From a virus (Duplodnaviria; Caudoviricetes): a stretch of 58,257 nt of DNA. The stretch spans positions 1 through 58,257 of the IMG/VR virus record IMGVR_UViG_3300027971_002004, one strand, 5' to 3'. The notes under the pieces were generated by a model. It saw only the letters and a program-made list of their open reading frames with translations, was not told where the DNA came from and ran no database searches. Below are positions 1 to 58,257 of the stretch, piece after piece (position 1 is the first letter of the stretch; the number at the start of each line of letters is the position of its first letter). The position numbers and the translations under genes were made by a program.

Positions 1-1
1 C

Positions 2-640
2 GGGAATATATTTGTTCCCCCAGACATAGATATAAGGAGGACTATTAGGATCTGGTCTCCATGTCATGTCGAATCTAGTTTTATCAATTGGTTGAACTTC
101 TACCCATTTGTCTAGTTTGGGTAACAACTCTATTAATTCATTCATATATTTTATATGAATAGCGTCTTTTACATGATACTCTACGACCGAGCTAATTTCT
201 GGTGGGAATAATTTACAACCCCATTTGTATATATAAGGTGGATCAGTTGGATCTGGGTGCCATGAGAAATCAAATTTAGATTCATCAATTGAGTCAAGTA
301 TTATCCATGAATTTGATTTTTCATTGCGACGTTGTAGCGGATTTACGTCTGCACGATAAAGTGATAAGGGCAATTCATTGGTAGTATTACACAGCCAAGT
401 ACCTGAATCTTTTTGGTGTTGGCTAGGCCAAATGTTGATATGTTCTTCAGCCCATACATCTTCATCAGGTAAAAACTCAAAATCAAAATCCCAATCGAAT
501 TTTCGATAATCACAATATTCATTGATTATCCAAAAATGTTCTGTGGTGCACTGTTGTCTAGCGTCAGCTAAATTAAGTGCGTGTTTTTCTCTAGGGTGGG
601 CGTTTGGTTTATTACCGTAATAAAATACATCTCTTAGCAT
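2..640 (-). CDS. Repeat-containing, possibly glycosyltransferase-related protein, 3'-truncated by the window edge (not in ORF track)
   Basis: Manual translation from ATG at 640: MLRDVFYYGNKPNAHPREKHALNLADARQQCTTEHFWIINEYCDY..., open to the edge. Contains two copies, 67 aa apart, of IDxxxFDxxWxPDPxxPPYIYxWG. ATAAGTA box at 646-652. Confidence 0.8.
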   Translation of the reverse strand, partial: MLRDVFYYGNKPNAHPREKHALNLADARQQCTTEHFWIINEYCDYRKFDWDFDFEFLPDEDVWAEEHINIWPSQHQKDSGTWLCNTTNELPLSLYRADVNPLQRRNEKSNSWIILDSIDESKFDFSWHPDPTDPPYIYKWGCKLFPPEISSVVEYHVKDAIHIKYMNELIELLPKLDKWVEVQPIDKTRFDMTWRPDPNSPPYIYVWGNKYIP

Positions 641-678
641 AATTATACTTATGCAATAATAAGCATGTTATAAAGTTT

Positions 679-1374
679 TTATCTACCGTCAACTGTTCCC
701 ATAGGCACAGTAGTCCACATTACTATAGCTCTTTTAGTTGTTATACCATTATCAAAAAAGTAATCGCTAGTATGGAACTTTGCTCTGGAAGCGGCTGACA
801 AGTCACCCTTCTTCCACGGGAATATTTGTTCTATACTTAAATATGGCACCTCTTCGGTCATTACTACTTTTTTTAAATATTTGTTAAATGTTTCTTCACT
901 GATACTATTTAAAATTGGAGGATTTGTTTGTTCAATCCAATCAACAACCGTTTTAATATGTAATGCTTCCTGATCAAAAATAATAGTGTTTGAATTATAA
1001 TCGGCTAGTGGAATAATAAAAGTCCAAGCAGGTGTCATCCCCTCACCGGGTATTATTGTGTACTCTACGCCGGGTTCATTTGATGCATCAGTGTGTATAC
1101 TATACGGGTGAAAACTTTCTAAAATATGACAATCATCAATGAAAATGTCTTTGTGAAAGTGTTGTTGTAGTTTAGGCAAAAGTATTTCTTTTAGTCTAAC
1201 ATGGGTATCATTATAGATTCTGAAATCCCATATGTTTGCCATTTTAAATGTGCCCTTGACAGTTTCATTAATATCTACATTTAATGTTGTCATTCCCTTA
1301 GTATGCATATCTTCTATTTCTGTGATTTCGTCATCAGAGAGAAAGTTATGTATGGTTCTAGTATCAATTATCAT
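679..1374 (-). CDS. Putative 2OG-Fe(II) oxygenase superfamily protein
   Basis: N-terminal NFLSDDEI, HxD motif (SIHTD), FIIPL strand, WKKGD, distal His (FHTS) and a C-terminal KRAIV Arg, the typical DSBH layout. Confidence 0.65.
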   Translation of the reverse strand: MIIDTRTIHNFLSDDEITEIEDMHTKGMTTLNVDINETVKGTFKMANIWDFRIYNDTHVRLKEILLPKLQQHFHKDIFIDDCHILESFHPYSIHTDASNEPGVEYTIIPGEGMTPAWTFIIPLADYNSNTIIFDQEALHIKTVVDWIEQTNPPILNSISEETFNKYLKKVVMTEEVPYLSIEQIFPWKKGDLSAASRAKFHTSDYFFDNGITTKRAIVMWTTVPMGTVDGR

Positions 1375-3418
1375 TTATAACCTCTCCTATTTCCTCCCAT
1401 TTACCGGTACCTATATAATGATAGTTAAATGAGAAATCAACATCTTTGTATTGTTCAAGCATTCTTTCTATTTTTGCTTCTTTTTCGCTAGGTATTTGAG
1501 GAGTTTTAACGTGTTTAGCTATGCGTTCTGCAATAAAAGTATTACTTGATGTTTTTTCAAGATTTTTCCACTTTGATCTGCTCCAAGCATGTTGGGGTTG
1601 TTTATAATCTAATTCAAAGTCTGCACTCCAAGTACCATCTTCTTCTATACTAAAATTGTAAACAGCAGTAAAATCATAATCTACCGAACTTCCATATTCT
1701 GCAAAATCTTCATCTTTGTTATAATGAATTCTTATATCGTACTTTCCTAGTATGTGCCAAAATATTCTAAGAACAGGAAATATATCATTTATCAATGAAT
1801 CAGCAAATGCTCCTTTGCCTGTCTGAATAATATTAAAATTCATATTTTCTTCAAGTTCAAGATTTACTTTTCTTTCATTTATTTTATCATAATTTATTTT
1901 ATAAAAATTGCCAATTGTAGGTCGCAATGCGGCTATGTTAAAATCTAAGAAATCATGTCCTGACACTTGAATTTCTTTAGCCCAATGTACTAATATGTCT
2001 AATCCTTTTCGTTTAACTAATGAATGGACTTTAGTATTATTGTAGTTAGTACAAATACTATTACCCAAATAACAAACATCGATTAGATCGTATCTTTCAG
2101 TGTCTTGTGTAATAATGGCATTGGTATCAAACCAAAACATATTAACGCTTACACATGCCATTGTTCCTGAAGGTAACAAATTCCAATTCAATACTAATGT
2201 TTCATAATAATTATATGCTGATTCAGTAGGAAATCCTACAAACCATAAACCAGTATGACGCATTCCCACTGCACCACTATCTTCTACATTTGCTAACACA
2301 TCTGCCACAGTAATTTTTTTGTTAATGTCCTTTAGTACTTTATCTGAACCTGATTCAATACCTAGACCAAATCCATAGCATCCAGAATCTTTTAATGTTT
2401 GCAGATACTCTCTATCCATTCGTTTATCACATCTGGCTAAACCATTCCATATAACCTTTACATTATTATCAATAAGACCTTTAGCAAAAATTAATAATTG
2501 TTTAAGATCACCGTTGACTAAACTATCAACAAAGTTAAGTTCAGTTATCTTATATGTGTTATATAACTCTATAATCTCATCAAGTAAAGCAAGACCTGAT
2601 CTTTCTCTAAACTTCCAGTAGTGTGTTTCATTACAGAATACACATTTAGCAATACATCCTCTACTGATTTCAATATCGATACCTTTTGATCTATATAGAT
2701 CAAAATCATAATCTCTGTAATTAGATGCAGGCATATTATCAAGGCTGGCTCTGACTTCGCCCTTTTCAATTAATAATTTATGACCTAATCTAGGAACATT
2801 ATTTTCAACTTCATCTAGTATTTTTAATAAAAGACTTTCACCTTCACCTGCAACGGTATAATCATATGGCTTTGACAACAAATGATTTTCATTCCATATG
2901 TTAGCTATAATATTAACTCCACCGACTATTATAACAATCTCTGGTAATTCAGCCCTGATCTTGTTTACTAACCAGTCCATAGGAAGTTCGTTGCAATAAT
3001 ATTGTGTAAATCCTACTATAGTAGGACGTAATTTTTTAATACGTTCAAAACAATCTAAAAGATGTTTTTCTAAATGGGGATGTATATCTTGATGATAATT
3101 AGGATATATCCATTTCCAATCTCGATTAGTATGCCAAGGATCGTAATCTAGTCCCCAATTTACATGGTCGTTATGGGCAACAATATTCATATCAATGCTT
3201 GTAGTTTTATAACCGTTTGCTTCTGCTAATGCTGATAACCTAGCTAGATTATAAGGAGGACCTCTGATTGACCAAGAAGGGATTAAAACAAATACTATAC
3301 TTGTCTTTTTAGTAATTTCAATGGGTTGTGCTTCTATATTTGAAGGCACAATTTCATCAGTCCTCTTTACAGTGGACTCCATACTTGCAACTTTGTGTAA
3401 TAAATTATCTGACCACAT
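1364..3418 (-). CDS. Cobalamin-binding (class B) radical SAM enzyme
   Basis: N-terminal B12-binding-like region (PPYNLARLSA, IVGFT, IIVGG, GEGE), EISRGCIAKCVFC CxxxCxxC, GIESGSDKVL, FVGFPTE. Confidence 0.88.
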   Translation of the reverse strand: MWSDNLLHKVASMESTVKRTDEIVPSNIEAQPIEITKKTSIVFVLIPSWSIRGPPYNLARLSALAEANGYKTTSIDMNIVAHNDHVNWGLDYDPWHTNRDWKWIYPNYHQDIHPHLEKHLLDCFERIKKLRPTIVGFTQYYCNELPMDWLVNKIRAELPEIVIIVGGVNIIANIWNENHLLSKPYDYTVAGEGESLLLKILDEVENNVPRLGHKLLIEKGEVRASLDNMPASNYRDYDFDLYRSKGIDIEISRGCIAKCVFCNETHYWKFRERSGLALLDEIIELYNTYKITELNFVDSLVNGDLKQLLIFAKGLIDNNVKVIWNGLARCDKRMDREYLQTLKDSGCYGFGLGIESGSDKVLKDINKKITVADVLANVEDSGAVGMRHTGLWFVGFPTESAYNYYETLVLNWNLLPSGTMACVSVNMFWFDTNAIITQDTERYDLIDVCYLGNSICTNYNNTKVHSLVKRKGLDILVHWAKEIQVSGHDFLDFNIAALRPTIGNFYKINYDKINERKVNLELEENMNFNIIQTGKGAFADSLINDIFPVLRIFWHILGKYDIRIHYNKDEDFAEYGSSVDYDFTAVYNFSIEEDGTWSADFELDYKQPQHAWSRSKWKNLEKTSSNTFIAERIAKHVKTPQIPSEKEAKIERMLEQYKDVDFSFNYHYIGTGKWEEIGEVINDN

Positions 3419-3421
3419 ATA

Positions 3422-4516
3422 TTAAAAAGGTTTATAAATTTTAGGGTAATTAGTTACTTCTGGCATATTTAATACTTCAAGTAATCTAGCGTATCTTGGA
3501 GAAGTCTCAAGCCAAACTGCTTTGTCTCGGAATAGAAAGTCAGGCATATGATCTCCTTGTAATATCGGGTGTATGTGAATCATCGGTAAATTATCCGGGT
3601 ACTTATATGCTAACCTAATTAATTCCGGAATAGATTCAAAATTATCTTCTTGTAATACTACAATCCAGGCCCAATCTACAGTATTGTCAGGGTGCTTTAA
3701 TCTAGATTCATATAGATAATCTAAGTTTTTCCACAATGTAGCCCAATGACCACCAAGCCTAACCTTATCATAGCTTTCTTCATTTCCTGCATCAATACTA
3801 ATCTTAACAATTTTTGTTTGAGTAAACAAAGTCGCATGTTTGTTTTGCATTTTCTCAGTCATTAATACGCCATTGGTTAATAGAGTATATCTTAGATTAG
3901 GCCATAGTTCTGGATTTGTAAAACACTTTCTAGTTTCAAATTCATGTCTATATATACTACTACTGAAAATGTCACCAATACCATCTATTTCTAAATCTAC
4001 TCGGTGATCATGAGGTTGTTCAAATAAAGAATCAAGTACTGATCCTATAATTTTTGCGGCTTTTTCACGTTGTTCACCCAAGAATGTTACCTTTTCTACT
4101 CTACATGACGGGCAATATAAATTACAAGTACCGTCTACTGATAGATTGATTTCAGTAGGTAATGCGTTAATTGTAGTATTGAATGTTTCTTTTAAGGGAA
4201 ATTTTTCAGCATGATGAATAAAATGGCATACTTTTTTGTCGCAATATTTGTAAGAACTATCAAGTATAGATTGTCTAATTAAGTTAGCCTTCTTGCCTGA
4301 CCAAATTTCTTGAACACTTTCTGTTAATACATTTCCGATTACCGCAGGTAACCATTGGGGACAACATATTATTACATCACCGTTCTGAAGAACCATAATC
4401 TTACGAAAAGGTTCGGGGCATACCCTACCCGTCAAAGAGGGCAATTTACTTACATCATTTTCATCAAAGTCTTGGTAATATAAATCACCAAATACCGGGT
4501 CAGATAGTTTTTTCAT
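3422..4516 (-). CDS. Radical SAM enzyme with N-terminal SPASM/twitch domain
   Basis: CPEPF...NGDVIICC...IGNV...EIWSG...C..C, then CNLYCPSC, LLTNG, ISIDAG, YDKVR. Confidence 0.87.
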   Translation of the reverse strand: MKKLSDPVFGDLYYQDFDENDVSKLPSLTGRVCPEPFRKIMVLQNGDVIICCPQWLPAVIGNVLTESVQEIWSGKKANLIRQSILDSSYKYCDKKVCHFIHHAEKFPLKETFNTTINALPTEINLSVDGTCNLYCPSCRVEKVTFLGEQREKAAKIIGSVLDSLFEQPHDHRVDLEIDGIGDIFSSSIYRHEFETRKCFTNPELWPNLRYTLLTNGVLMTEKMQNKHATLFTQTKIVKISIDAGNEESYDKVRLGGHWATLWKNLDYLYESRLKHPDNTVDWAWIVVLQEDNFESIPELIRLAYKYPDNLPMIHIHPILQGDHMPDFLFRDKAVWLETSPRYARLLEVLNMPEVTNYPKIYKPF

Positions 4517-5859
4517 ATATCTTTATTTATCTTTGCAAACGACGGGGTACCTGCAGCCGGATGCCATGACAACTCTGGAAAAGTTTTAAGAAAATTAGTA
4601 CCACGTGCCTCATCTAATTTGTTGAACCATTCACTTGATGAATCATGATTAATAATCACTGGCTCATCAATTGCTTTATGAAATCTCTCTATATTATCAT
4701 GTAATGTTGTTATTGCAGATTCCCTAACACTAACATTCTTTAACGGAACCATTACATCAACATACCATTCTTGAAATTCACGCAAGCTAGTATGTAGGAA
4801 TTCTTTCCATTCAGGCGTAGCACATGATATCGATAAATGTTCAGGGTGCATCAAAATTATATTATGAAAATCACATTCCCATTCAGATGAATCATAAAAG
4901 GTACTTGATAACAGTTTTTGCTCAGTTATAAATTCTACCATTTCTTTCATACGATGTGTGTTCATAATACTCCATGTAGGAGTCAATGTCCATTTTTGTC
5001 GTTCACCGGTTAACGCATTATTTAACCTATGTAGATTTTTTACTATTGTATCTAATTCTAACGGATAGCGAGAATAGTGAAGTCTGTCTCTATCTACTTC
5101 ATCCATACTTACTAAAATCTTTAATTTTTTAATACGAGCCCAATACTCCAACACATCAATATCTTTATATTTTAAAGAAGTTAAATTAGTACTGTAGCAA
5201 AAATGAGTACCATCATCAAATTTTCCGGCTTCATCCATTGCTTTTAATATAGCAAAATGTTCTGGTTGAATTAATGGTTCACCTCCAGCTAAGTATACGT
5301 CATCTGCATATTTGGCTTGAGATTTAATAGTATTAATAAACTTTTCCTTGTTGATTGAACTTGTGTTAAATTTTTCTGTCGTGGCGTTTAGTGGCCACAT
5401 CTTGTTAACAACATCTACCCAAGCACTGCTATATTTTGTACTACAAGGTGTACATGCTAGATTACATAAATTACTAAATCTAAAATCCCATCTGTAAATT
5501 TTCATTTCTTTCATGGAACCATCTTCTTCAGTACCTTCTTCAACCAATTCTTCGTATTTTTTTCCATACAAGTTATTGTAGAAATTTCTTATAGTATTTG
5601 TATTGCCCCATTCTTCTTCCTTAAGGCATCTATCACAATTCTTAGCGGGTATTTCATTTAGCATATTTTTTCTAAATGTTTTGTAATTATCATTATTCCA
5701 TATTACTTCAATTTCATCTTCATACAGATTACCCATTGGTTTTCCAATTGCCGCAATACAACATGGTTGTATATCGCCGTTTGGCATATTATGAACATGC
5801 ACCCAAGGTGCCATGCAAAATACTTTACTCTCTTTTAATCTAAATTCTTTGTTTGACAT
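4513..5859 (-). CDS. Radical SAM enzyme with N-terminal SPASM/twitch domain
   Basis: FCMAPW...NGDIQPCC...GNL...IWN...CDRC, then CNLACTPC, AGGEPL, YSTN. Confidence 0.88.
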   Translation of the reverse strand: MSNKEFRLKESKVFCMAPWVHVHNMPNGDIQPCCIAAIGKPMGNLYEDEIEVIWNNDNYKTFRKNMLNEIPAKNCDRCLKEEEWGNTNTIRNFYNNLYGKKYEELVEEGTEEDGSMKEMKIYRWDFRFSNLCNLACTPCSTKYSSAWVDVVNKMWPLNATTEKFNTSSINKEKFINTIKSQAKYADDVYLAGGEPLIQPEHFAILKAMDEAGKFDDGTHFCYSTNLTSLKYKDIDVLEYWARIKKLKILVSMDEVDRDRLHYSRYPLELDTIVKNLHRLNNALTGERQKWTLTPTWSIMNTHRMKEMVEFITEQKLLSSTFYDSSEWECDFHNIILMHPEHLSISCATPEWKEFLHTSLREFQEWYVDVMVPLKNVSVRESAITTLHDNIERFHKAIDEPVIINHDSSSEWFNKLDEARGTNFLKTFPELSWHPAAGTPSFAKINKDI

Positions 5860-5887
5860 ATATTAATATTTCTCGGTTGTATTTATT

Positions 5888-6586
5888 TTATAACCATAAT
5901 GGAGTTTTAATGATCCTACCCTGATCATTTACACGTGGCATATGAAATTTTGTCAGAGTCCACGGTCTATAATCTAATGTACCTACAGTCTTTTTTATTA
6001 AGCGAACACATTTGCCATGAAATGTAATCTCTATTTCTTTGTCTATAGCAAAATCAACAAATGCTCTGTAAATATGACAATGAGTAATATCATCACCAAA
6101 TATAAAGCCTCCTTCTGGCAAAAGATCCCAACAATAATTTAAATTATCTATTGTATCATCGTACATATGATTTGTATCTAGTAATATTCCAGATATAGGT
6201 TTTATACGTAAACTTTTACAATCTCCGGTATACAAAACAATATTACTAAAATCTTCTACTTGTAACTGTTGTACTGTTAGTAGATCGTTAACACTTAATT
6301 CAGGAAAATCAATACGATCTCTGAGGTCTACCATCATTGGATTATCCTCTGAAAAGGCAGTTGCAAAGTCATTTAAATCTATAGTATGTATACACATATT
6401 AGGTAATGCTTTGGCAAACATTACGGCTGTTCCTCCAATTAAGGTACCCAATTCTAGTATGTGTGATCCCGGGGGTAGTGTCGATAAACTCTCAATCATC
6501 CATTGTACATCCCAGGGCGGAATTGCTGAAAATGGCGTATCTAACAATTTTTGTTTTATATAACTTCTCTGCTCATCCGTTAGCAT
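5888..6586 (-). CDS. Class I SAM-dependent methyltransferase (Methyltransf_24-like)
   Basis: ILELGTLIGGT motif I, HTID, LLDTNH.YD, LPEGGFIFGDD. Start moved to ATG 6586 (MLTDEQ) to avoid a 130-nt overlap. Confidence 0.82.
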   Translation of the reverse strand: MLTDEQRSYIKQKLLDTPFSAIPPWDVQWMIESLSTLPPGSHILELGTLIGGTAVMFAKALPNMCIHTIDLNDFATAFSEDNPMMVDLRDRIDFPELSVNDLLTVQQLQVEDFSNIVLYTGDCKSLRIKPISGILLDTNHMYDDTIDNLNYCWDLLPEGGFIFGDDITHCHIYRAFVDFAIDKEIEITFHGKCVRLIKKTVGTLDYRPWTLTKFHMPRVNDQGRIIKTPLWL

Positions 6587-8888
6587 ATATAGGTATTTCT
6601 TTTTTCTTTTTATAATGTATTGATTCTTTAGTTTGTATTGAATCAGTTTTCCAATCAGATACATTTCCTTGTTTCTCAAAAACTTCAGTAAAGCTTTGGT
6701 CAAGTTTAGCTCGTTCTAATGCATAATGTTCTTTATTAATTTCTTCTAAAGTATCATGGTCAAACGTATGACTAACAGATATGTTATAATCTCCGTTAAC
6801 ATCTATTGACATTTTTACTTTAGCAGTATATATACACGTAATTAGTCCACCAAATGTTTCAAAGTCAGTTATTGGATCACATGTAAATTCAAAATCATAC
6901 TTACCATAATAAATGTACAATGCATACGCAAACGCAAAATATTCATTGATGACAGTCTTACTTAGTGTAGTATCACCACACTGATTAAAATCTACATGTG
7001 AATCATATTCTAAATATTCTGTTTTTGGATCATTGTGTACATTAAATGTGTAGAAATCTTTTATTACATTATATCTCTGTGAATTTATAGCAACACTATC
7101 AGAATGGTCTTTAATTATTTCTAACCAAATATGAAATAATTTTAATCTGACAAAACGATGTATTAATGTGTTTTTATAATCAGTGGTATACCATTGTTTT
7201 AAGAATACATTATCCCATGGTCTTTCAGTCCATTGAATACCATACTTTTGCCAAGCAGTGTCCAAATCACTCTTGTGACTAGGACTAGCTCCAAAGCCCG
7301 GACTAATAGCAGTAACCCATTTCCTACAATTATATATTAATTGAAGGCTATGAAATGCATCAATAGGTTCTTCAGTTGGGAAACCTACCATCCAATTAGC
7401 ATGATTAAACATACCTATCTTTTTACCATTTCTGAAGTTATCTTCTATTTCCCAAACTTTAATTTTCTTCTTCATGTCGTCAAGTACTTTTTGACTACCG
7501 CTTTCTACTCCAAAGCTTAAAGCTGAACAACCGCTATCAGATATTTTTTTGAATACTTCTTCAGTCATTCTACCGTCACATCGGGCGTAACTATTCCAAC
7601 GAATTTTCCACGGCTTTTCTATTAGTAAATCAAGTAATGTAACAAAGTTCTTTATATCACCGTTAGCAAGACTATCGACAAACCAAAAATGTTTAATTCC
7701 ATACTCTTGAACTTGATGTTCGATTTCCTCAACTACTCGCTCAGGAGTAGTGCTTCTAAATTTCCAAAAATGTGTCTCTGTGCAAAAACTACATTTTGCA
7801 ACACATCCCCTGGATGTTTCAATACTAGCACCGGACATCAAATAATTAGATAATACATAATCGCTATAATCAGGGTAAGCATATACATCCAAGTCTAGTC
7901 TGCTATCAACTGATCCTACTATTTGATTCAATGGGTATTCTTTTGGAAGAGTCTCTAATGTATATAAAAGTGTTTCTTCTGCTTCACCTACAAAGATATA
8001 GTTGAATATATTTTTTGCATCACTATCAAACCAATATGATCCTGTAATTGTTTCAGGGCCTCCCACAATAAAACAAATATCGGGTACTAATTCTTTGAGA
8101 TATTTGACTAATACCATTGTAGCGAAATAATTTGTTATGTATAAACTAAAGCCAACAACTTTGACTCTTGAAAATGCAATTTCTTCAGCTATACGATACA
8201 ATATCGGCTTTAGATCAGGTAAAATATATTTGTCAAAGTTGTCTTTATCTTGCCATAGAAAATAGCGTTCTGATTTCCAATAATCTTCGCCATGTTCTTT
8301 TAAGAAATAGTGATAAGCTTCAATATTAATATCATAGGATTTGACACTATACCCATTTTTTCTAAGTGTCCCTGTTAATTTAGAGAGGTTATAAGGAGGA
8401 AATAGTATTCCCCATGAAGGAGCCATCACCATTGCAATTCTAAATTTATCTGTCTTTGCCCACGGCGTGTCTGAGTATACTTGTATGAATTCATTTACCC
8501 CATTTACTTCAGGACCGTTTTCTTTTAATAAATGTTTTGAAACAATTTGATCTCTATCACCATATACTTGTTTTTTAGCTTCTTCTTCCAGGTCAGATAC
8601 TTCACTGAGCATAAGGTGAATCTGTTTACGTTTATTTCTTAAATCTATTAATTCAGGTCCACTTAGTTCTGGAAATCTACTAAAGGCAATTTGTATATAT
8701 TCATCAGGACAGTTTGGATTCAATACAGCGGCTCTGGCTACAGACGAATCAACTTCATCCGCACAGAATGCTCTGAGTAACCATAATGGACAGGTCTTTT
8801 CAGTTGCTAAGATTGACCTATCATTGGGGTGAAGTGCTAAGACTAATCTGTCTTTATATTGTTGATCCAATTCAGGTGAGTAGTTCAT
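6573..8888 (-). CDS. Cobalamin-binding (class B) radical SAM enzyme with N-terminal LRV-like helical repeats
   Basis: PPYNLSKL, VVGFS, IVGGPE, GEAE; ETSRGCVAKCSFC; GVESGSQKVL; MVGFPTE. Likely start ATG 8888 (MNYSPE), 2 nt after the upstream stop. Confidence 0.88.
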   Translation of the reverse strand: MNYSPELDQQYKDRLVLALHPNDRSILATEKTCPLWLLRAFCADEVDSSVARAAVLNPNCPDEYIQIAFSRFPELSGPELIDLRNKRKQIHLMLSEVSDLEEEAKKQVYGDRDQIVSKHLLKENGPEVNGVNEFIQVYSDTPWAKTDKFRIAMVMAPSWGILFPPYNLSKLTGTLRKNGYSVKSYDINIEAYHYFLKEHGEDYWKSERYFLWQDKDNFDKYILPDLKPILYRIAEEIAFSRVKVVGFSLYITNYFATMVLVKYLKELVPDICFIVGGPETITGSYWFDSDAKNIFNYIFVGEAEETLLYTLETLPKEYPLNQIVGSVDSRLDLDVYAYPDYSDYVLSNYLMSGASIETSRGCVAKCSFCTETHFWKFRSTTPERVVEEIEHQVQEYGIKHFWFVDSLANGDIKNFVTLLDLLIEKPWKIRWNSYARCDGRMTEEVFKKISDSGCSALSFGVESGSQKVLDDMKKKIKVWEIEDNFRNGKKIGMFNHANWMVGFPTEEPIDAFHSLQLIYNCRKWVTAISPGFGASPSHKSDLDTAWQKYGIQWTERPWDNVFLKQWYTTDYKNTLIHRFVRLKLFHIWLEIIKDHSDSVAINSQRYNVIKDFYTFNVHNDPKTEYLEYDSHVDFNQCGDTTLSKTVINEYFAFAYALYIYYGKYDFEFTCDPITDFETFGGLITCIYTAKVKMSIDVNGDYNISVSHTFDHDTLEEINKEHYALERAKLDQSFTEVFEKQGNVSDWKTDSIQTKESIHYKKKKEIPIYANG

Positions 8889-8890
8889 TT

Positions 8891-10189
8891 TTATTTTCTC
8901 GTATAATTTAATGCTTCGGCTAGCCAAGGAACGGTATCAGCAAGGTCTTGATTTCTATAATTATCGGTCCATTTGATTATCTCTATTGCTCTAGGTAAAA
9001 GCTGTGATGAATCTTTTTCATTCATATAGTCAATTATACTATAAATGTGTTCTTTAATAAAGGGAACATTAGATTTAGCAACGTATTCATCATACAGTGC
9101 GGTTATCTCTTTTTTTGTTGTTTGTGGTAATATTTGAACATTTAGCCAGTCTGGGCCTACTAATCTATGCCACATTAATTTATGATGGAAACGTTTAAAG
9201 TTAGCAGTATTGTGATACCATTCTATCATTTCAATAAAATGCTTTATATTAAAAATATTAACGGTTACATTTGTAGTACAGTAGAGTTGCGGGATATCCG
9301 CATTATCTAATTCATACATATGTTGCTTAATCACTTCCCATTTAGAAGGATATCTTATATAATTAGCCATATCGTCCATGCCATCAATACTAAAACAGAC
9401 AATAACTGATTGGAAATGTTTCCATTGATTTAATAAATTCTTATTCAATGTAGTACCATTGGTATTGTATTCTAATGTAATGTTTTTTGCAAAATCATTT
9501 TCGATACAGTAATCTAAAATTTCATAGTGTTTTTTATTGATTAGAGGTTCTCCGCCAGTAAAGTAGATTCTATTCAATGAGGGTAAAATTTGCTTGATAT
9601 CATCATTGAATTTTGGAGTATCGTAGTACTGGAAATCATCACCCTTAATTTTGTATGTGTTGGCTACCTTTTCAATTTCGTAAGGTGTATTTATTTTACC
9701 AAACTTAAATTCAGTAGTGCCACGCTCATACGTTTCTTCAATCCACAATGAACTATCGCCCGGGCCGCACATGCGACAAACAAGATTACATAAATTACCC
9801 AAACGAGAATCTAAATATTCGATAGGAAATTCAGTAGTATCTATTTTACCGCTAGCATCTGGTTGTTCTAATATTTTATTCAATGTGTCTTTATAGGCGT
9901 GCTGTTGTTGTTGACGTTTAGATACTAATCCAAGATCCTCTTCATCCCAGCAGAGTTTACACAAATCACTTTTCTCACCATTCAACATACTGCGGCGCAA
10001 TTCAACAATTGTAGGATGATTTCTCACTTCATTAAAATTATCCGTTAGTGCGCTAACTGCTTTCCCGTCAGTAAGCATTCGTCCACCAGAGGTATATATA
10101 CACTGGCAACAAATTCCATAATCTCCATTTTGGTAAGTTGCTTGATGATTCCATGGAATCGTACAAATTGTATTCTTTTTTTCACTCAT
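8891..10189 (-). CDS. Radical SAM enzyme with N-terminal SPASM/twitch domain
   Basis: ICTIPW...NGDYGICC...CKLCW; CNLVCRMC; FTGGEPL; YNTNGT; FSIDG; YIRYP. Confidence 0.88.
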   Translation of the reverse strand: MSEKKNTICTIPWNHQATYQNGDYGICCQCIYTSGGRMLTDGKAVSALTDNFNEVRNHPTIVELRRSMLNGEKSDLCKLCWDEEDLGLVSKRQQQQHAYKDTLNKILEQPDASGKIDTTEFPIEYLDSRLGNLCNLVCRMCGPGDSSLWIEETYERGTTEFKFGKINTPYEIEKVANTYKIKGDDFQYYDTPKFNDDIKQILPSLNRIYFTGGEPLINKKHYEILDYCIENDFAKNITLEYNTNGTTLNKNLLNQWKHFQSVIVCFSIDGMDDMANYIRYPSKWEVIKQHMYELDNADIPQLYCTTNVTVNIFNIKHFIEMIEWYHNTANFKRFHHKLMWHRLVGPDWLNVQILPQTTKKEITALYDEYVAKSNVPFIKEHIYSIIDYMNEKDSSQLLPRAIEIIKWTDNYRNQDLADTVPWLAEALNYTRK

Positions 10190-11555
10190 ATGTTTTACAC
10201 TTCATATAAAAATCTATCATTTCAGGGAATGCGTTAAAAAAGTCTAACGATCTTCTTTCTGATAATTGGTCAATGTTTTTACTAAAATCTGAAAGTAAAT
10301 TAACATCAGAATTAGTTCCGATGCTATTCTTTAGCTCATATAACTGGGTGATATACTCTTCCCATGTTCCAAATAAATAACCATCAGGTCTATCTTCTTC
10401 ATTTTTTAATATTTCTATAGCATCATCTACGTATGACCTATAGCTAGGTGGTAATATAGTTGTACTTAACCAGTTAGGATATACCACAGTGCCTCCACGT
10501 AGATTTATTGGGATACCATACTTGCGTTGAATACTAATAACCCAGTTAAAGAAATTAGGTAAATCAGAAACGCACAATGCATTCAAAGCCAACATTAAAT
10601 TTATTGAGACACATTTTTTATTTTCCATCTTACTTATTAATGATAGCATTTGATCGATATTAGAAGTAAATCTTTCCCATTTTGTGCCAGTTCGTATAAA
10701 CTCAGTTCTCTCACCCACTGATTCAAGACTGATATTCAAGTCTAATACTAAATCAGTATTAGCAATTCTAGGAATTAAGTCCATAAATTTATTAAAATAT
10801 TGTTCAGGCGTATTAAAGTTAGTAACAACTGACAAATATACAGGTCTATTAACTTTTACTTCACTAAATTTAATTAAAATTAAATCAATGTATTCATATA
10901 ATTTACTTATGATTAATGGTTCTCCACCAATGAATCCAATAATTGTTGTTGTGTTGGCTACTCTATCATAAAACCATTCCCACCAAGCTTTTTCTAAATT
11001 AGAATTTGCAATCGGGTCAACATCTTTACTAAAGTTTATAGGTATTTCTTTATATTTAATTTTTTCAGTAATCCATTGAGTACTAAAAAATTCATTACAA
11101 TACACACACTTTAAGTCACATGTATTACCTAATGCTATCTCAACGTTATTTACAAAATCTATATTTGTTGCCAAATCATCTTTTTGTTCATCAGTTAGAT
11201 TCATCAACATGTTTTTTATTTCTGGAGCCTTTTTACCCTTATAGTGATTAGCGTGTTCAACATATTCCGCAAATCTATTAAATCCATGACCATGTCTTGA
11301 ACTCTTTAATCCGTTGTTTTCTAACTTCCAACAATAAGAACAATTATCTGTTTGAATGCCATTTAACAAATCTAGTTTAGCTTGTCGAATAGGTTCAAAT
11401 TTTGTAAAAATATCTTTACCTAATCTAGTAATATCCTCATTTGAAATTTTATGATGTTTTGAATGACAGCACATGCTAATTTCATTATTAGCCAAATTAA
11501 CAATAGGATAGTCCCATGCTTTTTTACATAGAGTATTGACGATATTATTTTGCAT
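10182..11555 (-). CDS. Radical SAM enzyme with N-terminal SPASM/twitch domain
   Basis: LCKKAW...MCCH...CSYCW; CDLKCVYC; IGGEPL; VTN; EFIRTG. Start may be 11555 or 11567. Confidence 0.87.
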   Translation of the reverse strand: MQNNIVNTLCKKAWDYPIVNLANNEISMCCHSKHHKISNEDITRLGKDIFTKFEPIRQAKLDLLNGIQTDNCSYCWKLENNGLKSSRHGHGFNRFAEYVEHANHYKGKKAPEIKNMLMNLTDEQKDDLATNIDFVNNVEIALGNTCDLKCVYCNEFFSTQWITEKIKYKEIPINFSKDVDPIANSNLEKAWWEWFYDRVANTTTIIGFIGGEPLIISKLYEYIDLILIKFSEVKVNRPVYLSVVTNFNTPEQYFNKFMDLIPRIANTDLVLDLNISLESVGERTEFIRTGTKWERFTSNIDQMLSLISKMENKKCVSINLMLALNALCVSDLPNFFNWVISIQRKYGIPINLRGGTVVYPNWLSTTILPPSYRSYVDDAIEILKNEEDRPDGYLFGTWEEYITQLYELKNSIGTNSDVNLLSDFSKNIDQLSERRSLDFFNAFPEMIDFYMKCKTYE

Positions 11556-12597
11556 TTCTATCACCAAACAATGTGAAATCTTTCTTAGTATAACCTTTTA
11601 AAAATATTCCGTCCTTTGATGGGCCTAATAATACATCATAGTTGTTATCCTTAATAGGAACAATTGCCCATGTACAATAATCAACAAAATTAGGTATTTC
11701 TTTAAGCTTGTTCTCAACTTCTAAAGTATATTCGGTTGTGTTTGGCTTCATCATAATTTTAACTTCAAGATGGCCTGTTTTACCCTTACCTTCTCTCTCA
11801 ACTTTAGTTTCAACTATTCCTTTAACAACTTCTAGGAATTTTTCCTGATTCCATCCTTCATAATGAACACTTAAATTAAGATCTCCGTAAGTAATAAGTT
11901 CTTGATAATAATCAGGTTTTCTGCTACCGTTACTATGCATACTGAGATTATATCCCAATACATTTATGTAACGACACCAATCTAAGAACGCCGCATTAGC
12001 AGTTGGTTCTCCGCCTGTAATAATAAAATTACAACTACTATCTCCGATGAATTCGTCTTTTATTTTATCAGTGGCTGTCATTAATTCTTCTAAACCTTTA
12101 TGAGCTTCATAGTTATTGTGAATGTGAGGCCAGCAATAAGAACAATCATAGTTACACCTACGACCTATTTCCCAATGTACTTGTTTGAAACTAGTACCGT
12201 ATATTCGTTCCATAGCTACAATATTATCTATAGAATCAACTTTCTTTGACATATCTGTTTCAAGTTCTTGTTTTTTTCTAAGTAACGGAATATACTCTAA
12301 CGTTTTAACTTTGGGTATGAATAAGTCTGCTCCACAACTACAAATACTTTTATAGCATTTAGGCCATTCTTTGGGTGTTTCAAATTTAGAAAACACATTT
12401 CCAAGTGAGCCACCTTGTTCACAGGATGCTCCAAATATTTCTCCGTCAGAATTAATGAATAAATTTTCAACCCCCATACTGCAGGCCCATCCATTCAGAT
12501 AATTTAATTGTTGTCCTATAAAATCATCTGTTCCAAAATCTTTCCAATTACCCGCGGCATCATATGCTCGTAGTGGTTTTCCAGGAGTTGTGTCCAT
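11545..12597 (-). CDS. Radical SAM enzyme, SPASM/twitch-like domain N-terminal
   Basis: GWACSMG...DGEIFGASC...LGNV...CYKSICSCGAD, then CNYDCSYC, TGGEPT, HSNGSR. Confidence 0.87.
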   Translation of the reverse strand: MDTTPGKPLRAYDAAGNWKDFGTDDFIGQQLNYLNGWACSMGVENLFINSDGEIFGASCEQGGSLGNVFSKFETPKEWPKCYKSICSCGADLFIPKVKTLEYIPLLRKKQELETDMSKKVDSIDNIVAMERIYGTSFKQVHWEIGRRCNYDCSYCWPHIHNNYEAHKGLEELMTATDKIKDEFIGDSSCNFIITGGEPTANAAFLDWCRYINVLGYNLSMHSNGSRKPDYYQELITYGDLNLSVHYEGWNQEKFLEVVKGIVETKVEREGKGKTGHLEVKIMMKPNTTEYTLEVENKLKEIPNFVDYCTWAIVPIKDNNYDVLLGPSKDGIFLKGYTKKDFTLFGDRNAK

Positions 12598-13547
12598 TAA
12601 ATTACCTTCTCTTTCGTACTCATTATATCAAAATTACAATGGCACATAGTTTTATTACAAATAGTTGGTGCTATAGGTACTTCAAAATCTTCAAAAATAT
12701 TACCAATCTTTCCGCCTACTCTGCACCAGCCTCTAAACACGTCTCCTGATAAGTCTACAATAATTTGTTCAACACCTACATAACATTTCCATCCTGACCA
12801 ATCGTTTGTTTTTTCACTTAAAAATCTATGTGAACTGGATGTTATCTCTGTGTTATCTTCTGCAACCATTTTCATAGCACCACGATAATAATCAAAAGAC
12901 TTGTCGTATTTTATATGTTTAACAATTAATTCATGCTGTTTATCAAATATATTTTGTTGGGACTCTGTATATTCATACATTACTTCTCCAAAATCATAAA
13001 TCAATGGTTGCAATGCCATAGAAATATTTGTAATATTTTTTATTTTATTAGCTACTGCGTAACAAAAAGAAAACTTATCAGGACTCATCATAATATTTAC
13101 ATGAGTACGAACATCGTTATGTAACAATTTAACAACTTCTACAAAGTGATCTGCTTCAGCAAATTCAGGGTGAAAGCTCAAACATACGTGGTCGAAATAT
13201 TTCTTGTTATCTTCCCACCACCGTAACGTTCTACTACCATTACTGATTAATCCAACTTTGGCTCCCAATTCAGTGCAATGTTTGCATATCTCTACAAAAT
13301 GTTTGTATAGTGTAACTTCACCGCCGGTTAACTCAAAATAAACTTTACGCGGAGCAACTTGTTCTACCACACGTGTAATAAAGTCTTTAACTTTTTCTAG
13401 TTCAGGCCATTTCACACTACCTGAGTGAAGATTTTCTGGGCAATAACTACATTCAAAGTTACAAGTATTGCCCATACACCAATTAACTACAAACCAATCT
13501 TCATGGCTCGGAGTATTATGTACTAACTTAATATAATTATGTTCCAT
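12597..13547 (-). CDS. Radical SAM enzyme, SPASM/twitch-like domain C-terminal
   Basis: CNFECSYC, TGGEVT, ISNGSR, then GWKCYVG...GDVFRGWC...IGNI...CNKTMCHCNFD. Start at 13547 gives a TAATG overlap with the upstream stop. Confidence 0.87.
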   Translation of the reverse strand: MEHNYIKLVHNTPSHEDWFVVNWCMGNTCNFECSYCPENLHSGSVKWPELEKVKDFITRVVEQVAPRKVYFELTGGEVTLYKHFVEICKHCTELGAKVGLISNGSRTLRWWEDNKKYFDHVCLSFHPEFAEADHFVEVVKLLHNDVRTHVNIMMSPDKFSFCYAVANKIKNITNISMALQPLIYDFGEVMYEYTESQQNIFDKQHELIVKHIKYDKSFDYYRGAMKMVAEDNTEITSSSHRFLSEKTNDWSGWKCYVGVEQIIVDLSGDVFRGWCRVGGKIGNIFEDFEVPIAPTICNKTMCHCNFDIMSTKEKVI

Positions 13548-14500
13548 TACCATCCTTCTATTTTTCTAATAACATCCATCTCTTTAACTAACGGACCGAT
13601 ATTGTATTTATCGGCTAAGTAATGTCGCTTGAAGAACAGGCTTTGTTCTGCGTTATGTATACACATCGGTAAGCCTAGCTTATCATGTAATGCCTCACCT
13701 AATAAGTTTGCTTCAACTTCAGGATCTCTATGTAAATGTTCTTCCCACAATACAGTATAGTTATCAAACCATTGTACATTATGCGGGTCCCATTGTGTTA
13801 ACATAGTCATGTATGTGCCTAATCGTGCACCATAAATAGCCCACAATCCATTCTCTACGTCACTACCAATGTTATGCCAAACAGTTAGATTGTTTAAGTT
13901 ACGTGTAGCAACAGTTTCTTTAAATTCATCAATCGTGGGTCTTGCACCACGATTTAAACTCATCTTTACACCCTCACGGAAGCCAGCTCGCCATGCTTGA
14001 AATGGTGTATGATTAGGATAAGTTGTACTGTAACAATCATACATAGCCCAGTATAAATTATCTTTGCTATCTAAACAGAAATCAGCAATACGTGTTTCAT
14101 CTCCGTCAGTTTGATTCTCATGTGTTTTCATATTCATCACATAAGTTTTTGTCCAACTGCTCATCCCACCATTGCCATAACGTAATCCATTAATACTATT
14201 AGTAGCTTTCCAACGATATTGCGCTAGTTTGTATGTAGGATCTTTATCAGTAAAATCTAATTGCATGTTGAAAAACGTTTCATCAGGCATGTTATCACCG
14301 TCAATTAAAATAAAACGCTCAGTATCGCTTGCAATTGCGGCCGCTTTGTGTGCCGCATCACTTCCCTTAACGTTGTCAACACGTTTAGCCCAAGGCACCA
14401 TGTTCTTAATCTTAAGCCAGAATTCTTCTTTCTGTGGTTCATCATAGCTAAGATAGATACAATCTAAATCTGCTACATCAATGATATCATTGGAGTTCAT
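13547..14500 (-). CDS. Putative GT-A fold glycosyltransferase-like protein
   Basis: DCIYLSYDEP, VKGSDAAHKAAA, RFILIDGD (DxD), YGNGG, QAWRAGFREGVKM. Confidence 0.6.
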   Translation of the reverse strand: MNSNDIIDVADLDCIYLSYDEPQKEEFWLKIKNMVPWAKRVDNVKGSDAAHKAAAIASDTERFILIDGDNMPDETFFNMQLDFTDKDPTYKLAQYRWKATNSINGLRYGNGGMSSWTKTYVMNMKTHENQTDGDETRIADFCLDSKDNLYWAMYDCYSTTYPNHTPFQAWRAGFREGVKMSLNRGARPTIDEFKETVATRNLNNLTVWHNIGSDVENGLWAIYGARLGTYMTMLTQWDPHNVQWFDNYTVLWEEHLHRDPEVEANLLGEALHDKLGLPMCIHNAEQSLFFKRHYLADKYNIGPLVKEMDVIRKIEGW

Positions 14501-14846
14501 ATATCTTTAATTTCCATTTAGTTGTTTTACCGTCATATGAGCTATCAGCTATGATACTAATATCATCTGCTATACATTCTACCCCTTCATCCATATTAGG
14601 CATTAATTTATATACCACTGATTTGGGACTAGCAGTTGAGATCCTGCCATCAATAACTCTTATGTCCGGTCTTGCGGCTGCAAAAGTTAGAGCATCAATT
14701 ACAATGTAATTACCGGTCATTGATTTGTCACCGGTATAACATATTACGCTACCATTACTATCATAGTATAATCTGAACTCAGGTGGTTCCATTTTAGGTT
14801 GTTCCCATATAACTACATATTCCTGTTGATTATCTTCTGTACTCAT
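14487..14846 (-). CDS. Hypothetical protein
   Basis: 119-aa ORF overlapping both neighbours; no recognisable motif. Confidence 0.75.
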   Translation of the reverse strand: MSTEDNQQEYVVIWEQPKMEPPEFRLYYDSNGSVICYTGDKSMTGNYIVIDALTFAAARPDIRVIDGRISTASPKSVVYKLMPNMDEGVECIADDISIIADSSYDGKTTKWKLKIYELQ

Positions 14847-15598
14847 TTTATACTCTCTAATATTTTATCACTAAAATTCTTTATATGATAGTGAAAAGGG
14901 TATCTTTGCGGAATAGTTTGAATTCTAATATGATCTGGTAAACACTCATACACAAATGTGTCAGTCCAATTTTCAGTTGGTGTTTCATTAATATATTGTT
15001 TCATATGTACCATTGTCATATCAGTAAACGTTGGCATCATTGTGGTTTCAACTCCCATAATATGACAAGCAATAGCATATGCCCAATCAGTTGTGGCTAA
15101 TTCTTGTGCATTACATTTTAATGAGGCTTTATAATGATCCCACTTCTCGAACACATCTCTTACTATAGCAAAAAATTGTTTAGCAGTATCAGACTTTTTA
15201 AAATAAGTAATTGCATTGTATGCGTCGGGTAAATTATTATCATCTATAAATCTGCGATACACTCTATTATCTGATATATCTTGTTTGTAATTTCTAATAG
15301 CACTTGATACTACCAAGTCTCTGTGTGATAAAACGTCCCACCAATAGTCAATATTTTTTGGAATATACATATCTGATTCTAGTTTGATTGTATATTCATA
15401 TGGGCTAGCATCATATACTTGCCAATCATTTTGTAACTTCCAATTGGTATTAGGTGATTGATCACCATGCGGCAACATAGCGGTAGTTACTATAGTTATG
15501 TTAGCATCGGGCATTACTCTTTTAATACTCTTTTCCAATGCAGAAGCACATTTAACGTAGTCATCACCTTGCGCCATAATCACAAAACCTTTATTCAT
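14843..15598 (-). CDS. Putative glycosyltransferase (GT-A, GT8-like)
   Basis: KGFVIMA...DYVKCA...SIK, ASPYEYTIKLESDM (degenerate DxD), TDWAYAIA. Paralogue of 15595-16395. Confidence 0.65.
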   Translation of the reverse strand: MNKGFVIMAQGDDYVKCASALEKSIKRVMPDANITIVTTAMLPHGDQSPNTNWKLQNDWQVYDASPYEYTIKLESDMYIPKNIDYWWDVLSHRDLVVSSAIRNYKQDISDNRVYRRFIDDNNLPDAYNAITYFKKSDTAKQFFAIVRDVFEKWDHYKASLKCNAQELATTDWAYAIACHIMGVETTMMPTFTDMTMVHMKQYINETPTENWTDTFVYECLPDHIRIQTIPQRYPFHYHIKNFSDKILESIK

Positions 15599-16395
15599 AC
15601 TAACTCCATAAAGTTTTCTTTATTCATAACGTGAAAATCTATATCTTTGGCAATAATATATTCTTTACGAATTTTACCTCGTTGCCAATTATCAAACACT
15701 ACAGTATATTCATTATTAAACATATCATCATCATTTTTATAAACCATAGTATTCTTTCCAATGTGAACTAAATTCCATGGAATTAAATCTTCTACGGTAA
15801 AAGTATTACCATTACTAATACGTGTTGCAAGAGTTATAGCATAATCATTGCGATAAGGAGATGGAACGAATCCATGTAAATTCGCATAATGTTCATAATT
15901 ACGCTGAACCATACCCATTGAGTTAAATATTTGTTCTGCTCGTTTAGTTTTATTAAATCTAATCACAGTAGCCCATAATGTTTTAAAACCATATGGATTT
16001 AACATCTCTATCTGTGGTGTATTGTACATTAAGAAATGTGTATCTTCATGGCAACAAAAATCAGTGGGCAACTCAAACGTCTTTAACAGTTTGGTTGAAT
16101 TAACTAAGTAATCGGTGTCTATTAATAATGTTTCATCATACGGGCTTAATTCAAATGCCCGATATCTACCTTTATTAATCCATGTTCCGCGATCTCGTTT
16201 GTTACTTGTATCCGCAGTAGCCAATATCGTGTTGTCAAATACATAATCAATATTTTCAGGTATAGAAGTAGTATCCGTTATAATTGATACAGGTAAGTCC
16301 AAAAAGTGATTAATACGTTTAGCTGTTGCTACAGCCATGTCATAGTAATTGAATTTGGAAGAATTAAACGCAAATAGTATTACACCTTTGCTCAT
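15595..16395 (-). CDS. Putative glycosyltransferase (GT-A, GT8-like)
   Basis: KGVILFA, KGRYRAFELSPYDETLLIDTDYL (DxD), RNDYAITLA. Confidence 0.7.
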   Translation of the reverse strand: MSKGVILFAFNSSKFNYYDMAVATAKRINHFLDLPVSIITDTTSIPENIDYVFDNTILATADTSNKRDRGTWINKGRYRAFELSPYDETLLIDTDYLVNSTKLLKTFELPTDFCCHEDTHFLMYNTPQIEMLNPYGFKTLWATVIRFNKTKRAEQIFNSMGMVQRNYEHYANLHGFVPSPYRNDYAITLATRISNGNTFTVEDLIPWNLVHIGKNTMVYKNDDDMFNNEYTVVFDNWQRGKIRKEYIIAKDIDFHVMNKENFMELV

Positions 16396-16697
16396 CGTTT
16401 TTTCTCTAGTTCAACCCACTCAGTGTACCATTCTTCCATGATTGATTTATAAACTGTATTAAGTTTAGACAACAATGATTGTCGGTTTATTTTAACTGGG
16501 TTATTAAAATTATCTATTAGAACAATCTCATCTTCATTAGAAGAAGTAAGAAAGTTGATTGTTGCTAGATTGGCACTCCACAAGCCATTTTGGTCAGCTA
16601 CGATAAGTTTACTTTCGTATTTGTCTTTTAAATATGCTTTAGCAGAATTATGATTGAAGCGGGCCTTGGCTTCGGTAATTAAAGTCTTTGTATCCAT
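16392..16697 (-). CDS. Hypothetical protein (possibly tail-fibre assembly related)
   Basis: 101-aa ORF with GGAG RBS and CTAAATA box upstream, directly after fibre-like genes. Function suggested from position only. Confidence 0.7.
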   Translation of the reverse strand: MDTKTLITEAKARFNHNSAKAYLKDKYESKLIVADQNGLWSANLATINFLTSSNEDEIVLIDNFNNPVKINRQSLLSKLNTVYKSIMEEWYTEWVELEKKR

Positions 16698-16744
16698 GTA
16701 ATCTCCTAAGAGTATTTAGATAGATACAAAGACCTATAAAAAAA

Positions 16745-17695
16745 TTATGAGCCTGTGACTGATCCAGCTAGTGTAATTGTACCCCAAGTATTAGCCAAAT
16801 TAGTTGTTTCTGGAGCTTGCGCTGTAACAGTTACAGTTGAGCCTGACCCAACTGTTAATCCGTCTGGAACTTCATCCCAAACTGTATATAATGTTACAAC
16901 TGAGCCTGCATCACCATTTGAACCTTGAGTGCCATTTGACTTAGCAACAACACGAATGAATGAGTTAACATAAGCTGTAGCACCACCTGCCAATTGAGTG
17001 AATACGTTGGCATTACTTGTTGTCATTGCAAAGTAACCACTATTAGTGGAGATAGTAGGAGCACCGCCACCACCACCTATTTTAGTAATACCATTGTATG
17101 ATACTGAAGCAATTGTGATTGTACCTGAAGTTGGCGCAGACATTACGACTGTGCCTACATTACTTGCTAAACCATTGAATAATAGGTTGCCAGCACCTGA
17201 TGTTGCGGCATGGGCACATGTTATTTTTAATTGTCCGCCCGAGTTGAAGAAATATCGTGCGGCATCACCATTAGCAAAAGTAGCAGTATGTGTGAAAGTA
17301 ATAGCATTAAGCCAACTACTACCATATGCAACAGCATTAGAACCGGTTGCACCCTGTGTTGCGGCATTCAATCTAGTTGAATAAATTGATGTTAAGTTAG
17401 TAGGAATATTTCCTTGATACGCAATTGAACCACCTGCGACCGGAGAAGTAACAGTAGATAATGATGTACCTTGATGTGAGGCTGAACTTGCTGTTTTACT
17501 AATAAGATTGGCCCATTTAACGGCAGTAACTACGTCACCGATTGCTACCGTTGCTTCAGCAGTTTGACCATAACCTGCAGTTGTTCCTCCTGTAGACCAA
17601 ACTGTATTTAATGTACCGGAAGCTGTATTTGGGTTTGTGCCCACTAGACCATTATAGTCAGCGGCTAGAATTGTTGAACCTGTTGCGTAAGTCAT
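16745..17695 (-). CDS. Virion structural protein, tail fibre/baseplate-associated
   Basis: G/S/T/A-rich, FANGDAARYFFNSGG motif, AGGA RBS, position in the tail module. Confidence 0.65.
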   Translation of the reverse strand: MTYATGSTILAADYNGLVGTNPNTASGTLNTVWSTGGTTAGYGQTAEATVAIGDVVTAVKWANLISKTASSASHQGTSLSTVTSPVAGGSIAYQGNIPTNLTSIYSTRLNAATQGATGSNAVAYGSSWLNAITFTHTATFANGDAARYFFNSGGQLKITCAHAATSGAGNLLFNGLASNVGTVVMSAPTSGTITIASVSYNGITKIGGGGGAPTISTNSGYFAMTTSNANVFTQLAGGATAYVNSFIRVVAKSNGTQGSNGDAGSVVTLYTVWDEVPDGLTVGSGSTVTVTAQAPETTNLANTWGTITLAGSVTGS

Positions 17696-17704
17696 TTATT
17701 TTCC

Positions 17705-18940
17705 TTAATTAATTTTAACGAAGGCTTCTATTGTGCCCATATCGTCTGTTGTTTTATTTTCTAATGAGCGCCCAATTATATTAAATGCAGTTGCTTCACC
17801 GTTTGATGCGGCACGGGCAATTCCTTTGCCCGCACTTACTAATCGCTCACCTTTTTTAACTTTACCAGTCACTTTAACTTTAACTCGACCACCAACTGCA
17901 ATAGGAGGGTGAGTTGTGTCATTGCCGGCTGCTGAATTCATTAAATATGCCGCAGTGTCTGACACAACACCAAATACAGCATCACTTAACTCATATTGAA
18001 CAGCAGTAATTTCTTTGTCGCCGCCCAGTTCAACTACTGTACCTGCATCATAGTATGCGTCAGCTTCAAATCTTTCTGCCAAGTCAGCATATGTTGCATT
18101 AAGTCTTGAGCCTGAAGTTAGTGACCAATTGCCTGTAATATTACCGGCTGTAATATTTGCTCCAGTAGTTAATGTGTTGCCAAAATGTGTTGCACCAGTA
18201 GTACCCACTTGACCTGTAAATGTCGGTAGATATAAAGCCACATTACTGTTTGAATATGATCCTGCAAAACTGATTGCTGAACCATTGGCATAATAATAAT
18301 AATCTGTTCTGATACCTACATTGCCTGAACCTGTCACTACTAGGTTACCGCCAGTTACCCACATACTTGTACCAGCTACACTGTTGGCAGTACCTGCACC
18401 GTTTGAAGTTACTACACCTGTCATAGATAATGCAGTTGATTGTGAGCCTGCGTTAATACTTTGAGTAAATAATGATCCTACATTACCGGTACCAATATTA
18501 GCAGTTCCTGAACTAATATTAGCAGTTGAACTAACTGATATATTAGTAAACTGCCCGTTTGCACCATTTACGTTATTAACGGCAGTAATATTATTTGCTG
18601 ACAAATTACCGGTGACCTGTACTGAACCAAAAGTAGATGTTGAGTTCGCTGAACTTACTGCTAGTGAAACCCATGCATTTGCGTTTGACAATCCATCTGT
18701 TGGACAAACATATAAAGTATTAGCGTTTGTGTTATACCATAATTGACCAGTTAATGGATTCGCAGGAGGCGTAGTGTCTGCAAAATTTTCTAATTGGTGT
18801 ACGAAATTTGTGTCTAATTGCTGACCATAACCAGCATAGTTTCTTCCTGGAAGACCCACTGATGTGCTAGTCGTGTTTATGGTTCCGTCAGCGATGGTTG
18901 TCAGTATAGTTCCATCACTTTTTACAATTGTATATGCCAT
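17705..18940 (-). CDS. Tail fibre/spike with C-terminal intramolecular chaperone (peptidase G2-like) domain
   Basis: N-terminal GRNYAGYG..LENFA...PANPLTGQLWYN; N/S/T/G-rich shaft; C-terminal YADLAE...GTVV...GVVS...PIAVGGRVKVKV.GKVKKGERLV...IIGRSLE. Confidence 0.75.
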   Translation of the reverse strand: MAYTIVKSDGTILTTIADGTINTTSTSVGLPGRNYAGYGQQLDTNFVHQLENFADTTPPANPLTGQLWYNTNANTLYVCPTDGLSNANAWVSLAVSSANSTSTFGSVQVTGNLSANNITAVNNVNGANGQFTNISVSSTANISSGTANIGTGNVGSLFTQSINAGSQSTALSMTGVVTSNGAGTANSVAGTSMWVTGGNLVVTGSGNVGIRTDYYYYANGSAISFAGSYSNSNVALYLPTFTGQVGTTGATHFGNTLTTGANITAGNITGNWSLTSGSRLNATYADLAERFEADAYYDAGTVVELGGDKEITAVQYELSDAVFGVVSDTAAYLMNSAAGNDTTHPPIAVGGRVKVKVTGKVKKGERLVSAGKGIARAASNGEATAFNIIGRSLENKTTDDMGTIEAFVKIN

Positions 18941-18973
18941 GTTGAATTACTCCGGGGTTCTATTTTATTTATC

Positions 18974-19594
18974 TTAAATTGTCACTAAGTTAGTTAGTGC
19001 TTGGATTCTAACTGTATAATCAATTTGAATTTGTCTATTTAAACTCTTTTGTACTGGGTGGAAAATAACATGTGTTAATAGTCTTGTTATCACATTTCCA
19101 TTGGTATCAGTACCGTAATTAGCTAATAAACCTAATTCATCAAAAATATAGCTGGAATCAGTTTGTGTGCTATTATCAAATGCTGCCTGACCTGACGGCT
19201 CGCCGTAGTCTAGTAGACATTGTACCAAAATGTCTGTATATACACGTCCTGTCGTGTGTGATACAGTCATTTTATTTCTTGTAGGGTCTAGATTGAAAAC
19301 ACTGGTATCATCTACGATTTTAGCGTAAGTTTGATTGTATAGTGCCGCATTTTGGCCCGTCGTATTTGGGGGCAAATAGGTGATGACTCCGGTCTCGTCA
19401 ACTGACGCACCACCGTTACCAAATGCCATTTGATAGATTTCTCCGTAACCACGACTGCTTAATGTGTCAGCAATTGCTTCTGACATATTCTCATAGTTGA
19501 TAGCATTGTGTTTATCAACAAAAACTTCGCCGTTGTTAGGGTCATATACCTTTAAAAAACCCTCTACTTTATATGATAGTGTTATTACTGACAT
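18974..19594 (-). CDS. Phage structural protein (baseplate/fibre attachment region)
   Basis: 206 aa; MAFGNGG, FDELGL, LLTHVIFHPVQKS, IDYTVRI pattern; position in the tail module. Confidence 0.65.
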   Translation of the reverse strand: MSVITLSYKVEGFLKVYDPNNGEVFVDKHNAINYENMSEAIADTLSSRGYGEIYQMAFGNGGASVDETGVITYLPPNTTGQNAALYNQTYAKIVDDTSVFNLDPTRNKMTVSHTTGRVYTDILVQCLLDYGEPSGQAAFDNSTQTDSSYIFDELGLLANYGTDTNGNVITRLLTHVIFHPVQKSLNRQIQIDYTVRIQALTNLVTI

Positions 19595-19749
19595 TAGTTA
19601 TCACCCCGTGTTTGAACCAATACTTCTTTAGTATTTGGATCTGTAATTTTTAAAAAAGATGAGAAATAAAACCCTCCAGACTCATTGGGTTTAACTTCTG
19701 CCCTAACATCAGTTTGAGCATTTTCTGTATTTTCTTGTTTATTATTCAT
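19594..19749 (-). CDS. Small 51-aa protein (not in ORF track)
   Basis: MNNKQENTENAQTDVRAEVKPNESGGFYFSSFLKITDPNTKEVLVQTRGDN*; ATAAATA box at 19755-19761; TAATG overlap with the next gene. Confidence 0.75.
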   Translation of the reverse strand: MNNKQENTENAQTDVRAEVKPNESGGFYFSSFLKITDPNTKEVLVQTRGDN

Positions 19750-19764
19750 TTACTTATTTATCTT

Positions 19765-22700
19765 TCAGGGAACATCCGCATTTAAGAAATTAGCAGGATA
19801 TGTTGTGCTAATCTGTAACGGATCACCGTCTACTAGATTATAGTTGAACGAATTCCAACTAAATCCGTTATAAAGTTCCGGTAACATATTAGATGGTAAC
19901 ACACCATAAACTGTCGTATATTTAGGAATATATGTTTGTTTTCCAGTACCATTGGCGCCTCGTTGTAACCCGGATAAAGTATTTTCATCAAAATTCACGG
20001 TTGTATAACGTATTTGTTCTCCGTTGATATAAATTAAATTACCCAATATTACAGTAATCGTTAAATCATCTCCGGGAGCAATTGCAGGAGTACTAGGATT
20101 TATGTCTATTAACAATACAGGGGCTACATTCTCTACTACGATAGTATAATCCGCAGGATCAATTGTTAAACTTGTAGTATTGTTATATACAATAACTTGT
20201 GAAATTGCACTCTTATCTCCATTAAGTCCAATACTCATTGTATCGTCAACTGATACCGCAGGGGCAGTCACTTCTTGTATAATAGATTCTGTAACTCTGG
20301 ATACATCTTCTACATAAATGACATCATCTACATCTTGCAATCCATATGTTAACCAAGTTCTAGTTAATGTATTAGAACGGAATATTGATTGTTGATTAGA
20401 CTTATTAACATTTTCAATATACACGGTTTCATTAGGGGTAGCAGTTGGTATCATATTTGTAATAATTACAACATCGCCCGGTTGTATAACAGTCAATATG
20501 CTCAAATTGTTTTGTGAATTCAAATATAATCCACTAGATGGGATACGGTAACCGTTAACTGTTACCCACAATCTGTCAACATTGGTTTGTTCCCATTGTG
20601 TTACATTCATTGAACCGGTGGCAGTTGTTAATTGATATATTTCCCCATCACGTACCGCAGTTACACTAAATTCATATGCACTGGTTATTTCATTTACGTA
20701 ATATATAGCTGTTGCAATGCCAGTACCAGACCCAACACCTGTAGCTACAAATGTAGTTCCAGAATCATTATTTAATGAACCAATATTAGTCCAAGTTGTA
20801 GTTCCGGTTTCAGTAATTTGATATGTGTTACCGATAATAAAACTTCCCGCTGTCACCAATGATTGAATTCCACCAAACGCTGTTCCTGTAAATACTAACG
20901 GCGTGCCTGGTATTAACTGACTAGTACTTGCCACTGTTATACCATTAGTAGATACATTTGTAGAATATACATTTGTTGTTTCCAATGTGAATAATCTATC
21001 TAACCAAACATATCCGTTTCCATAATATGAAGATACTTGGGTTACTGGACTATTAACGTAAGATAATGTAGGGTTATATGATGTATAATATAAACCAATT
21101 TGTGTTGGATTAATTACTTTTGCATAGTATGTATTATTGTTTAATTCAGTTGAACCTAATACAGAATCAATCCTTACTAAATCATCCTCAGATAAATTAT
21201 GAGGGATGCCTGTAGTTACTACAATAGACTCATTTCCACCAACATATGCAACCATAGAACCTGATGCAGTAGTCACCGTTATTGGGCTTCCCGGAACATT
21301 TGTTGCTAAATTAATAGTGTCGGATACTTCAAAATCAACTCCATTAGGGTCAACATAACTTATATAATATACTTTTCCATTTGCTAATACATTACCAAAT
21401 CCAGTAGCCGTTGAATCTTTAAACATTATAGACTGACCAATTATAAATCCAGTAGTAAGTCCACCTGTGATAGTATGAGGTGCAGTTGTATTTGATATAT
21501 TTGTACTTGCTATTGTATTGACAATTGTATTATTAATGCTAACAATATTTGCAACTGTTGGTGGATTAGTAATACCAATCATTGAACCAGAGTCAGTTGT
21601 TAATATAATTGATTCTCCTCCAGGATTTTCTGAAATAGTAAAATCTGTTGAATTTATAATTTGAAGAACATAATATATTTGATTAGCTATAATGCCACCT
21701 AATGTAGGTGAATTAAAACGTATAGCATCATTAACAGTCAGGCTTGAAGTATCGCCCAGACTTAATGTTAGATAATTTAAATTCATATCATAAGGTACAA
21801 CACTTGGAGTATTTTGATCGTAAGTTTGTGCTGTCGGGACGTTTTGATCGTATGATCCTACATTATGAGTAGTATTTCCAATAGTCAAAATAGTTGTTGA
21901 TGAACCACCAAATGTTCCACCATAGGTTGTATTTAAATATTGTCTATCAGTTAAATTATATGTGGTAACTGAAATAATACTTCCTACACTAGGAGTAAAT
22001 GATAAATTAAGTGTGCCTGTTGCTGAATTAATTGTATAATCCGCATTATTTGTTAATCTCAAACCATTGTATTCAACAATTGCATTATCCGCATTATCCT
22101 GTCCTACAAAATTTCTTAATACAAATTCTGTTGTAGTATTTGTTAATGTAAATATCTGTGTTTCTGGTACAGTATATCCATATTGTATTGGGGCTGTTTC
22201 ACCAAATATAGAAAGTACAACAAAATCATCATTTTGATTATATTGACTAGAGAATACTAATTTTGCAGTTATGCCTTGATCGGCAAGTGTAATTGCATAA
22301 TCATTTGTTACACACAAAGCAATACCGGTAGCATCATTCAATACTACATCAGAACCACCTAACGTTGTAGATACGGTAAATTCATTACCAATGATAGACG
22401 TTATATAATATGTTGTTTGTGCCATTAATCCACATTCTGCAAAAGATCCAATTTCAATTGCATTACTGAATATAATTGTATCACCTACTTCATAATGATC
22501 TGTTGAGTTAACAATAATAGTATTGGTTCCGCTCATAGTTTCAGATATTATCCCCTGTTCACCTAATACAAGATTTGTACCATTGTGTATTATAATAGGA
22601 TCTGTCCAAACTAATCCATTGGTTGATTGAATATTAACTAACATTGAACCGGTACCCGATGTAACATCAAATGTAGGCCCTGCTATTCCACTTACACTGG

Positions 22701-25700
22701 TAGTAGATACCGTTATCTTGTTAGTAATATGACTTAATGTTTTTACGTAATATGTTGTATTAGTAGTTATACCACCAAATACAGCACCTTCAAATGTAAT
22801 AGGTGAGTTGACCAAAAAGTAATCAACATTGTCACATACAATACCATTATCTAATGCATCCGTCTCAATTGCAGTAACTTCTTTAGGATCAGTTGTTGGT
22901 CTTATTACACCTGAACCATTGAATCTACTAGCAGAATAATTACAATTCAATGGCATTTCAACAAAACCAGTAATAATGTTATCAACAAAAGGTATAACTT
23001 GCGAATTTGATTTTACTAATTGATCTCCATTACCCACTTCATATAAGTCTAATCTTAACCCACGTGTTGATGCTAATGGAGCAGACAAAGTGATTATTTT
23101 GTTAACCCAATCAACCGTAAAATTATATATTCTAGTACTTAAATTATTAGAGTAATCAATATCAAACAATGACATATTAGCAGGATTTTCTACAATCCTA
23201 TTGAATGAAAATTCTGTTTGATTTGTATTTGGCATTATTTCTGTAGAGACAACATTAAATCCAACATGACCATATATGGATGCATCCCAATCAGTACCCG
23301 GTCTAGTAGTAACAATCATTGACAAGTTATCAGATATTAATCCTGGTACTAATTCTTCGGGCCCGTATCCTGATAAGAACGGGTCTCCCTGAACATTATA
23401 TATTGTATCTGCAATCAAATTAAAAGATTTATCTTGTAACTCAGTATCTAATGTGTATTGATCTTCAGGGGCAAAAGCATTACCTAAATATGTTCCATTA
23501 GGATAAATAATACCACTAACTAATTGAGTTAAATCTAAGCCTGGCATGTTAACATTAGGTTGATAATATCCTACTATACGATCTAATTCGTTAAGCTTTC
23601 TATCACCACTATCCATCAATTCCCATTTACCCAATATGAATTCGTTATCGTTGTTACTAATAATACATTGCCATACTGCATTATTATATTTTACAATACT
23701 CTGATTGAAGTAGAATGGCTCTGGTAAGAATACATAATCTCCCAATGAGTATTCTGTTCCTAGTGTTATACCATTTACCGGCACTGTCATTAATGCATCA
23801 GAGTATACTTCACATTCTATTGCAGTAATAACTTTTAAGTAATATTGATTTACGTCACCACCGGAAGTGCCTGATCCAATTACGCCTGTAATAGTTCCAT
23901 TTGACACGAACGGTGTGGAAGTTATTACATCAACATTGCTAACAGTTAGTACTAAGTCATTTAATGGACTTAATCCAGATACCCCGTTAAATGTTAATGC
24001 AGTACCCGGTATAGTGATTACATTATCAAACGTATAGCCAGCACCTGGATTTATTATATCAATAATATAACCACCTAATTTAGTGCCAACATTGAATGTA
24101 GGAACTAATGTTGGGTTTTGTATAAATATAGTTTCTTTAATTTGAGTTGTAAGTGTTACCTCACTACCACCTAAACTTGCACTTAATGTGACATATGGAT
24201 TATCAGCAGTTAATGTCATTGATCCATTGAATGTGGTCAATATAAATTGAGCAGACGCTCTACCAGTACCATCAGAAATTGTACCATCTCTAGATGCAAC
24301 AAATGATAAGCCTTTTGTATTAGATGAAGCACCTAATGTCGTAAAATCAGTAGTGCCCAACGAATAGATAGTGTATGTTTTTCCTGATTCAATTTCAGTA
24401 GCTAATACTCCACCTAATTTATCTGTAATTGTAAATTGATCTCCTCCAGTAACATAACTATTAATATAATATGTTACTAATGCTACTGTGTTACCATAGA
24501 CTAATCCAGAGAATGATATTGGCATGTCAACATAGAAGCCAATAGTAGTTTCTCCGGTTGATAAAGTGAATGTATTAGTTGATGAAGATGAACTAGCAAC
24601 TTCAACGGACAATGTTCCATTAGACAATACATAATAAAGAGTAGATGTAGATAGACCACCTATAGAAGAAGTTACCTTAAAGGGTAAATTATTATATATA
24701 TTTGTTATGCCGCCACTTAAGTAGCTCACATACAAATAATTACCATTGTCAGTGGTTGCAACTATATCTCTAGTTAATAATGTAGTGTTGGTACCTGATA
24801 CTGCAACTCCTACACTATCGATAGTAGGATAAAATGTAAATTGTTGTCCATTAACTTGTCCGGGGCTTACCGGTAAACCAACATTCATTGTCATTGAACC
24901 AGTTGCATTAGTTAACGGTAATGCAGTTGTTTGACTTGTCAATGTGCAAGATCCTGACGCAGTAGTCAACGGGACTGCACCACCGTTTAATACATCAGCA
25001 ATAGTAATATGTGTTCCGTCTACTATACTTCTAATATAATAAACTTGGCCGGCAATGATTCCACCAAATATAGTACCAGTAAAGATGATAGGATTATTAA
25101 CTGCGAGTTCTAATGTTGAACTTACGGTTACTTTGTCTCCTAAATCTACGGTTCCAGTAACATTCAATATTAAAGGATCGTTATCTGTTGATATAGTAAA
25201 TGTCTCACTATCAATAACGGTAGTAATGTAATATGTTTCATTTTCTACTATTCCACCAAATACGCTACCAACAAAATACACCGGTAAGCCAACGTAGAAC
25301 CCAGCAGTACCACCTGTACCAGTTGGTAATAACGGAACTGTTATAAAGTTAGATGTAGTTTCTGTTGTAGTTACATTTAATATGCCTGGATATGCAATAG
25401 TAACAATAGCAGTATTGGTGACTTCACCTGCATAGCATGACATTCCGGCTGCAGTAACATTATAGTTAGTTAGTATTAATACTGAACCGCCGGCAGTTGT
25501 AGAAATTGAAAAATCACTTTCATTAATTATTTCTGCTACATAATATATTGTTTCATTAACAATAACCGGACCAACAGCACCTGTAAACTTAATTGGCATG
25601 CCTACATAGAAACCAATAGTAGACCCCGAAGCATTTGGTTCTGTACTTGAATAAGTTAATCTTACTAAATTGATTGAACCAGAATGTATTGTCTCACTTA

Positions 25701-28700
25701 CCGAACGGACAAGGGATGACCATACTAATAATTGGTCATTAGTTACGTCTTGAATTTCAAATGTTGCTCCTTGTGCGCTAGCCAATATGGTATCAACCGG
25801 AGGTTGTGTGGATTCTAATGTAATACTAGAACTAGCAATACGTGTGCTGTTATTAAATAATCCAGCATAGAAACTTCCATAGAAATTATTAGGAGCCCAT
25901 TCAGTAACTCTAGATGTGTATGTTGTTCTATCAAACTTTAATTTAATATTGTTTTCTCTAACAGGTGCAGACGTAGAGACACAACTAGCTCTTGCACTAA
26001 CTGCAATTTTGTTATTATCTCCAGATCCTGTATTTGTAAATAATACTCGGTCATGATCTTGTAATGCATCGGCATATGTTGTATACAATGCAACCACATA
26101 AAATGGATTAGATTCCAATACTGCCAAATAATAATATTGACCCTCATCTAATCCACCTATAGGAGTTGTATCCGTTCCTACATAATATTTTACTAAATCA
26201 CCTGTTTGAACAAATTGTGTTTGTAAAGTAATTGTTCTAGTAGATACATCAACTACCGTACTAGGGAAGGTAACAATTTCACTTGGGTCAATTATTATTT
26301 CAGGTAATACTTGATATCCGTCACCCGGATCTATCACATCAATTCGTAGAATCGTATCCAGATTCATCACGGGCTCTAATATGGCTGCACGTCTTGGTGC
26401 TGGATATATAGTAGTATCTATATATGCTATAACTTTTGGAGGTTCAGCATATCCTCTACCACCGTTCAATAATAATATTGGAGGCAAGTCAATTATAATT
26501 TGTTCACCGGGAATATGATTTGTTATTGGTGTATTGTTAACTCCTCTAGTTAATCCACTCAGTGTGCTATATGCTCTATCAACACTACTGTATGCAATTT
26601 GTTCAGTACCAATTAATACAACACCAGTAGTTGGGAAACCATATACATTATCAACTACCATTGCACTACTATTCAATGTCAAATAAGATGATAGAATAGT
26701 TATAGGATAGCCAGTTATTCCGGTTATACTTAACCCTTGATTATTAAACCAATTAACATATGGTTTAGTTTGCCAGATAGGGTCAGACGGTAAGTATTGG
26801 TTAATATTACTTGGGTTAGAATAGACTAGCTCAGGTGTAATATACTGTTCATATTGAGTACTATATTCAGCTGGTAAATCAAAATCAGTTATATTTCCTA
26901 AATAATTATCTGATCCTGTATACTTAAATAAGAAGTCTTTAATAACAACGTGGTATGGTTTAACTTCATTTAAATACCCAGACAAAAATTCTTGATTATC
27001 ACTCTGGTATACTTCTAGTGGTAGCAATTCACGAATAGTATGTCCCACATCAATAAATGATGTTTTATTCAACCATGGTAAATAATTTTGACTTTCAATC
27101 GATTCACTAACAATATATTCAAATAATAAAATCAATGCTTCATTTCTGTATAATAGTAAACTACTAGGCAATTCTTCATTTAATGCACGAATAATATAGC
27201 GTGTTTCTTCACTGGGAAATGTATCATATGGTGTGGTGTCAAAGAAATTGTCTCCAAATCCTAAACGGGCTTCAGCATAATCCCACAATGAACTCTTAAA
27301 TTGTATTGTACCATTTTGTAAACCAATACGATTCCAAATTATACCATCATATACGTAAGTTTCTTGTAATCCATCACCATTTTTATTAACGGTAACAATT
27401 AATCCTAGTTGTGCATTAATTGTAGCTAAATCATAATATGATTCTACTAGTAATGAGGATTTAGTATTATTATCATATCCAGGTGCCCACCAATTAATTA
27501 CTTCCCAATAATCTTGTGTGTTATAGAAAAATAACGGTTGTCCCGACCAATTTGGATTACCTACTGTAGATGGATTTATCTCCCCTTTAGTAAATAAGAA
27601 TTTTAAACTACTAGTCTCTGTTAATGGGTATTGAGACAATACCTCATTATAGAATGTTAAATAATTTTCTAATGCTTTAAATCTATTATAAAAGAAACTT
27701 TGACGTGGACGAACTAATATGCCACTCTGTACTGGTTTTGGTAATTGTGGATCTGGAACAACTCCGCCTGTTTGATCTACACCACTCAAACTCTCTAACA
27801 TTTTATTATACAATGATTCGGGTACTAATGTGTCCCCTATTCCGGGTAATCCAGGTAAAAAATCATCTGCATATTGTGAGCGAATTAAACTATAAACACT
27901 ATGTGAAACATCATCATTAGTCCCGGTGGCAAAGCCTATATGCAAAGCGGTATCATTTGCATTTATGTCAGAGGTACAATTATATAACCCAAATACATTT
28001 GGCTGTATAGGTGCCATATATGATATGCCAGTCGCTAATGGTGTAGAAATATATGATTCACAAATGGTATCTGATAGTGTTTTACCCATTTTACTGAATA
28101 CAATATTTGTATTTCTCACCCAATAATAATATACAGGTACAATTGAACCAGTACTATTCAACTTATATTGAATTACATAATTGTCAAAATCATTTGGTGT
28201 TCCGGGGCCTTGATAAGCAATAGGTAAAACATCACTTGTAACCCAACTATATACCTTTACATCACTACCCGGGAACACGCGGCCCCACCACACGCTGTTA
28301 TACACAACATCATCACTCTGGTGATAATTTACAAATTTTGTTGTAGTTGTGTCGAACCATAACTTTCCTAATTCTCCTGATCCCCATACAGCAGATCCTT
28401 TATTAGTTGCGTCGGGGCTATTGTAATTAGCAGGGTCAGCATTAGATATTACATCTAAATTCTGACGTACTGCACCCAATATTTTTCCCTGTAATGGATC
28501 AATATAATCTAAATTATCTAACGTATTGTTAGTTGATACGCTATATAATTGAGCATTTTGTATTGCATCTATATTAACAATAGGTGCAGAATTACGATAC
28601 ATTGACCAATCTGGTGTACCGGTGGCATTATTATATATCACAACTTGACCGTTGTTATAACCTGGTCTAAAATTAGGAGTACCAATCATAGCATACTCGT

Positions 28701-31700
28701 TAGTAAACTCTAATGCAGTTCCATAATATGGTTGACCACCGTAATCAACATTTAATGCGTTAACACTTTGTGCATACACATAAGCGCCGGGATTACTTGC
28801 AGTTTCATTGTATACTGGCAAATAATCATACATATATACTGCACCTGCATTAACAAATGAATCTAAAAACTGTGTTGTGTTGTTGTCAAATAATGTATCA
28901 TTATCATAATTTTCATCATCAGATGCATCAAAAGTAGTCTCCGCATATCTAGAAGAAACAGGTGCTCCTACTATAAATGATCCTGCTGAATTAAATTTAA
29001 TCGTATGGCCAAATTCAGTTCTACCTTGACTATGCGGGTCATTAATTAATTGTGTTTGTGTATATATTTTTATACCTAATTGATTTAATATTTCTTTGTC
29101 TAATACTGATACAGTCAATTTAGCATTGATATATGCTAAATCTATACTAATAACTTGAATAGTTAAAATATTATCAATTGATGCTGAAGCGGTAACATTA
29201 GTAATATTAGCAGAAGCAATTGCACTAGCTACTAATGTTGCATCTCCTGCAGGTATGATTACTGAATAACCATTAATTAAAATAGTTACTTCTGCTGTTA
29301 CATCACATGGTGTATAACCTGTAATTATACCATAACTACCGCCGCCATATGTATAACGATATACTGCACCTTCTTGATTTTTATTGTTTATTTCGAAAGG
29401 AGCACCGATTAATATTTCATTTGCATAAGTATCTACATCTAAACTATATCCAAAGTTTGTTCCAACTTCTGGATTAGAATCCAATGATGTGAACTCTTGT
29501 GTTAATACAAACTCTGAACCACTAACATTTATGATATCACCTGCAGTTAATGAACCATATATGTTTATACTTGAGTTTGATACACCATATGAATTGTCAT
29601 CAATCAATGTTCCATTAACGCTAACAAATATAGGCTCATATTGTGCAATTAATGTCATGGTGCCAGCTGTATCTAATAATACTACTGTTGCACCACCTCT
29701 AGTTAATGACAACGTTACGGTTGACCCTACTATGGTTTTAATATAATAAACTTGATTTAATGATACTTCACCGTATACAATTCCTGTAAATATTACTGGC
29801 ATAGCAATTGATAAAGAAGTAACATTATCTAATGTAATAGCGTTGCTTAAAATACTTGATGCTGTTTTTGTCAGTGTGGTTGGTTGAAATATCAAACTAA
29901 ACGTTTGTGGAATATAAGGCAGACTAGTGTAAGGCGCTTCAAATGTTTGCACTATTCTTTCAAAAGAATATGCATATCCTAAATCATCGACCCCACTATC
30001 TTGATAAGGTGCACTTACAACAATATTATTTCCATAATAATTAGTAGCAATAGAATATCCAAAATTGTCACCGCCCGTTGATACAGTACCAGTACCTGAT
30101 TGTGTTGATGCATTACAAGTAAATTTTGTTCTTATTGTATTAGATGGCGCTCCTAATGCTATAAAATCAGTAGTTCCTATAGATTCTATAATGTACGTTC
30201 CACCTACATTCAAATTACCAACATTACTAATGGCAGGAGTATTGACAATATTTGAATATTCATATTGTCCAGTAAGTTGAGACTTACGATAAACATAAAC
30301 TAAATTTTGGTCAGATGCAGAAATATACAACCAATTTTGATCTCCTGATAGTGCAACAGATGAGCCCCAATCAAGTACAGAATTATTGTTAGGTGATTCT
30401 ATGACTTGATATTCTTGTAATTCATTTACTAATGTTGTAATAACCAATTCATAGATATATACTTTTCTATCAGAATAAGATGCACCGGTTGGCTGTGATA
30501 TTACAAATAAATTATCTGAATAAGAAATACTTGAGCCAAATGAAGTATCATTGGTTATTGTTTGAACAATACTATATGAATCAAATACCGGGCTATATGA
30601 ATACCGGTATGCGGCTCCAACTCCAGCATCAGTAACTAAGTATCCTAAATTAGGGGTGAGTGCTACCGCACTACCATATGTTATTGATCCAGTTTTAAAT
30701 AACTCATCATCATACAAATAGTTTAAACTTTTACGATATACTGCCCAAGAGCCGTCGTCATTTTCATCTACCCATACTTTATTTTTTACAAATTCACTAT
30801 CAAGTAAAGGCAATGTATTAATATCTTTAGGCGTCGCAACACGTTGTGATGAGAATTTAAAAGCTACCCCTTGTCCTAATATTGTAGTAGTTGAAGGAGA
30901 TATACTTAATAATATTGTTACTCTAAAATTATCAACAACCGATGAAACGATTCTATAACCATTAATATTACTGTTAAAATTAATAATAGCAAATGGTTGA
31001 TACTTGATTAAATTATGAGGAGTTGCAAACTGTATTGTTACAGTACCATTCATATTATTATTAGCGCCTATTACTTGACCAATACTAGACGGAGTATATA
31101 CTTGCCATGTGCTACTGTAATCTGCTAACCATACGTATTCATTTACATATAAGTTAGAAAGTGGTGTAACAGCAGTATTCAATCCATTGTAATAATAGGA
31201 TGATATCTTTACATCATTGAAATTAACATATCCTGCATCCGGGAATACTTTGTTTGGAGTATTAGTTGGTAATGTAGGTAATACATTAGGATTATTTATA
31301 GGTCTACCATAATTAAATATATTATATATAGGAACTTCTTGTTGTACTCCATTAGTATATACACCATTAGTTAAACCAACAATACTAGGATTGCTCGTTA
31401 ATAAATTTTGATTTAACCGAAAATCTACAAAGTTATTGTTTAAAACTCCACCAAACTCACCAGTCTTAATAGCCCAATTATCATATATATCATAATTAAT
31501 TCCACCCTGTGGTAATGATAATCCTTTAAAATTGTTTGCCGCAATTCTTGTACCTTTTTCTTTAATCAGATTTTTATAAACATTAACTTGTGTTATATCT
31601 GTTAAGTCTGCAAGTGCAAGATAATCACGTGGTCGATATCCAATCAATGACCAACTTAGTAAATCACTATCTTGGTCTAAATTGCTTTTATTTGTGTCAT

Positions 31701-34700
31701 AATATAAAGTACTCTCATATGAACGTGTGGAACTATTTGGTAAAAGACCTTTTTGAATTTCATTATAATCTGTTACTTTCCAATCTTGTTCTTCAAACAC
31801 TTCTTTTGCATTTAATACTTTTAATGCAAACCAATATCTGTTTTTATACTTAACAATACTGCCACGAGTATATTTTGAATTAGTATTCCATTCTTCTATA
31901 TTATCTTGATTTAAGATGAAGCCTTGTGCATCAACTGTACCATTCCATTCAGCAGATTTTGTGCCCCTAGTTAAAATACGATTTTGTCTTAATCCAGTAG
32001 TCAAATTATATAAAACATCGTTGAATACTGTTACATTATCAAAAACAACACCATGCTCAAAATTGCTAATATTAAATTGACCGTATGCAACAGTATCACC
32101 TTCATTTAATGGTCTAGCACTAAAGAATGTACTATCACGATTTATAGACAAATCTACACTTTGTATTGGGTAAAAGTTTTGATTCAATATAAAGTTTTGT
32201 TTTTGTAAAGTCAATGGTTGTACCACATGACTATCTTTATTAATTGTAATCAAATTAGCGGCTGGATTTAAGTTAACTAAACTACCTATCTCCCAACCAG
32301 ATTGTGACCAATATAATAATTCAGTAATCATTTGACGCCAGTTAACATCTATACCAGATTCAATCTGGTCAAATAATACACCCTGAGTTAATAAGAATTG
32401 ACCATAACTAGCAACAAATTGACATAACGATTGTATGTCAACAAATTCAGTACCATATGGAATTATATTAGTTTTTGTTTCAGTATAATCATTTGCAATC
32501 TGTACTGAAACATCTCCTACAGTAATTTTGTTATAATTACCATTAATTTTAGGTGTTACCGTTGTAAAATATGCTGTATCCTGTGAGTTGCCAAAGACTT
32601 TCCAACCGGCGCTTGTGCTTTGTATAATAACTCCACTGTACACAATAGTAGTTGTGGGTATGTTATCATACAATATCATACTATAGCTTTCGTCAGGAAT
32701 TAATAATGACGCATTTCTACTATTTGGTGTTCCTTTTTCTACATAGAAGCCAAGTAAACTTTTATCACTGAATCCGGCGAGTCTATAAATTAATCTTACA
32801 TCTAGATTATCAAACAAATCAGTAATATTCTGTGTTGCATCAACCCCCATTTGTTTTTCGTAATCGACTATCCAATTCACATAACTTGTCTTAGCGGTGC
32901 CATTACCATATATGGCAACATCGCTAATAATTAAATGACTACGATTATTAACTAGATACTGTTTAAACTCAGTACTATATTTGTAGTTGTCTACGTCAAA
33001 CCCTAAATTAAAGAATTGAGCAGGTTTAGTAAGGGCAAGAATCTTCATTAAATCAAAAGGCCAGCTACTACTTCTACGATAGCTAAATTCTGCAGGGCCA
33101 ACATCACCAACTACCCAATCATTGCGGAAAGTTCGTTGACTATAATTACCCATGACAGCATCAAAAGGAGATAACAAATTGCCAGCAGTATCTACTGGTA
33201 TGACTTGTAACAATTCTTCTCTAATAAATTCAGGTAACACAATTGGATCACCGTTATTCCAATTAATGCCCGCTGCCATATCTCCCCATAATATTAAGTT
33301 ATCGCTTGTATAAGGAGCAGGGCCGTATCTAGTAGTCCACCAACTTGGTTCATCAGTGAAGCCAATCATTTCCCATGGACTTATATTTGGTGTGCTAGTA
33401 TCATAGAAATATTCATATATACCTCTCCAAAATCCTTGTTCAAACGCTTGACCATTAATCTTATTACCTGATTGATTATAGTTGTAACTATACTGGTCAG
33501 TTGACTGATAGAATTGCTTCTTATATTCAATACGATTTTGACCAACCCAGTTTAAGAAATATTGGCTATATATCTGCAATACTTCATCATATGAATAATC
33601 AGTAGTTCTAAAGAATCCCGGTATAACATCATATTTGCTTATCGGAATTAAATCTGACAATTTTAAGTTATTATAAACCCTAGTCTCAAATTCTAATAGT
33701 GCTTGATCTCTAAAATCAACTAAATATCCATCAATATAATCACCATATAACTTAGTATAAGAACCATCATGCCCTAATATAAAATATGTTGGTTGTGAAT
33801 AATCAGAATCCAATACAACACTCGGTATAAATGAAGGGTATAAACCCAATTTAGTTGGTGTGTTTGGAACAAAACTGCCAAATGTTTGATTATATTCTTT
33901 AATAGTCACGATATCACCGGGTAACAAATCTTTTGTAATAGTAAGTGACGGACTATCTATGCTGACCGTATAATCTTGAGCTATAACTAATTGCACAGTT
34001 GAAGTGACATTATTAATCGTTGTCGTCAAATAAACTAATACACCATAATAATTAGCAGTATCAAAATTATATATACGTGTTAATGGGTATATACTTACAT
34101 CTAAAGAATTAGCAAAGGTGTATGTATTTGTAGTATATGCCGATTTACTTGGCAACATATCACTCCAGAAAAAAGGTTCTGAATTTGTTTTATTTGCAGT
34201 AATTTGATCTAGTGCATCATCTAATATGAACGACGGTGTTTGTCTTATAGTATATTCTGTTTTATCTATTGTATAAACTAATAGTGATTTGAAATTTATA
34301 TATTGTTGACTATTATATTGTAATGAGTTAAACAAATTATAATTTGGTGATCTTAATAGTGACCCCGATAATGCCAATGAAGCACTGTTCTGAATAATTT
34401 TAGTACCCCATGGCACAAGATTTCCTAAATCTCTATAATTATTTGAACCAAAAATGACACCGGTTGTGTTTGGATTATTATAGAAAATACTTTGATACTG
34501 CCCACGTATATCACCTACATTTACTACAGTCACATCATCATTGAATGGATTATTTTGCAAGTTGATAGGTATTTGATAATATGCAGTAGGACTTACTTGG
34601 TCACTTAATAATGTAATCTCAACTACGGTATCAATTAATGGATTAGGTACGGTAAAATTTACTATCGTAGAATTTTCTGTAATAGTAAAAGTGTATGTTG

Positions 34701-37578
34701 ATGTATCCTGTAATACATTATTAACATAAACTTGAATATTAGGCCATACAGTATCTATTGAGGCAGCTATATCGCATGTATAGGTTGTTGTTGCTTCAGA
34801 TGCAATATAGTCAAAAGAAAAGATTTGATATTGACGGCTCTCTGCAACTGCTGTTTGCCAACCTAATTGTCTAATAACATTTGTTCTAGAAGTATAATTA
34901 TATACATAACCGGTATTAACTTTTTGCGTGATGGGGGATGACCCTTGTACATAATTGAAAATGGCACTATTTAACGGCACATCAAAACTTATATCACCTA
35001 CGTTATTAACTGAGCTATAGCGAAGCGGGAATCCTAATATTATATCCTTTATACCTGAACCAATTCCATAGCTGAACAACTTGTTTCCTGCAAATGAGGT
35101 ACCAACATATACATCGGTATCACCAAAGCTAATTCCATCATTGTCAAAAACATCAAAATACGGAGCTTGATTAACTGTAGTTTTTTGTTGTGATAATAAC
35201 CATATTATACCATCAAAGTAAAAATTCTTACCTTGATTATTATAACCCTTAAAGGCAAAGGTACATTCTAATGGTAGTACTAATCCATCAATTGCTTCCG
35301 TAAGAGTAATTAAAGATGTTCCGGTACCTTGTATATCAGAGAATCTTACAACATAAATTTTATCTTTAACATTTGAATCTGTATCAGCAGAAAATACAAT
35401 TCTTGCACCATCGTATAATGAATAGTTATCGTTAGATAAATCATTTGCAACCAATGAAGATGTTGTAGTAGACACAATAGTAGTAGGATCATTCCATGCT
35501 ACGGTAAGAGTGATGGTAGTTGTTCCGCTAATATCAGTAATTGTTGTATTTCTAGGAAGGACATTAGTAGTGTCATTTATATATTGACCAATTTGAAACG
35601 CACCAGTAATATCATCTGAATCTATTGTAATAGTTGTAGACGTTCCGGTAGTACTTGCAATTTGAGCAGTATATGCTGTATATACTTCAACATCCGGCCA
35701 ATAGTTTTCTTGTCCAGCCACATAACTAAAGGCATCAGTTGTTCTATCATCAAAGAAATCAATAGGAGCTTTACCTATAACTCCGTTATCAAATAATCTT
35801 AAGTTAGGATAGAATTCAATAATAGGGCGTTTAGCTTTATTATCTTGTGTGGCATAAAGTGTTGCAATGTTAGGGTTATTATTATATGTTGCTGTTGCAT
35901 TAATTACGTCTACATGGAACCATCTATTACTACGACTCCATGCATTCTTATCAATACTATTTCTTGATATAGTAATATAGTCTTGATACAAAGGAATATA
36001 CAAAGTACTATCAAAATTACCTATATCATATGGCAATGAATCGTATGGTGTGTAAGTTCCTGTAGTAAAGGGTTCTGGCGCAATTAATGTACTAGTATCT
36101 AATAATTCAATGAATGTGCCTACACCTTCTACATAATACTCACCTTCTTTATAACTTCTAGGAAAAATGTCACCCGAGAAACTTACTTTAAGACCATTTG
36201 TAAAAACTACACCATTCGGCGAAGTATATTGTTCTTTTCCTAATATAGTAGTAATGTCTAATTGATTTGTTGAATTACTTTCAATTAATCTAATGATACC
36301 TACTTTGTTTGGACTAGTACCATCTTGGTAATATAATGTATCTAATACTGCGCTTTGGTAAGGGATAAGGTTAATAGAACCAAAATTATTACGATAGAAA
36401 TCTCTTGCCTTCCATGCTGTGCCGTAATTTGCTGTAATTTTTTGATTTGTGGGAATACTTCCAGCGTATACTAGTCTTAACACAGGATCGGATATTGAAC
36501 CTTCATATGTAATTGTATAGAACGTAGCAGACACATCAGTATAATATCCACCTTCATAGTTTGCAAAATTTGTACTATTTCCCGGAGGAGTATATGGTGC
36601 TCCTCCATTTGGTGAAACAGATGAACTAGTTTCTTCATCATAGGTAGTAGTGTCATAGAACTTAGAAATATACCCTTGTTCATTTACAACACCGGTGTTG
36701 TAGAACATTACGGTTAAACCTTCTAGACTTGTTACGCCATCTATATTTGTAACGGTGCTTAACAACTGACCATTAATGTTATCATATGGTGTAGTGGATA
36801 CAACATCTACTTGATTACTACCGGGGAAATTGTAATCATCTTGTGCATTTTTGTATGGTACATTAAATGTTACAACACCTACGGTGGCTCCATTATTCTC
36901 TACACCTAATACATCGCGGGTTTGCACGTTGAGCTGTTGTGGATCATACCCGGTTACGCCCGGTTTTCCCTGTATCCAAAATTCAGTAGGTTGATTTACT
37001 GTAAAAGTATATGTGCCGCCACGAATTAATGTTAGTGTAGGGTTTGTTGTTCCGGCAGGATTAACGTCACTAGAAATATTATATCCATTGGGTAAACTTT
37101 GAACAGTATAGTCAGCCGCAGTGTAAACAATATCAGTTGAAATATTAACAACCGGGGCGCCAGTTGGTAACCAATAATATTGATTAAAGTTAATAATTTT
37201 ATCTAGGTTAGTAAAACTATCCCATGAGTAGAATTCACTATTAAACAATCTATCATTGTTATTTGTAATAGCACCTTCTAATCTTAATGCATCAATTATA
37301 CCCGGATAACTAATGAAATCTTTAGCAGTACTAGTGTTTGTTTTTGTAAACACAACACCTGGATCTAATTGATAATCTATTCTTGTTTTAGTAGGTTCAA
37401 CTACATAATTGTCTTTAGCATTAATACCGTAACCAAATCTGCTACCAATGTAACCTTCGATTTGCATCGTGTTTGGTTGGTCAACAATTTGATCCAGAGT
37501 TGCACCTAAAAATTGTGCATTAGTGGGTGTTTGAAATATTTCTGGTAAAAAGTTTAGTGTTCTAATTCGTGCTGCCAT
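19765..37578 (-). CDS. Giant 5,937-aa virion structural protein (baseplate wedge/fibre-like, multi-repeat)
   Basis: Uninterrupted 17.8-kb ORF right after the gp6-like gene; FG-GAP-like propeller motifs (FGYSIA, FGYSLD, IGAP, GAVY) and about a dozen beta-rich repeats; T/S/N-rich. Confidence 0.85.
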   Translation of the reverse strand: MAARIRTLNFLPEIFQTPTNAQFLGATLDQIVDQPNTMQIEGYIGSRFGYGINAKDNYVVEPTKTRIDYQLDPGVVFTKTNTSTAKDFISYPGIIDALRLEGAITNNNDRLFNSEFYSWDSFTNLDKIINFNQYYWLPTGAPVVNISTDIVYTAADYTVQSLPNGYNISSDVNPAGTTNPTLTLIRGGTYTFTVNQPTEFWIQGKPGVTGYDPQQLNVQTRDVLGVENNGATVGVVTFNVPYKNAQDDYNFPGSNQVDVVSTTPYDNINGQLLSTVTNIDGVTSLEGLTVMFYNTGVVNEQGYISKFYDTTTYDEETSSSVSPNGGAPYTPPGNSTNFANYEGGYYTDVSATFYTITYEGSISDPVLRLVYAGSIPTNQKITANYGTAWKARDFYRNNFGSINLIPYQSAVLDTLYYQDGTSPNKVGIIRLIESNSTNQLDITTILGKEQYTSPNGVVFTNGLKVSFSGDIFPRSYKEGEYYVEGVGTFIELLDTSTLIAPEPFTTGTYTPYDSLPYDIGNFDSTLYIPLYQDYITISRNSIDKNAWSRSNRWFHVDVINATATYNNNPNIATLYATQDNKAKRPIIEFYPNLRLFDNGVIGKAPIDFFDDRTTDAFSYVAGQENYWPDVEVYTAYTAQIASTTGTSTTITIDSDDITGAFQIGQYINDTTNVLPRNTTITDISGTTTITLTVAWNDPTTIVSTTTSSLVANDLSNDNYSLYDGARIVFSADTDSNVKDKIYVVRFSDIQGTGTSLITLTEAIDGLVLPLECTFAFKGYNNQGKNFYFDGIIWLLSQQKTTVNQAPYFDVFDNDGISFGDTDVYVGTSFAGNKLFSYGIGSGIKDIILGFPLRYSSVNNVGDISFDVPLNSAIFNYVQGSSPITQKVNTGYVYNYTSRTNVIRQLGWQTAVAESRQYQIFSFDYIASEATTTYTCDIAASIDTVWPNIQVYVNNVLQDTSTYTFTITENSTIVNFTVPNPLIDTVVEITLLSDQVSPTAYYQIPINLQNNPFNDDVTVVNVGDIRGQYQSIFYNNPNTTGVIFGSNNYRDLGNLVPWGTKIIQNSASLALSGSLLRSPNYNLFNSLQYNSQQYINFKSLLVYTIDKTEYTIRQTPSFILDDALDQITANKTNSEPFFWSDMLPSKSAYTTNTYTFANSLDVSIYPLTRIYNFDTANYYGVLVYLTTTINNVTSTVQLVIAQDYTVSIDSPSLTITKDLLPGDIVTIKEYNQTFGSFVPNTPTKLGLYPSFIPSVVLDSDYSQPTYFILGHDGSYTKLYGDYIDGYLVDFRDQALLEFETRVYNNLKLSDLIPISKYDVIPGFFRTTDYSYDEVLQIYSQYFLNWVGQNRIEYKKQFYQSTDQYSYNYNQSGNKINGQAFEQGFWRGIYEYFYDTSTPNISPWEMIGFTDEPSWWTTRYGPAPYTSDNLILWGDMAAGINWNNGDPIVLPEFIREELLQVIPVDTAGNLLSPFDAVMGNYSQRTFRNDWVVGDVGPAEFSYRRSSSWPFDLMKILALTKPAQFFNLGFDVDNYKYSTEFKQYLVNNRSHLIISDVAIYGNGTAKTSYVNWIVDYEKQMGVDATQNITDLFDNLDVRLIYRLAGFSDKSLLGFYVEKGTPNSRNASLLIPDESYSMILYDNIPTTTIVYSGVIIQSTSAGWKVFGNSQDTAYFTTVTPKINGNYNKITVGDVSVQIANDYTETKTNIIPYGTEFVDIQSLCQFVASYGQFLLTQGVLFDQIESGIDVNWRQMITELLYWSQSGWEIGSLVNLNPAANLITINKDSHVVQPLTLQKQNFILNQNFYPIQSVDLSINRDSTFFSARPLNEGDTVAYGQFNISNFEHGVVFDNVTVFNDVLYNLTTGLRQNRILTRGTKSAEWNGTVDAQGFILNQDNIEEWNTNSKYTRGSIVKYKNRYWFALKVLNAKEVFEEQDWKVTDYNEIQKGLLPNSSTRSYESTLYYDTNKSNLDQDSDLLSWSLIGYRPRDYLALADLTDITQVNVYKNLIKEKGTRIAANNFKGLSLPQGGINYDIYDNWAIKTGEFGGVLNNNFVDFRLNQNLLTSNPSIVGLTNGVYTNGVQQEVPIYNIFNYGRPINNPNVLPTLPTNTPNKVFPDAGYVNFNDVKISSYYYNGLNTAVTPLSNLYVNEYVWLADYSSTWQVYTPSSIGQVIGANNNMNGTVTIQFATPHNLIKYQPFAIINFNSNINGYRIVSSVVDNFRVTILLSISPSTTTILGQGVAFKFSSQRVATPKDINTLPLLDSEFVKNKVWVDENDDGSWAVYRKSLNYLYDDELFKTGSITYGSAVALTPNLGYLVTDAGVGAAYRYSYSPVFDSYSIVQTITNDTSFGSSISYSDNLFVISQPTGASYSDRKVYIYELVITTLVNELQEYQVIESPNNNSVLDWGSSVALSGDQNWLYISASDQNLVYVYRKSQLTGQYEYSNIVNTPAISNVGNLNVGGTYIIESIGTTDFIALGAPSNTIRTKFTCNASTQSGTGTVSTGGDNFGYSIATNYYGNNIVVSAPYQDSGVDDLGYAYSFERIVQTFEAPYTSLPYIPQTFSLIFQPTTLTKTASSILSNAITLDNVTSLSIAMPVIFTGIVYGEVSLNQVYYIKTIVGSTVTLSLTRGGATVVLLDTAGTMTLIAQYEPIFVSVNGTLIDDNSYGVSNSSINIYGSLTAGDIINVSGSEFVLTQEFTSLDSNPEVGTNFGYSLDVDTYANEILIGAPFEINNKNQEGAVYRYTYGGGSYGIITGYTPCDVTAEVTILINGYSVIIPAGDATLVASAIASANITNVTASASIDNILTIQVISIDLAYINAKLTVSVLDKEILNQLGIKIYTQTQLINDPHSQGRTEFGHTIKFNSAGSFIVGAPVSSRYAETTFDASDDENYDNDTLFDNNTTQFLDSFVNAGAVYMYDYLPVYNETASNPGAYVYAQSVNALNVDYGGQPYYGTALEFTNEYAMIGTPNFRPGYNNGQVVIYNNATGTPDWSMYRNSAPIVNIDAIQNAQLYSVSTNNTLDNLDYIDPLQGKILGAVRQNLDVISNADPANYNSPDATNKGSAVWGSGELGKLWFDTTTTKFVNYHQSDDVVYNSVWWGRVFPGSDVKVYSWVTSDVLPIAYQGPGTPNDFDNYVIQYKLNSTGSIVPVYYYWVRNTNIVFSKMGKTLSDTICESYISTPLATGISYMAPIQPNVFGLYNCTSDINANDTALHIGFATGTNDDVSHSVYSLIRSQYADDFLPGLPGIGDTLVPESLYNKMLESLSGVDQTGGVVPDPQLPKPVQSGILVRPRQSFFYNRFKALENYLTFYNEVLSQYPLTETSSLKFLFTKGEINPSTVGNPNWSGQPLFFYNTQDYWEVINWWAPGYDNNTKSSLLVESYYDLATINAQLGLIVTVNKNGDGLQETYVYDGIIWNRIGLQNGTIQFKSSLWDYAEARLGFGDNFFDTTPYDTFPSEETRYIIRALNEELPSSLLLYRNEALILLFEYIVSESIESQNYLPWLNKTSFIDVGHTIRELLPLEVYQSDNQEFLSGYLNEVKPYHVVIKDFLFKYTGSDNYLGNITDFDLPAEYSTQYEQYITPELVYSNPSNINQYLPSDPIWQTKPYVNWFNNQGLSITGITGYPITILSSYLTLNSSAMVVDNVYGFPTTGVVLIGTEQIAYSSVDRAYSTLSGLTRGVNNTPITNHIPGEQIIIDLPPILLLNGGRGYAEPPKVIAYIDTTIYPAPRRAAILEPVMNLDTILRIDVIDPGDGYQVLPEIIIDPSEIVTFPSTVVDVSTRTITLQTQFVQTGDLVKYYVGTDTTPIGGLDEGQYYYLAVLESNPFYVVALYTTYADALQDHDRVLFTNTGSGDNNKIAVSARASCVSTSAPVRENNIKLKFDRTTYTSRVTEWAPNNFYGSFYAGLFNNSTRIASSSITLESTQPPVDTILASAQGATFEIQDVTNDQLLVWSSLVRSVSETIHSGSINLVRLTYSSTEPNASGSTIGFYVGMPIKFTGAVGPVIVNETIYYVAEIINESDFSISTTAGGSVLILTNYNVTAAGMSCYAGEVTNTAIVTIAYPGILNVTTTETTSNFITVPLLPTGTGGTAGFYVGLPVYFVGSVFGGIVENETYYITTVIDSETFTISTDNDPLILNVTGTVDLGDKVTVSSTLELAVNNPIIFTGTIFGGIIAGQVYYIRSIVDGTHITIADVLNGGAVPLTTASGSCTLTSQTTALPLTNATGSMTMNVGLPVSPGQVNGQQFTFYPTIDSVGVAVSGTNTTLLTRDIVATTDNGNYLYVSYLSGGITNIYNNLPFKVTSSIGGLSTSTLYYVLSNGTLSVEVASSSSSTNTFTLSTGETTIGFYVDMPISFSGLVYGNTVALVTYYINSYVTGGDQFTITDKLGGVLATEIESGKTYTIYSLGTTDFTTLGASSNTKGLSFVASRDGTISDGTGRASAQFILTTFNGSMTLTADNPYVTLSASLGGSEVTLTTQIKETIFIQNPTLVPTFNVGTKLGGYIIDIINPGAGYTFDNVITIPGTALTFNGVSGLSPLNDLVLTVSNVDVITSTPFVSNGTITGVIGSGTSGGDVNQYYLKVITAIECEVYSDALMTVPVNGITLGTEYSLGDYVFLPEPFYFNQSIVKYNNAVWQCIISNNDNEFILGKWELMDSGDRKLNELDRIVGYYQPNVNMPGLDLTQLVSGIIYPNGTYLGNAFAPEDQYTLDTELQDKSFNLIADTIYNVQGDPFLSGYGPEELVPGLISDNLSMIVTTRPGTDWDASIYGHVGFNVVSTEIMPNTNQTEFSFNRIVENPANMSLFDIDYSNNLSTRIYNFTVDWVNKIITLSAPLASTRGLRLDLYEVGNGDQLVKSNSQVIPFVDNIITGFVEMPLNCNYSASRFNGSGVIRPTTDPKEVTAIETDALDNGIVCDNVDYFLVNSPITFEGAVFGGITTNTTYYVKTLSHITNKITVSTTSVSGIAGPTFDVTSGTGSMLVNIQSTNGLVWTDPIIIHNGTNLVLGEQGIISETMSGTNTIIVNSTDHYEVGDTIIFSNAIEIGSFAECGLMAQTTYYITSIIGNEFTVSTTLGGSDVVLNDATGIALCVTNDYAITLADQGITAKLVFSSQYNQNDDFVVLSIFGETAPIQYGYTVPETQIFTLTNTTTEFVLRNFVGQDNADNAIVEYNGLRLTNNADYTINSATGTLNLSFTPSVGSIISVTTYNLTDRQYLNTTYGGTFGGSSTTILTIGNTTHNVGSYDQNVPTAQTYDQNTPSVVPYDMNLNYLTLSLGDTSSLTVNDAIRFNSPTLGGIIANQIYYVLQIINSTDFTISENPGGESIILTTDSGSMIGITNPPTVANIVSINNTIVNTIASTNISNTTAPHTITGGLTTGFIIGQSIMFKDSTATGFGNVLANGKVYYISYVDPNGVDFEVSDTINLATNVPGSPITVTTASGSMVAYVGGNESIVVTTGIPHNLSEDDLVRIDSVLGSTELNNNTYYAKVINPTQIGLYYTSYNPTLSYVNSPVTQVSSYYGNGYVWLDRLFTLETTNVYSTNVSTNGITVASTSQLIPGTPLVFTGTAFGGIQSLVTAGSFIIGNTYQITETGTTTWTNIGSLNNDSGTTFVATGVGSGTGIATAIYYVNEITSAYEFSVTAVRDGEIYQLTTATGSMNVTQWEQTNVDRLWVTVNGYRIPSSGLYLNSQNNLSILTVIQPGDVVIITNMIPTATPNETVYIENVNKSNQQSIFRSNTLTRTWLTYGLQDVDDVIYVEDVSRVTESIIQEVTAPAVSVDDTMSIGLNGDKSAISQVIVYNNTTSLTIDPADYTIVVENVAPVLLIDINPSTPAIAPGDDLTITVILGNLIYINGEQIRYTTVNFDENTLSGLQRGANGTGKQTYIPKYTTVYGVLPSNMLPELYNGFSWNSFNYNLVDGDPLQISTTYPANFLNADVP

Positions 37579-37604
37579 TATAACTCTCTGTTATTATATA
37601 GTAC

Positions 37605-40600
37605 TTATCTTATTTGTAATTGCACTGGTGTGAGTGCCGCAATTACTAATACATCATTTGCAGTTGCACCATTTACAAAAATCTCAAACGGTGCTGATTT
37701 AATCTCATATAAATCACCAAAACTCATTGTAGGGTCATTTGGTACGAGAACTACTGAACTTACTAAATCACCTAATTGTGCATGTAAATATGCACTCAAT
37801 TCTGAGAAATAGAATGTGTCTCCAAATCCCCAATTATTAATATTGAAATAACTATTCATTGCAGATAAAACTGCACTACGTATTTCACTATCACTTGCAT
37901 TGGTTGATTGAGATTTAATTACCTTAACCGTTCCCTGTAGTTGAGTTGGTGCCTTTGTACCAAACAGTGGAAGAAACCGAACACTATTAGGTACTACACT
38001 ATCAGTTAACATTTTGTATTCATTTAGATTGCTATATGCCTGTTGCAATTCATTAATGGTTGGGACATTTGGTTTTGTAATAGTTCCAGTAGAATCTTGA
38101 ATCCAATTTGTATACTCAGTATAATATGCTTGTGTTACTAAATATAAATCAATAATATTTGTAGTAGTAGGATCAATACGTGTAGTATTATTGCTATTAT
38201 GTCTATATTGATATGCTAACTCTTGTCTACCGGGCTTCATTAAATATTGGGGTTGACTAATCACTAAGTAGTACGGCGTAGTGACTGCGGTATCTTGCAC
38301 TGTTGTGTAAAATACATTATCACTATATGCGTAAAATACTTGTCCTAAAGGATATTCATACTTAACAACTTCAATATTAGATAATGTAGGATATTGATAT
38401 ACTACATCACTAGTGTATATCAATTGATATCGAGATAAATTAACGGCGTCCTCTATCAATTCAAAGAATGTATAGATACCTGTATTAATTCCACCGGTTA
38501 CATAACCTGTTACCGTTTCAAAAAAATCAGGATCAGTTACAATTTCTTTATTGTTAACATCTATACTTGCTACTTCAACTTCAAAATCATTGACATAACC
38601 ATCGCTCTCCACTGTTTGACCAATTACATTAACCTGTACAGGTCTTGCTAATGGATAATTACTACTAGGTTGAGAATTAGATGGCAATACTTTAACATAA
38701 TCTGCTAATATTTTTCCAGTAAAAGGATCATACACTAACTTACCTGTTTCAAACCAAAATCTAGTATCAGCAACACTACCAAAATAATAGCGCAATGACC
38801 TATATGATATTTGATATCTATTACTACCTATACTATTAAAATTTACAAACCATCCAGATGCATCATATGCATCAATACTCCACCTATCTTGTGTAATTAA
38901 TAAAGCATTATTAAATTTCAAACTGAAACTTTGATTTAATTCCATTCTAATAACACATTCATTAATTACTGCTGTAGGAAGTGTGTTACCGAATGCAGGA
39001 ATAACCTGAGTGATAATAGCTCCGGTAGGAATAAATCCATTTAATGTTACTGGTCCTGATCCATTACTAAAATTACCAGTGCCATTATTATAACCATCAC
39101 CTATTACACTTAATATAGTTGTCCAATAAAATAAGGTGTCACTTGGACTTGCAATACCATATACTAATCTATTAGTTGAATCAAAGTATGCACCTGCGGG
39201 TGCTGTGACTTTAATTAACGCACCTTTGGTAACATATTTCATATTATGTGTATTATATGTGCCAGTAGCTATTGGAACATTAGCTGATCCACTTATATTA
39301 TAAAAATAACCTGTATTACTATTTGCATCTACTGTACTTGTATTCCAATATACAACGCCATCACCTGACGCAACATTAATATTATAGCGTGGATAATTTT
39401 GTAGATAATATTGCTTTGCACGATTGTCAGACAAAGCAAGTGCTAATGAATCAGTTAAGAATTTAATGATATCACCGGTGTTTGTAATAGTTAATAATAA
39501 ATAACCATCATCACTATTTTGATATAGACCCCCGTCACCTGCAAATGAATTCGTGCTGGAGTATTTTCCTGTAGGATCAAGTAGGTCTAAATTTTTAGAC
39601 ACGCCAATAGAACTACGATTAATAGCGGCACTTTTAATAATTGAACTGTATAATGTATATGGGAAATTTGTATAATCTTCACCATTAACCATTCTGTTCT
39701 GAGTATAATATCGAGCAGGAGCACGTAGTTTAATGTTTGCTAATGATTCTCTGGCTTGCGCTGTTGAAGCTGGTGTTTGTAATGATAATCCTATAGTGAG
39801 TGCTTCTGTTCGTCCTGTTCTGCTAATATACTGTATTGTTACTTGAATCCCCTGCATTTCAGTTGGATCAATAGTATATGTTAATGCATTACCTGCACGT
39901 ACATATGCTCTAAATGTTCCAACAGGTGCTTCGGAAAATACTCCATCACCGAAACTATAGCTAACTTGGTCATTGAACCTTGATACAACTGAGAATACTT
40001 TTTTGTAACTATTCTCGGTTTGAAGTGAAGCATTAGCATATACACTATCTACTAATCTCCAAAGCGTTCTACCACCATTGCTAGAATTTAATTGGTATAA
40101 CCAAGTATCGGTGTTGTTGATACCTTGAATATCAATATCAACTACTTGATTACTAATCTGTTGAGCTAAATTAAAATCGTAAGTCTGCAATGTTCCTTGT
40201 TTAAAATAAAAGAAGAAACCTGTATTTGGACTACCATAACCCAATTTATCATTACGATACATCATGTTCATCTTACCACTAGGTGCAGGTGGAATCTCAT
40301 AAACAGAATCCTGATCTAGACTAGTTGCGCTTACTAATTCAAAATTCATATTGATGGTATCTACTGTGCTACTGAATGGTACAATAGGTAAATTAGCAGG
40401 AGGAATATTTAATGAATATTCATCCGTTTTTACTCCTAATAATTCTGCTGAGTTACCGGGGCGACCAACACGCTGACTGTTAATTAATGCACTATTGATA
40501 ATCGTGTTAAACTGCTCTAACCAACCAGCATTTGCAGGATCATTCCAAAGAATAGTTTGATTACTTAAGTTGATTCCGTTAACATCGGTAATGTTTTCAG

Positions 40601-40976
40601 TTGTACTAATGTTTGTTACTTTAAGATAGCCCTGACCTGCAATATTACGTTTAGGATTATAACCTACTAAATTTGCTAATTTGATAACACTATCTCTACG
40701 CTCAGCCGTATCAATAAAGTTTTCACGTGTGTTTAGGTCATTACGAAAGGCTAAACCCTGTCCCATAAACGCAATAACGTCTAATATTGCAATAAATTCA
40801 CTAGATTCAATGTAATCGTTGAAGGTTTCAGGATAATAAGTACGTAAATAATCTATGAAACTCTTGCGTAGGGTTTCATAATCGTAGCTTTTAAAATCGG
40901 CTTCACGAAAGGTTTGATAGATTTGTTGCCAATTCTGAACACCAAATATTGCTGATTGTCGGGATGATGTTGCCAT
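37605..40976 (-). CDS. gp6: Baseplate wedge subunit (T4 gp6-like)
   Basis: DFKSYDYETLR, ENFIDTAERRDSV.KLA..VGY.PKR, FGDGVF, ESLANIKLRAP..YYTQNRMVNGEDY. Confidence 0.85.
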   Translation of the reverse strand: MATSSRQSAIFGVQNWQQIYQTFREADFKSYDYETLRKSFIDYLRTYYPETFNDYIESSEFIAILDVIAFMGQGLAFRNDLNTRENFIDTAERRDSVIKLANLVGYNPKRNIAGQGYLKVTNISTTENITDVNGINLSNQTILWNDPANAGWLEQFNTIINSALINSQRVGRPGNSAELLGVKTDEYSLNIPPANLPIVPFSSTVDTINMNFELVSATSLDQDSVYEIPPAPSGKMNMMYRNDKLGYGSPNTGFFFYFKQGTLQTYDFNLAQQISNQVVDIDIQGINNTDTWLYQLNSSNGGRTLWRLVDSVYANASLQTENSYKKVFSVVSRFNDQVSYSFGDGVFSEAPVGTFRAYVRAGNALTYTIDPTEMQGIQVTIQYISRTGRTEALTIGLSLQTPASTAQARESLANIKLRAPARYYTQNRMVNGEDYTNFPYTLYSSIIKSAAINRSSIGVSKNLDLLDPTGKYSSTNSFAGDGGLYQNSDDGYLLLTITNTGDIIKFLTDSLALALSDNRAKQYYLQNYPRYNINVASGDGVVYWNTSTVDANSNTGYFYNISGSANVPIATGTYNTHNMKYVTKGALIKVTAPAGAYFDSTNRLVYGIASPSDTLFYWTTILSVIGDGYNNGTGNFSNGSGPVTLNGFIPTGAIITQVIPAFGNTLPTAVINECVIRMELNQSFSLKFNNALLITQDRWSIDAYDASGWFVNFNSIGSNRYQISYRSLRYYFGSVADTRFWFETGKLVYDPFTGKILADYVKVLPSNSQPSSNYPLARPVQVNVIGQTVESDGYVNDFEVEVASIDVNNKEIVTDPDFFETVTGYVTGGINTGIYTFFELIEDAVNLSRYQLIYTSDVVYQYPTLSNIEVVKYEYPLGQVFYAYSDNVFYTTVQDTAVTTPYYLVISQPQYLMKPGRQELAYQYRHNSNNTTRIDPTTTNIIDLYLVTQAYYTEYTNWIQDSTGTITKPNVPTINELQQAYSNLNEYKMLTDSVVPNSVRFLPLFGTKAPTQLQGTVKVIKSQSTNASDSEIRSAVLSAMNSYFNINNWGFGDTFYFSELSAYLHAQLGDLVSSVVLVPNDPTMSFGDLYEIKSAPFEIFVNGATANDVLVIAALTPVQLQIR

Positions 40977-41024
40977 AGTTATTCTCTTTTAAGTATTTAT
41001 CTTAAATGAAAACAACGGTTTTTG

Positions 41025-41474
41025 TTATTGTATGCTAGCAGTATTAGTTAAATTATTAAAGAAAACATTCAATATTTCTGCATTATTGAAGGGTGCAATA
41101 GCCAATTCTACTTCAAGTAATATGCCATTTTCCTGTGTATAACTTTTTACTGTATTGATGATTAATCTAGGATCATTGTTACCAATTCTACGTATCTCAT
41201 TTTCAATTGTCAATCTAGTGTCAGCATCATTTGGCTCAAAAATATAACTCCAAATAGTAGAACCATAACCAGGATTTCCAACTTTCTGCCCCTGCTGAAT
41301 GTTCAGTGCATTGACAAAATCTCTAATTACCAATGGTTCGTCTACAATACGATACTTTTTACCCGGGATAGTTGGCTTTAACACACCGCCGGTACCGCCA
41401 TCTATGCCAGTACTGGCATTAGTTGTCTTTGGCTCATTTGCCCCGATTGTTGAGAATCCTACATATGTTGGCAT
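41025..41474 (-). CDS. gp25: Baseplate wedge subunit (gp25/GPW family)
   Basis: LNIQQGQKVGNPGYGSTIWSYIFEP...I..DPRL. Confidence 0.85.
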   Translation of the reverse strand: MPTYVGFSTIGANEPKTTNASTGIDGGTGGVLKPTIPGKKYRIVDEPLVIRDFVNALNIQQGQKVGNPGYGSTIWSYIFEPNDADTRLTIENEIRRIGNNDPRLIINTVKSYTQENGILLEVELAIAPFNNAEILNVFFNNLTNTASIQ

Positions 41475-41494
41475 AGTTTATCCTATAGCTATAT

Positions 41495-44400
41495 TTATGC
41501 TACTGTGTTTAAGGTTTTTAGCTCTTCACCTAGCGCAAACCATTTATCTCTCAGTACATCCAGTTGAGGGTCACCTGCTGGAAGTTCAGTTTTTGCTTTA
41601 GCGTATTCTAATCTAGCGTTTCTAACTTCTTCAATTTTAGCCATTAATTTTTTGGTCAATTCAGCTTGTTCATTGAGTTTTTCAAACAGTTTTTCAGTGC
41701 TTGGGGTGTCCCCCGTAGTTGCAGGATTACCACCATAATTAGGTAATGGTATCTTTGGACTACCAAATACACTAGATAACTGACTTGTTAATGATGTGCG
41801 GTCATTTGTATTGATGCCGACAACAGGCAATGTAATTGAGACTGCACCACCTGAACTTAATGATGCAATAGAACTATTTAACTTTGAAGCTAATGCTGGA
41901 CTTAGTCCAATACTTGCTAATGCTTGTAATGATGCTCCGGGAGCTTTTAATTTATCTATTAAACTACTTGCGCCACCTGCTAAGTTACCGGTACTTATAG
42001 ATGCAGTAACTTGTGATATTGCTCCGGATATATTGCTAGCACCCGGTATTGAATTGATTGCACCTTTCGCACCATTGATAACCGTTGCTACTGCATTTTG
42101 TGCTCCGGGTAGTCCACTTAGTCCGGTAGAAGAGTTACCAGGTAATAATGCTCCAACTGAGTTAACTGCATTTTGTGCAACATTTGCGACACTTGATGCG
42201 GCTGCTACGCCAGTTGTTACTGCTTTAGTAACACTATCCAATCCGTTAATTGCTGATGATGCGGCTCCTGATGCGATACTTGCGGCATCTATTCCTGAAG
42301 CTGAGGCTGCAGATTTCAATACTCCGGCAACATCACTTGCTTCTGTGCCAGACGCCTGTACATCTGCTGTAGCCTTATCCGCAATTTGTTTTAAGTTTTG
42401 CGGTACACCTGCTTTAAGTGCTGGGAATCCACCAGTAATTGCGGCAAATGCCGATCCAGCAATACCTTTTGCACTATCAAACATACCAGACAATCCAGCT
42501 GTAGCTCCTTTTGCTAATCCAGATAATGATCCTGCTATTGAACTTAATCCTCCGGTGCTTGATTCAGCTAAATTGGCCGCATAATTACCTGAGGTTATTG
42601 ATCCAGTTACACTGCCTATTAATCCATTAACTGATTTACCAACTGATGCTCCAATGTTAGATATACCTTTTCCTAAATTGCCGGACGCTGTTTTCATAAA
42701 ATTAACAGTGTTGGATAGTCCAGCTGTTGCTGTTGCCGTAATTATACCAGCTACTGCACCGGATGCTTCCTTACCTGTCATAACACCTGATTGGGTTAGT
42801 TGAGTTTGTGCTTGTTGGAAAGTAGAAACTTGAGTTTTAACTTGAGCAGTGGTACTAGCTATATAGGCTTGTAAATTCTCTGCACCTGGCATGCCAGTAA
42901 ACAAGTTGTCCGTCATTGCTTCTTCAACTGTTTTACCCTGAGAAATTAGTGAGGCAATCAATACGGCTGATCCGGGCTTCAGTATTCCAGCAGATTCCAT
43001 TTGCTGAGGACTTTGTGCCAACTTACCAATTGCCGCAACTGGTCCGGACGCTGTTTGTACAACACTTGCACCTAATGCAGTAGCGGCTGCAGCCGGACCC
43101 GTTTGTGCCATAGCCGCTACTTGTCCAACCATGTTTGTTGTAGTATTTTTGTCTAGTGCTTTGCTAATTGCACCAGTGACTGGCACTGTCGCAGATACAC
43201 TTGCAGATACAGGAGTGTTAGGGGTATCAGATACTTGTGCATTTACTGCCGCAACTGCCAAAGATGGGGGACTTGGGAAATTAGCATTAGCATTATTGTC
43301 TACTTTAACATCTACACCCTGATTTGCACTAGACCACGGTGCATGTGCAGGTGCTCTACTTGCAATACTAAACAATGATCCTGGTGCGGCTGCCCAACCT
43401 TTAGTTGAATCATACAGTGTATCAGTATGTGCTACAACCGTTATTGGTTTAACTTCAGCTGGTACAAGGCCAGCTGATCCTGTATTTAAATTAACCTTAC
43501 TACCGTTAATAAAGGTAGTTGCTGAACTAGCAAAACTTGCCTCTCCGCCTGAATTTAAACTCATCCCGGCACCTACTTTTAATGTATATTGACCCAATGA
43601 TTGTATTTTATAATCAGTACCAATTCTAAAATCAGTTTTCTTATCACTATTAATAGTGATATTTTCTCCATAAAGATTAAAATCTTTCTTGGCATGCATA
43701 TTGATATTGTTGTCAGCATGTAAATTTAAATCGCCCTGTGTTCTAATGTTAACTGAGTTGGTAGCATACAAATCAATAGTACCTTCTTTACCTAACTCAA
43801 CCCAACTTTGTCCATTAGCGTGAATGATATGTAAACATTGACCATCATCACTCATTAGTATTTGATGCCCCAAACTGCTACGTATTCTTATTAATTGATC
43901 TCTACCTAATAGGTCACCGTCGTCCATTACAATACTATGACCAACCCTACGTGAAGTTATTTTTAATCCACTCTGTTGTCCTTCACCGGTTGCGGCGTCA
44001 GCAATTGTTTCATCAGTAAAGCCACCTTCATAGATAGGTCTACCAGGAGTGTTAACTCCCCAACCAACACGACTAGGACTTTCACGTTGCGCTGATGTAC
44101 CGATAGTACCTCTAATTGTATCTCTAATTAAACCTTGTTGATTTAATACACCTGCAAGATAACTGTTAACTGGTTTAGGTTCATTATAGAATGTAGGACT
44201 ATCATTGATTGCATTATTATTTGTGTTGATGTTAGTGACGGGTAATTTTTTTGCCCCACCATAACTGTTTGCTTCACTTGAATTAGTAACTACTGTTTCT
44301 GTTGATCCGTTTGCTGGCACCATAAACAATGCTTCTGGTTCTGGTACACAACCGATCCAATATCCGTAATTAGGATCACCATTAACAAATACACAAATAA

Positions 44401-44722
44401 CAGTTGTGCCTATATCAGGTGGACTACTCCACATTCCATAACTGACAGGATTTTGTAAATATGTTCCGTATCCTGTCTTATCACCTGTACCCTCAGTTAG
44501 TCCATAAAAAGGTGTCATGTAACTAACTGTAATCCAACTATTACTATCAGAAGGATCAGTGCCTCCCATATCACTTATATAAACTCTCAATCGACCTGAA
44601 CGTATTGGATCAATATTATCTTTCACTACTCCAAATACAGGCACCGGACTAACTACCGCACCTCCTGCACCTAATTTACTTGCGCTTGTTGCGCCTTTGG
44701 GTTTAAAGATATTATTTGCCAT
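41495..44722 (-). CDS. gp5: Baseplate central spike (gp5/VgrG-like OB fold + beta-helix) with long C-terminal extension
   Basis: GVVKDNIDPIRSGRLRV, PPDIGTTV, GDPNYGYWIG; GHSIVMDDG, GHQILMSD; beta-helix repeats ending INGSKVNLN; then about 600 aa rich in A/G/S. Confidence 0.8.
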   Translation of the reverse strand: MANNIFKPKGATSASKLGAGGAVVSPVPVFGVVKDNIDPIRSGRLRVYISDMGGTDPSDSNSWITVSYMTPFYGLTEGTGDKTGYGTYLQNPVSYGMWSSPPDIGTTVICVFVNGDPNYGYWIGCVPEPEALFMVPANGSTETVVTNSSEANSYGGAKKLPVTNINTNNNAINDSPTFYNEPKPVNSYLAGVLNQQGLIRDTIRGTIGTSAQRESPSRVGWGVNTPGRPIYEGGFTDETIADAATGEGQQSGLKITSRRVGHSIVMDDGDLLGRDQLIRIRSSLGHQILMSDDGQCLHIIHANGQSWVELGKEGTIDLYATNSVNIRTQGDLNLHADNNINMHAKKDFNLYGENITINSDKKTDFRIGTDYKIQSLGQYTLKVGAGMSLNSGGEASFASSATTFINGSKVNLNTGSAGLVPAEVKPITVVAHTDTLYDSTKGWAAAPGSLFSIASRAPAHAPWSSANQGVDVKVDNNANANFPSPPSLAVAAVNAQVSDTPNTPVSASVSATVPVTGAISKALDKNTTTNMVGQVAAMAQTGPAAAATALGASVVQTASGPVAAIGKLAQSPQQMESAGILKPGSAVLIASLISQGKTVEEAMTDNLFTGMPGAENLQAYIASTTAQVKTQVSTFQQAQTQLTQSGVMTGKEASGAVAGIITATATAGLSNTVNFMKTASGNLGKGISNIGASVGKSVNGLIGSVTGSITSGNYAANLAESSTGGLSSIAGSLSGLAKGATAGLSGMFDSAKGIAGSAFAAITGGFPALKAGVPQNLKQIADKATADVQASGTEASDVAGVLKSAASASGIDAASIASGAASSAINGLDSVTKAVTTGVAAASSVANVAQNAVNSVGALLPGNSSTGLSGLPGAQNAVATVINGAKGAINSIPGASNISGAISQVTASISTGNLAGGASSLIDKLKAPGASLQALASIGLSPALASKLNSSIASLSSGGAVSITLPVVGINTNDRTSLTSQLSSVFGSPKIPLPNYGGNPATTGDTPSTEKLFEKLNEQAELTKKLMAKIEEVRNARLEYAKAKTELPAGDPQLDVLRDKWFALGEELKTLNTVA

Positions 44723-44737
44723 ATTAATTATTTAATG

Positions 44738-47392
44738 TTATACACCTTCACCGGGTCTTGTTCTAGTGTTTAATGTAGTATCTTGCGTTTCTCTGCCAGC
44801 GTCAGGGCTTTGAGCATTGGCAACACCTGCTTGTGTTAGCCCCACACTTTGTACACTATCATCATTTGCTACACCTTGTCTTGTATTTTCTGTTGTAGTT
44901 GTATTTGGTGAACTACTATAGAAAAGTGAAATATCATCAGCCAATCTATTAGCTGCCACTGCTTCATCTACACCAGAAAATTCATTATCAGGAGTATATC
45001 CGGATGAAGCTGATGTGGTGCCTCCACTACTTGGTGTAGGCCCGTCGCCACCTTCACTCGTACCTGTACGTACATCTGATCCTGCTAAATCTATTCTTCT
45101 AGGATCATTTGCGGCGAATGCGGATCTTGCATTATTTGCATTTTCTTTTGTTAATGCTACTCCGGTTCTTGCGGCGGTTGCATCTGTTACATTTGCTCTT
45201 CCACCAAGTGCCGCAGCCGGTGTGCCTAATACTCCGGGGAAATCATTAATGGTACAATTCAATGTTTGCTGAAAGGAGCCACTTTTAAAGCTATGTTCTA
45301 TATCAAGCACCATATAACTAACACCTTTAACTTTATTAGCTACTGCGGCTGGATAATTCCAAAAATATATTGATGAATTTATACTCATCAAACCATCACT
45401 ATTCTTATAATCTGTTGCTTCTTTAAAATCTATTTCAATGAAAACTTGTCCACCGTTTGGATTGATAGTAAACCCATCACTACCATAAAATTGATTGTAT
45501 ATCTGATTAATACTTGCCGGTGTTTCTTGTGACAAATAATCTGGATCACCTAATATAGTAATTCTTGCTTTAGTATATGCACCCGGATCAAATAAACTAG
45601 TCATGTATGCATTTTGTGCTTCCATACCAACATTTAATCCTCCTTGTGAGTCTTGATTTTGTTTCTGATTTGGATATGTAGGTACCGTTGCGCCTCCACC
45701 TTGACTAGCTGGATCTCCATTAGGGGTTAATGCTACATTAAAATACGTATTATCCATTGTCTGCTCATATGACAATATTTCACTATTCTTACCCGTAAAC
45801 CAATATTCATATCGCTTATGCGGGCCATAATATTTGCTAGATTTTGTGTAAGGAGATGCGGCTGCAGGAGTTTCATATGGTTGTATGACGTATGTAATTT
45901 CATACGCAAAATCACCCACTTTATTATCAAATCCTAAACATTTAATTTCCGGACTTAAATTGTACCACTTGACAGGCGGTACATCTTTTTTAACAATAAC
46001 CTCATTACTGCCCGTGTCTTCATCAGGTTCTTCACTTGCAAGAAATATAACTTTAAGTGCATCAGCCATGTATGAACTCTGTTTTATAATATTATTAATT
46101 GCCTGTGCTATGGGAATACCACCTTTAACTTGTATTAATTTTCTAGTGGTATCTGGCACTGCATTAATACTAGTAGATTCATTTACTTCATTTGCATTAT
46201 CTGCCCTACTCATTGGATATCTAGATTTATCTAAATCTGCATCAGTAACAAGTCTTGCGTTTTTTAATAAAGCAGTGTCTCCTACAAATCTAACACCATA
46301 TACATTTGGTATTTCAATTGCTTTTTCTCTTTTTAATTCATTCTGAGTCTCGTTTAATGTTTGTAACAAGCTTGTGATTCCGTCGCCTTTACCTACCAAT
46401 GCTTCTTCAACTGTTCCTGCTGAAACAGGTACATAGGTATTTACCATACCTCTAGCTGTTCCCATACTAACCGTAGTTGATACAACAGACCCTCCTATGT
46501 TATATGTTGTCGCACCGCCGTTAATTTTAAATTTCATTGATGTTAATAATATATCATAAAATCTTTCATATACACCGCTAGCATCCGGGCTGGTGTTTAG
46601 TGTATCATCCGCAAACACTTGGCTAGCATTTGCTATATTTCCATTTTTATCATATCCCTGAAATCTAATACCCAATACAAAAAATTGTTTAGTGCCGTTT
46701 GTGGCTTTTTCATAATTTTTTATTTTACTATTTTTTACTAAAGCATCTCTTGCTCTTTTCAATTTAGTAATAAAAGAAAAACCATATGGTTCATATATGT
46801 TAAATGACAAACTTGTTACATTGGATGTACTCTGAGTACTTTTACCGTTAACAGCATTTTTAATTTTTAAATCGTCAATGTAAAAATCTAATTCAAATCC
46901 GGGTGCTCTCTTGCTTGTGGTATTATTAACACCACCTGATTGTGCAATTAAAAATGCACCACCGTTTGTTGCTTGTCCATTAGCATCTGTTGCTGATAAT
47001 GCATTGATATTTTTTCTACCTGATAACTGAAATGCATCATATGCGTCAGGTGTTATCATATACAAGCTTAGTTGGTATGTGTAACTACTGAAATTACCTA
47101 ATGGGTTTTGTAATCTACTACCTGGTTTAGGTGATTTACCTACACCTTTATCAACTACACTATTGCCTGCAGGTGATTGGGCTTTACCTGATTGTGTTTG
47201 ACCTGCAAAACTTTTATTGATAGTTTCTTTTTCATCACTACCGGTTGCAGTAGCATTATTTTCTTTGGTAGATAGACGGGAGGCATAGTCTTTATCATAG
47301 CTATATTCACCGTCACCGTCGGTCCCGCCTAAATCATTTTTATCAGGTGTAGAAGATATTATCTCACCGTAATCACCGTATAATATTGCCAT
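44738..47392 (-). CDS. Putative baseplate hub protein (gp27/tail protein D-like)
   Basis: FNIYEPYGFSF, YEYWFTGKN, ITILGDPDYL, Y.V..IEHSF..G.F.Q.L; located between gp53-like and gp5-like genes. Confidence 0.6.
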   Translation of the reverse strand: MAILYGDYGEIISSTPDKNDLGGTDGDGEYSYDKDYASRLSTKENNATATGSDEKETINKSFAGQTQSGKAQSPAGNSVVDKGVGKSPKPGSRLQNPLGNFSSYTYQLSLYMITPDAYDAFQLSGRKNINALSATDANGQATNGGAFLIAQSGGVNNTTSKRAPGFELDFYIDDLKIKNAVNGKSTQSTSNVTSLSFNIYEPYGFSFITKLKRARDALVKNSKIKNYEKATNGTKQFFVLGIRFQGYDKNGNIANASQVFADDTLNTSPDASGVYERFYDILLTSMKFKINGGATTYNIGGSVVSTTVSMGTARGMVNTYVPVSAGTVEEALVGKGDGITSLLQTLNETQNELKREKAIEIPNVYGVRFVGDTALLKNARLVTDADLDKSRYPMSRADNANEVNESTSINAVPDTTRKLIQVKGGIPIAQAINNIIKQSSYMADALKVIFLASEEPDEDTGSNEVIVKKDVPPVKWYNLSPEIKCLGFDNKVGDFAYEITYVIQPYETPAAASPYTKSSKYYGPHKRYEYWFTGKNSEILSYEQTMDNTYFNVALTPNGDPASQGGGATVPTYPNQKQNQDSQGGLNVGMEAQNAYMTSLFDPGAYTKARITILGDPDYLSQETPASINQIYNQFYGSDGFTINPNGGQVFIEIDFKEATDYKNSDGLMSINSSIYFWNYPAAVANKVKGVSYMVLDIEHSFKSGSFQQTLNCTINDFPGVLGTPAAALGGRANVTDATAARTGVALTKENANNARSAFAANDPRRIDLAGSDVRTGTSEGGDGPTPSSGGTTSASSGYTPDNEFSGVDEAVAANRLADDISLFYSSSPNTTTTENTRQGVANDDSVQSVGLTQAGVANAQSPDAGRETQDTTLNTRTRPGEGV

Positions 47393-47704
47393 TTATATAC
47401 CTAATACTTGTTTTAATGTGGCGGCGTCTGGTAGATATATGCTAGTTCCCGCAGTAAAATCAAAAAACGGATCAGCTAATGTGTTTGGATTTCTGCTTGC
47501 AAATACCCACCATAGCTTTGAATTACTATACAAGTCATACGCTAACATATCGGGACGTAAATTATATGTTTGTGTTATTTCCCAATATCTATCGCTACCC
47601 AATTTAGGAATGGATCTATCTACTAATACATCTAAAAATCTACCATTCACTACGCCTGTAGCAAAATACGGACTTGATGCTGGATATAAACTATTATTAG
47701 ACAT
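47393..47704 (-). CDS. gp53: Baseplate wedge protein, gp53/LysM-like
   Basis: RPDMLAYDLYSNSKLWWVFA..N...F.AG..IYLP. Start at 47704 gives a TAATG overlap. Confidence 0.75.
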   Translation of the reverse strand: MSNNSLYPASSPYFATGVVNGRFLDVLVDRSIPKLGSDRYWEITQTYNLRPDMLAYDLYSNSKLWWVFASRNPNTLADPFFDFTAGTSIYLPDAATLKQVLGI

Positions 47705-49794
47705 TACCAAATACCTCCACCTGAACGTTTACTTCCTCGTAATAATGCACCTGTTGCATATTCTTTGAGACTGAATTTATTGCTGATATCATTTCTTGTA
47801 ACTATAGGTATACATGTTATTTGCAATTGTATTTTTGTAGGTATATACGTTGCTTCAGAGTTAATCATTGTATTTTGTGTTGTGAAGTTTGGTACTTTGG
47901 GTGCTAACCCATTCATTGCTACCCTTACTACGGGCGGGACAAAACTATTTAATACGGGTTTTTGTTGGGATATATTTACTCCCGGTTGATTAGTTTGACT
48001 GCCTGCTCTAATATAATCTACTTCTGTTGGAGTGGTATATGTAAAATTAGTCACAACCAATGGGTGTGCATCAAAAGTATATGCTCCAAACCCACTCAAG
48101 TAACATAATGGTGGGGGTACTCCGTTATTTGGATTCTTATCCTGCCCATAAAACATTTTAGTAACACTACGAAAAAAATGTATCACCGCTAATAAGTAAT
48201 TTGCTTCAGTTGTATCTTGTGCAGTAAAATCCGCAGTAATAGATACAGTATCTACACTACTTCCCTTATATTGATAAACTTTATAGTTACTATGTATTAA
48301 GTCACTTGCATCATATCCTGCGCTGTATGTAACTGAAATTGCCGGAGTATATGGAAAAATTACTCCATCGGTTGATTGCAGTGGTGCTAATATACCTGCT
48401 TGCCCTGCAGGTACTTTATATAAATAATTAGCACCTGGAGATAGACTTAATCTTGCTCGCCAATCTGGTTTCTGTTGAAAATTAGCACTATCATCTTTTG
48501 TTGCTGTACTACGGGTATCATTTAATGCAGTAGATATACCTTTACCGCCGCCACCAACTGCGGCATCTTGTGCATCTAAATCAGCTTGTGCCTTATTTGC
48601 GGCAACTTGTGCATCTATCCCATCAAACTCATCAGGTACTTTTTGTAGAGTAATAGTTTCTTCTTGTGCTGCCGCTAATCCTAACTGTTGTTCTACTTCT
48701 TCATCAGATAATAGAGGAGGTTCTTGTAATGCGTTTTCATTAGCGGCTATTTGGTCATCTATACCTGCAAATTCTAATGATCCATCTTCTAAATCTTTTT
48801 GTCTTTGTACTTGTTCATCTATACCACTAAACTCATCTCCGTCATTGGTAATGGGAGGTTCTTGTAATGGGTCATAAACTAAATCTTGTGCTTCTGTTCC
48901 AATGTTAGTGTTGGGGTCACTATTTGGATTTATTGGTTGTGGTGTTTGTATTTGTGCCTCTGCACCAATGTTAGTATTAGGATCGCTGGCAAGAGTTATT
49001 GTTTGTTGAGGTTGAGGTGCCGGTGTTTGTGAGTCATTACCAATATTAGTATTAGGATCAGTATTAGGGTCTACAAGTTGTTGCGGTTCTGCATTAGCAT
49101 CTAAGAAGGCAGCATTAGTGGCTGCATTTTGTCCAGTAGCAGGCGTTGTTGCATTTTCAACTGCGGGTACAATAGGGGCGGGTGTGGTAGGGGTAGTAGG
49201 GGCAGGGGTAGCATTTTGCACACGGTTATTCAATGCATTTACTACTAATGCTCCTCCACCTATGACTGCGGCAGCAGTTAATACGTTGGAAATTGTTGAG
49301 TTTGATGTGTTAATAGACGGTGCTGTTGTGCTTGCAGGTGTTGTATTTGTTGGTAATGTGGTTGCGGGTATGGCTGCCGGCTGTACAGCCGGCACTGTCC
49401 CTATACCGGCTTTGGGCAAAGTAGCTGGATTTGCTTTTAATTCTTGTAGACTATTCAACACCCCTTGCTCAATATCAATAAGTTCTTGTCCAGTTATAGT
49501 GGTAGGAGGAGTATATCCAGGTGGAATAAACTGCTTAAGTTTAGATTGTACTTCTCCCGGTAATGATGAAAATGGTACCGGGTAAGTATAAGGTGAGGCT
49601 CCGGAAGTTAATTGTAAACTACCTAATAACTGTTTAGTTGCGTTAATATCTACTGAAGTAGATGTAATTAATTTATCCAAATTTACAATGTTTATTGCAG
49701 TAGTGTTAGGTTGTGTTACACCGTTATTAGCCATAGATACATCTTTTGCGTACTGTATCTTTTGTGCAGGTGTCAGGCTTGAATATGATGGCAT
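47704..49794 (-). CDS. Putative tail tube initiator / baseplate-tube junction protein with low-complexity N-terminus
   Basis: C-terminal GVIFPYTPAI, FFRSVTKMFYG, PPPLCYLSGFG, LVVTNF, VDYI; N-terminal 430 aa is P/T/Q/D-rich with repeats. Confidence 0.6.
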   Translation of the reverse strand: MPSYSSLTPAQKIQYAKDVSMANNGVTQPNTTAINIVNLDKLITSTSVDINATKQLLGSLQLTSGASPYTYPVPFSSLPGEVQSKLKQFIPPGYTPPTTITGQELIDIEQGVLNSLQELKANPATLPKAGIGTVPAVQPAAIPATTLPTNTTPASTTAPSINTSNSTISNVLTAAAVIGGGALVVNALNNRVQNATPAPTTPTTPAPIVPAVENATTPATGQNAATNAAFLDANAEPQQLVDPNTDPNTNIGNDSQTPAPQPQQTITLASDPNTNIGAEAQIQTPQPINPNSDPNTNIGTEAQDLVYDPLQEPPITNDGDEFSGIDEQVQRQKDLEDGSLEFAGIDDQIAANENALQEPPLLSDEEVEQQLGLAAAQEETITLQKVPDEFDGIDAQVAANKAQADLDAQDAAVGGGGKGISTALNDTRSTATKDDSANFQQKPDWRARLSLSPGANYLYKVPAGQAGILAPLQSTDGVIFPYTPAISVTYSAGYDASDLIHSNYKVYQYKGSSVDTVSITADFTAQDTTEANYLLAVIHFFRSVTKMFYGQDKNPNNGVPPPLCYLSGFGAYTFDAHPLVVTNFTYTTPTEVDYIRAGSQTNQPGVNISQQKPVLNSFVPPVVRVAMNGLAPKVPNFTTQNTMINSEATYIPTKIQLQITCIPIVTRNDISNKFSLKEYATGALLRGSKRSGGGIW

Positions 49795-49816
49795 AATATG
49801 TTGTTATCCTTACTTA

Positions 49817-49833
49817 TATTTATCTACTAAATA
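49817..49833. promoter_or_regulatory. Back-to-back late-type promoter boxes (ATAAATA on minus, CTAAATA on plus)
   Basis: TATTTAT at 49817-23 and CTAAATA at 49827-33 in the divergent gap; similar to the T4 late box TATAAATA. Confidence 0.6.
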
Positions 49834-49867
49834 AAGTAGTATTTTTACCCTTTCCCTCACAAAATAG

Positions 49868-49896
49868 TTGCTATTCTGCAACAATAATGTTATACT
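49868..49896 (+). promoter_or_regulatory. Sigma70-type promoter of the gp55-like gene
   Basis: TTGCTA-17 nt-TATACT with TGn extended -10; GGAG RBS at 49914-17. Confidence 0.7.
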
Positions 49897-49921
49897 TACA
49901 TCAACATACTAACGGAGAACT

Positions 49922-50827
49922 ATGTCCCTACCCTCACGCAAACCTGTCAACTATTTAAATAATAAAGACATTCTAAAAGAGATTCACGAAAGCAAAAACG
50001 CTTATTGTTACTTTGCAGACCCAAGCTATCATCGCTATGACTTCATTGTAGATATGCCCCAATCTAGTATGGAAGACAGCTTAGAATATGCTTTCAAAGC
50101 AGAAACTATTCAACAAGCTAAAGAAACACGTGCTTTAAGATTAAGTTTAGAACAAGGTAGTAAAGATGCTGTTAGTCCAGATTCAATCAACATAACAGAT
50201 TTAGTATTTCGTGTAATGACTTGGGATCATGTTCCGGTTGCACCAAAACAGCCCCGCAAAACAGTTAAAAAGAAAACAGCAAAGGATATCTTTGATTTTG
50301 AGGAACCAGATCCAGATGAAATCTTTGCTGACCTAGAAGATAATACTACTAAAGCTGAAGTGGATGATATGGTCCATGTTAAAGTTAACTTTCCCCCATT
50401 CCAACATTTTAAAATTGACGCAAATAATACATTTAAATGTGTGGGTAAAAGTCATTGGGACGGTGATTTAGAAACAGGTGTCTTTAATAAAGATCATGGT
50501 AAAATTACAAACAAACTTGCCCGTATGTACATTATGATGTGTGAAAAATACGCAATGAAATATAATTGGCGTGGGTATACGTACAATGATGAGATGCGTA
50601 ATAGTGCTATCCTTCAACTAACATATGTTGGATTACGATTCAATGAAGCTAAAAGTGCAAACCCATTCGCATATTACACAGCCGCTATTACTAATAGTTT
50701 CTGTAGAGTATTGAATACGGAAAAACGTAATCAAAACATACGTGATGATATACTAGAAATCAATGGTCTCAACCCAAGTTGGTCACGACAGGGTATCGGG
50801 TCAAGTTCTACAGTATACGAAGAATAA
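49922..50827 (+). CDS. gp55: Late-transcription sigma factor (T4 gp55-like)
   Basis: NYLNNKD N-terminus; NWRGYTYNDEM, FNEAKSANPFAYYT...NSF; adjacent to gp47/gp46 as in T4-like phages. Confidence 0.82.
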   Translation: MSLPSRKPVNYLNNKDILKEIHESKNAYCYFADPSYHRYDFIVDMPQSSMEDSLEYAFKAETIQQAKETRALRLSLEQGSKDAVSPDSINITDLVFRVMTWDHVPVAPKQPRKTVKKKTAKDIFDFEEPDPDEIFADLEDNTTKAEVDDMVHVKVNFPPFQHFKIDANNTFKCVGKSHWDGDLETGVFNKDHGKITNKLARMYIMMCEKYAMKYNWRGYTYNDEMRNSAILQLTYVGLRFNEAKSANPFAYYTAAITNSFCRVLNTEKRNQNIRDDILEINGLNPSWSRQGIGSSSTVYEE

Positions 50828-50834
50828 TTTAACC

Positions 50835-50860
50835 AAAGCCGTTGCTAATGTAACGGCTTT
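50835..50860 (+). terminator. Stem-loop after gp55, overlapping a sigma70 -35 element
   Basis: AAAGCCGTTGC-TAAT-GTAACGGCTTT, 11-bp stem with one G-T pair and a short T tail. Confidence 0.5.
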
Positions 50861-50870
50861 ATTATATAAT
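50842..50870 (+). promoter_or_regulatory. Sigma70-type promoter for a probably leaderless gp47 mRNA
   Basis: TTGCTA-17 nt-TATAAT; ATG at 50877 follows after 6 nt with no SD sequence. Confidence 0.7.
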
Positions 50871-50876
50871 AAACGA

Positions 50877-51893
50877 ATGAGTAACCTTTTCAAAAAAGCC
50901 GCTGTTTTTACCGACATTCACTTTGGTCTTAAGTCAAACAGCCTACAACATAACCAAGACTGTGCCGATTTCGTAGATTGGTTCATTACTAAAGCAAAAA
51001 AAGAAAACTGTGAGACATGTTTCTTCTTGGGCGACTATAATCATCATCGTGCAAGTATTAACATTCATACATTACAATTTGGACTACAAGCATTGGAGAA
51101 ACTAAGTGCTAACTTTGATACTGTATATTTTATACCAGGCAATCACGATCTTTATTATCGTGACCGTAGGGACATTCATAGCGTTGAGTGGGCTAAACAT
51201 CTACCAAACGTTAAGATCGTCAACGACTTCTTCAGTCAAGGAGATGTAGTTATTGCTCCATGGCTTGTGCATGATGACTACAAGGAATTACAAAAAATGA
51301 GTGGCAAATATATGTTTGGACATTTTGAATTACCTTATTTTCACATGAATGCTATGGTAGAGATGCCCGATCACGGTGAGATTAACGAAGACCATATGAC
51401 TGGCTTTGAAAAAGTATTCAGTGGTCACTTTCATAAACGTCAAGCACGTAAAAACATTTGGTACATTGGTAACGCTTTCCCACATAACTATGCTGATGCA
51501 GGTGATGACGCCCGGGGCATGATGATATTAGAATGGGGGACTGAGCCAGTATTTCATACATGGCCAAGACAGCCCGTGTTCCGTGTTCACAAACTAAGTG
51601 ATATCTTAGAAAACCCTGAGGGCTTGCTATTGATTGACAGCCATGTTAGAGTACATCTTGACATTGAAATCTCATATGAAGAAGCAAACTTCTTGCGTGA
51701 GACATGGATACCAGAACATAAACTAAGAGAGATGGCATTGATTCCTATGAAAGTAGAAACAAATGAGAACGGTCAAACGGCTGACGGACTAAAGTTCGAA
51801 AGTGTTGACCAAATTATTATTGACCAGATTAACTCAATTGAATCAAATAATTTTGATAAAAAGATTCTTTTGGACATTTATAACAACCTATGA
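50877..51893 (+). CDS. gp47: Recombination endonuclease subunit (gp47/SbcD/Mre11 metallophosphoesterase)
   Basis: FTDIHFG, FLGD, PGNHD, GHFE, SGHFH. Start reassigned to 50877 (MSNLFKK). Confidence 0.92.
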   Translation: MSNLFKKAAVFTDIHFGLKSNSLQHNQDCADFVDWFITKAKKENCETCFFLGDYNHHRASINIHTLQFGLQALEKLSANFDTVYFIPGNHDLYYRDRRDIHSVEWAKHLPNVKIVNDFFSQGDVVIAPWLVHDDYKELQKMSGKYMFGHFELPYFHMNAMVEMPDHGEINEDHMTGFEKVFSGHFHKRQARKNIWYIGNAFPHNYADAGDDARGMMILEWGTEPVFHTWPRQPVFRVHKLSDILENPEGLLLIDSHVRVHLDIEISYEEANFLRETWIPEHKLREMALIPMKVETNENGQTADGLKFESVDQIIIDQINSIESNNFDKKILLDIYNNL

Positions 51894-53962
51894 TTACATT
51901 ACAAGACATTACATTACGGAATTTTTTATCTATTGGACAAGTAACACAAGCAGTTGACTTTGACAAGAAAGACTTAACACTTATTCTAGGTGAGAATTTA
52001 GACTTAGGTGGTGATGGTGCTCGTAATGGTACGGGCAAGACTACCTTGATTCAAGGATTATCCTATGCATTGTTTGGTACGCCCATTAATAACATTCGTA
52101 AGGATAATTTAGTTAATCGTACAAATGGTAAGGGTATGATGGTTACATTGACATTCAATGTCAATGGCACAAACTATAAGATTGAGCGTGGTCGTAAACC
52201 AAACATTCTTAAGTTCTATGTAAATGATATTCAAGATAAAGCTTCTGAGGATCAACAAGGTGAGAACAAAGAGACACAAGCGGCAATTGAAAAAGTTATC
52301 AATATGTCAGCCGATATGTTCCGTCACATTGTTGTATTGAATACATATAGCGAACCATTCTTAGCGTTAAAAAATAACGAACAAAAAGATATCATTGAAC
52401 AGTTGATGGGTATTACGTTGCTAAGTGAGAAGGCTGAAATCATTAAAGAGATGATTCGCCGTAGCAAAGATGATATTCAGCAAGAGGAGTTTCGTGTTAA
52501 AGCTATTGAAGAAGCTAACAAGCGTGTCAAGGAACAGATTGACGCATTAAAGCGTAGGCAAACATTGTGGCTAAAGAAGCATGATGATGATTTGACTAGT
52601 TTGGCACTTCAGTATGATGAACTAAGCAAAATCAACATTGAATTAGAGTTACAAGCACATAAAGATTTGAATGTTTGGACAAAACAAAAAGAAGCACAAG
52701 ATACGTACAATGCATTAGTTGCACGTTCTACTGCTTGGCAACAAAAACATGATACTGACGTTTCAATAGCACACAAAGCCTATTTGCTTAAAAATGAATA
52801 TGACATTGAAACTGAACTTAAAATATGGACTGATTTAAAAGAATGGCTTAAGGATGAATCTGAACAAAAGATTATTGCTACCGCAATTGATACCCAAAAT
52901 AAAAATATCACAAAAGAAAAAAAAGCAATCGATAAATTGGTTCGGGAAATAAAAGAACTTGAAGATAACAAGTGTTATGCTTGTGGTCAAGACTTCCATG
53001 ATGACAAACATTTAGAAGTTACATTAGAAAAAACTACATTACTTGAGAATACAAAAGCTGATTTAGCAATTATGGAAGATCATTTAGAGTCTAACCAATC
53101 AGCACTCAAAGATATAGGTACTAAACCTACTCCGTCATATAAAACTGAAGCAGAAGCTATACGTCACAGTGGTGATGTATCTAACTTAAAGAAAGTTTGG
53201 GAAGATAAAAAACAAGAATCTAATCCTTTTAGTGAACAACTAAGTGAGTTGACTCCTATAGTTTTAGGTCCTCAACCTGTTACTCACTATGACACAGAAG
53301 CAGAGGCAATCAAACATTCAAGTGAGGTTGCTAACATTTTAAATCAAATTGATAACAAGTCACAAGAGACTGATCCATATTCAGAGCAAGTTGTTGAAAT
53401 GGAAACACAAGCACTTCAAGCAATTGATTTTGAAGCTATCAATAGATTGACACGTACAATGGAACATCAAAAGTTTTTGTTAGATTTGTTAACTAGCAAA
53501 GATAGCTTTGTTCGTAAGAAAATTATTGACCAAAACTTAAGTTACTTGAACGCAAGATTGACACATTACTTAGATAAGATTGGTCTACCGCATCAAGTTA
53601 TCTTTAAGAATGACTTGCAGGTTGAGATTACAGAATTAGGGCGTGAACTTGACTTTGATAACCTAAGTCGGGGTGAACGCAATAGATTAATTCTTGGTTT
53701 GAGTTTTGCTTTCCGTGATGTTTGGGAATCATTATATAGTCCTATCAATACATTGTTCATTGATGAATTGATTGATAGTGGGCTTGACACAATGGGTGTT
53801 GAGAACAGTCTTGCAATTCTTAAAGATATGTCACGTAGACGACAAAAATCTATTTGGCTTGTGTCACACAGAGAAGAACTAGCAGGTCGTGTACCAAACG
53901 TTCTCAAAGTTGTTAAAGAAAATGGTTTTACCTCATACAATACTGCGGTAGATATAGAATAA
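51890..53962 (+). CDS. gp46: Recombination ATPase subunit (gp46/SbcC/Rad50)
   Basis: RNFLS, Walker A NGTGKTT, CYAC zinc hook, LSRGE signature, LFIDE Walker B, VSH. Confidence 0.93.
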   Translation: MITLQDITLRNFLSIGQVTQAVDFDKKDLTLILGENLDLGGDGARNGTGKTTLIQGLSYALFGTPINNIRKDNLVNRTNGKGMMVTLTFNVNGTNYKIERGRKPNILKFYVNDIQDKASEDQQGENKETQAAIEKVINMSADMFRHIVVLNTYSEPFLALKNNEQKDIIEQLMGITLLSEKAEIIKEMIRRSKDDIQQEEFRVKAIEEANKRVKEQIDALKRRQTLWLKKHDDDLTSLALQYDELSKINIELELQAHKDLNVWTKQKEAQDTYNALVARSTAWQQKHDTDVSIAHKAYLLKNEYDIETELKIWTDLKEWLKDESEQKIIATAIDTQNKNITKEKKAIDKLVREIKELEDNKCYACGQDFHDDKHLEVTLEKTTLLENTKADLAIMEDHLESNQSALKDIGTKPTPSYKTEAEAIRHSGDVSNLKKVWEDKKQESNPFSEQLSELTPIVLGPQPVTHYDTEAEAIKHSSEVANILNQIDNKSQETDPYSEQVVEMETQALQAIDFEAINRLTRTMEHQKFLLDLLTSKDSFVRKKIIDQNLSYLNARLTHYLDKIGLPHQVIFKNDLQVEITELGRELDFDNLSRGERNRLILGLSFAFRDVWESLYSPINTLFIDELIDSGLDTMGVENSLAILKDMSRRRQKSIWLVSHREELAGRVPNVLKVVKENGFTSYNTAVDIE

Positions 53963-53995
53963 TTTTATACACAGAAACACACGATAAGTAGTAGT

Positions 53996-54562
53996 ATGTC
54001 AAGTCCACAAAAAGCAAAAGGATCAGGTTTTGAGCGAGAAATTGCTAAATATCTTTCAGAGAAGTACGGTGAAAGTTTCATTCGTGCTCCCGGATCCGGT
54101 GCTTATATTGGTGGAAAGAATCAATCAAGAACCCAAGTACTACATGAAGGTCAGATTAGAAGCTTTAAAGGGGACATAGTTCCTGGACAGACTTTTACTA
54201 AGATGAATGTAGAATGTAAGTTTTATGCTGATTTTCCGTTTCATTTATTACTTTCAGGGGAATGTAAAGTGATAGATGCTTGGCTAGAACAACTCATGGA
54301 TGTAGCTGATCCTGACGATTGTAATATTCTTTTTATGAAGTTCAATCGTAAGGGTCGTTATATTGCTGTACAAAGCAAACTAACATGGGTTACTGACAAT
54401 TTCTTGTATTATACAAGTCCTAAATTAGGAGATTGGATAATTATGGAGTTTGACAGTTTCTTCTTAAACAACAGTCAATTATTAAAAGCATATTCAGGCT
54501 CACCAGACACCACGTCAAATCAAACTATTACAAATAACAACATCCTCACAATAGCAACTTAA
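53996..54562 (+). CDS. Putative Holliday junction resolvase (Hjc-like PD-(D/E)XK nuclease)
   Basis: KAKGSGFEREIA, R.PGSGA, GDIV, VECKFY; ATAAGTA box at 53984-90. Confidence 0.75.
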   Translation: MSSPQKAKGSGFEREIAKYLSEKYGESFIRAPGSGAYIGGKNQSRTQVLHEGQIRSFKGDIVPGQTFTKMNVECKFYADFPFHLLLSGECKVIDAWLEQLMDVADPDDCNILFMKFNRKGRYIAVQSKLTWVTDNFLYYTSPKLGDWIIMEFDSFFLNNSQLLKAYSGSPDTTSNQTITNNNILTIAT

Positions 54563-54574
54563 TTAAAATAAAAA

Positions 54575-54965
54575 TGTGTCGTCCTGGTTGCAGGACCTCC
54601 TTGAGTTTGTACAGATTGTGCTGTGCTGACGGATCTGGAGTAAGCGTGTATAGCGATATACACGGAATACCGAGAAGGCAATCGACAAAGCGAACCTTCA
54701 ACAAGTCTATTGATATTTTGTCTTGAATCAATAGAATGTGCGTTGCTGAATGAAACACAAATGTGCGTAAATTCAACTACAATCCCATATACTTTACAGA
54801 GCAACCGGTAGCATTTAATAGCATCAAATAGCTAATTAAATGGGGAATAGATAACACTGGATGACGGTCGTGCAAAACAACCTTTACCATTGGTAGTGCT
54901 GAATAGCACTACCATGGCTTCAAATCGGCAATATAGTCTTTAATAAAAAAGAATTTAAAGATTAG
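54575..54965 (+). ncRNA. Candidate large structured non-coding RNA (unassigned family)
   Basis: Dense series of stems: 54581-96; 54609-26; 54645-64 with a GCGA GNRA loop; 54674-99; 54706-35; 54805-60; 54891-914; 54934-64. G-U pairs fit the plus strand. Confidence 0.55.
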
Positions 54966-54979
54966 ATAACCGTAAACAA

Positions 54980-55022
54980 TAAGAACGAACGAAGTGAGTT
55001 CTTAGATGAACGAAGTTCATCT
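54980..55022. repeat. Two tandem C(GAA)G hairpins
   Basis: TAAGAAC-GA-AC-GAA-GT-GA-GTTCTTA and AGATGAAC-GAA-GTTCATCT. Confidence 0.75.
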
Positions 55023-55077
55023 TTACAAAGAAACAATATAATAACCCGATGTGATAAATGAACAGTTACGGATTTGC

Positions 55078-55305
55078 TTAGAAGAATGGCAATTGTGATT
55101 TCTTAGTCACTTCCATATTATTATCAATAATTTTCTTAATTTCTTCTCGCTCATCTGAGGACATGTTTAATATATCTTCATATGTTACACCACCTCTCAT
55201 ATACCAACTCATACTAAGAGCATTTTTCTTAATATTGGTACACTCTTCTTCCATATTATCTATCAGCTTCTTTACACCCTCGTGTTCAAGGTGTAGAAGC
55301 CTCAT
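55078..55305 (-). CDS. Small tail/baseplate assembly protein; probable -1 frameshift extension of the upstream gene
   Basis: SWYMRGGVTYEDILNMS..ER motif; ATGA overlap with the upstream stop, in the -1 frame, with no clear SD sequence. Confidence 0.7.
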   Translation of the reverse strand: MRLLHLEHEGVKKLIDNMEEECTNIKKNALSMSWYMRGGVTYEDILNMSSDEREEIKKIIDNNMEVTKKSQLPFF

Positions 55306-55314
55306 CCGAAAAAA
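55266..55314 (-). promoter_or_regulatory. Putative -1 programmed ribosomal frameshift signal
   Basis: Slippery T TTT TTC (55314-55308), 7-nt spacer, then hairpin 55300-55266. Confidence 0.65.
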
Positions 55315-56132
55315 TCAGATGTATTTAACGTAAAGGGTTGTTCATATTCATGTTGACAATGCATACAACGAATTTTCAATGGTTTGATTTCTGTCTGTGC
55401 TTTAAGATTACTATTATGATCTCTGATAGCAACATAAGTATCTCTGTCACAATTTTGTAGATAATCCAATATATATTCTCTTTCTTCTACAAAAGCACTA
55501 GGAGTTTTGATATGTGTAATAGTTTGTGATAGTATACGCATTGTAACATCAGTAATAAATTTCAATGCCTGTTGAGTTTTCTTTATTTTAACAGTTTCAT
55601 CTTCTTCTTTTTCTAACTGAATAAACATTCTTTGTGCTTCCATTTGACCAGTACCAGCTTCATTCATTTCTTTATAAGTCAGTGGTCTAAATTTAATTGA
55701 TAGATCATTTAAAACTAATTCTTCATTATAATCAGCAGATTTAAGTTGACTTAATATTCCTATCAAATTGACTGCATATTCTGCAAATTCTTTACAACTT
55801 GGGCATTCTGATGCTACACTCATATCGTTTCCACCAGCAGCCGACCTAATTGCTATTAATACAGCATCCAAGTCAATACTATTGATTGACCATGGGTCTT
55901 TAATATCAGGTATACAGCTTTTGATGATATCTACCATTGCAGTTCCATTATACAGTGCATCCGGTGTTTTTGCACTAATTTCATCGATAGCGGTCATTGG
56001 ATATACTGCTAATTCTCCAGACTCTGGTATAGTTAACACAGATGGTGAATACATTGTACCACCACTGGGCAATTTTAAATAAATTGAAGGTCTGCGAAAA
56101 TATTGCTTTAAAGGGTTGTTTTGAATAGTCAT
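55302..56132 (-). CDS. gp26: Baseplate hub assembly/tail chaperone protein (T4 gp26-like)
   Basis: IYLKLPSGG, YPMTAIDE, DLDAVLIAIR, CPSC, IKFRP, CMHC, terminal DFFG. Confidence 0.72.
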   Translation of the reverse strand: MTIQNNPLKQYFRRPSIYLKLPSGGTMYSPSVLTIPESGELAVYPMTAIDEISAKTPDALYNGTAMVDIIKSCIPDIKDPWSINSIDLDAVLIAIRSAAGGNDMSVASECPSCKEFAEYAVNLIGILSQLKSADYNEELVLNDLSIKFRPLTYKEMNEAGTGQMEAQRMFIQLEKEEDETVKIKKTQQALKFITDVTMRILSQTITHIKTPSAFVEEREYILDYLQNCDRDTYVAIRDHNSNLKAQTEIKPLKIRCMHCQHEYEQPFTLNTSDFFG

Positions 56133-56166
56133 TATTGTCCTTGATAAAAAACGGGCTTTTGCCCAA

Positions 56167-56192
56167 TACTAAATACTACATAATATTTAGTA
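56167..56192. promoter_or_regulatory. Inverted pair of CTAAATA late-type boxes between divergent genes
   Basis: TACTAAATA-ctacataa-TATTTAGTA, a perfect 9-bp inverted repeat. Confidence 0.65.
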
Positions 56193-56202
56193 GGTAAAAT
56201 CC

Positions 56203-58257
56203 ATGTCACAAAATTTAGATCCAGAAGCTATTGACAAATTCAATGAATCACTGCGTGAGTTGAATAATAGTATGCCCTCATTTGTTTTGGGCATAAATCA
56301 AATTTTGGGAGTTGCCTCAGGTTCAGTTAAAGCGTCAGATGCATTAAAAAACTTATCAAAGAATGCCAAAGAGTTAACTGCAATGCAAGAAGCAGAAGCA
56401 CAGACTCAGAAGAAAAAAGATGCAATAGATGCAAATAGAACTAGAGCACAAACTCAAGCGACAGATGCATTACAAAAGTTTGCACATGGATTAACAGATA
56501 CATCTACTGAATTTGCAAAGTTTAACGGGGCATTGGGTAGTGCCGGCGATGCCGCATTAAGTATTGGTAAAAACTTTGGTTTACTTGGATTAGCTGCCGG
56601 CGCACTAATCAAAGCTACTACAATGGCGGCTCAAGCTGCCACTAAACAAGCAGATAATGCATTAAAAGCTACAGATGAATTTAACAAGATGGGTGCTGCC
56701 GGAGGCCATACTGCTAAAAGTATTGCTGAGATGGGTATTAATATTGGTCTGAGTAATGAACAATTTGCCTTAATGCCAAAGGCTCTTAAAAAAGCCGGTG
56801 ATGGTATTGTTAGTTTAGGTGCAACTACGGCTGATGGACAGAAAAAATTCATGGGAATGCTTGCTGTTACTAATCAACAACGTGAGGCATTCCAGAGATT
56901 AGGCATTGGTCAAGAAGAATTAATGGAAAAACAAGCTGAATACATTGCATTGCAAGGTATGTCAGGTAAATCATTAGTTGGCCAAGCAAAAGATGCAGAT
57001 AAACTACGTAAGTCATCATTAGAATATACTGAAAACTTACTACGACTAAGTGCATTGACAGGTAAAGATGCTGACAAGATTGCAAAGGATCAGCAACTTG
57101 CCAAGATGCAATATGAAGAGGTTGTTCAAACTAGAATTGAAGATGACAAGATTCGTCAATTAACACAAGAAGGTAGAATGGCAGAGGCTCAGGCAATAAA
57201 AGATGAGCAAAAAGCTAGGGAACAGTTTATCACAGATGCTACTTCACGATTTGGTGAAGAGACTGGATTACAGTTAGCTAAAGTAATGCGAACCGGTGCA
57301 TTTGATGAATCTACTAAAGGTATTGCACAATTAGGAATAGATGCTACTGAGCTTGCGGCTAAGCTTAAGAAAGCAAAACCTGGTGAAGAAGTTGCTGATT
57401 TATTCAATGAGACTGCTGAAACAGTAAAAACAAAAGTAAGTTCAAATCTAAAGAATTTTGGAACTAGTCTACAATTTGGTGGAGAGGAATTAGGAAAAAC
57501 ATTAGGTCTTAACAAAGAACTAATATTAAACACCGGTCGAACAATTGAAAGAAATGAAAAAGAAGCTGATAGACTTGCAAAATTAGGTATAGGCAAACCT
57601 AGTGACGGAAAAACTGGTAAGACTTCTGAAGATGATCCTACACAAAAATACAGAAATGCATTAACCACTACTACAATTGAAGCTAATAGATTACTAGAAA
57701 AAACATTATTAGCCGGCAGTCCATTAATGAATGGCATCAATTTATTAACCGGGACATTTGCACTTTTAACGGCTGCAGCCGTTGCATCATCAGTAGCATT
57801 AAGTGCGATGGCATTAAAAGCAACAATTGGTAAAACTGTGGAAGCCGCAGGAAATATAGGCAATACTGGTGGCGGTGGTATACTAGATAAGATTTTTGGA
57901 GGAGGAGCACCTAGTGGTGGAGGTGCTCCAGGTGCACCTAGTGCTCCTAATGGTTCTGCTAAAGGTGGTAGAACACGTGATGCTAAAGGTAGATTTACAA
58001 AAGCTCCCGCAATACCTACAGCAACATTGGCAGGTGGAGGCGCCGGCGAAGGTTCTAAAGTAATGGCAATGGTTGGCGATGCAGGACCTGCATTGGCTAA
58101 ATTAGGCCCAGGAGTAGGTGAAGGTGCCGCTGGATTCTTAAAAGCGTTTGCTAATCCACAAGTTGTTTTAGGTGCAGCCGGTCTAGGTGCATCTATTGCC
58201 ACACTGATTGCAACTATCGGTGCTGGTATTGCCGGTGCAAGTTGGATTATGGGCAAA
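56203..58257 (+). CDS. Tape measure protein, 3'-truncated by the window edge (not in ORF track)
   Basis: ATG at 56203: MSQNLDPEAIDKFNESLREL..., A/G/K/L-rich helical frame appearing open to the edge, with hydrophobic stretches and an RDAKGRF motif; next to the gp26-like gene. Confidence 0.8.
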   Translation, partial: MSQNLDPEAIDKFNESLRELNNSMPSFVLGINQILGVASGSVKASDALKNLSKNAKELTAMQEAEAQTQKKKDAIDANRTRAQTQATDALQKFAHGLTDTSTEFAKFNGALGSAGDAALSIGKNFGLLGLAAGALIKATTMAAQAATKQADNALKATDEFNKMGAAGGHTAKSIAEMGINIGLSNEQFALMPKALKKAGDGIVSLGATTADGQKKFMGMLAVTNQQREAFQRLGIGQEELMEKQAEYIALQGMSGKSLVGQAKDADKLRKSSLEYTENLLRLSALTGKDADKIAKDQQLAKMQYEEVVQTRIEDDKIRQLTQEGRMAEAQAIKDEQKAREQFITDATSRFGEETGLQLAKVMRTGAFDESTKGIAQLGIDATELAAKLKKAKPGEEVADLFNETAETVKTKVSSNLKNFGTSLQFGGEELGKTLGLNKELILNTGRTIERNEKEADRLAKLGIGKPSDGKTGKTSEDDPTQKYRNALTTTTIEANRLLEKTLLAGSPLMNGINLLTGTFALLTAAAVASSVALSAMALKATIGKTVEAAGNIGNTGGGGILDKIFGGGAPSGGGAPGAPSAPNGSAKGGRTRDAKGRFTKAPAIPTATLAGGGAGEGSKVMAMVGDAGPALAKLGPGVGEGAAGFLKAFANPQVVLGAAGLGASIATLIATIGAGIAGASWIMGK

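Follow-up and report, generated by a model that had tools for sequence, protein, structure and literature searches.

What might a freshwater phage make with eight radical SAM enzymes and three glycosyltransferase (GT)-like proteins encoded behind its virion-protein genes? The question is raised by an operon at one end of a 58,257-nt stretch of DNA from a virus of the Caudoviricetes (IMG/VR record IMGVR_UViG_3300027971_002004), which we refer to as the window. ORF analysis of the window revealed 16 ORFs running from 16697 to 2, all on the minus strand, as are the virion-protein genes and promoter-like boxes described below. With ATG starts, the inter-ORF gaps range from −14 to +38 nt in 14 of 15 cases; the remaining one is an overlap of −92 nt, which a methyltransferase start at 6586 would reduce to −14. 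The ORFs encode three GT-like proteins, eight radical SAM enzymes, a methyltransferase, a likely 2OG oxygenase, two small proteins and a repeat protein. Independent-study contigs match the array regions 611–9526 and 9504–13748 at around 95% identity, which rules out an artefact of assembly. The operon is real, co-oriented and tightly packed, with eight radical SAM genes. The initial annotation had described such a near-gapless run behind tail-fibre genes and listed its enzymes; the packing and the enzyme set stood, but 'tail fibre' reduces to homology to virion proteins, and two small core genes had been omitted. These encode conserved proteins of 101 aa (16392–16697; 65 of 70 loci, with a homologue in the cultured phage RsoM2USA) and 119 aa (14487–14846; 66 of 70 loci). 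The former has no convincing Pfam family and the latter no match in Pfam, PHROG or NCBIfam profile searches; the idea that the 101-aa protein might be a fibre chaperone of the DUF4376 type was dropped, as 0 of 37 members match DUF4376. Scans for σ70 promoters and terminators gave results at or below chance, and an Rfam search returned no match.

Pfam, NCBIfam and PDB sequence and profile searches matched none of the three GT-like proteins (no GT appeared among the PDB profile matches), and PHROGs offered only an unknown family. GT251 (14843–15598) is confidently predicted to have a GT-A/GT8-like fold: its model (pLDDT 94.6) matches glycogenin in Foldseek (E = 1.8e-7), and VIA gave Z scores of 13.4–12.6 for glycogenin, UGGT, Skp1 GalT, GlyE, LARGE1 and LgtC (best match, Z 13.4, rmsd 3.9, 191 aligned residues) and 11.7, at 10% identity, for domain 1 of PBCV-1 A064R. 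The family is large (943 clusters at 50% identity) and distinct from GT8 proper in Pfam/CAZy, with 0 of 44 members matching a GT Pfam family at E = 1 or better. GT266 (15595–16395) is classed as GT-A through its profile homology to GT251 (hhalign, 98.2%). The third protein, GT317 (13547–14500), resembles nucleotide-diphospho-sugar transferases and is likely a GT-A transferase, albeit weakly placed: its model has a pLDDT of 74.5, its best Z scores (7.3–7.5) are tied between IspD-type nucleotidyltransferases and GT-A enzymes, and an Atlas lead points to PF00535 at 0.87, alongside the genomic contexts described below. Thus, of the three GT-A-like genes originally proposed, one is upheld by fold and one by homology, with GT317 less firmly placed. 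DxD motifs, of the kind that binds metal in GT-A enzymes, are invariant in GT266 (D93-x-D95) and GT317 (D67-G-D69); GT251 instead has an invariant E74-x-D76, together with an HMK motif. The maximum 19-residue hydropathy is below 1.0 for all three, and a hydropathy scan found a membrane-strength hydrophobic stretch in only 1 of 522 cassette proteins. By fold evidence and hydropathy, these GTs are virus-encoded and soluble. Among 50,697 phage records, a tblastn search with all three gave matches in RsoM2USA alone.

All eight radical SAM proteins carry the CxxxCxxC motif and match PF04055, six above the cut-off and two below it. The initial annotation had divided them into six SPASM/twitch and two B12-binding enzymes; the motif agrees throughout, three enzymes pass the curated cut-off (170 bits) of the N-twitch family NF033640, with the other five below it, one has a SPASM match, and the B12 matches fall short of their cut-off. 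The N-twitch enzymes are those of 457 aa (10182–11555; 217.5 bits, scored as 10182–11567), 432 aa (8891–10189; 347.8 bits), whose best matches among the proteins fetched are bacterial, and 448 aa (4513–5859; 292.9 bits), with a weak BtrN match in its twitch part (E = 0.027). Their domain order is reversed relative to BtrN, and we found no characterized NF033640 member in the literature searched. A 364-aa enzyme with an N-terminal SPASM/twitch domain (3422–4516; PF13186, E = 2e-9; PF04055, E = 7e-5) lies below the NF033640 cut-off. The adjoining enzymes of 318 aa (12597–13553; PF04055, E = 1e-11; a relative at 86% identity) and 350 aa (11545–12597; PF04055) are 30% identical over 165 aa and have a cysteine spacing in common, located at the C terminus of the former (257, 277, 299, 304, 306) and the N terminus of the latter (39, 59, 81, 86, 88). 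In a quick tree with long branches, four of the window enzymes did not group as a recent tandem duplication.

The two B12-type enzymes, of 771 aa (6573–8888; PF04055, E = 1e-17) and 684 aa (1364–3418; PF04055, E = 2e-14), are paralogues at 33% identity. Their PF02310 matches are just under the cut-off in the first (31.4 versus 32.1 bits, E = 1.8e-7) and also under it in the second (E = 4e-4), and PF02310 is assigned to nearly all of the 120 listed homologues of the 771-aa enzyme. In both, the B12-binding domain precedes the radical SAM domain; by this order, which class B methylases share, they are putative class B radical SAM methylases. They belong to a large uncharacterized family (860 homologue clusters for the 771-aa type) with a long C-terminal region. 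Both are accessory, occurring in 4 of 69 flanks and 2 of 5 genomes, and scanning viral contigs with the 771-aa enzyme recovered one distant locus, standing alone without the GT core.

Three further proteins complete the set. The class I methyltransferase (5888–6586, taking the likely start) was correctly recognized at the outset: it passes the Methyltransf_24 cut-off (E = 3.5e-7) and weakly matches a PDB O-methyltransferase (E = 9e-4). The 231-aa protein (679–1374) is likely a 2OG-Fe(II) oxygenase, as first suggested; its triad (H94-x-D96...H201) and an Atlas match between predicted models (TM 0.62, to a cluster that is 62% PF13640) agree, but Pfam gives no match. The repeat protein (2–640) is cut by the window end after its N-terminal 213 aa. 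This fragment is 70–71% identical to proteins of 1,447 and 1,645 aa and, by that homology, is the start of a repeat-plus-transferase protein of about 1,500 aa. The full-length relatives have 10–13 tandem units of about 66 aa, rich in Trp/Tyr/Pro, followed by a C-terminal GT317-like domain; the repeats had been noted before, the truncation and this domain had not. The units resemble a segment of their own GT317-like domain, which lacks the DGD motif.

We then considered what lies upstream. A 316-aa protein (16745–17695) immediately precedes the operon and is a candidate acceptor: its family stands before the GT pair in every one of 69 loci, and its homologue in phage PA5oct, gp360, was positive by ESI-MS/MS and has no GT cassette behind it. 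Next are a 411-aa fibre-like protein (17705–18940; PHROG virion structural, E = 5e-10; Peptidase_G2, E = 1.5e-5), homologous to gp358 and gp359 of PA5oct, both annotated by ESI-MS/MS, and a 5,937-aa virion protein (19765–37578; family in 63 of 70 loci), 27% identical over 1,417 aa to another ESI-MS/MS-annotated PA5oct protein. The abundance of Ser, Thr and Asn in these proteins had been taken as an argument for a virion glycan; it fails, because the candidate acceptors (S+T fraction 0.23–0.27) are about as S/T-rich as the cassette-less PA5oct homologues (0.19–0.24). The 316-aa family also has fewer N-x-S/T sequons than expected (229 observed versus 401 expected), and we abandoned both measures as signs of an acceptor.

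The prediction of a fixed GT core with a variable radical SAM set was borne out across relatives. In 69 related phage loci, one and the same virion-protein gene invariably precedes the GT266/GT251 pair, whereas the array behind the pair varies; of the loci that extend far enough to judge, 53 of 53 have a radical SAM gene within two ORFs after GT317 (these counts include many near-copies, with 48 distinct GT317 sequences). Three distant phage-like contigs (L071, L073 and L075) keep the core, as does RsoM2USA, beside genes of tail-tube and sheath type. In RsoM2USA and L073, a second, short GT317-like gene adjoins the core and repeats are missing there; L073 has no radical SAM gene behind the core. 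Neighbouring genes in relatives belong to sugar pathways: NDP-sugar epimerase, UDP-glucose dehydrogenase, carbamoyltransferase, FkbM methylase, sugar-isomerase cupin and NTP transferase.

The operon is headed by a TAAATA box (16713–16718), likely a late promoter. Of 48 distinct homologous upstream regions, 42 retain such a box, compared with 3.6% of background windows, and it is of the type found before six structural genes of the window. The window also has a gp55-like late sigma factor gene (49922–50827, by profile match), so that both elements of a T4-type late unit, conserved box and sigma factor, are present, and the operon is likely to be transcribed late in infection. The other two boxes reported initially are also there: a TAAATA box in a 28-nt gap before the 448-aa N-twitch gene (5880–5885), a type found at only 16 of 125 genes of that family, and a TAAGTA box just before the repeat gene (646–651), kept in three homologues as TAA[AG]TA at most about 6 nt from the start. 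In the available part of the PA5oct paper, only σ70-like promoters are described and the late box has no experimental support. Late timing is in any case no requirement for virion glycosylation, because the capsid GTs of PBCV-1 are expressed early (PMC9614988, as far as available).

Bacterial homologues also bear on the substrate. Across 151 Bdellovibrionota genomes, GT317 occurs in 5, all of them among the 31 that have NF033640 (P = 2.8e-4, or 1.4e-3 without the seed genome; kinship ignored). GT317, methyltransferase and N-twitch enzymes recur together there in glycan loci, surrounded by GT2, GT4, PMT_2, NDP-sugar and ABC-2 transporter genes; two such GT317/N-twitch loci adjoin prepilin-type genes. 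Long GT317 proteins end in a methyltransferase-like domain in 115 of the best 120 matches, a domain to which the window methyltransferase is unrelated, and contain two GT317-like domains in 49 of 49 whose layout was inspected. One protein fuses GNT-I-like, sulfotransferase, TPR, methyltransferase and N-twitch domains. Taken together, the GT fold, the sugar-pathway neighbours, the bacterial glycan-locus context and the fusion proteins make a glycan substrate well supported. This part of the original proposal, the building and tailoring of a glycan, stands; the virion as its target, which we infer from position and promoter, is about an even call.

We lean slightly towards a reading in which the operon builds and radically edits a short sugar chain on a tail or baseplate protein, late and in the cytoplasm. 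The GT266/GT251 pair, which this analysis saw only in phage, would prime and extend the glycan, with the 316-aa or the 411-aa protein as the most plausible acceptor, and further sugars would be added by GT317 and by the repeat protein's GT317-like domain. BtrN/NeoN-type twitch enzymes carry out sugar-directed radical chemistry, and by analogy the N-twitch enzymes may oxidize, epimerize or dehydrate these sugars. The B12 enzymes would C-methylate and the class I methyltransferase O-methylate, with the oxygenase sharing in the chemical editing, and swapping of the array would diversify the surface between phage lineages. More tentatively, and at less than even chances, a widespread clade of large tailed phages may glycosylate its own tail or baseplate proteins by means of a GT8-like priming pair specific to phage, and remodel the glycan with swappable arrays of N-twitch and cobalamin-dependent radical SAM enzymes, an enzyme set that Bdellovibrionota have in their glycan loci, yielding C-methylated, epimerized or oxidized virion sugars.

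Because the bacterial homologues, including the two beside prepilin-type genes, lie in cell-surface glycan loci, cytoplasmic editing of a host surface glycan (O-antigen, capsule or pilin glycan) that blocks superinfection or grazing would fit that context as well. Soluble GTs can act on lipid-linked O-units, and the 270-min latent period given for RsoM2USA in the available part of its description would suit such editing, which is also how GT-rich fibre-adjacent regions of pelagimyophages and cyanophages have been read in the published work available to us. We give it a small but real chance: the 522 cassette proteins include no membrane enzyme, flippase or lipid-carrier GT, the GT251 family was not found in the 151 bacterial genomes, GT317 carriers included (the search was positive in 5 of 5 phages), and the core, with its structural-gene box, is fixed to virion genes from uncultured phages through to RsoM2USA, a Ralstonia phage. 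Alternatively, the GT core could glycosylate a virion protein with much of the radical SAM array working separately, to make a small molecule or a modified nucleotide or to modify protein side chains directly. N-twitch genes are also present at a distance from the tail block (singly in relative G001, and with a carbamoyltransferase in RsoM2USA), the core exists without them, the array has an internal box at 5880, and the best PDB matches of the 318-aa enzyme are viperins (E ~1e-4). The B12 enzymes score best against lipid, RiPP and phosphonate methylases, but far below cut-off and reaching no named NCBIfam family; with a radical SAM gene after GT317 in every informative locus, bacterial co-occurrence, and fusions to GT, sulfotransferase and methyltransferase domains, we consider this improbable.

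Phage GTs are known, from the sources available, to glycosylate DNA, and the block could hypermodify phage DNA with glycosylated, further edited bases. It lies within the structural module, however, and RsoM2USA has a separate T4-type set more than 200 kb from its core (β-glucosyltransferase, second thymidylate-synthase-fold gene, kinase and deaminase). A core beside tail genes plus a separate DNA-glucosylation locus disfavours DNA as the target. As the window covers only 58 kb, handle-making enzymes (hmC/hmU synthases) were sought in relatives' genomes: RsoM2USA has one, at its separate locus, and none was found in four uncultured relatives (three rated 100% complete), each with a single ordinary thymidylate synthase and lacking a glucosyltransferase of this type. 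Searches for TET and 5-hmU kinase were silent in positive controls too and hence uninformative. The initial ranking of DNA modification below a glycan coat thus holds among relatives, and we regard this target as very unlikely. Nor did a queuosine-type pathway, which would have contradicted the initial annotation, emerge: window matches to QueE are far below cut-off, and no TGT-family gene (PF01702) turned up in any of 5 relatives, in a search that was positive for 14 of 14 controls but that a divergent DpdA could escape. Just as far-fetched in our judgement is a free or scaffold-bound polysaccharide, self-primed in the manner of glycogenin on the long repeat protein, which would act as a decoy or adhesive once released or packaged. 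GT251 does have glycogenin as its best structural match, and the tandem units resemble a segment of a GT domain that lacks the DGD motif; yet five other GT-A enzymes tie with glycogenin, and RsoM2USA and L073 lack repeats by the core.

The initial annotation knew of no characterized phage pathway like this, but the arrangement itself has precedents. In the available parts of the reports, pelagimyophages and cyanomyophages carry a host recognition cluster, a variable fibre-adjacent region with several GTs and radical SAM cassettes, that is read as host-LPS modification (PMC7029224), one T4-like phage genome has 12 radical SAM genes (PMC5332604), and the roles suggested between them, host-LPS modification or Fe–S metabolism, come with no biochemistry. 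Beyond what these describe, the present analysis resolves a core fixed to virion genes, a box that is conserved, and B12 enzymes. Capsid glycosylation by PBCV-1 A064R and A061L likewise uses virus-encoded soluble GTs, and A064R is a GT–GT–methyltransferase polypeptide, the layout of the GT317 fusions; PBCV-1, however, is a eukaryotic virus with a major capsid acceptor and early genes (PMC9614988, as far as available), its GT and methyltransferase activities share a polypeptide whereas the window genes are separate, and the term 'radical' is absent from the review. In mycobacteriophages, phage-encoded GTs also glycosylate capsid and tail-tube proteins (Freeman et al. 2023, cited in PMC11256854 and PMC12619734), and radical SAM tailoring is not mentioned in the parts available. 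The literature searched yielded no virion glycan edited by radical chemistry, and the available part of the RsoM2USA paper mentions neither glycosylation nor a virion-band mass shift, which apparently were not sought there. Our verdict is that the operon is an uncharacterized variant of virus-encoded glycosylation.

If true, radically edited virion glycans would give the NF033640 family a function, and the radical chemistry would make unusual sugars. The compact, soluble operon suits assays of the uncharacterized N-twitch and large B12-dependent families, RsoM2USA being a cultured phage with a minimal version and PA5oct having the same virion genes but no cassette following them. A virion target would challenge the published view of fibre-adjacent GT islands as host-LPS modifiers, and the findings suggest a second, very diverse virion glycosylation system in large phages of other hosts.

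The operon occupies the minus strand from 16697 to the window end, where sixteen ORFs of one orientation overlap or nearly touch, a run already described in the initial annotation as nearly gapless. Three glycosyltransferase-like genes (GT266, 15595–16395; GT251, 14843–15598; GT317, 13547–14500) and two small proteins form a core, followed by an array of variable tailoring genes. Pfam and PDB sequence searches gave no supporting match for the three GT genes, which had all been called GT-A-like. That call stands for GT251, whose confidently predicted fold matches glycogenin, UGGT, Skp1 galactosyltransferase, GlyE, LARGE1 and LgtC (Z 12.6–13.4), and for GT266, its homologue by profile comparison. 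GT317 has an invariant DGD, and its predicted fold matches nucleotidyltransferases and glycosyltransferases equally (Z up to 7.5). The annotated repeat protein at 2–640 does contain repeats, and is the beginning of a 1447–1645-aa protein with 10–13 repeats and a C-terminal GT317-like domain. Its W/Y/P-rich unit of about 66 aa (window 2–640; loci L085 10873–15216 and L086 1168–6105) matches the protein's own C-terminal region, including the GT317-like domain (E 1e-9 to 1e-2), and, judging by sequence, may have arisen by amplification of part of a GT; in the terminal domain FAKL or FAKLK replaces DGD.

All eight radical SAM proteins carry CxxxCxxC and two combine B12-binding and radical SAM domains, as annotated. 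Among the six assigned to SPASM/twitch, three pass the cut-off of the N-twitch family NF033640 (170 bits) and one has an N-terminal SPASM match; the remaining two carry five-cysteine clusters. These clusters, identically spaced (20, 22, 5, 2), lie at the C terminus of 12597–13553 and the N terminus of its neighbour 11545–12597, in what looks like a circular permutation. None of the eight reached a specific NCBIfam equivalog in the profile search, and in a quick tree of 71 selected sequences each of four window enzymes fell into a deep clade of its own, with bacterial proteins partly in between. The class I methyltransferase call is sound and the 2OG-Fe(II) oxygenase call is likely.

The 58-kb virus fragment is the entire record. 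Profile searches identified a late sigma factor resembling gp55 and baseplate genes of T4-like type, and the baseplate wedge shares 30–40% identity with its counterparts in large cultured myophages, among them Atu_ph07, CBB and RaK2; relatives searched as whole genomes measure 259–525 kb. The plus strand at 49922–54562 holds ordinary T4-like core genes: the late sigma factor, an SbcD/SbcC-like nuclease pair and a resolvase. The runs that best match the window are freshwater metagenomes. In a single lake run from a separate study, contigs cover 611–9526 and 9504–13748 at about 95% identity; because they span the array, its gene order is real.

In 42 of 48 distinct first-gene homologues a TAA[AG]TA box lies 7–50 nt before the gene, compared with 3.6% of background windows, and in the remaining homologues, as listed, it sits nearer to the start. 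Six structural genes of the window are likewise preceded by it. Of the other late-type boxes annotated, the one preceding the repeat gene recurs in three homologues, and the internal one at 5880 occurs in only 16 of 125 family members and hence is no family trait. T4 late promoters are the model for such boxes; by analogy, from T4 likeness and box distribution, we infer that these are late promoters. The late timing first proposed has this same basis, and is qualified by the promoters listed in the accessible text on phage PA5oct, which are sigma70-like only (PMC7318152).

We collected 69 viral loci with GT251 (54–92% identity, many near-copies). A member of the 316-aa family (16745–17695 in the window) lies upstream of the GT266/GT251 pair in all 69, and a radical SAM gene follows within two ORFs of GT317 in all 53 loci that reach 2 kb past it. 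Behind the core the array varies in gene number and subfamily, which bears out the predicted fixed GT core with a variable radical SAM set. Genes for an NDP-sugar epimerase, a UDP-glucose dehydrogenase, a carbamoyltransferase, an FkbM methylase, a sugar-isomerase cupin, an NTP transferase and DUF6071 proteins are part of it in relatives; B12 enzymes were seen in 4 of 69 flanks and two of five genomes. Some N-twitch genes lie outside the tail block, and one core is followed by none, observations that count against a virion target or are neutral to it. Three contigs binned into MAGs of unrelated bacterial taxa (L071, L073, L075) contain phage tail blocks that include the GT core and are probably mis-binned phage DNA.

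Among 50,697 cultured phage records, the GTs were found only in Ralstonia phage RsoM2USA, in the order virion-like protein, small protein, two GTs, small protein, GT317, N-twitch enzyme, second GT317-like gene and likely methyltransferase, with an epimerase and genes of tail tube and sheath type close by. Far from its tail block (L087, 123–129 kb) is a second tailoring module, with a carbamoyltransferase, three DUF6071 genes and an N-twitch enzyme. PA5oct has homologues of four upstream genes, all annotated as virion-detected, with no cassette behind them. Among the uncultured relatives, G001 has three Fe–S A-type carrier genes and G002 two, which could serve as a cluster supply; none was found in G003, G004 or RsoM2USA. 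Beside the G001 island (L085 1386–4760) are an Asp/Glu racemase, a dicarboxylate/amino-acid symporter and a solute-binding protein, and G002 has a separate cluster amid fibre-like genes (L088 952–6103) of fatty-acid desaturase, radical SAM, C–N hydrolase and diphthamide-synthase-like genes.

Bacterial homologues bear on the substrate. In the phylum to which G005 (Pseudobdellovibrionaceae) belongs, 31 of 151 genomes pass NF033640 and five have GT317, all within those 31. The surroundings were examined in all five: in four, GT317 lies among many GT2, GT4, PMT_2, NDP-sugar, ABC-2 or carbamoyltransferase genes; in G005 just an epimerase-like gene lies near the GT pair. A C-terminal domain like the methyltransferase-like protein of RsoM2USA is present in 115 of the best 120 of 270 long GT317 matches (many near-copies), and all 49 long matches listed have two GT317-like domains. 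This GT–GT–methyltransferase layout is shared with PBCV-1 A064R, which, in the accessible text, builds and methylates a capsid glycan (PMC9614988). Fusions also occur among 18 long N-twitch matches: the partner is a B12 enzyme in three, and one protein combines the enzyme with GNT-I-like, sulfotransferase, TPR and methyltransferase domains. Because the bacterial context and both sets of fusions point the same way, a glycan is likely to be the substrate. As many as 11 or more N-twitch genes lie on single Bdellovibrionota chromosomes (L112–L120, L096–L100), prepilin-type genes adjoin two of these loci, and bacterial genome G102 has RsoM2USA's same four gene types (GT317, second GT317-like gene, methyltransferase, radical SAM gene) consecutively.

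Where such a glycan would sit is a separate question. Editing of the host cell surface is the published reading, as far as the accessible text goes (PMC7029224, PMC12801897, PMC7824862), and agrees with the bacterial context of the homologues. However, a membrane-strength segment occurs in only 1 of 522 cassette proteins, and the GT pair, seen in phage only, stays locked to virion genes: GT251 was found in none of the 151 bacterial genomes and has one tail-linked site in each of five phages. A host-surface role is a less likely alternative. Modification of phage DNA, against which the initial annotation had leaned, is disfavoured: the T4-type glucosylation set of RsoM2USA sits elsewhere in its genome, and four uncultured relatives have one ordinary thymidylate synthase and neither a T4 beta-glucosyltransferase nor a TGT. 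Searches for TET and 5-hmU kinase genes gave no match anywhere, in the controls either, and so carry no weight here. That set (L089, 2–8.4 kb) comprises a beta-glucosyltransferase, a second thymidylate-synthase-fold gene, a kinase and a deaminase, accompanied by an amidinotransferase-like gene.

Because DNA is disfavoured, membrane segments are nearly absent and the phage-only pair stays with virion genes, the best putative target is the virion. The earlier argument from S/T/N-rich fibres falls away, as S/T content does not discriminate. N-x-S/T sequons are depleted in the 316-aa family (229 observed versus 401 expected, a descriptive count over related sequences), and are not depleted in its PA5oct homologue. 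The accessible text on RsoM2USA mentions no modified virion bands (PMC8504454).

We propose that the operon is likely transcribed late, that priming on a tail or baseplate protein is the likely task of the GT266/GT251 pair and that chain extension is likely carried out by enzymes of GT317 type. Sugars would be oxidized, epimerized or dehydrated by the N-twitch enzymes, with BtrN/NeoN chemistry as the model, to which the sole computed match is weak (E 0.027). C-methylation would fall to the B12 enzymes and O-methylation to the class I methyltransferase. All this editing may take place either on NDP-sugars or on the finished chain. Taken as a whole, this scheme for a tail or baseplate glycan is, by a narrow judgement, probable; that virion glycans are edited by radical chemistry is a more tentative proposal.

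In the accessible texts, fibre-adjacent cassettes of GT and radical SAM genes (PMC7029224) and a T4-like genome that carries 12 radical SAM genes (PMC5332604) are reported without biochemistry, and mycobacteriophage virion glycans are known through citing papers (PMC11256854, PMC12619734, PMC12582341). As initially stated, no characterized pathway of this kind emerged from a literature search conducted mostly outside subscription journals. The system is real, conserved and uncharacterized, and the locus would add radical tailoring to virus-encoded glycosylation.

What the first reader, a model, noticed from the sequence alone, without database searches (positions are those of the whole stretch)
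54563..54970. ~400-nt hairpin-dense intergenic element: candidate novel large ncRNA
This is the only long gap in a tightly packed window, between convergent genes, and looks richer in G+C than other gaps. Stems: GTCCTG/CAGGAC; CTCC/GGAG enclosing GTACAG/CTGTGC; CGTGTATA-GCGA-TATACACG (GNRA); GAAGG/CCTTC; TCTATTGAT/ATCAATAGA; TGAAT/ATTCA; CCGGT/ACTGG enclosing CATTTAAT/ATTAAATG; TGGTAGTGCT/AGCACTACCA; TAGTCTTTAA/TTAAAGATTA. Possible long-range or alternative pairings are GGTTGC(54586)/GCAACC(54801), GTTGCT(54742)/AGCAAC(54800) and GTCGTCC(54578)/GGATGAC(54859). I cannot match it to tRNA, tmRNA, RNase P or an intron. Alternatives are a replication origin or packaging site.
Basis: partly seen in the sequence, partly recalled or inferred. 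Interest (0 to 1): 0.85.

Follow-up and report, generated by a model that had tools for sequence, protein, structure and literature searches.

The report
New large structured RNA, jumbo phages
The long gap between two genes of this giant phage encodes an elaborately folded RNA of about 360 to 450 bases that is kept in hundreds of related giant phages and matches no known RNA family, so it is very probably a new functional RNA whose job is still unknown.

Summary
The 515-nt gap 54563-55077 is the only long non-coding stretch in the window. It holds a structured RNA on the + strand.

- **Structure.** A core (54576-54931) has 12 helices and two pseudoknots. A variable AU-rich linker follows, then two conserved hairpins (54981-55022).
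- **Covariation.** In 111 distinct copies aligned without reference to structure, 94.5% of 13,415 pair cells are standard pairs (35-44% in slid controls). 76 of 123 pairs show changes on both sides (28-37 when slid).
- **Strand.** G-U pairs outnumber A-C 775 to 202, which favours the + strand.
- **Not coding.** There is no codon periodicity and no conserved ORF.
- **Distribution.** All 278 related loci examined carry it, always directly after a PDDEXK resolvase-like gene. There is one copy in each of 5 genomes of 303-525 kb and none in 185,579 bacterial and archaeal species.
- **No known family.** Rfam 15 gives no match for the window or for two divergent members.

Function is unknown. My best guess is a stable folded RNA that works through its tertiary structure with a partner. 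Expression was not shown.

The parts
53996..54562 (+). Upstream gene: 188-aa PDDEXK nuclease (resolvase-like). It is the last gene of a + strand operon: late sigma factor 49922-50827, Mre11-like 50763-51893, Rad50-like 51890-53962.
   Evidence: Pfam PF24608 PDDEXK_15, E 4.6e-24. PHROG 244 'RusA-like Holliday junction resolvase', E 1.1e-19, and PHROG 12791 late sigma factor. Metallophos and AAA_23/SMC_N/zinc hook. Found upstream of the RNA in 175 of 175 loci with at least 700 nt upstream.
54568..54575 (+). Conserved A-rich leader (AUAAAAAU) between the stop codon and the first helix. Role unknown: it could be a processing site or part of a promoter.
   Evidence: Nearly invariant columns in A1 and A2. 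The 9-mer is not enriched in the window: 7 found, 7.9 expected.
54576..54931 (+). Core of the RNA (356 nt), closed by helix P1 (54576-54580 with 54927-54931).
   Evidence: P1 is 84.9% paired. 4 of 5 pairs vary on one side only (U-G to C-G) and none on both sides, so it is the weakest helix. RNAalifold also predicts it.
54581..54596 (+). Hairpin A (6 bp).
   Evidence: 6 of 6 pairs with change on both sides; 95.6% paired.
54597..54640 (+). Hairpin B. The base CUCC/GGAG is almost invariant; the upper part is variable and replaceable.
   Evidence: Helices 3 and 4: 98.9% and 93.1% paired, with 1 of 6 and 4 of 6 pairs changed on both sides.
54645..54664 (+). Hairpin C (8 bp), with a GNRA-type tetraloop in most copies. 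It carries insertions of about 20-45 nt in L185 and L093.
   Evidence: Helices 5 and 6: 8 of 8 pairs changed on both sides. Insertions are seen in A2.
54668..54810 (+). Central multi-branch domain closed by helix L1 (54668-72 with 54806-10). It contains hairpin D (54674-99), hairpin E (54701-39), helix L2 (54742-47 with 54800-05), hairpin F (54748-74) and a conserved junction (54775-99).
   Evidence::
- L1: 100% paired, 1 of 5 pairs with double change.
- D: 100% paired, 2 of 8.
- E: 96.6% paired, 10 of 11.
- L2: 96.7% paired, 3 of 6.

F is misaligned by MAFFT (62% and 56% paired), but it folds as a hairpin in the 40 commonest variants, about 90 of 112 sequences.

Model R1 was built on this domain.
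54718..54723 (+). Pseudoknot PK1, 5' strand, in the loop of hairpin E. It pairs with 54849-54854.
   Evidence: Found by mutual information without a prior structure. 97.0% paired, 5 of 6 pairs changed on both sides (helix 11). There are further compensatory changes in divergent members.
54783..54786 (+). Pseudoknot PK2, 5' strand (UCCC), in the junction. It pairs with 54843-54846 (GGGA).
   Evidence: (helix 15): 96.5% paired, 4 of 4 pairs changed on both sides.
54812..54842 (+). Hairpin G (11 bp).
   Evidence: 98.3% paired, 9 of 11 pairs changed on both sides (helix 16).
54843..54854 (+). 3' strands of PK2 (54843-46) and PK1 (54849-54), followed by a conserved single-stranded stretch up to 54865.
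54866..54882 (+). Hairpin H, with a GCAA-type loop.
   Evidence: 85.1% paired, 2 of 5 pairs changed on both sides (helix 17).
54887..54917 (+). Hairpin I (13 bp). The stem sequence is almost invariant, which suggests sequence-specific recognition.
   Evidence: 98.5% paired. 4 pairs never vary, 4 vary on one side, 3 on both sides (helix 18).
54932..54980 (+). Variable AU-rich linker.
   Evidence: Length 19-119 nt, median 51; median MFE -1.1 kcal/mol across 111 copies.
54981..55022 (+). Two conserved hairpins, T1 (54981-55003) and T2 (55004-55022), both with a C(GAA)G loop. This is the probable 3' end or a protein-binding site. It is not a canonical intrinsic terminator.
   Evidence: Helices 19-22: 97-99.5% paired, 13 of 16 pairs changed on both sides. 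The motif is unique to this place in the window. The scan finds 0 terminator-like sites in 54300-55300.
55078..56132 (-). Downstream convergent genes: a 75-aa protein (55078-55305) and the baseplate hub, gp26-like (55302-56132).
   Evidence: Pfam T4_baseplate, E 7.8e-12. PHROG 150 baseplate hub. Both lie downstream of the RNA in 163 of 163 loci with at least 1300 nt downstream.

Best explanation
This is a gene for a previously undescribed family of large structured non-coding RNA in an uncultured clade of jumbo phages (genomes of about 300-525 kb).

Shown:
- The + strand sequence 54576-54931 folds into a compact architecture of 12 helices and two pseudoknots.
- Many junction nucleotides are invariant.
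- A variable linker and two conserved C(GAA)G hairpins follow, ending at about 55022.
- The fold has been kept by compensatory evolution in every relative examined.

Inferred:
- The RNA is transcribed rightwards as the tail of the late-sigma/Mre11/Rad50/resolvase operon. No terminator separates it from the resolvase gene.
- It persists as a stable folded RNA.
- It acts through its tertiary structure by binding a partner (a protein, another RNA or copies of itself), in the manner of other ornate phage RNAs. It does not act by simple antisense pairing or as a DNA site.
For: - **Covariation on a structure-blind MAFFT alignment of 111 distinct copies.** 94.5% of 13,415 cells are paired, against 34.7-43.7% when the partner is slid. 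76 of 123 pairs changed on both sides, against 28-37 when slid. 0 of 500 shuffles reach the observed pairing, double-change or covariation score.
- **Independent prediction.** RNAalifold on 60 copies gives 95 pairs, 51 of them with double changes.
- **Pseudoknots.** Both were found by mutual information before any model. They are 97% and 96.5% paired, with 5 of 6 and 4 of 4 pairs changed on both sides.
- **Strand.** G-U 775 against A-C 202.
- **Not coding.** Column variability by phase is 0.174/0.191/0.170. The longest stop-free stretch varies from 48 to 129 aa between copies.
- **Presence.** 198 of 198 and 80 of 80 loci carry it, the second set reached by walking from the most divergent member. 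There is one copy in each of 5 genomes, 4 of them rated 100% complete.
- **Divergent members** keep every helix, with new compensatory changes.
- **Conserved beyond its neighbours.** The RNA stays recognisable where the resolvase is 60-70% identical and the hub 44-50% identical in protein.
- **Read-through.** Hairpin A is followed by no U-tract, and no terminator-like site is found, so transcription from the resolvase gene is expected to read in.
- **Variation pattern.** Peripheral hairpins (upper B, C, F, linker) vary in length while the junctions are invariant.
Against: - **No direct evidence of a transcript, its ends or its strand.** The RNA-library data available were assembled contigs that also cover the flanking genes and may include DNA.
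- **No convincing own promoter.** There are 6 promoter-like sites against 4.6 expected, none at the 5' end.
- **P1 is weakly supported.** The closing helix has one-sided changes only.
- **No partner protein or target was identified.** An 11-mer complementarity scan of the window gave only chance-level hits.
- **Cultured relatives lack it.** The nearest cultured relatives (SCTP-2, Phosso, PA5oct) have no detectable homologue, so it is not needed by all phages with this gene module.
- **Ascertainment.** Part of the sample (L081-L198) was found with a sequence pattern inside hairpin D. This inflates the apparent invariance there. The protein-ascertained sets do not have that bias.
Confidence: 0.55

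Rival explanations
1. It is a cis-acting 3' untranslated domain of the resolvase operon. On this reading it acts in place as a large folded block between two convergent transcription units. It would stop or slow read-through in both directions and protect the operon mRNA from 3' exonucleases.
For: It lies exactly between convergent genes in 163 of 163 loci, directly after the resolvase stop codon. No terminator precedes it. Two conserved hairpins sit at its 3' end.
Against: Two pseudoknots, invariant junction nucleotides and a stem of invariant sequence are far more than a barrier needs. Ordinary terminators drift quickly, yet here T1 and T2 keep their loop sequence. Neither hairpin is followed by a U-tract in divergent members. 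Cultured relatives with the same gene module do without it.
Confidence: 0.2
2. It is a ribozyme. Either it cuts itself out of the operon transcript or it catalyses another reaction.
For: The size, the pseudoknotted core, the GNRA-type loops and the invariant unpaired nucleotides are the features that large catalytic RNAs share; that last point is general knowledge, recalled. A 5'-3' closing helix fits a processed RNA.
Against: No Rfam ribozyme, intron or RNase P model matches even at E up to 10, in the window or in two divergent members. No cleavage site can be named from sequence.
Confidence: 0.15
3. It is a DNA-level element, such as a replication origin, a packaging site or a recombination hotspot, whose hairpins form as cruciforms or in single-stranded DNA.
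For: It sits next to recombination and replication nuclease genes. Both strands fold about equally well in isolation.
Against: G-U exceeds A-C by 775 to 202. Loop-to-strand pseudoknots covary. There are no direct repeats or iteron-like arrays in the alignment. The cumulative GC-skew minimum of the window is near 48.8 kb, not here.
Confidence: 0.04
4. It is a small protein-coding gene, or a gene read with another genetic code, that ORF finding missed.
For: ORFs of 50 aa (+) and 76-81 aa (-) exist in the window copy.
Against: There is no 3-base periodicity of substitution. The longest open stretches differ from copy to copy (48-129 aa). Indels are not multiples of three.
Confidence: 0.01

Closest known systems
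GOLLD and ROOL RNAs (large ornate RNAs of phages and prophages)
   Same: They are phage-encoded, several hundred nucleotides long, have multiple pseudoknots and elaborate covariation-supported structure, and have no known function or protein partner (passages of Kretsch et al., bioRxiv 10.1101/2024.12.08.627333).
   Different: There is no sequence or structure match to any Rfam model. This RNA is smaller: a core of about 356 nt, against ROOL and the more than 800 nt of GOLLD. It is not near tRNA genes: 0 tRNAs in 58 kb. It has a fixed position after a resolvase gene in jumbo phages. Multimer or nanocage formation was not tested, and I saw no loop that switches between palindromes.
ncRNA001-004 of Pseudomonas jumbo phage PA5oct
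   Same: They are ORF-free transcribed regions of 236-619 nt in a related jumbo phage. Two are abundant throughout infection. Their function is unknown (Lood et al. 2020, PMC7318152, passages and Table 1).
   Different: They lie elsewhere in that genome (8.3, 22, 103 and 246 kb, against the resolvase at 75 kb). Model R1 finds nothing in the whole PA5oct record. No conserved structure has been reported for them in the passages I read.
Structured 3' ends and bidirectional terminators between convergent operons
   Same: The position between convergent genes and the hairpins at the end of the upstream operon.
   Different: The size, the pseudoknots and the sequence invariance. The scan finds no canonical stem-plus-U-tract.

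Membership tests
Any Rfam 15 family (4227 models, including GOLLD, ROOL, OLE, RNase P, tmRNA, group I and II introns, riboswitches, small ribozymes) | Score at or above the family's gathering threshold in cmscan. | tested here: not met
   0 matches in the whole window. At E up to 10 there are only 8 weak hits (best E 0.2, a snoRNA model at 20.6 bits against a gathering score of 60). Divergent members L125 and L185 give 2 and 0 weak hits, with no family shared.
GOLLD / ROOL kind (ornate phage RNAs) | Encoded in phages or prophages. | tested here: met
   All copies are on IMG/VR viral contigs. There are 0 in one genome each of 185,579 bacterial and archaeal species.
GOLLD / ROOL kind (ornate phage RNAs) | Often near tRNA islands. 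| tested here: not met
   No tRNA or tmRNA in the 58-kb window. The neighbours are fixed: resolvase and baseplate genes.
GOLLD / ROOL kind (ornate phage RNAs) | Large, with multiple pseudoknots supported by covariation. | tested here: met
   12 helices and 2 pseudoknots; 76 of 123 pairs with double change.
GOLLD / ROOL kind (ornate phage RNAs) | Assembles into RNA-only multimers or nanocages. | not testable with these tools
   This needs the transcript plus size-exclusion, native gel or cryo-EM.
tRNA / tmRNA | ARAGORN detection. | tested here: not met
   0 genes.
Intrinsic (factor-independent) terminator | G+C-rich stem followed by a U-tract. | tested here: not met
   0 terminator-like sites in 54300-55300 on either strand. 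The tails after T2 are A-rich in divergent members.
PA5oct ncRNAs | Homology to a region of the PA5oct genome. | tested here: not met
   R1 gives no match at E up to 10 in the 286,783-nt record. nhmmer finds nothing significant in L201.

The most novel reading that the evidence does not exclude
The RNA is a new class of catalytic or self-assembling RNA specific to jumbo phages. It would be either a ribozyme with a new fold or an RNA-only particle of the GOLLD/ROOL type. It would be made alongside the phage's late sigma factor and recombination nucleases and needed for a step of giant-phage infection, for example handling of phage RNA or DNA ends or neutralising a host defence.
Probability: 0.2. 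Interest if true: 0.9.

Novelty: new variant of a known kind. Interest (0 to 1): 0.78.

Why it matters
Conserved bacterial or phage RNAs longer than about 300 nt with pseudoknotted cores are rare. The ones understood so far are ribozymes, ribonucleoprotein scaffolds or, as found recently, RNA-only cages.

This one has hundreds of natural variants. At least 278 loci were examined here, and 568 resolvase relatives exist in IMG/VR. The secondary-structure model is already well constrained, and the RNA is single-copy with a fixed genomic position.

That makes it immediately usable for covariance-model building, for structure determination and for function tests. It also adds a new RNA to the poorly known biology of 300-500 kb phages.

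Tried and rejected
- **Expression.** The look-up of sequencing runs listed 24 runs, all with small shares of 0.20 or less. Laying 4 metatranscriptome runs gave only assembled contigs of relatives. These also cover the flanking genes and cannot show ends, strand or level. No conclusion on expression or habitat.
- **Cultured homologues.** There is no blastn match in 50,697 phage records. nhmmer found nothing in SCTP-2, Phosso or PA5oct loci. Model R1 found nothing over the three whole records; the best hit was E 0.246 at an unrelated place in SCTP-2.
- **Own promoter.** The conserved A-rich box at 54568-75 is not enriched in the window. As a -10 element it would start transcription inside hairpin A and exclude P1, so I left its role open.
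- **Antisense targets.** The scan for 11-mer complementarity elsewhere in the window gave 29 hits, about what chance gives in AT-rich DNA.
- **Alternative pairing of T2.** I considered pairing of T2's 3' arm with the conserved box at 55053-62, and a helix between 54971-76 and 55066-71. I dropped both because relatives show no compensating changes (reading of A1).
- **RNase P, group I and tmRNA resemblance.** I considered these from memory and rejected them: the order of helices differs and Rfam and ARAGORN are silent.
- **Palindromic kissing loops.** No loop that switches between palindromes, as in GOLLD or OLE, was seen by eye in A2.
- **Literature.** Six full-text searches found no description of this element. 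Supplementary tables of the PA5oct paper (promoters, terminators) could not be opened.

Full report
**What is there.** The window is a complete IMG/VR virus record of 58,257 bases, rated 12% complete. That implies a genome of several hundred kilobases. It is tightly packed with genes.

On the + strand, one operon runs from a gp55-like late sigma factor (49922-50827) through an Mre11-like phosphoesterase and a Rad50-like ATPase to a 188-aa PDDEXK nuclease of the 'resolvase' type (53996-54562). A 75-aa gene and the gp26-like baseplate hub converge on it from the right (55078-56132, - strand).

The 515 nt between them (54563-55077) is the longest non-coding stretch in the window. Its core is richer in G+C (41.6%) than the window (34.6%) and than the other gaps (27.6-30%). 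Either strand folds better than 100 of 100 shuffles, with z of -3.8 and -4.6.

**Relatives.**
- The resolvase protein recovers 193 relatives in IMG/VR. All 80 loci kept carry the intergenic element directly after the gene, at 71-98% nucleotide identity.
It finds none in one genome each of 185,579 bacterial and archaeal species.
- A profile finds exactly one copy in 198 of 198 loci.
- The resolvase lies upstream in 175 of 175 loci long enough to tell. The 75-aa gene and hub lie downstream in 163 of 163.
- Walking out from the most divergent member's resolvase gives 568 relatives. 80 of the 80 kept again carry the element, two of them cut by contig ends.
- Five genomes of 303-525 kb, four rated complete, have one copy each.

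By protein, the nearest cultured phages are Salicola SCTP-2, Sinorhizobium Phosso, Pseudomonas PA5oct and Agrobacterium Atu_ph07, all at 45% identity or less. Nothing similar is found in the first three, either by profile on their loci or by covariance model on their whole genomes.

**Structure.** RNAalifold on 60 copies predicts 95 pairs, 51 of them with changes on both sides. A mutual-information scan of 112 copies, made without any model, recovered the hairpins and pointed to two pseudoknots.

I wrote the full model in window coordinates:
- P1: 54576-80 with 54927-31
- Hairpin A: 54581-96
- Hairpin B: 54597-54640
- Hairpin C: 54645-64
- Helix L1: 54668-72 with 54806-10
- Hairpin D: 54674-99
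- Hairpin E: 54701-39
- Helix L2: 54742-47 with 54800-05
- Hairpin F: 54748-74
- Hairpin G: 54812-42
- Hairpin H: 54866-82
- Hairpin I: 54887-54917
- PK1: 54718-23 with 54849-54
- PK2: 54783-86 with 54843-46
- Hairpins T1 and T2: 54981-55022

I then counted this model on a MAFFT alignment of 111 distinct copies that knew nothing of the structure.
- 94.5% of 13,415 cells are standard pairs, against 34.7-43.7% when the 3' partner is slid by 1-3 columns.
- 76 of 123 pairs have a change on both sides, against 28-37 when slid.
- None of 500 shuffles reaches the observed pairing or covariation score.
- PK1 is 97.0% paired, with 5 of 6 pairs changed on both sides.
- PK2 is 96.5% paired, with 4 of 4.

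Weak points remain.
- P1 shows only one-sided changes.
- Hairpin F is misaligned by MAFFT (56-62% paired). It does fold as a hairpin, with very different sequences, in the 40 commonest variants, about 90 of 112 sequences.
- Stem I hardly varies at all.

The most divergent members keep every element, with further compensatory changes. For example, PK1 changes three of its six pairs together.

**Strand and coding.** Among paired cells G-U occurs 775 times and A-C 202 times, so the structure belongs to the + strand. Substitutions show no three-base periodicity (0.174/0.191/0.170). The longest open stretch differs from copy to copy, from 48 to 129 aa. It is not a missed protein gene.

**Ends and transcription (inferred).** Hairpin A starts 19 nt after the resolvase stop codon and is not followed by a U-tract. 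The scan finds no terminator-like site and no convincing promoter at the 5' end. The simplest reading is read-through from the operon.

A conserved A-rich box (54568-75) precedes P1. Its role is open. After the core come a linker of 19-119 nt and two hairpins whose C(GAA)G loops are conserved while their stems covary. Their motif occurs nowhere else in the window.

Direct evidence of expression could not be obtained. The only RNA-library data served were assembled contigs of relatives, and these also cover the neighbouring genes.

**What it is not.**
- Rfam 15 (4227 models) has no match at gathering thresholds in the window.
- At E up to 10 there are only unrelated weak hits in the window and in two divergent members, with no family in common.
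- ARAGORN finds no tRNA or tmRNA.
- Six full-text literature searches found no description.
- The four ncRNAs reported for PA5oct lie elsewhere in that genome and are not homologous.

**How it most likely works.**

Shown: a single-stranded + sense molecule must fold into this shape, and selection has kept both the shape and many unpaired nucleotides in every member of a large phage clade.

Inferred: it is made with the operon that also encodes the late sigma factor and the recombination nucleases. It then persists as a folded RNA and acts through its tertiary structure on a partner.

The invariant sequence of stem I, the invariant junctions and the conserved loops of T1 and T2 point to specific recognition by a protein or another RNA. 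The overall style is that of the ornate phage RNAs GOLLD and ROOL, whose function is also unknown and which form RNA-only cages.

I put 0.55 on this reading. The rivals are:
- a purely cis-acting 3' domain or insulator between the convergent operons: 0.2
- a ribozyme: 0.15
- a DNA-level element: 0.04
- a coding region: 0.01

**Novelty.** This is a new RNA family, not a member of any curated one. It belongs to a known general kind: large, ornate, phage-encoded RNAs of unknown function. It differs from them in size, in lacking tRNA neighbours, in its fixed place after a resolvase gene, and in being confined so far to uncultured jumbo phages.

Noticed in passing
window 19765-37578 (-): A single ORF of 5,937 aa inside the structural gene block. 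It is very large even for a jumbo phage.
   Followed up: no
Upstream of the minus-strand genes whose start codons end at window 18940, 40976, 49794, 41474, 37578 and 5859: These late (structural) genes share an A/T-rich box of the form AGATAAATA about 15-30 nt before the start codon. It resembles the late-promoter type of T4-like phages (a recalled comparison). It fits the phage's own gp55-like sigma factor at 49922-50827.
   Followed up: partly
window 55052-55071 (+): A conserved block downstream of the RNA contains a copy of that late-promoter-like box on the + strand. It points into the antisense of the 75-aa gene. The adjacent conserved TTACGG may be a Pro-stop codon pair of the 75-aa gene in relatives. 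Unexplained.
   Followed up: partly
L200:2987-4000 (Sinorhizobium phage Phosso): A 1,014-nt stretch without annotated genes lies between RNase HI and the resolvase homologue, in the same hub-to-resolvase synteny. It is full of strong hairpins (MFE -300 and -318 kcal/mol on the two strands). There is no match to R1 or Rfam. It may be an unrelated structured RNA in the same place, in a cultured phage.
   Followed up: partly
L201:2479-3991 (Pseudomonas phage PA5oct): An ORF-poor 1.5-kb stretch between the baseplate hub and the resolvase, with only four annotated ORFs of 117-153 nt. None of the four published PA5oct ncRNAs maps there.
   Followed up: partly
window 54596-54605 and 54637-54640: The almost invariant base of hairpin B pairs CUCC with GGAG. 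The 5' strand with its neighbours reads like the anti-Shine-Dalgarno end of 16S rRNA, and the 3' strand like a Shine-Dalgarno box (a recalled resemblance, not tested). No conserved start codon follows it.
   Followed up: no
window 48801-49600: A local rise of G+C (0.43-0.44) and of GC skew (+0.21 to +0.31) inside the 696-aa virion structural protein gene, near the minimum of cumulative GC skew of the window.
   Followed up: no
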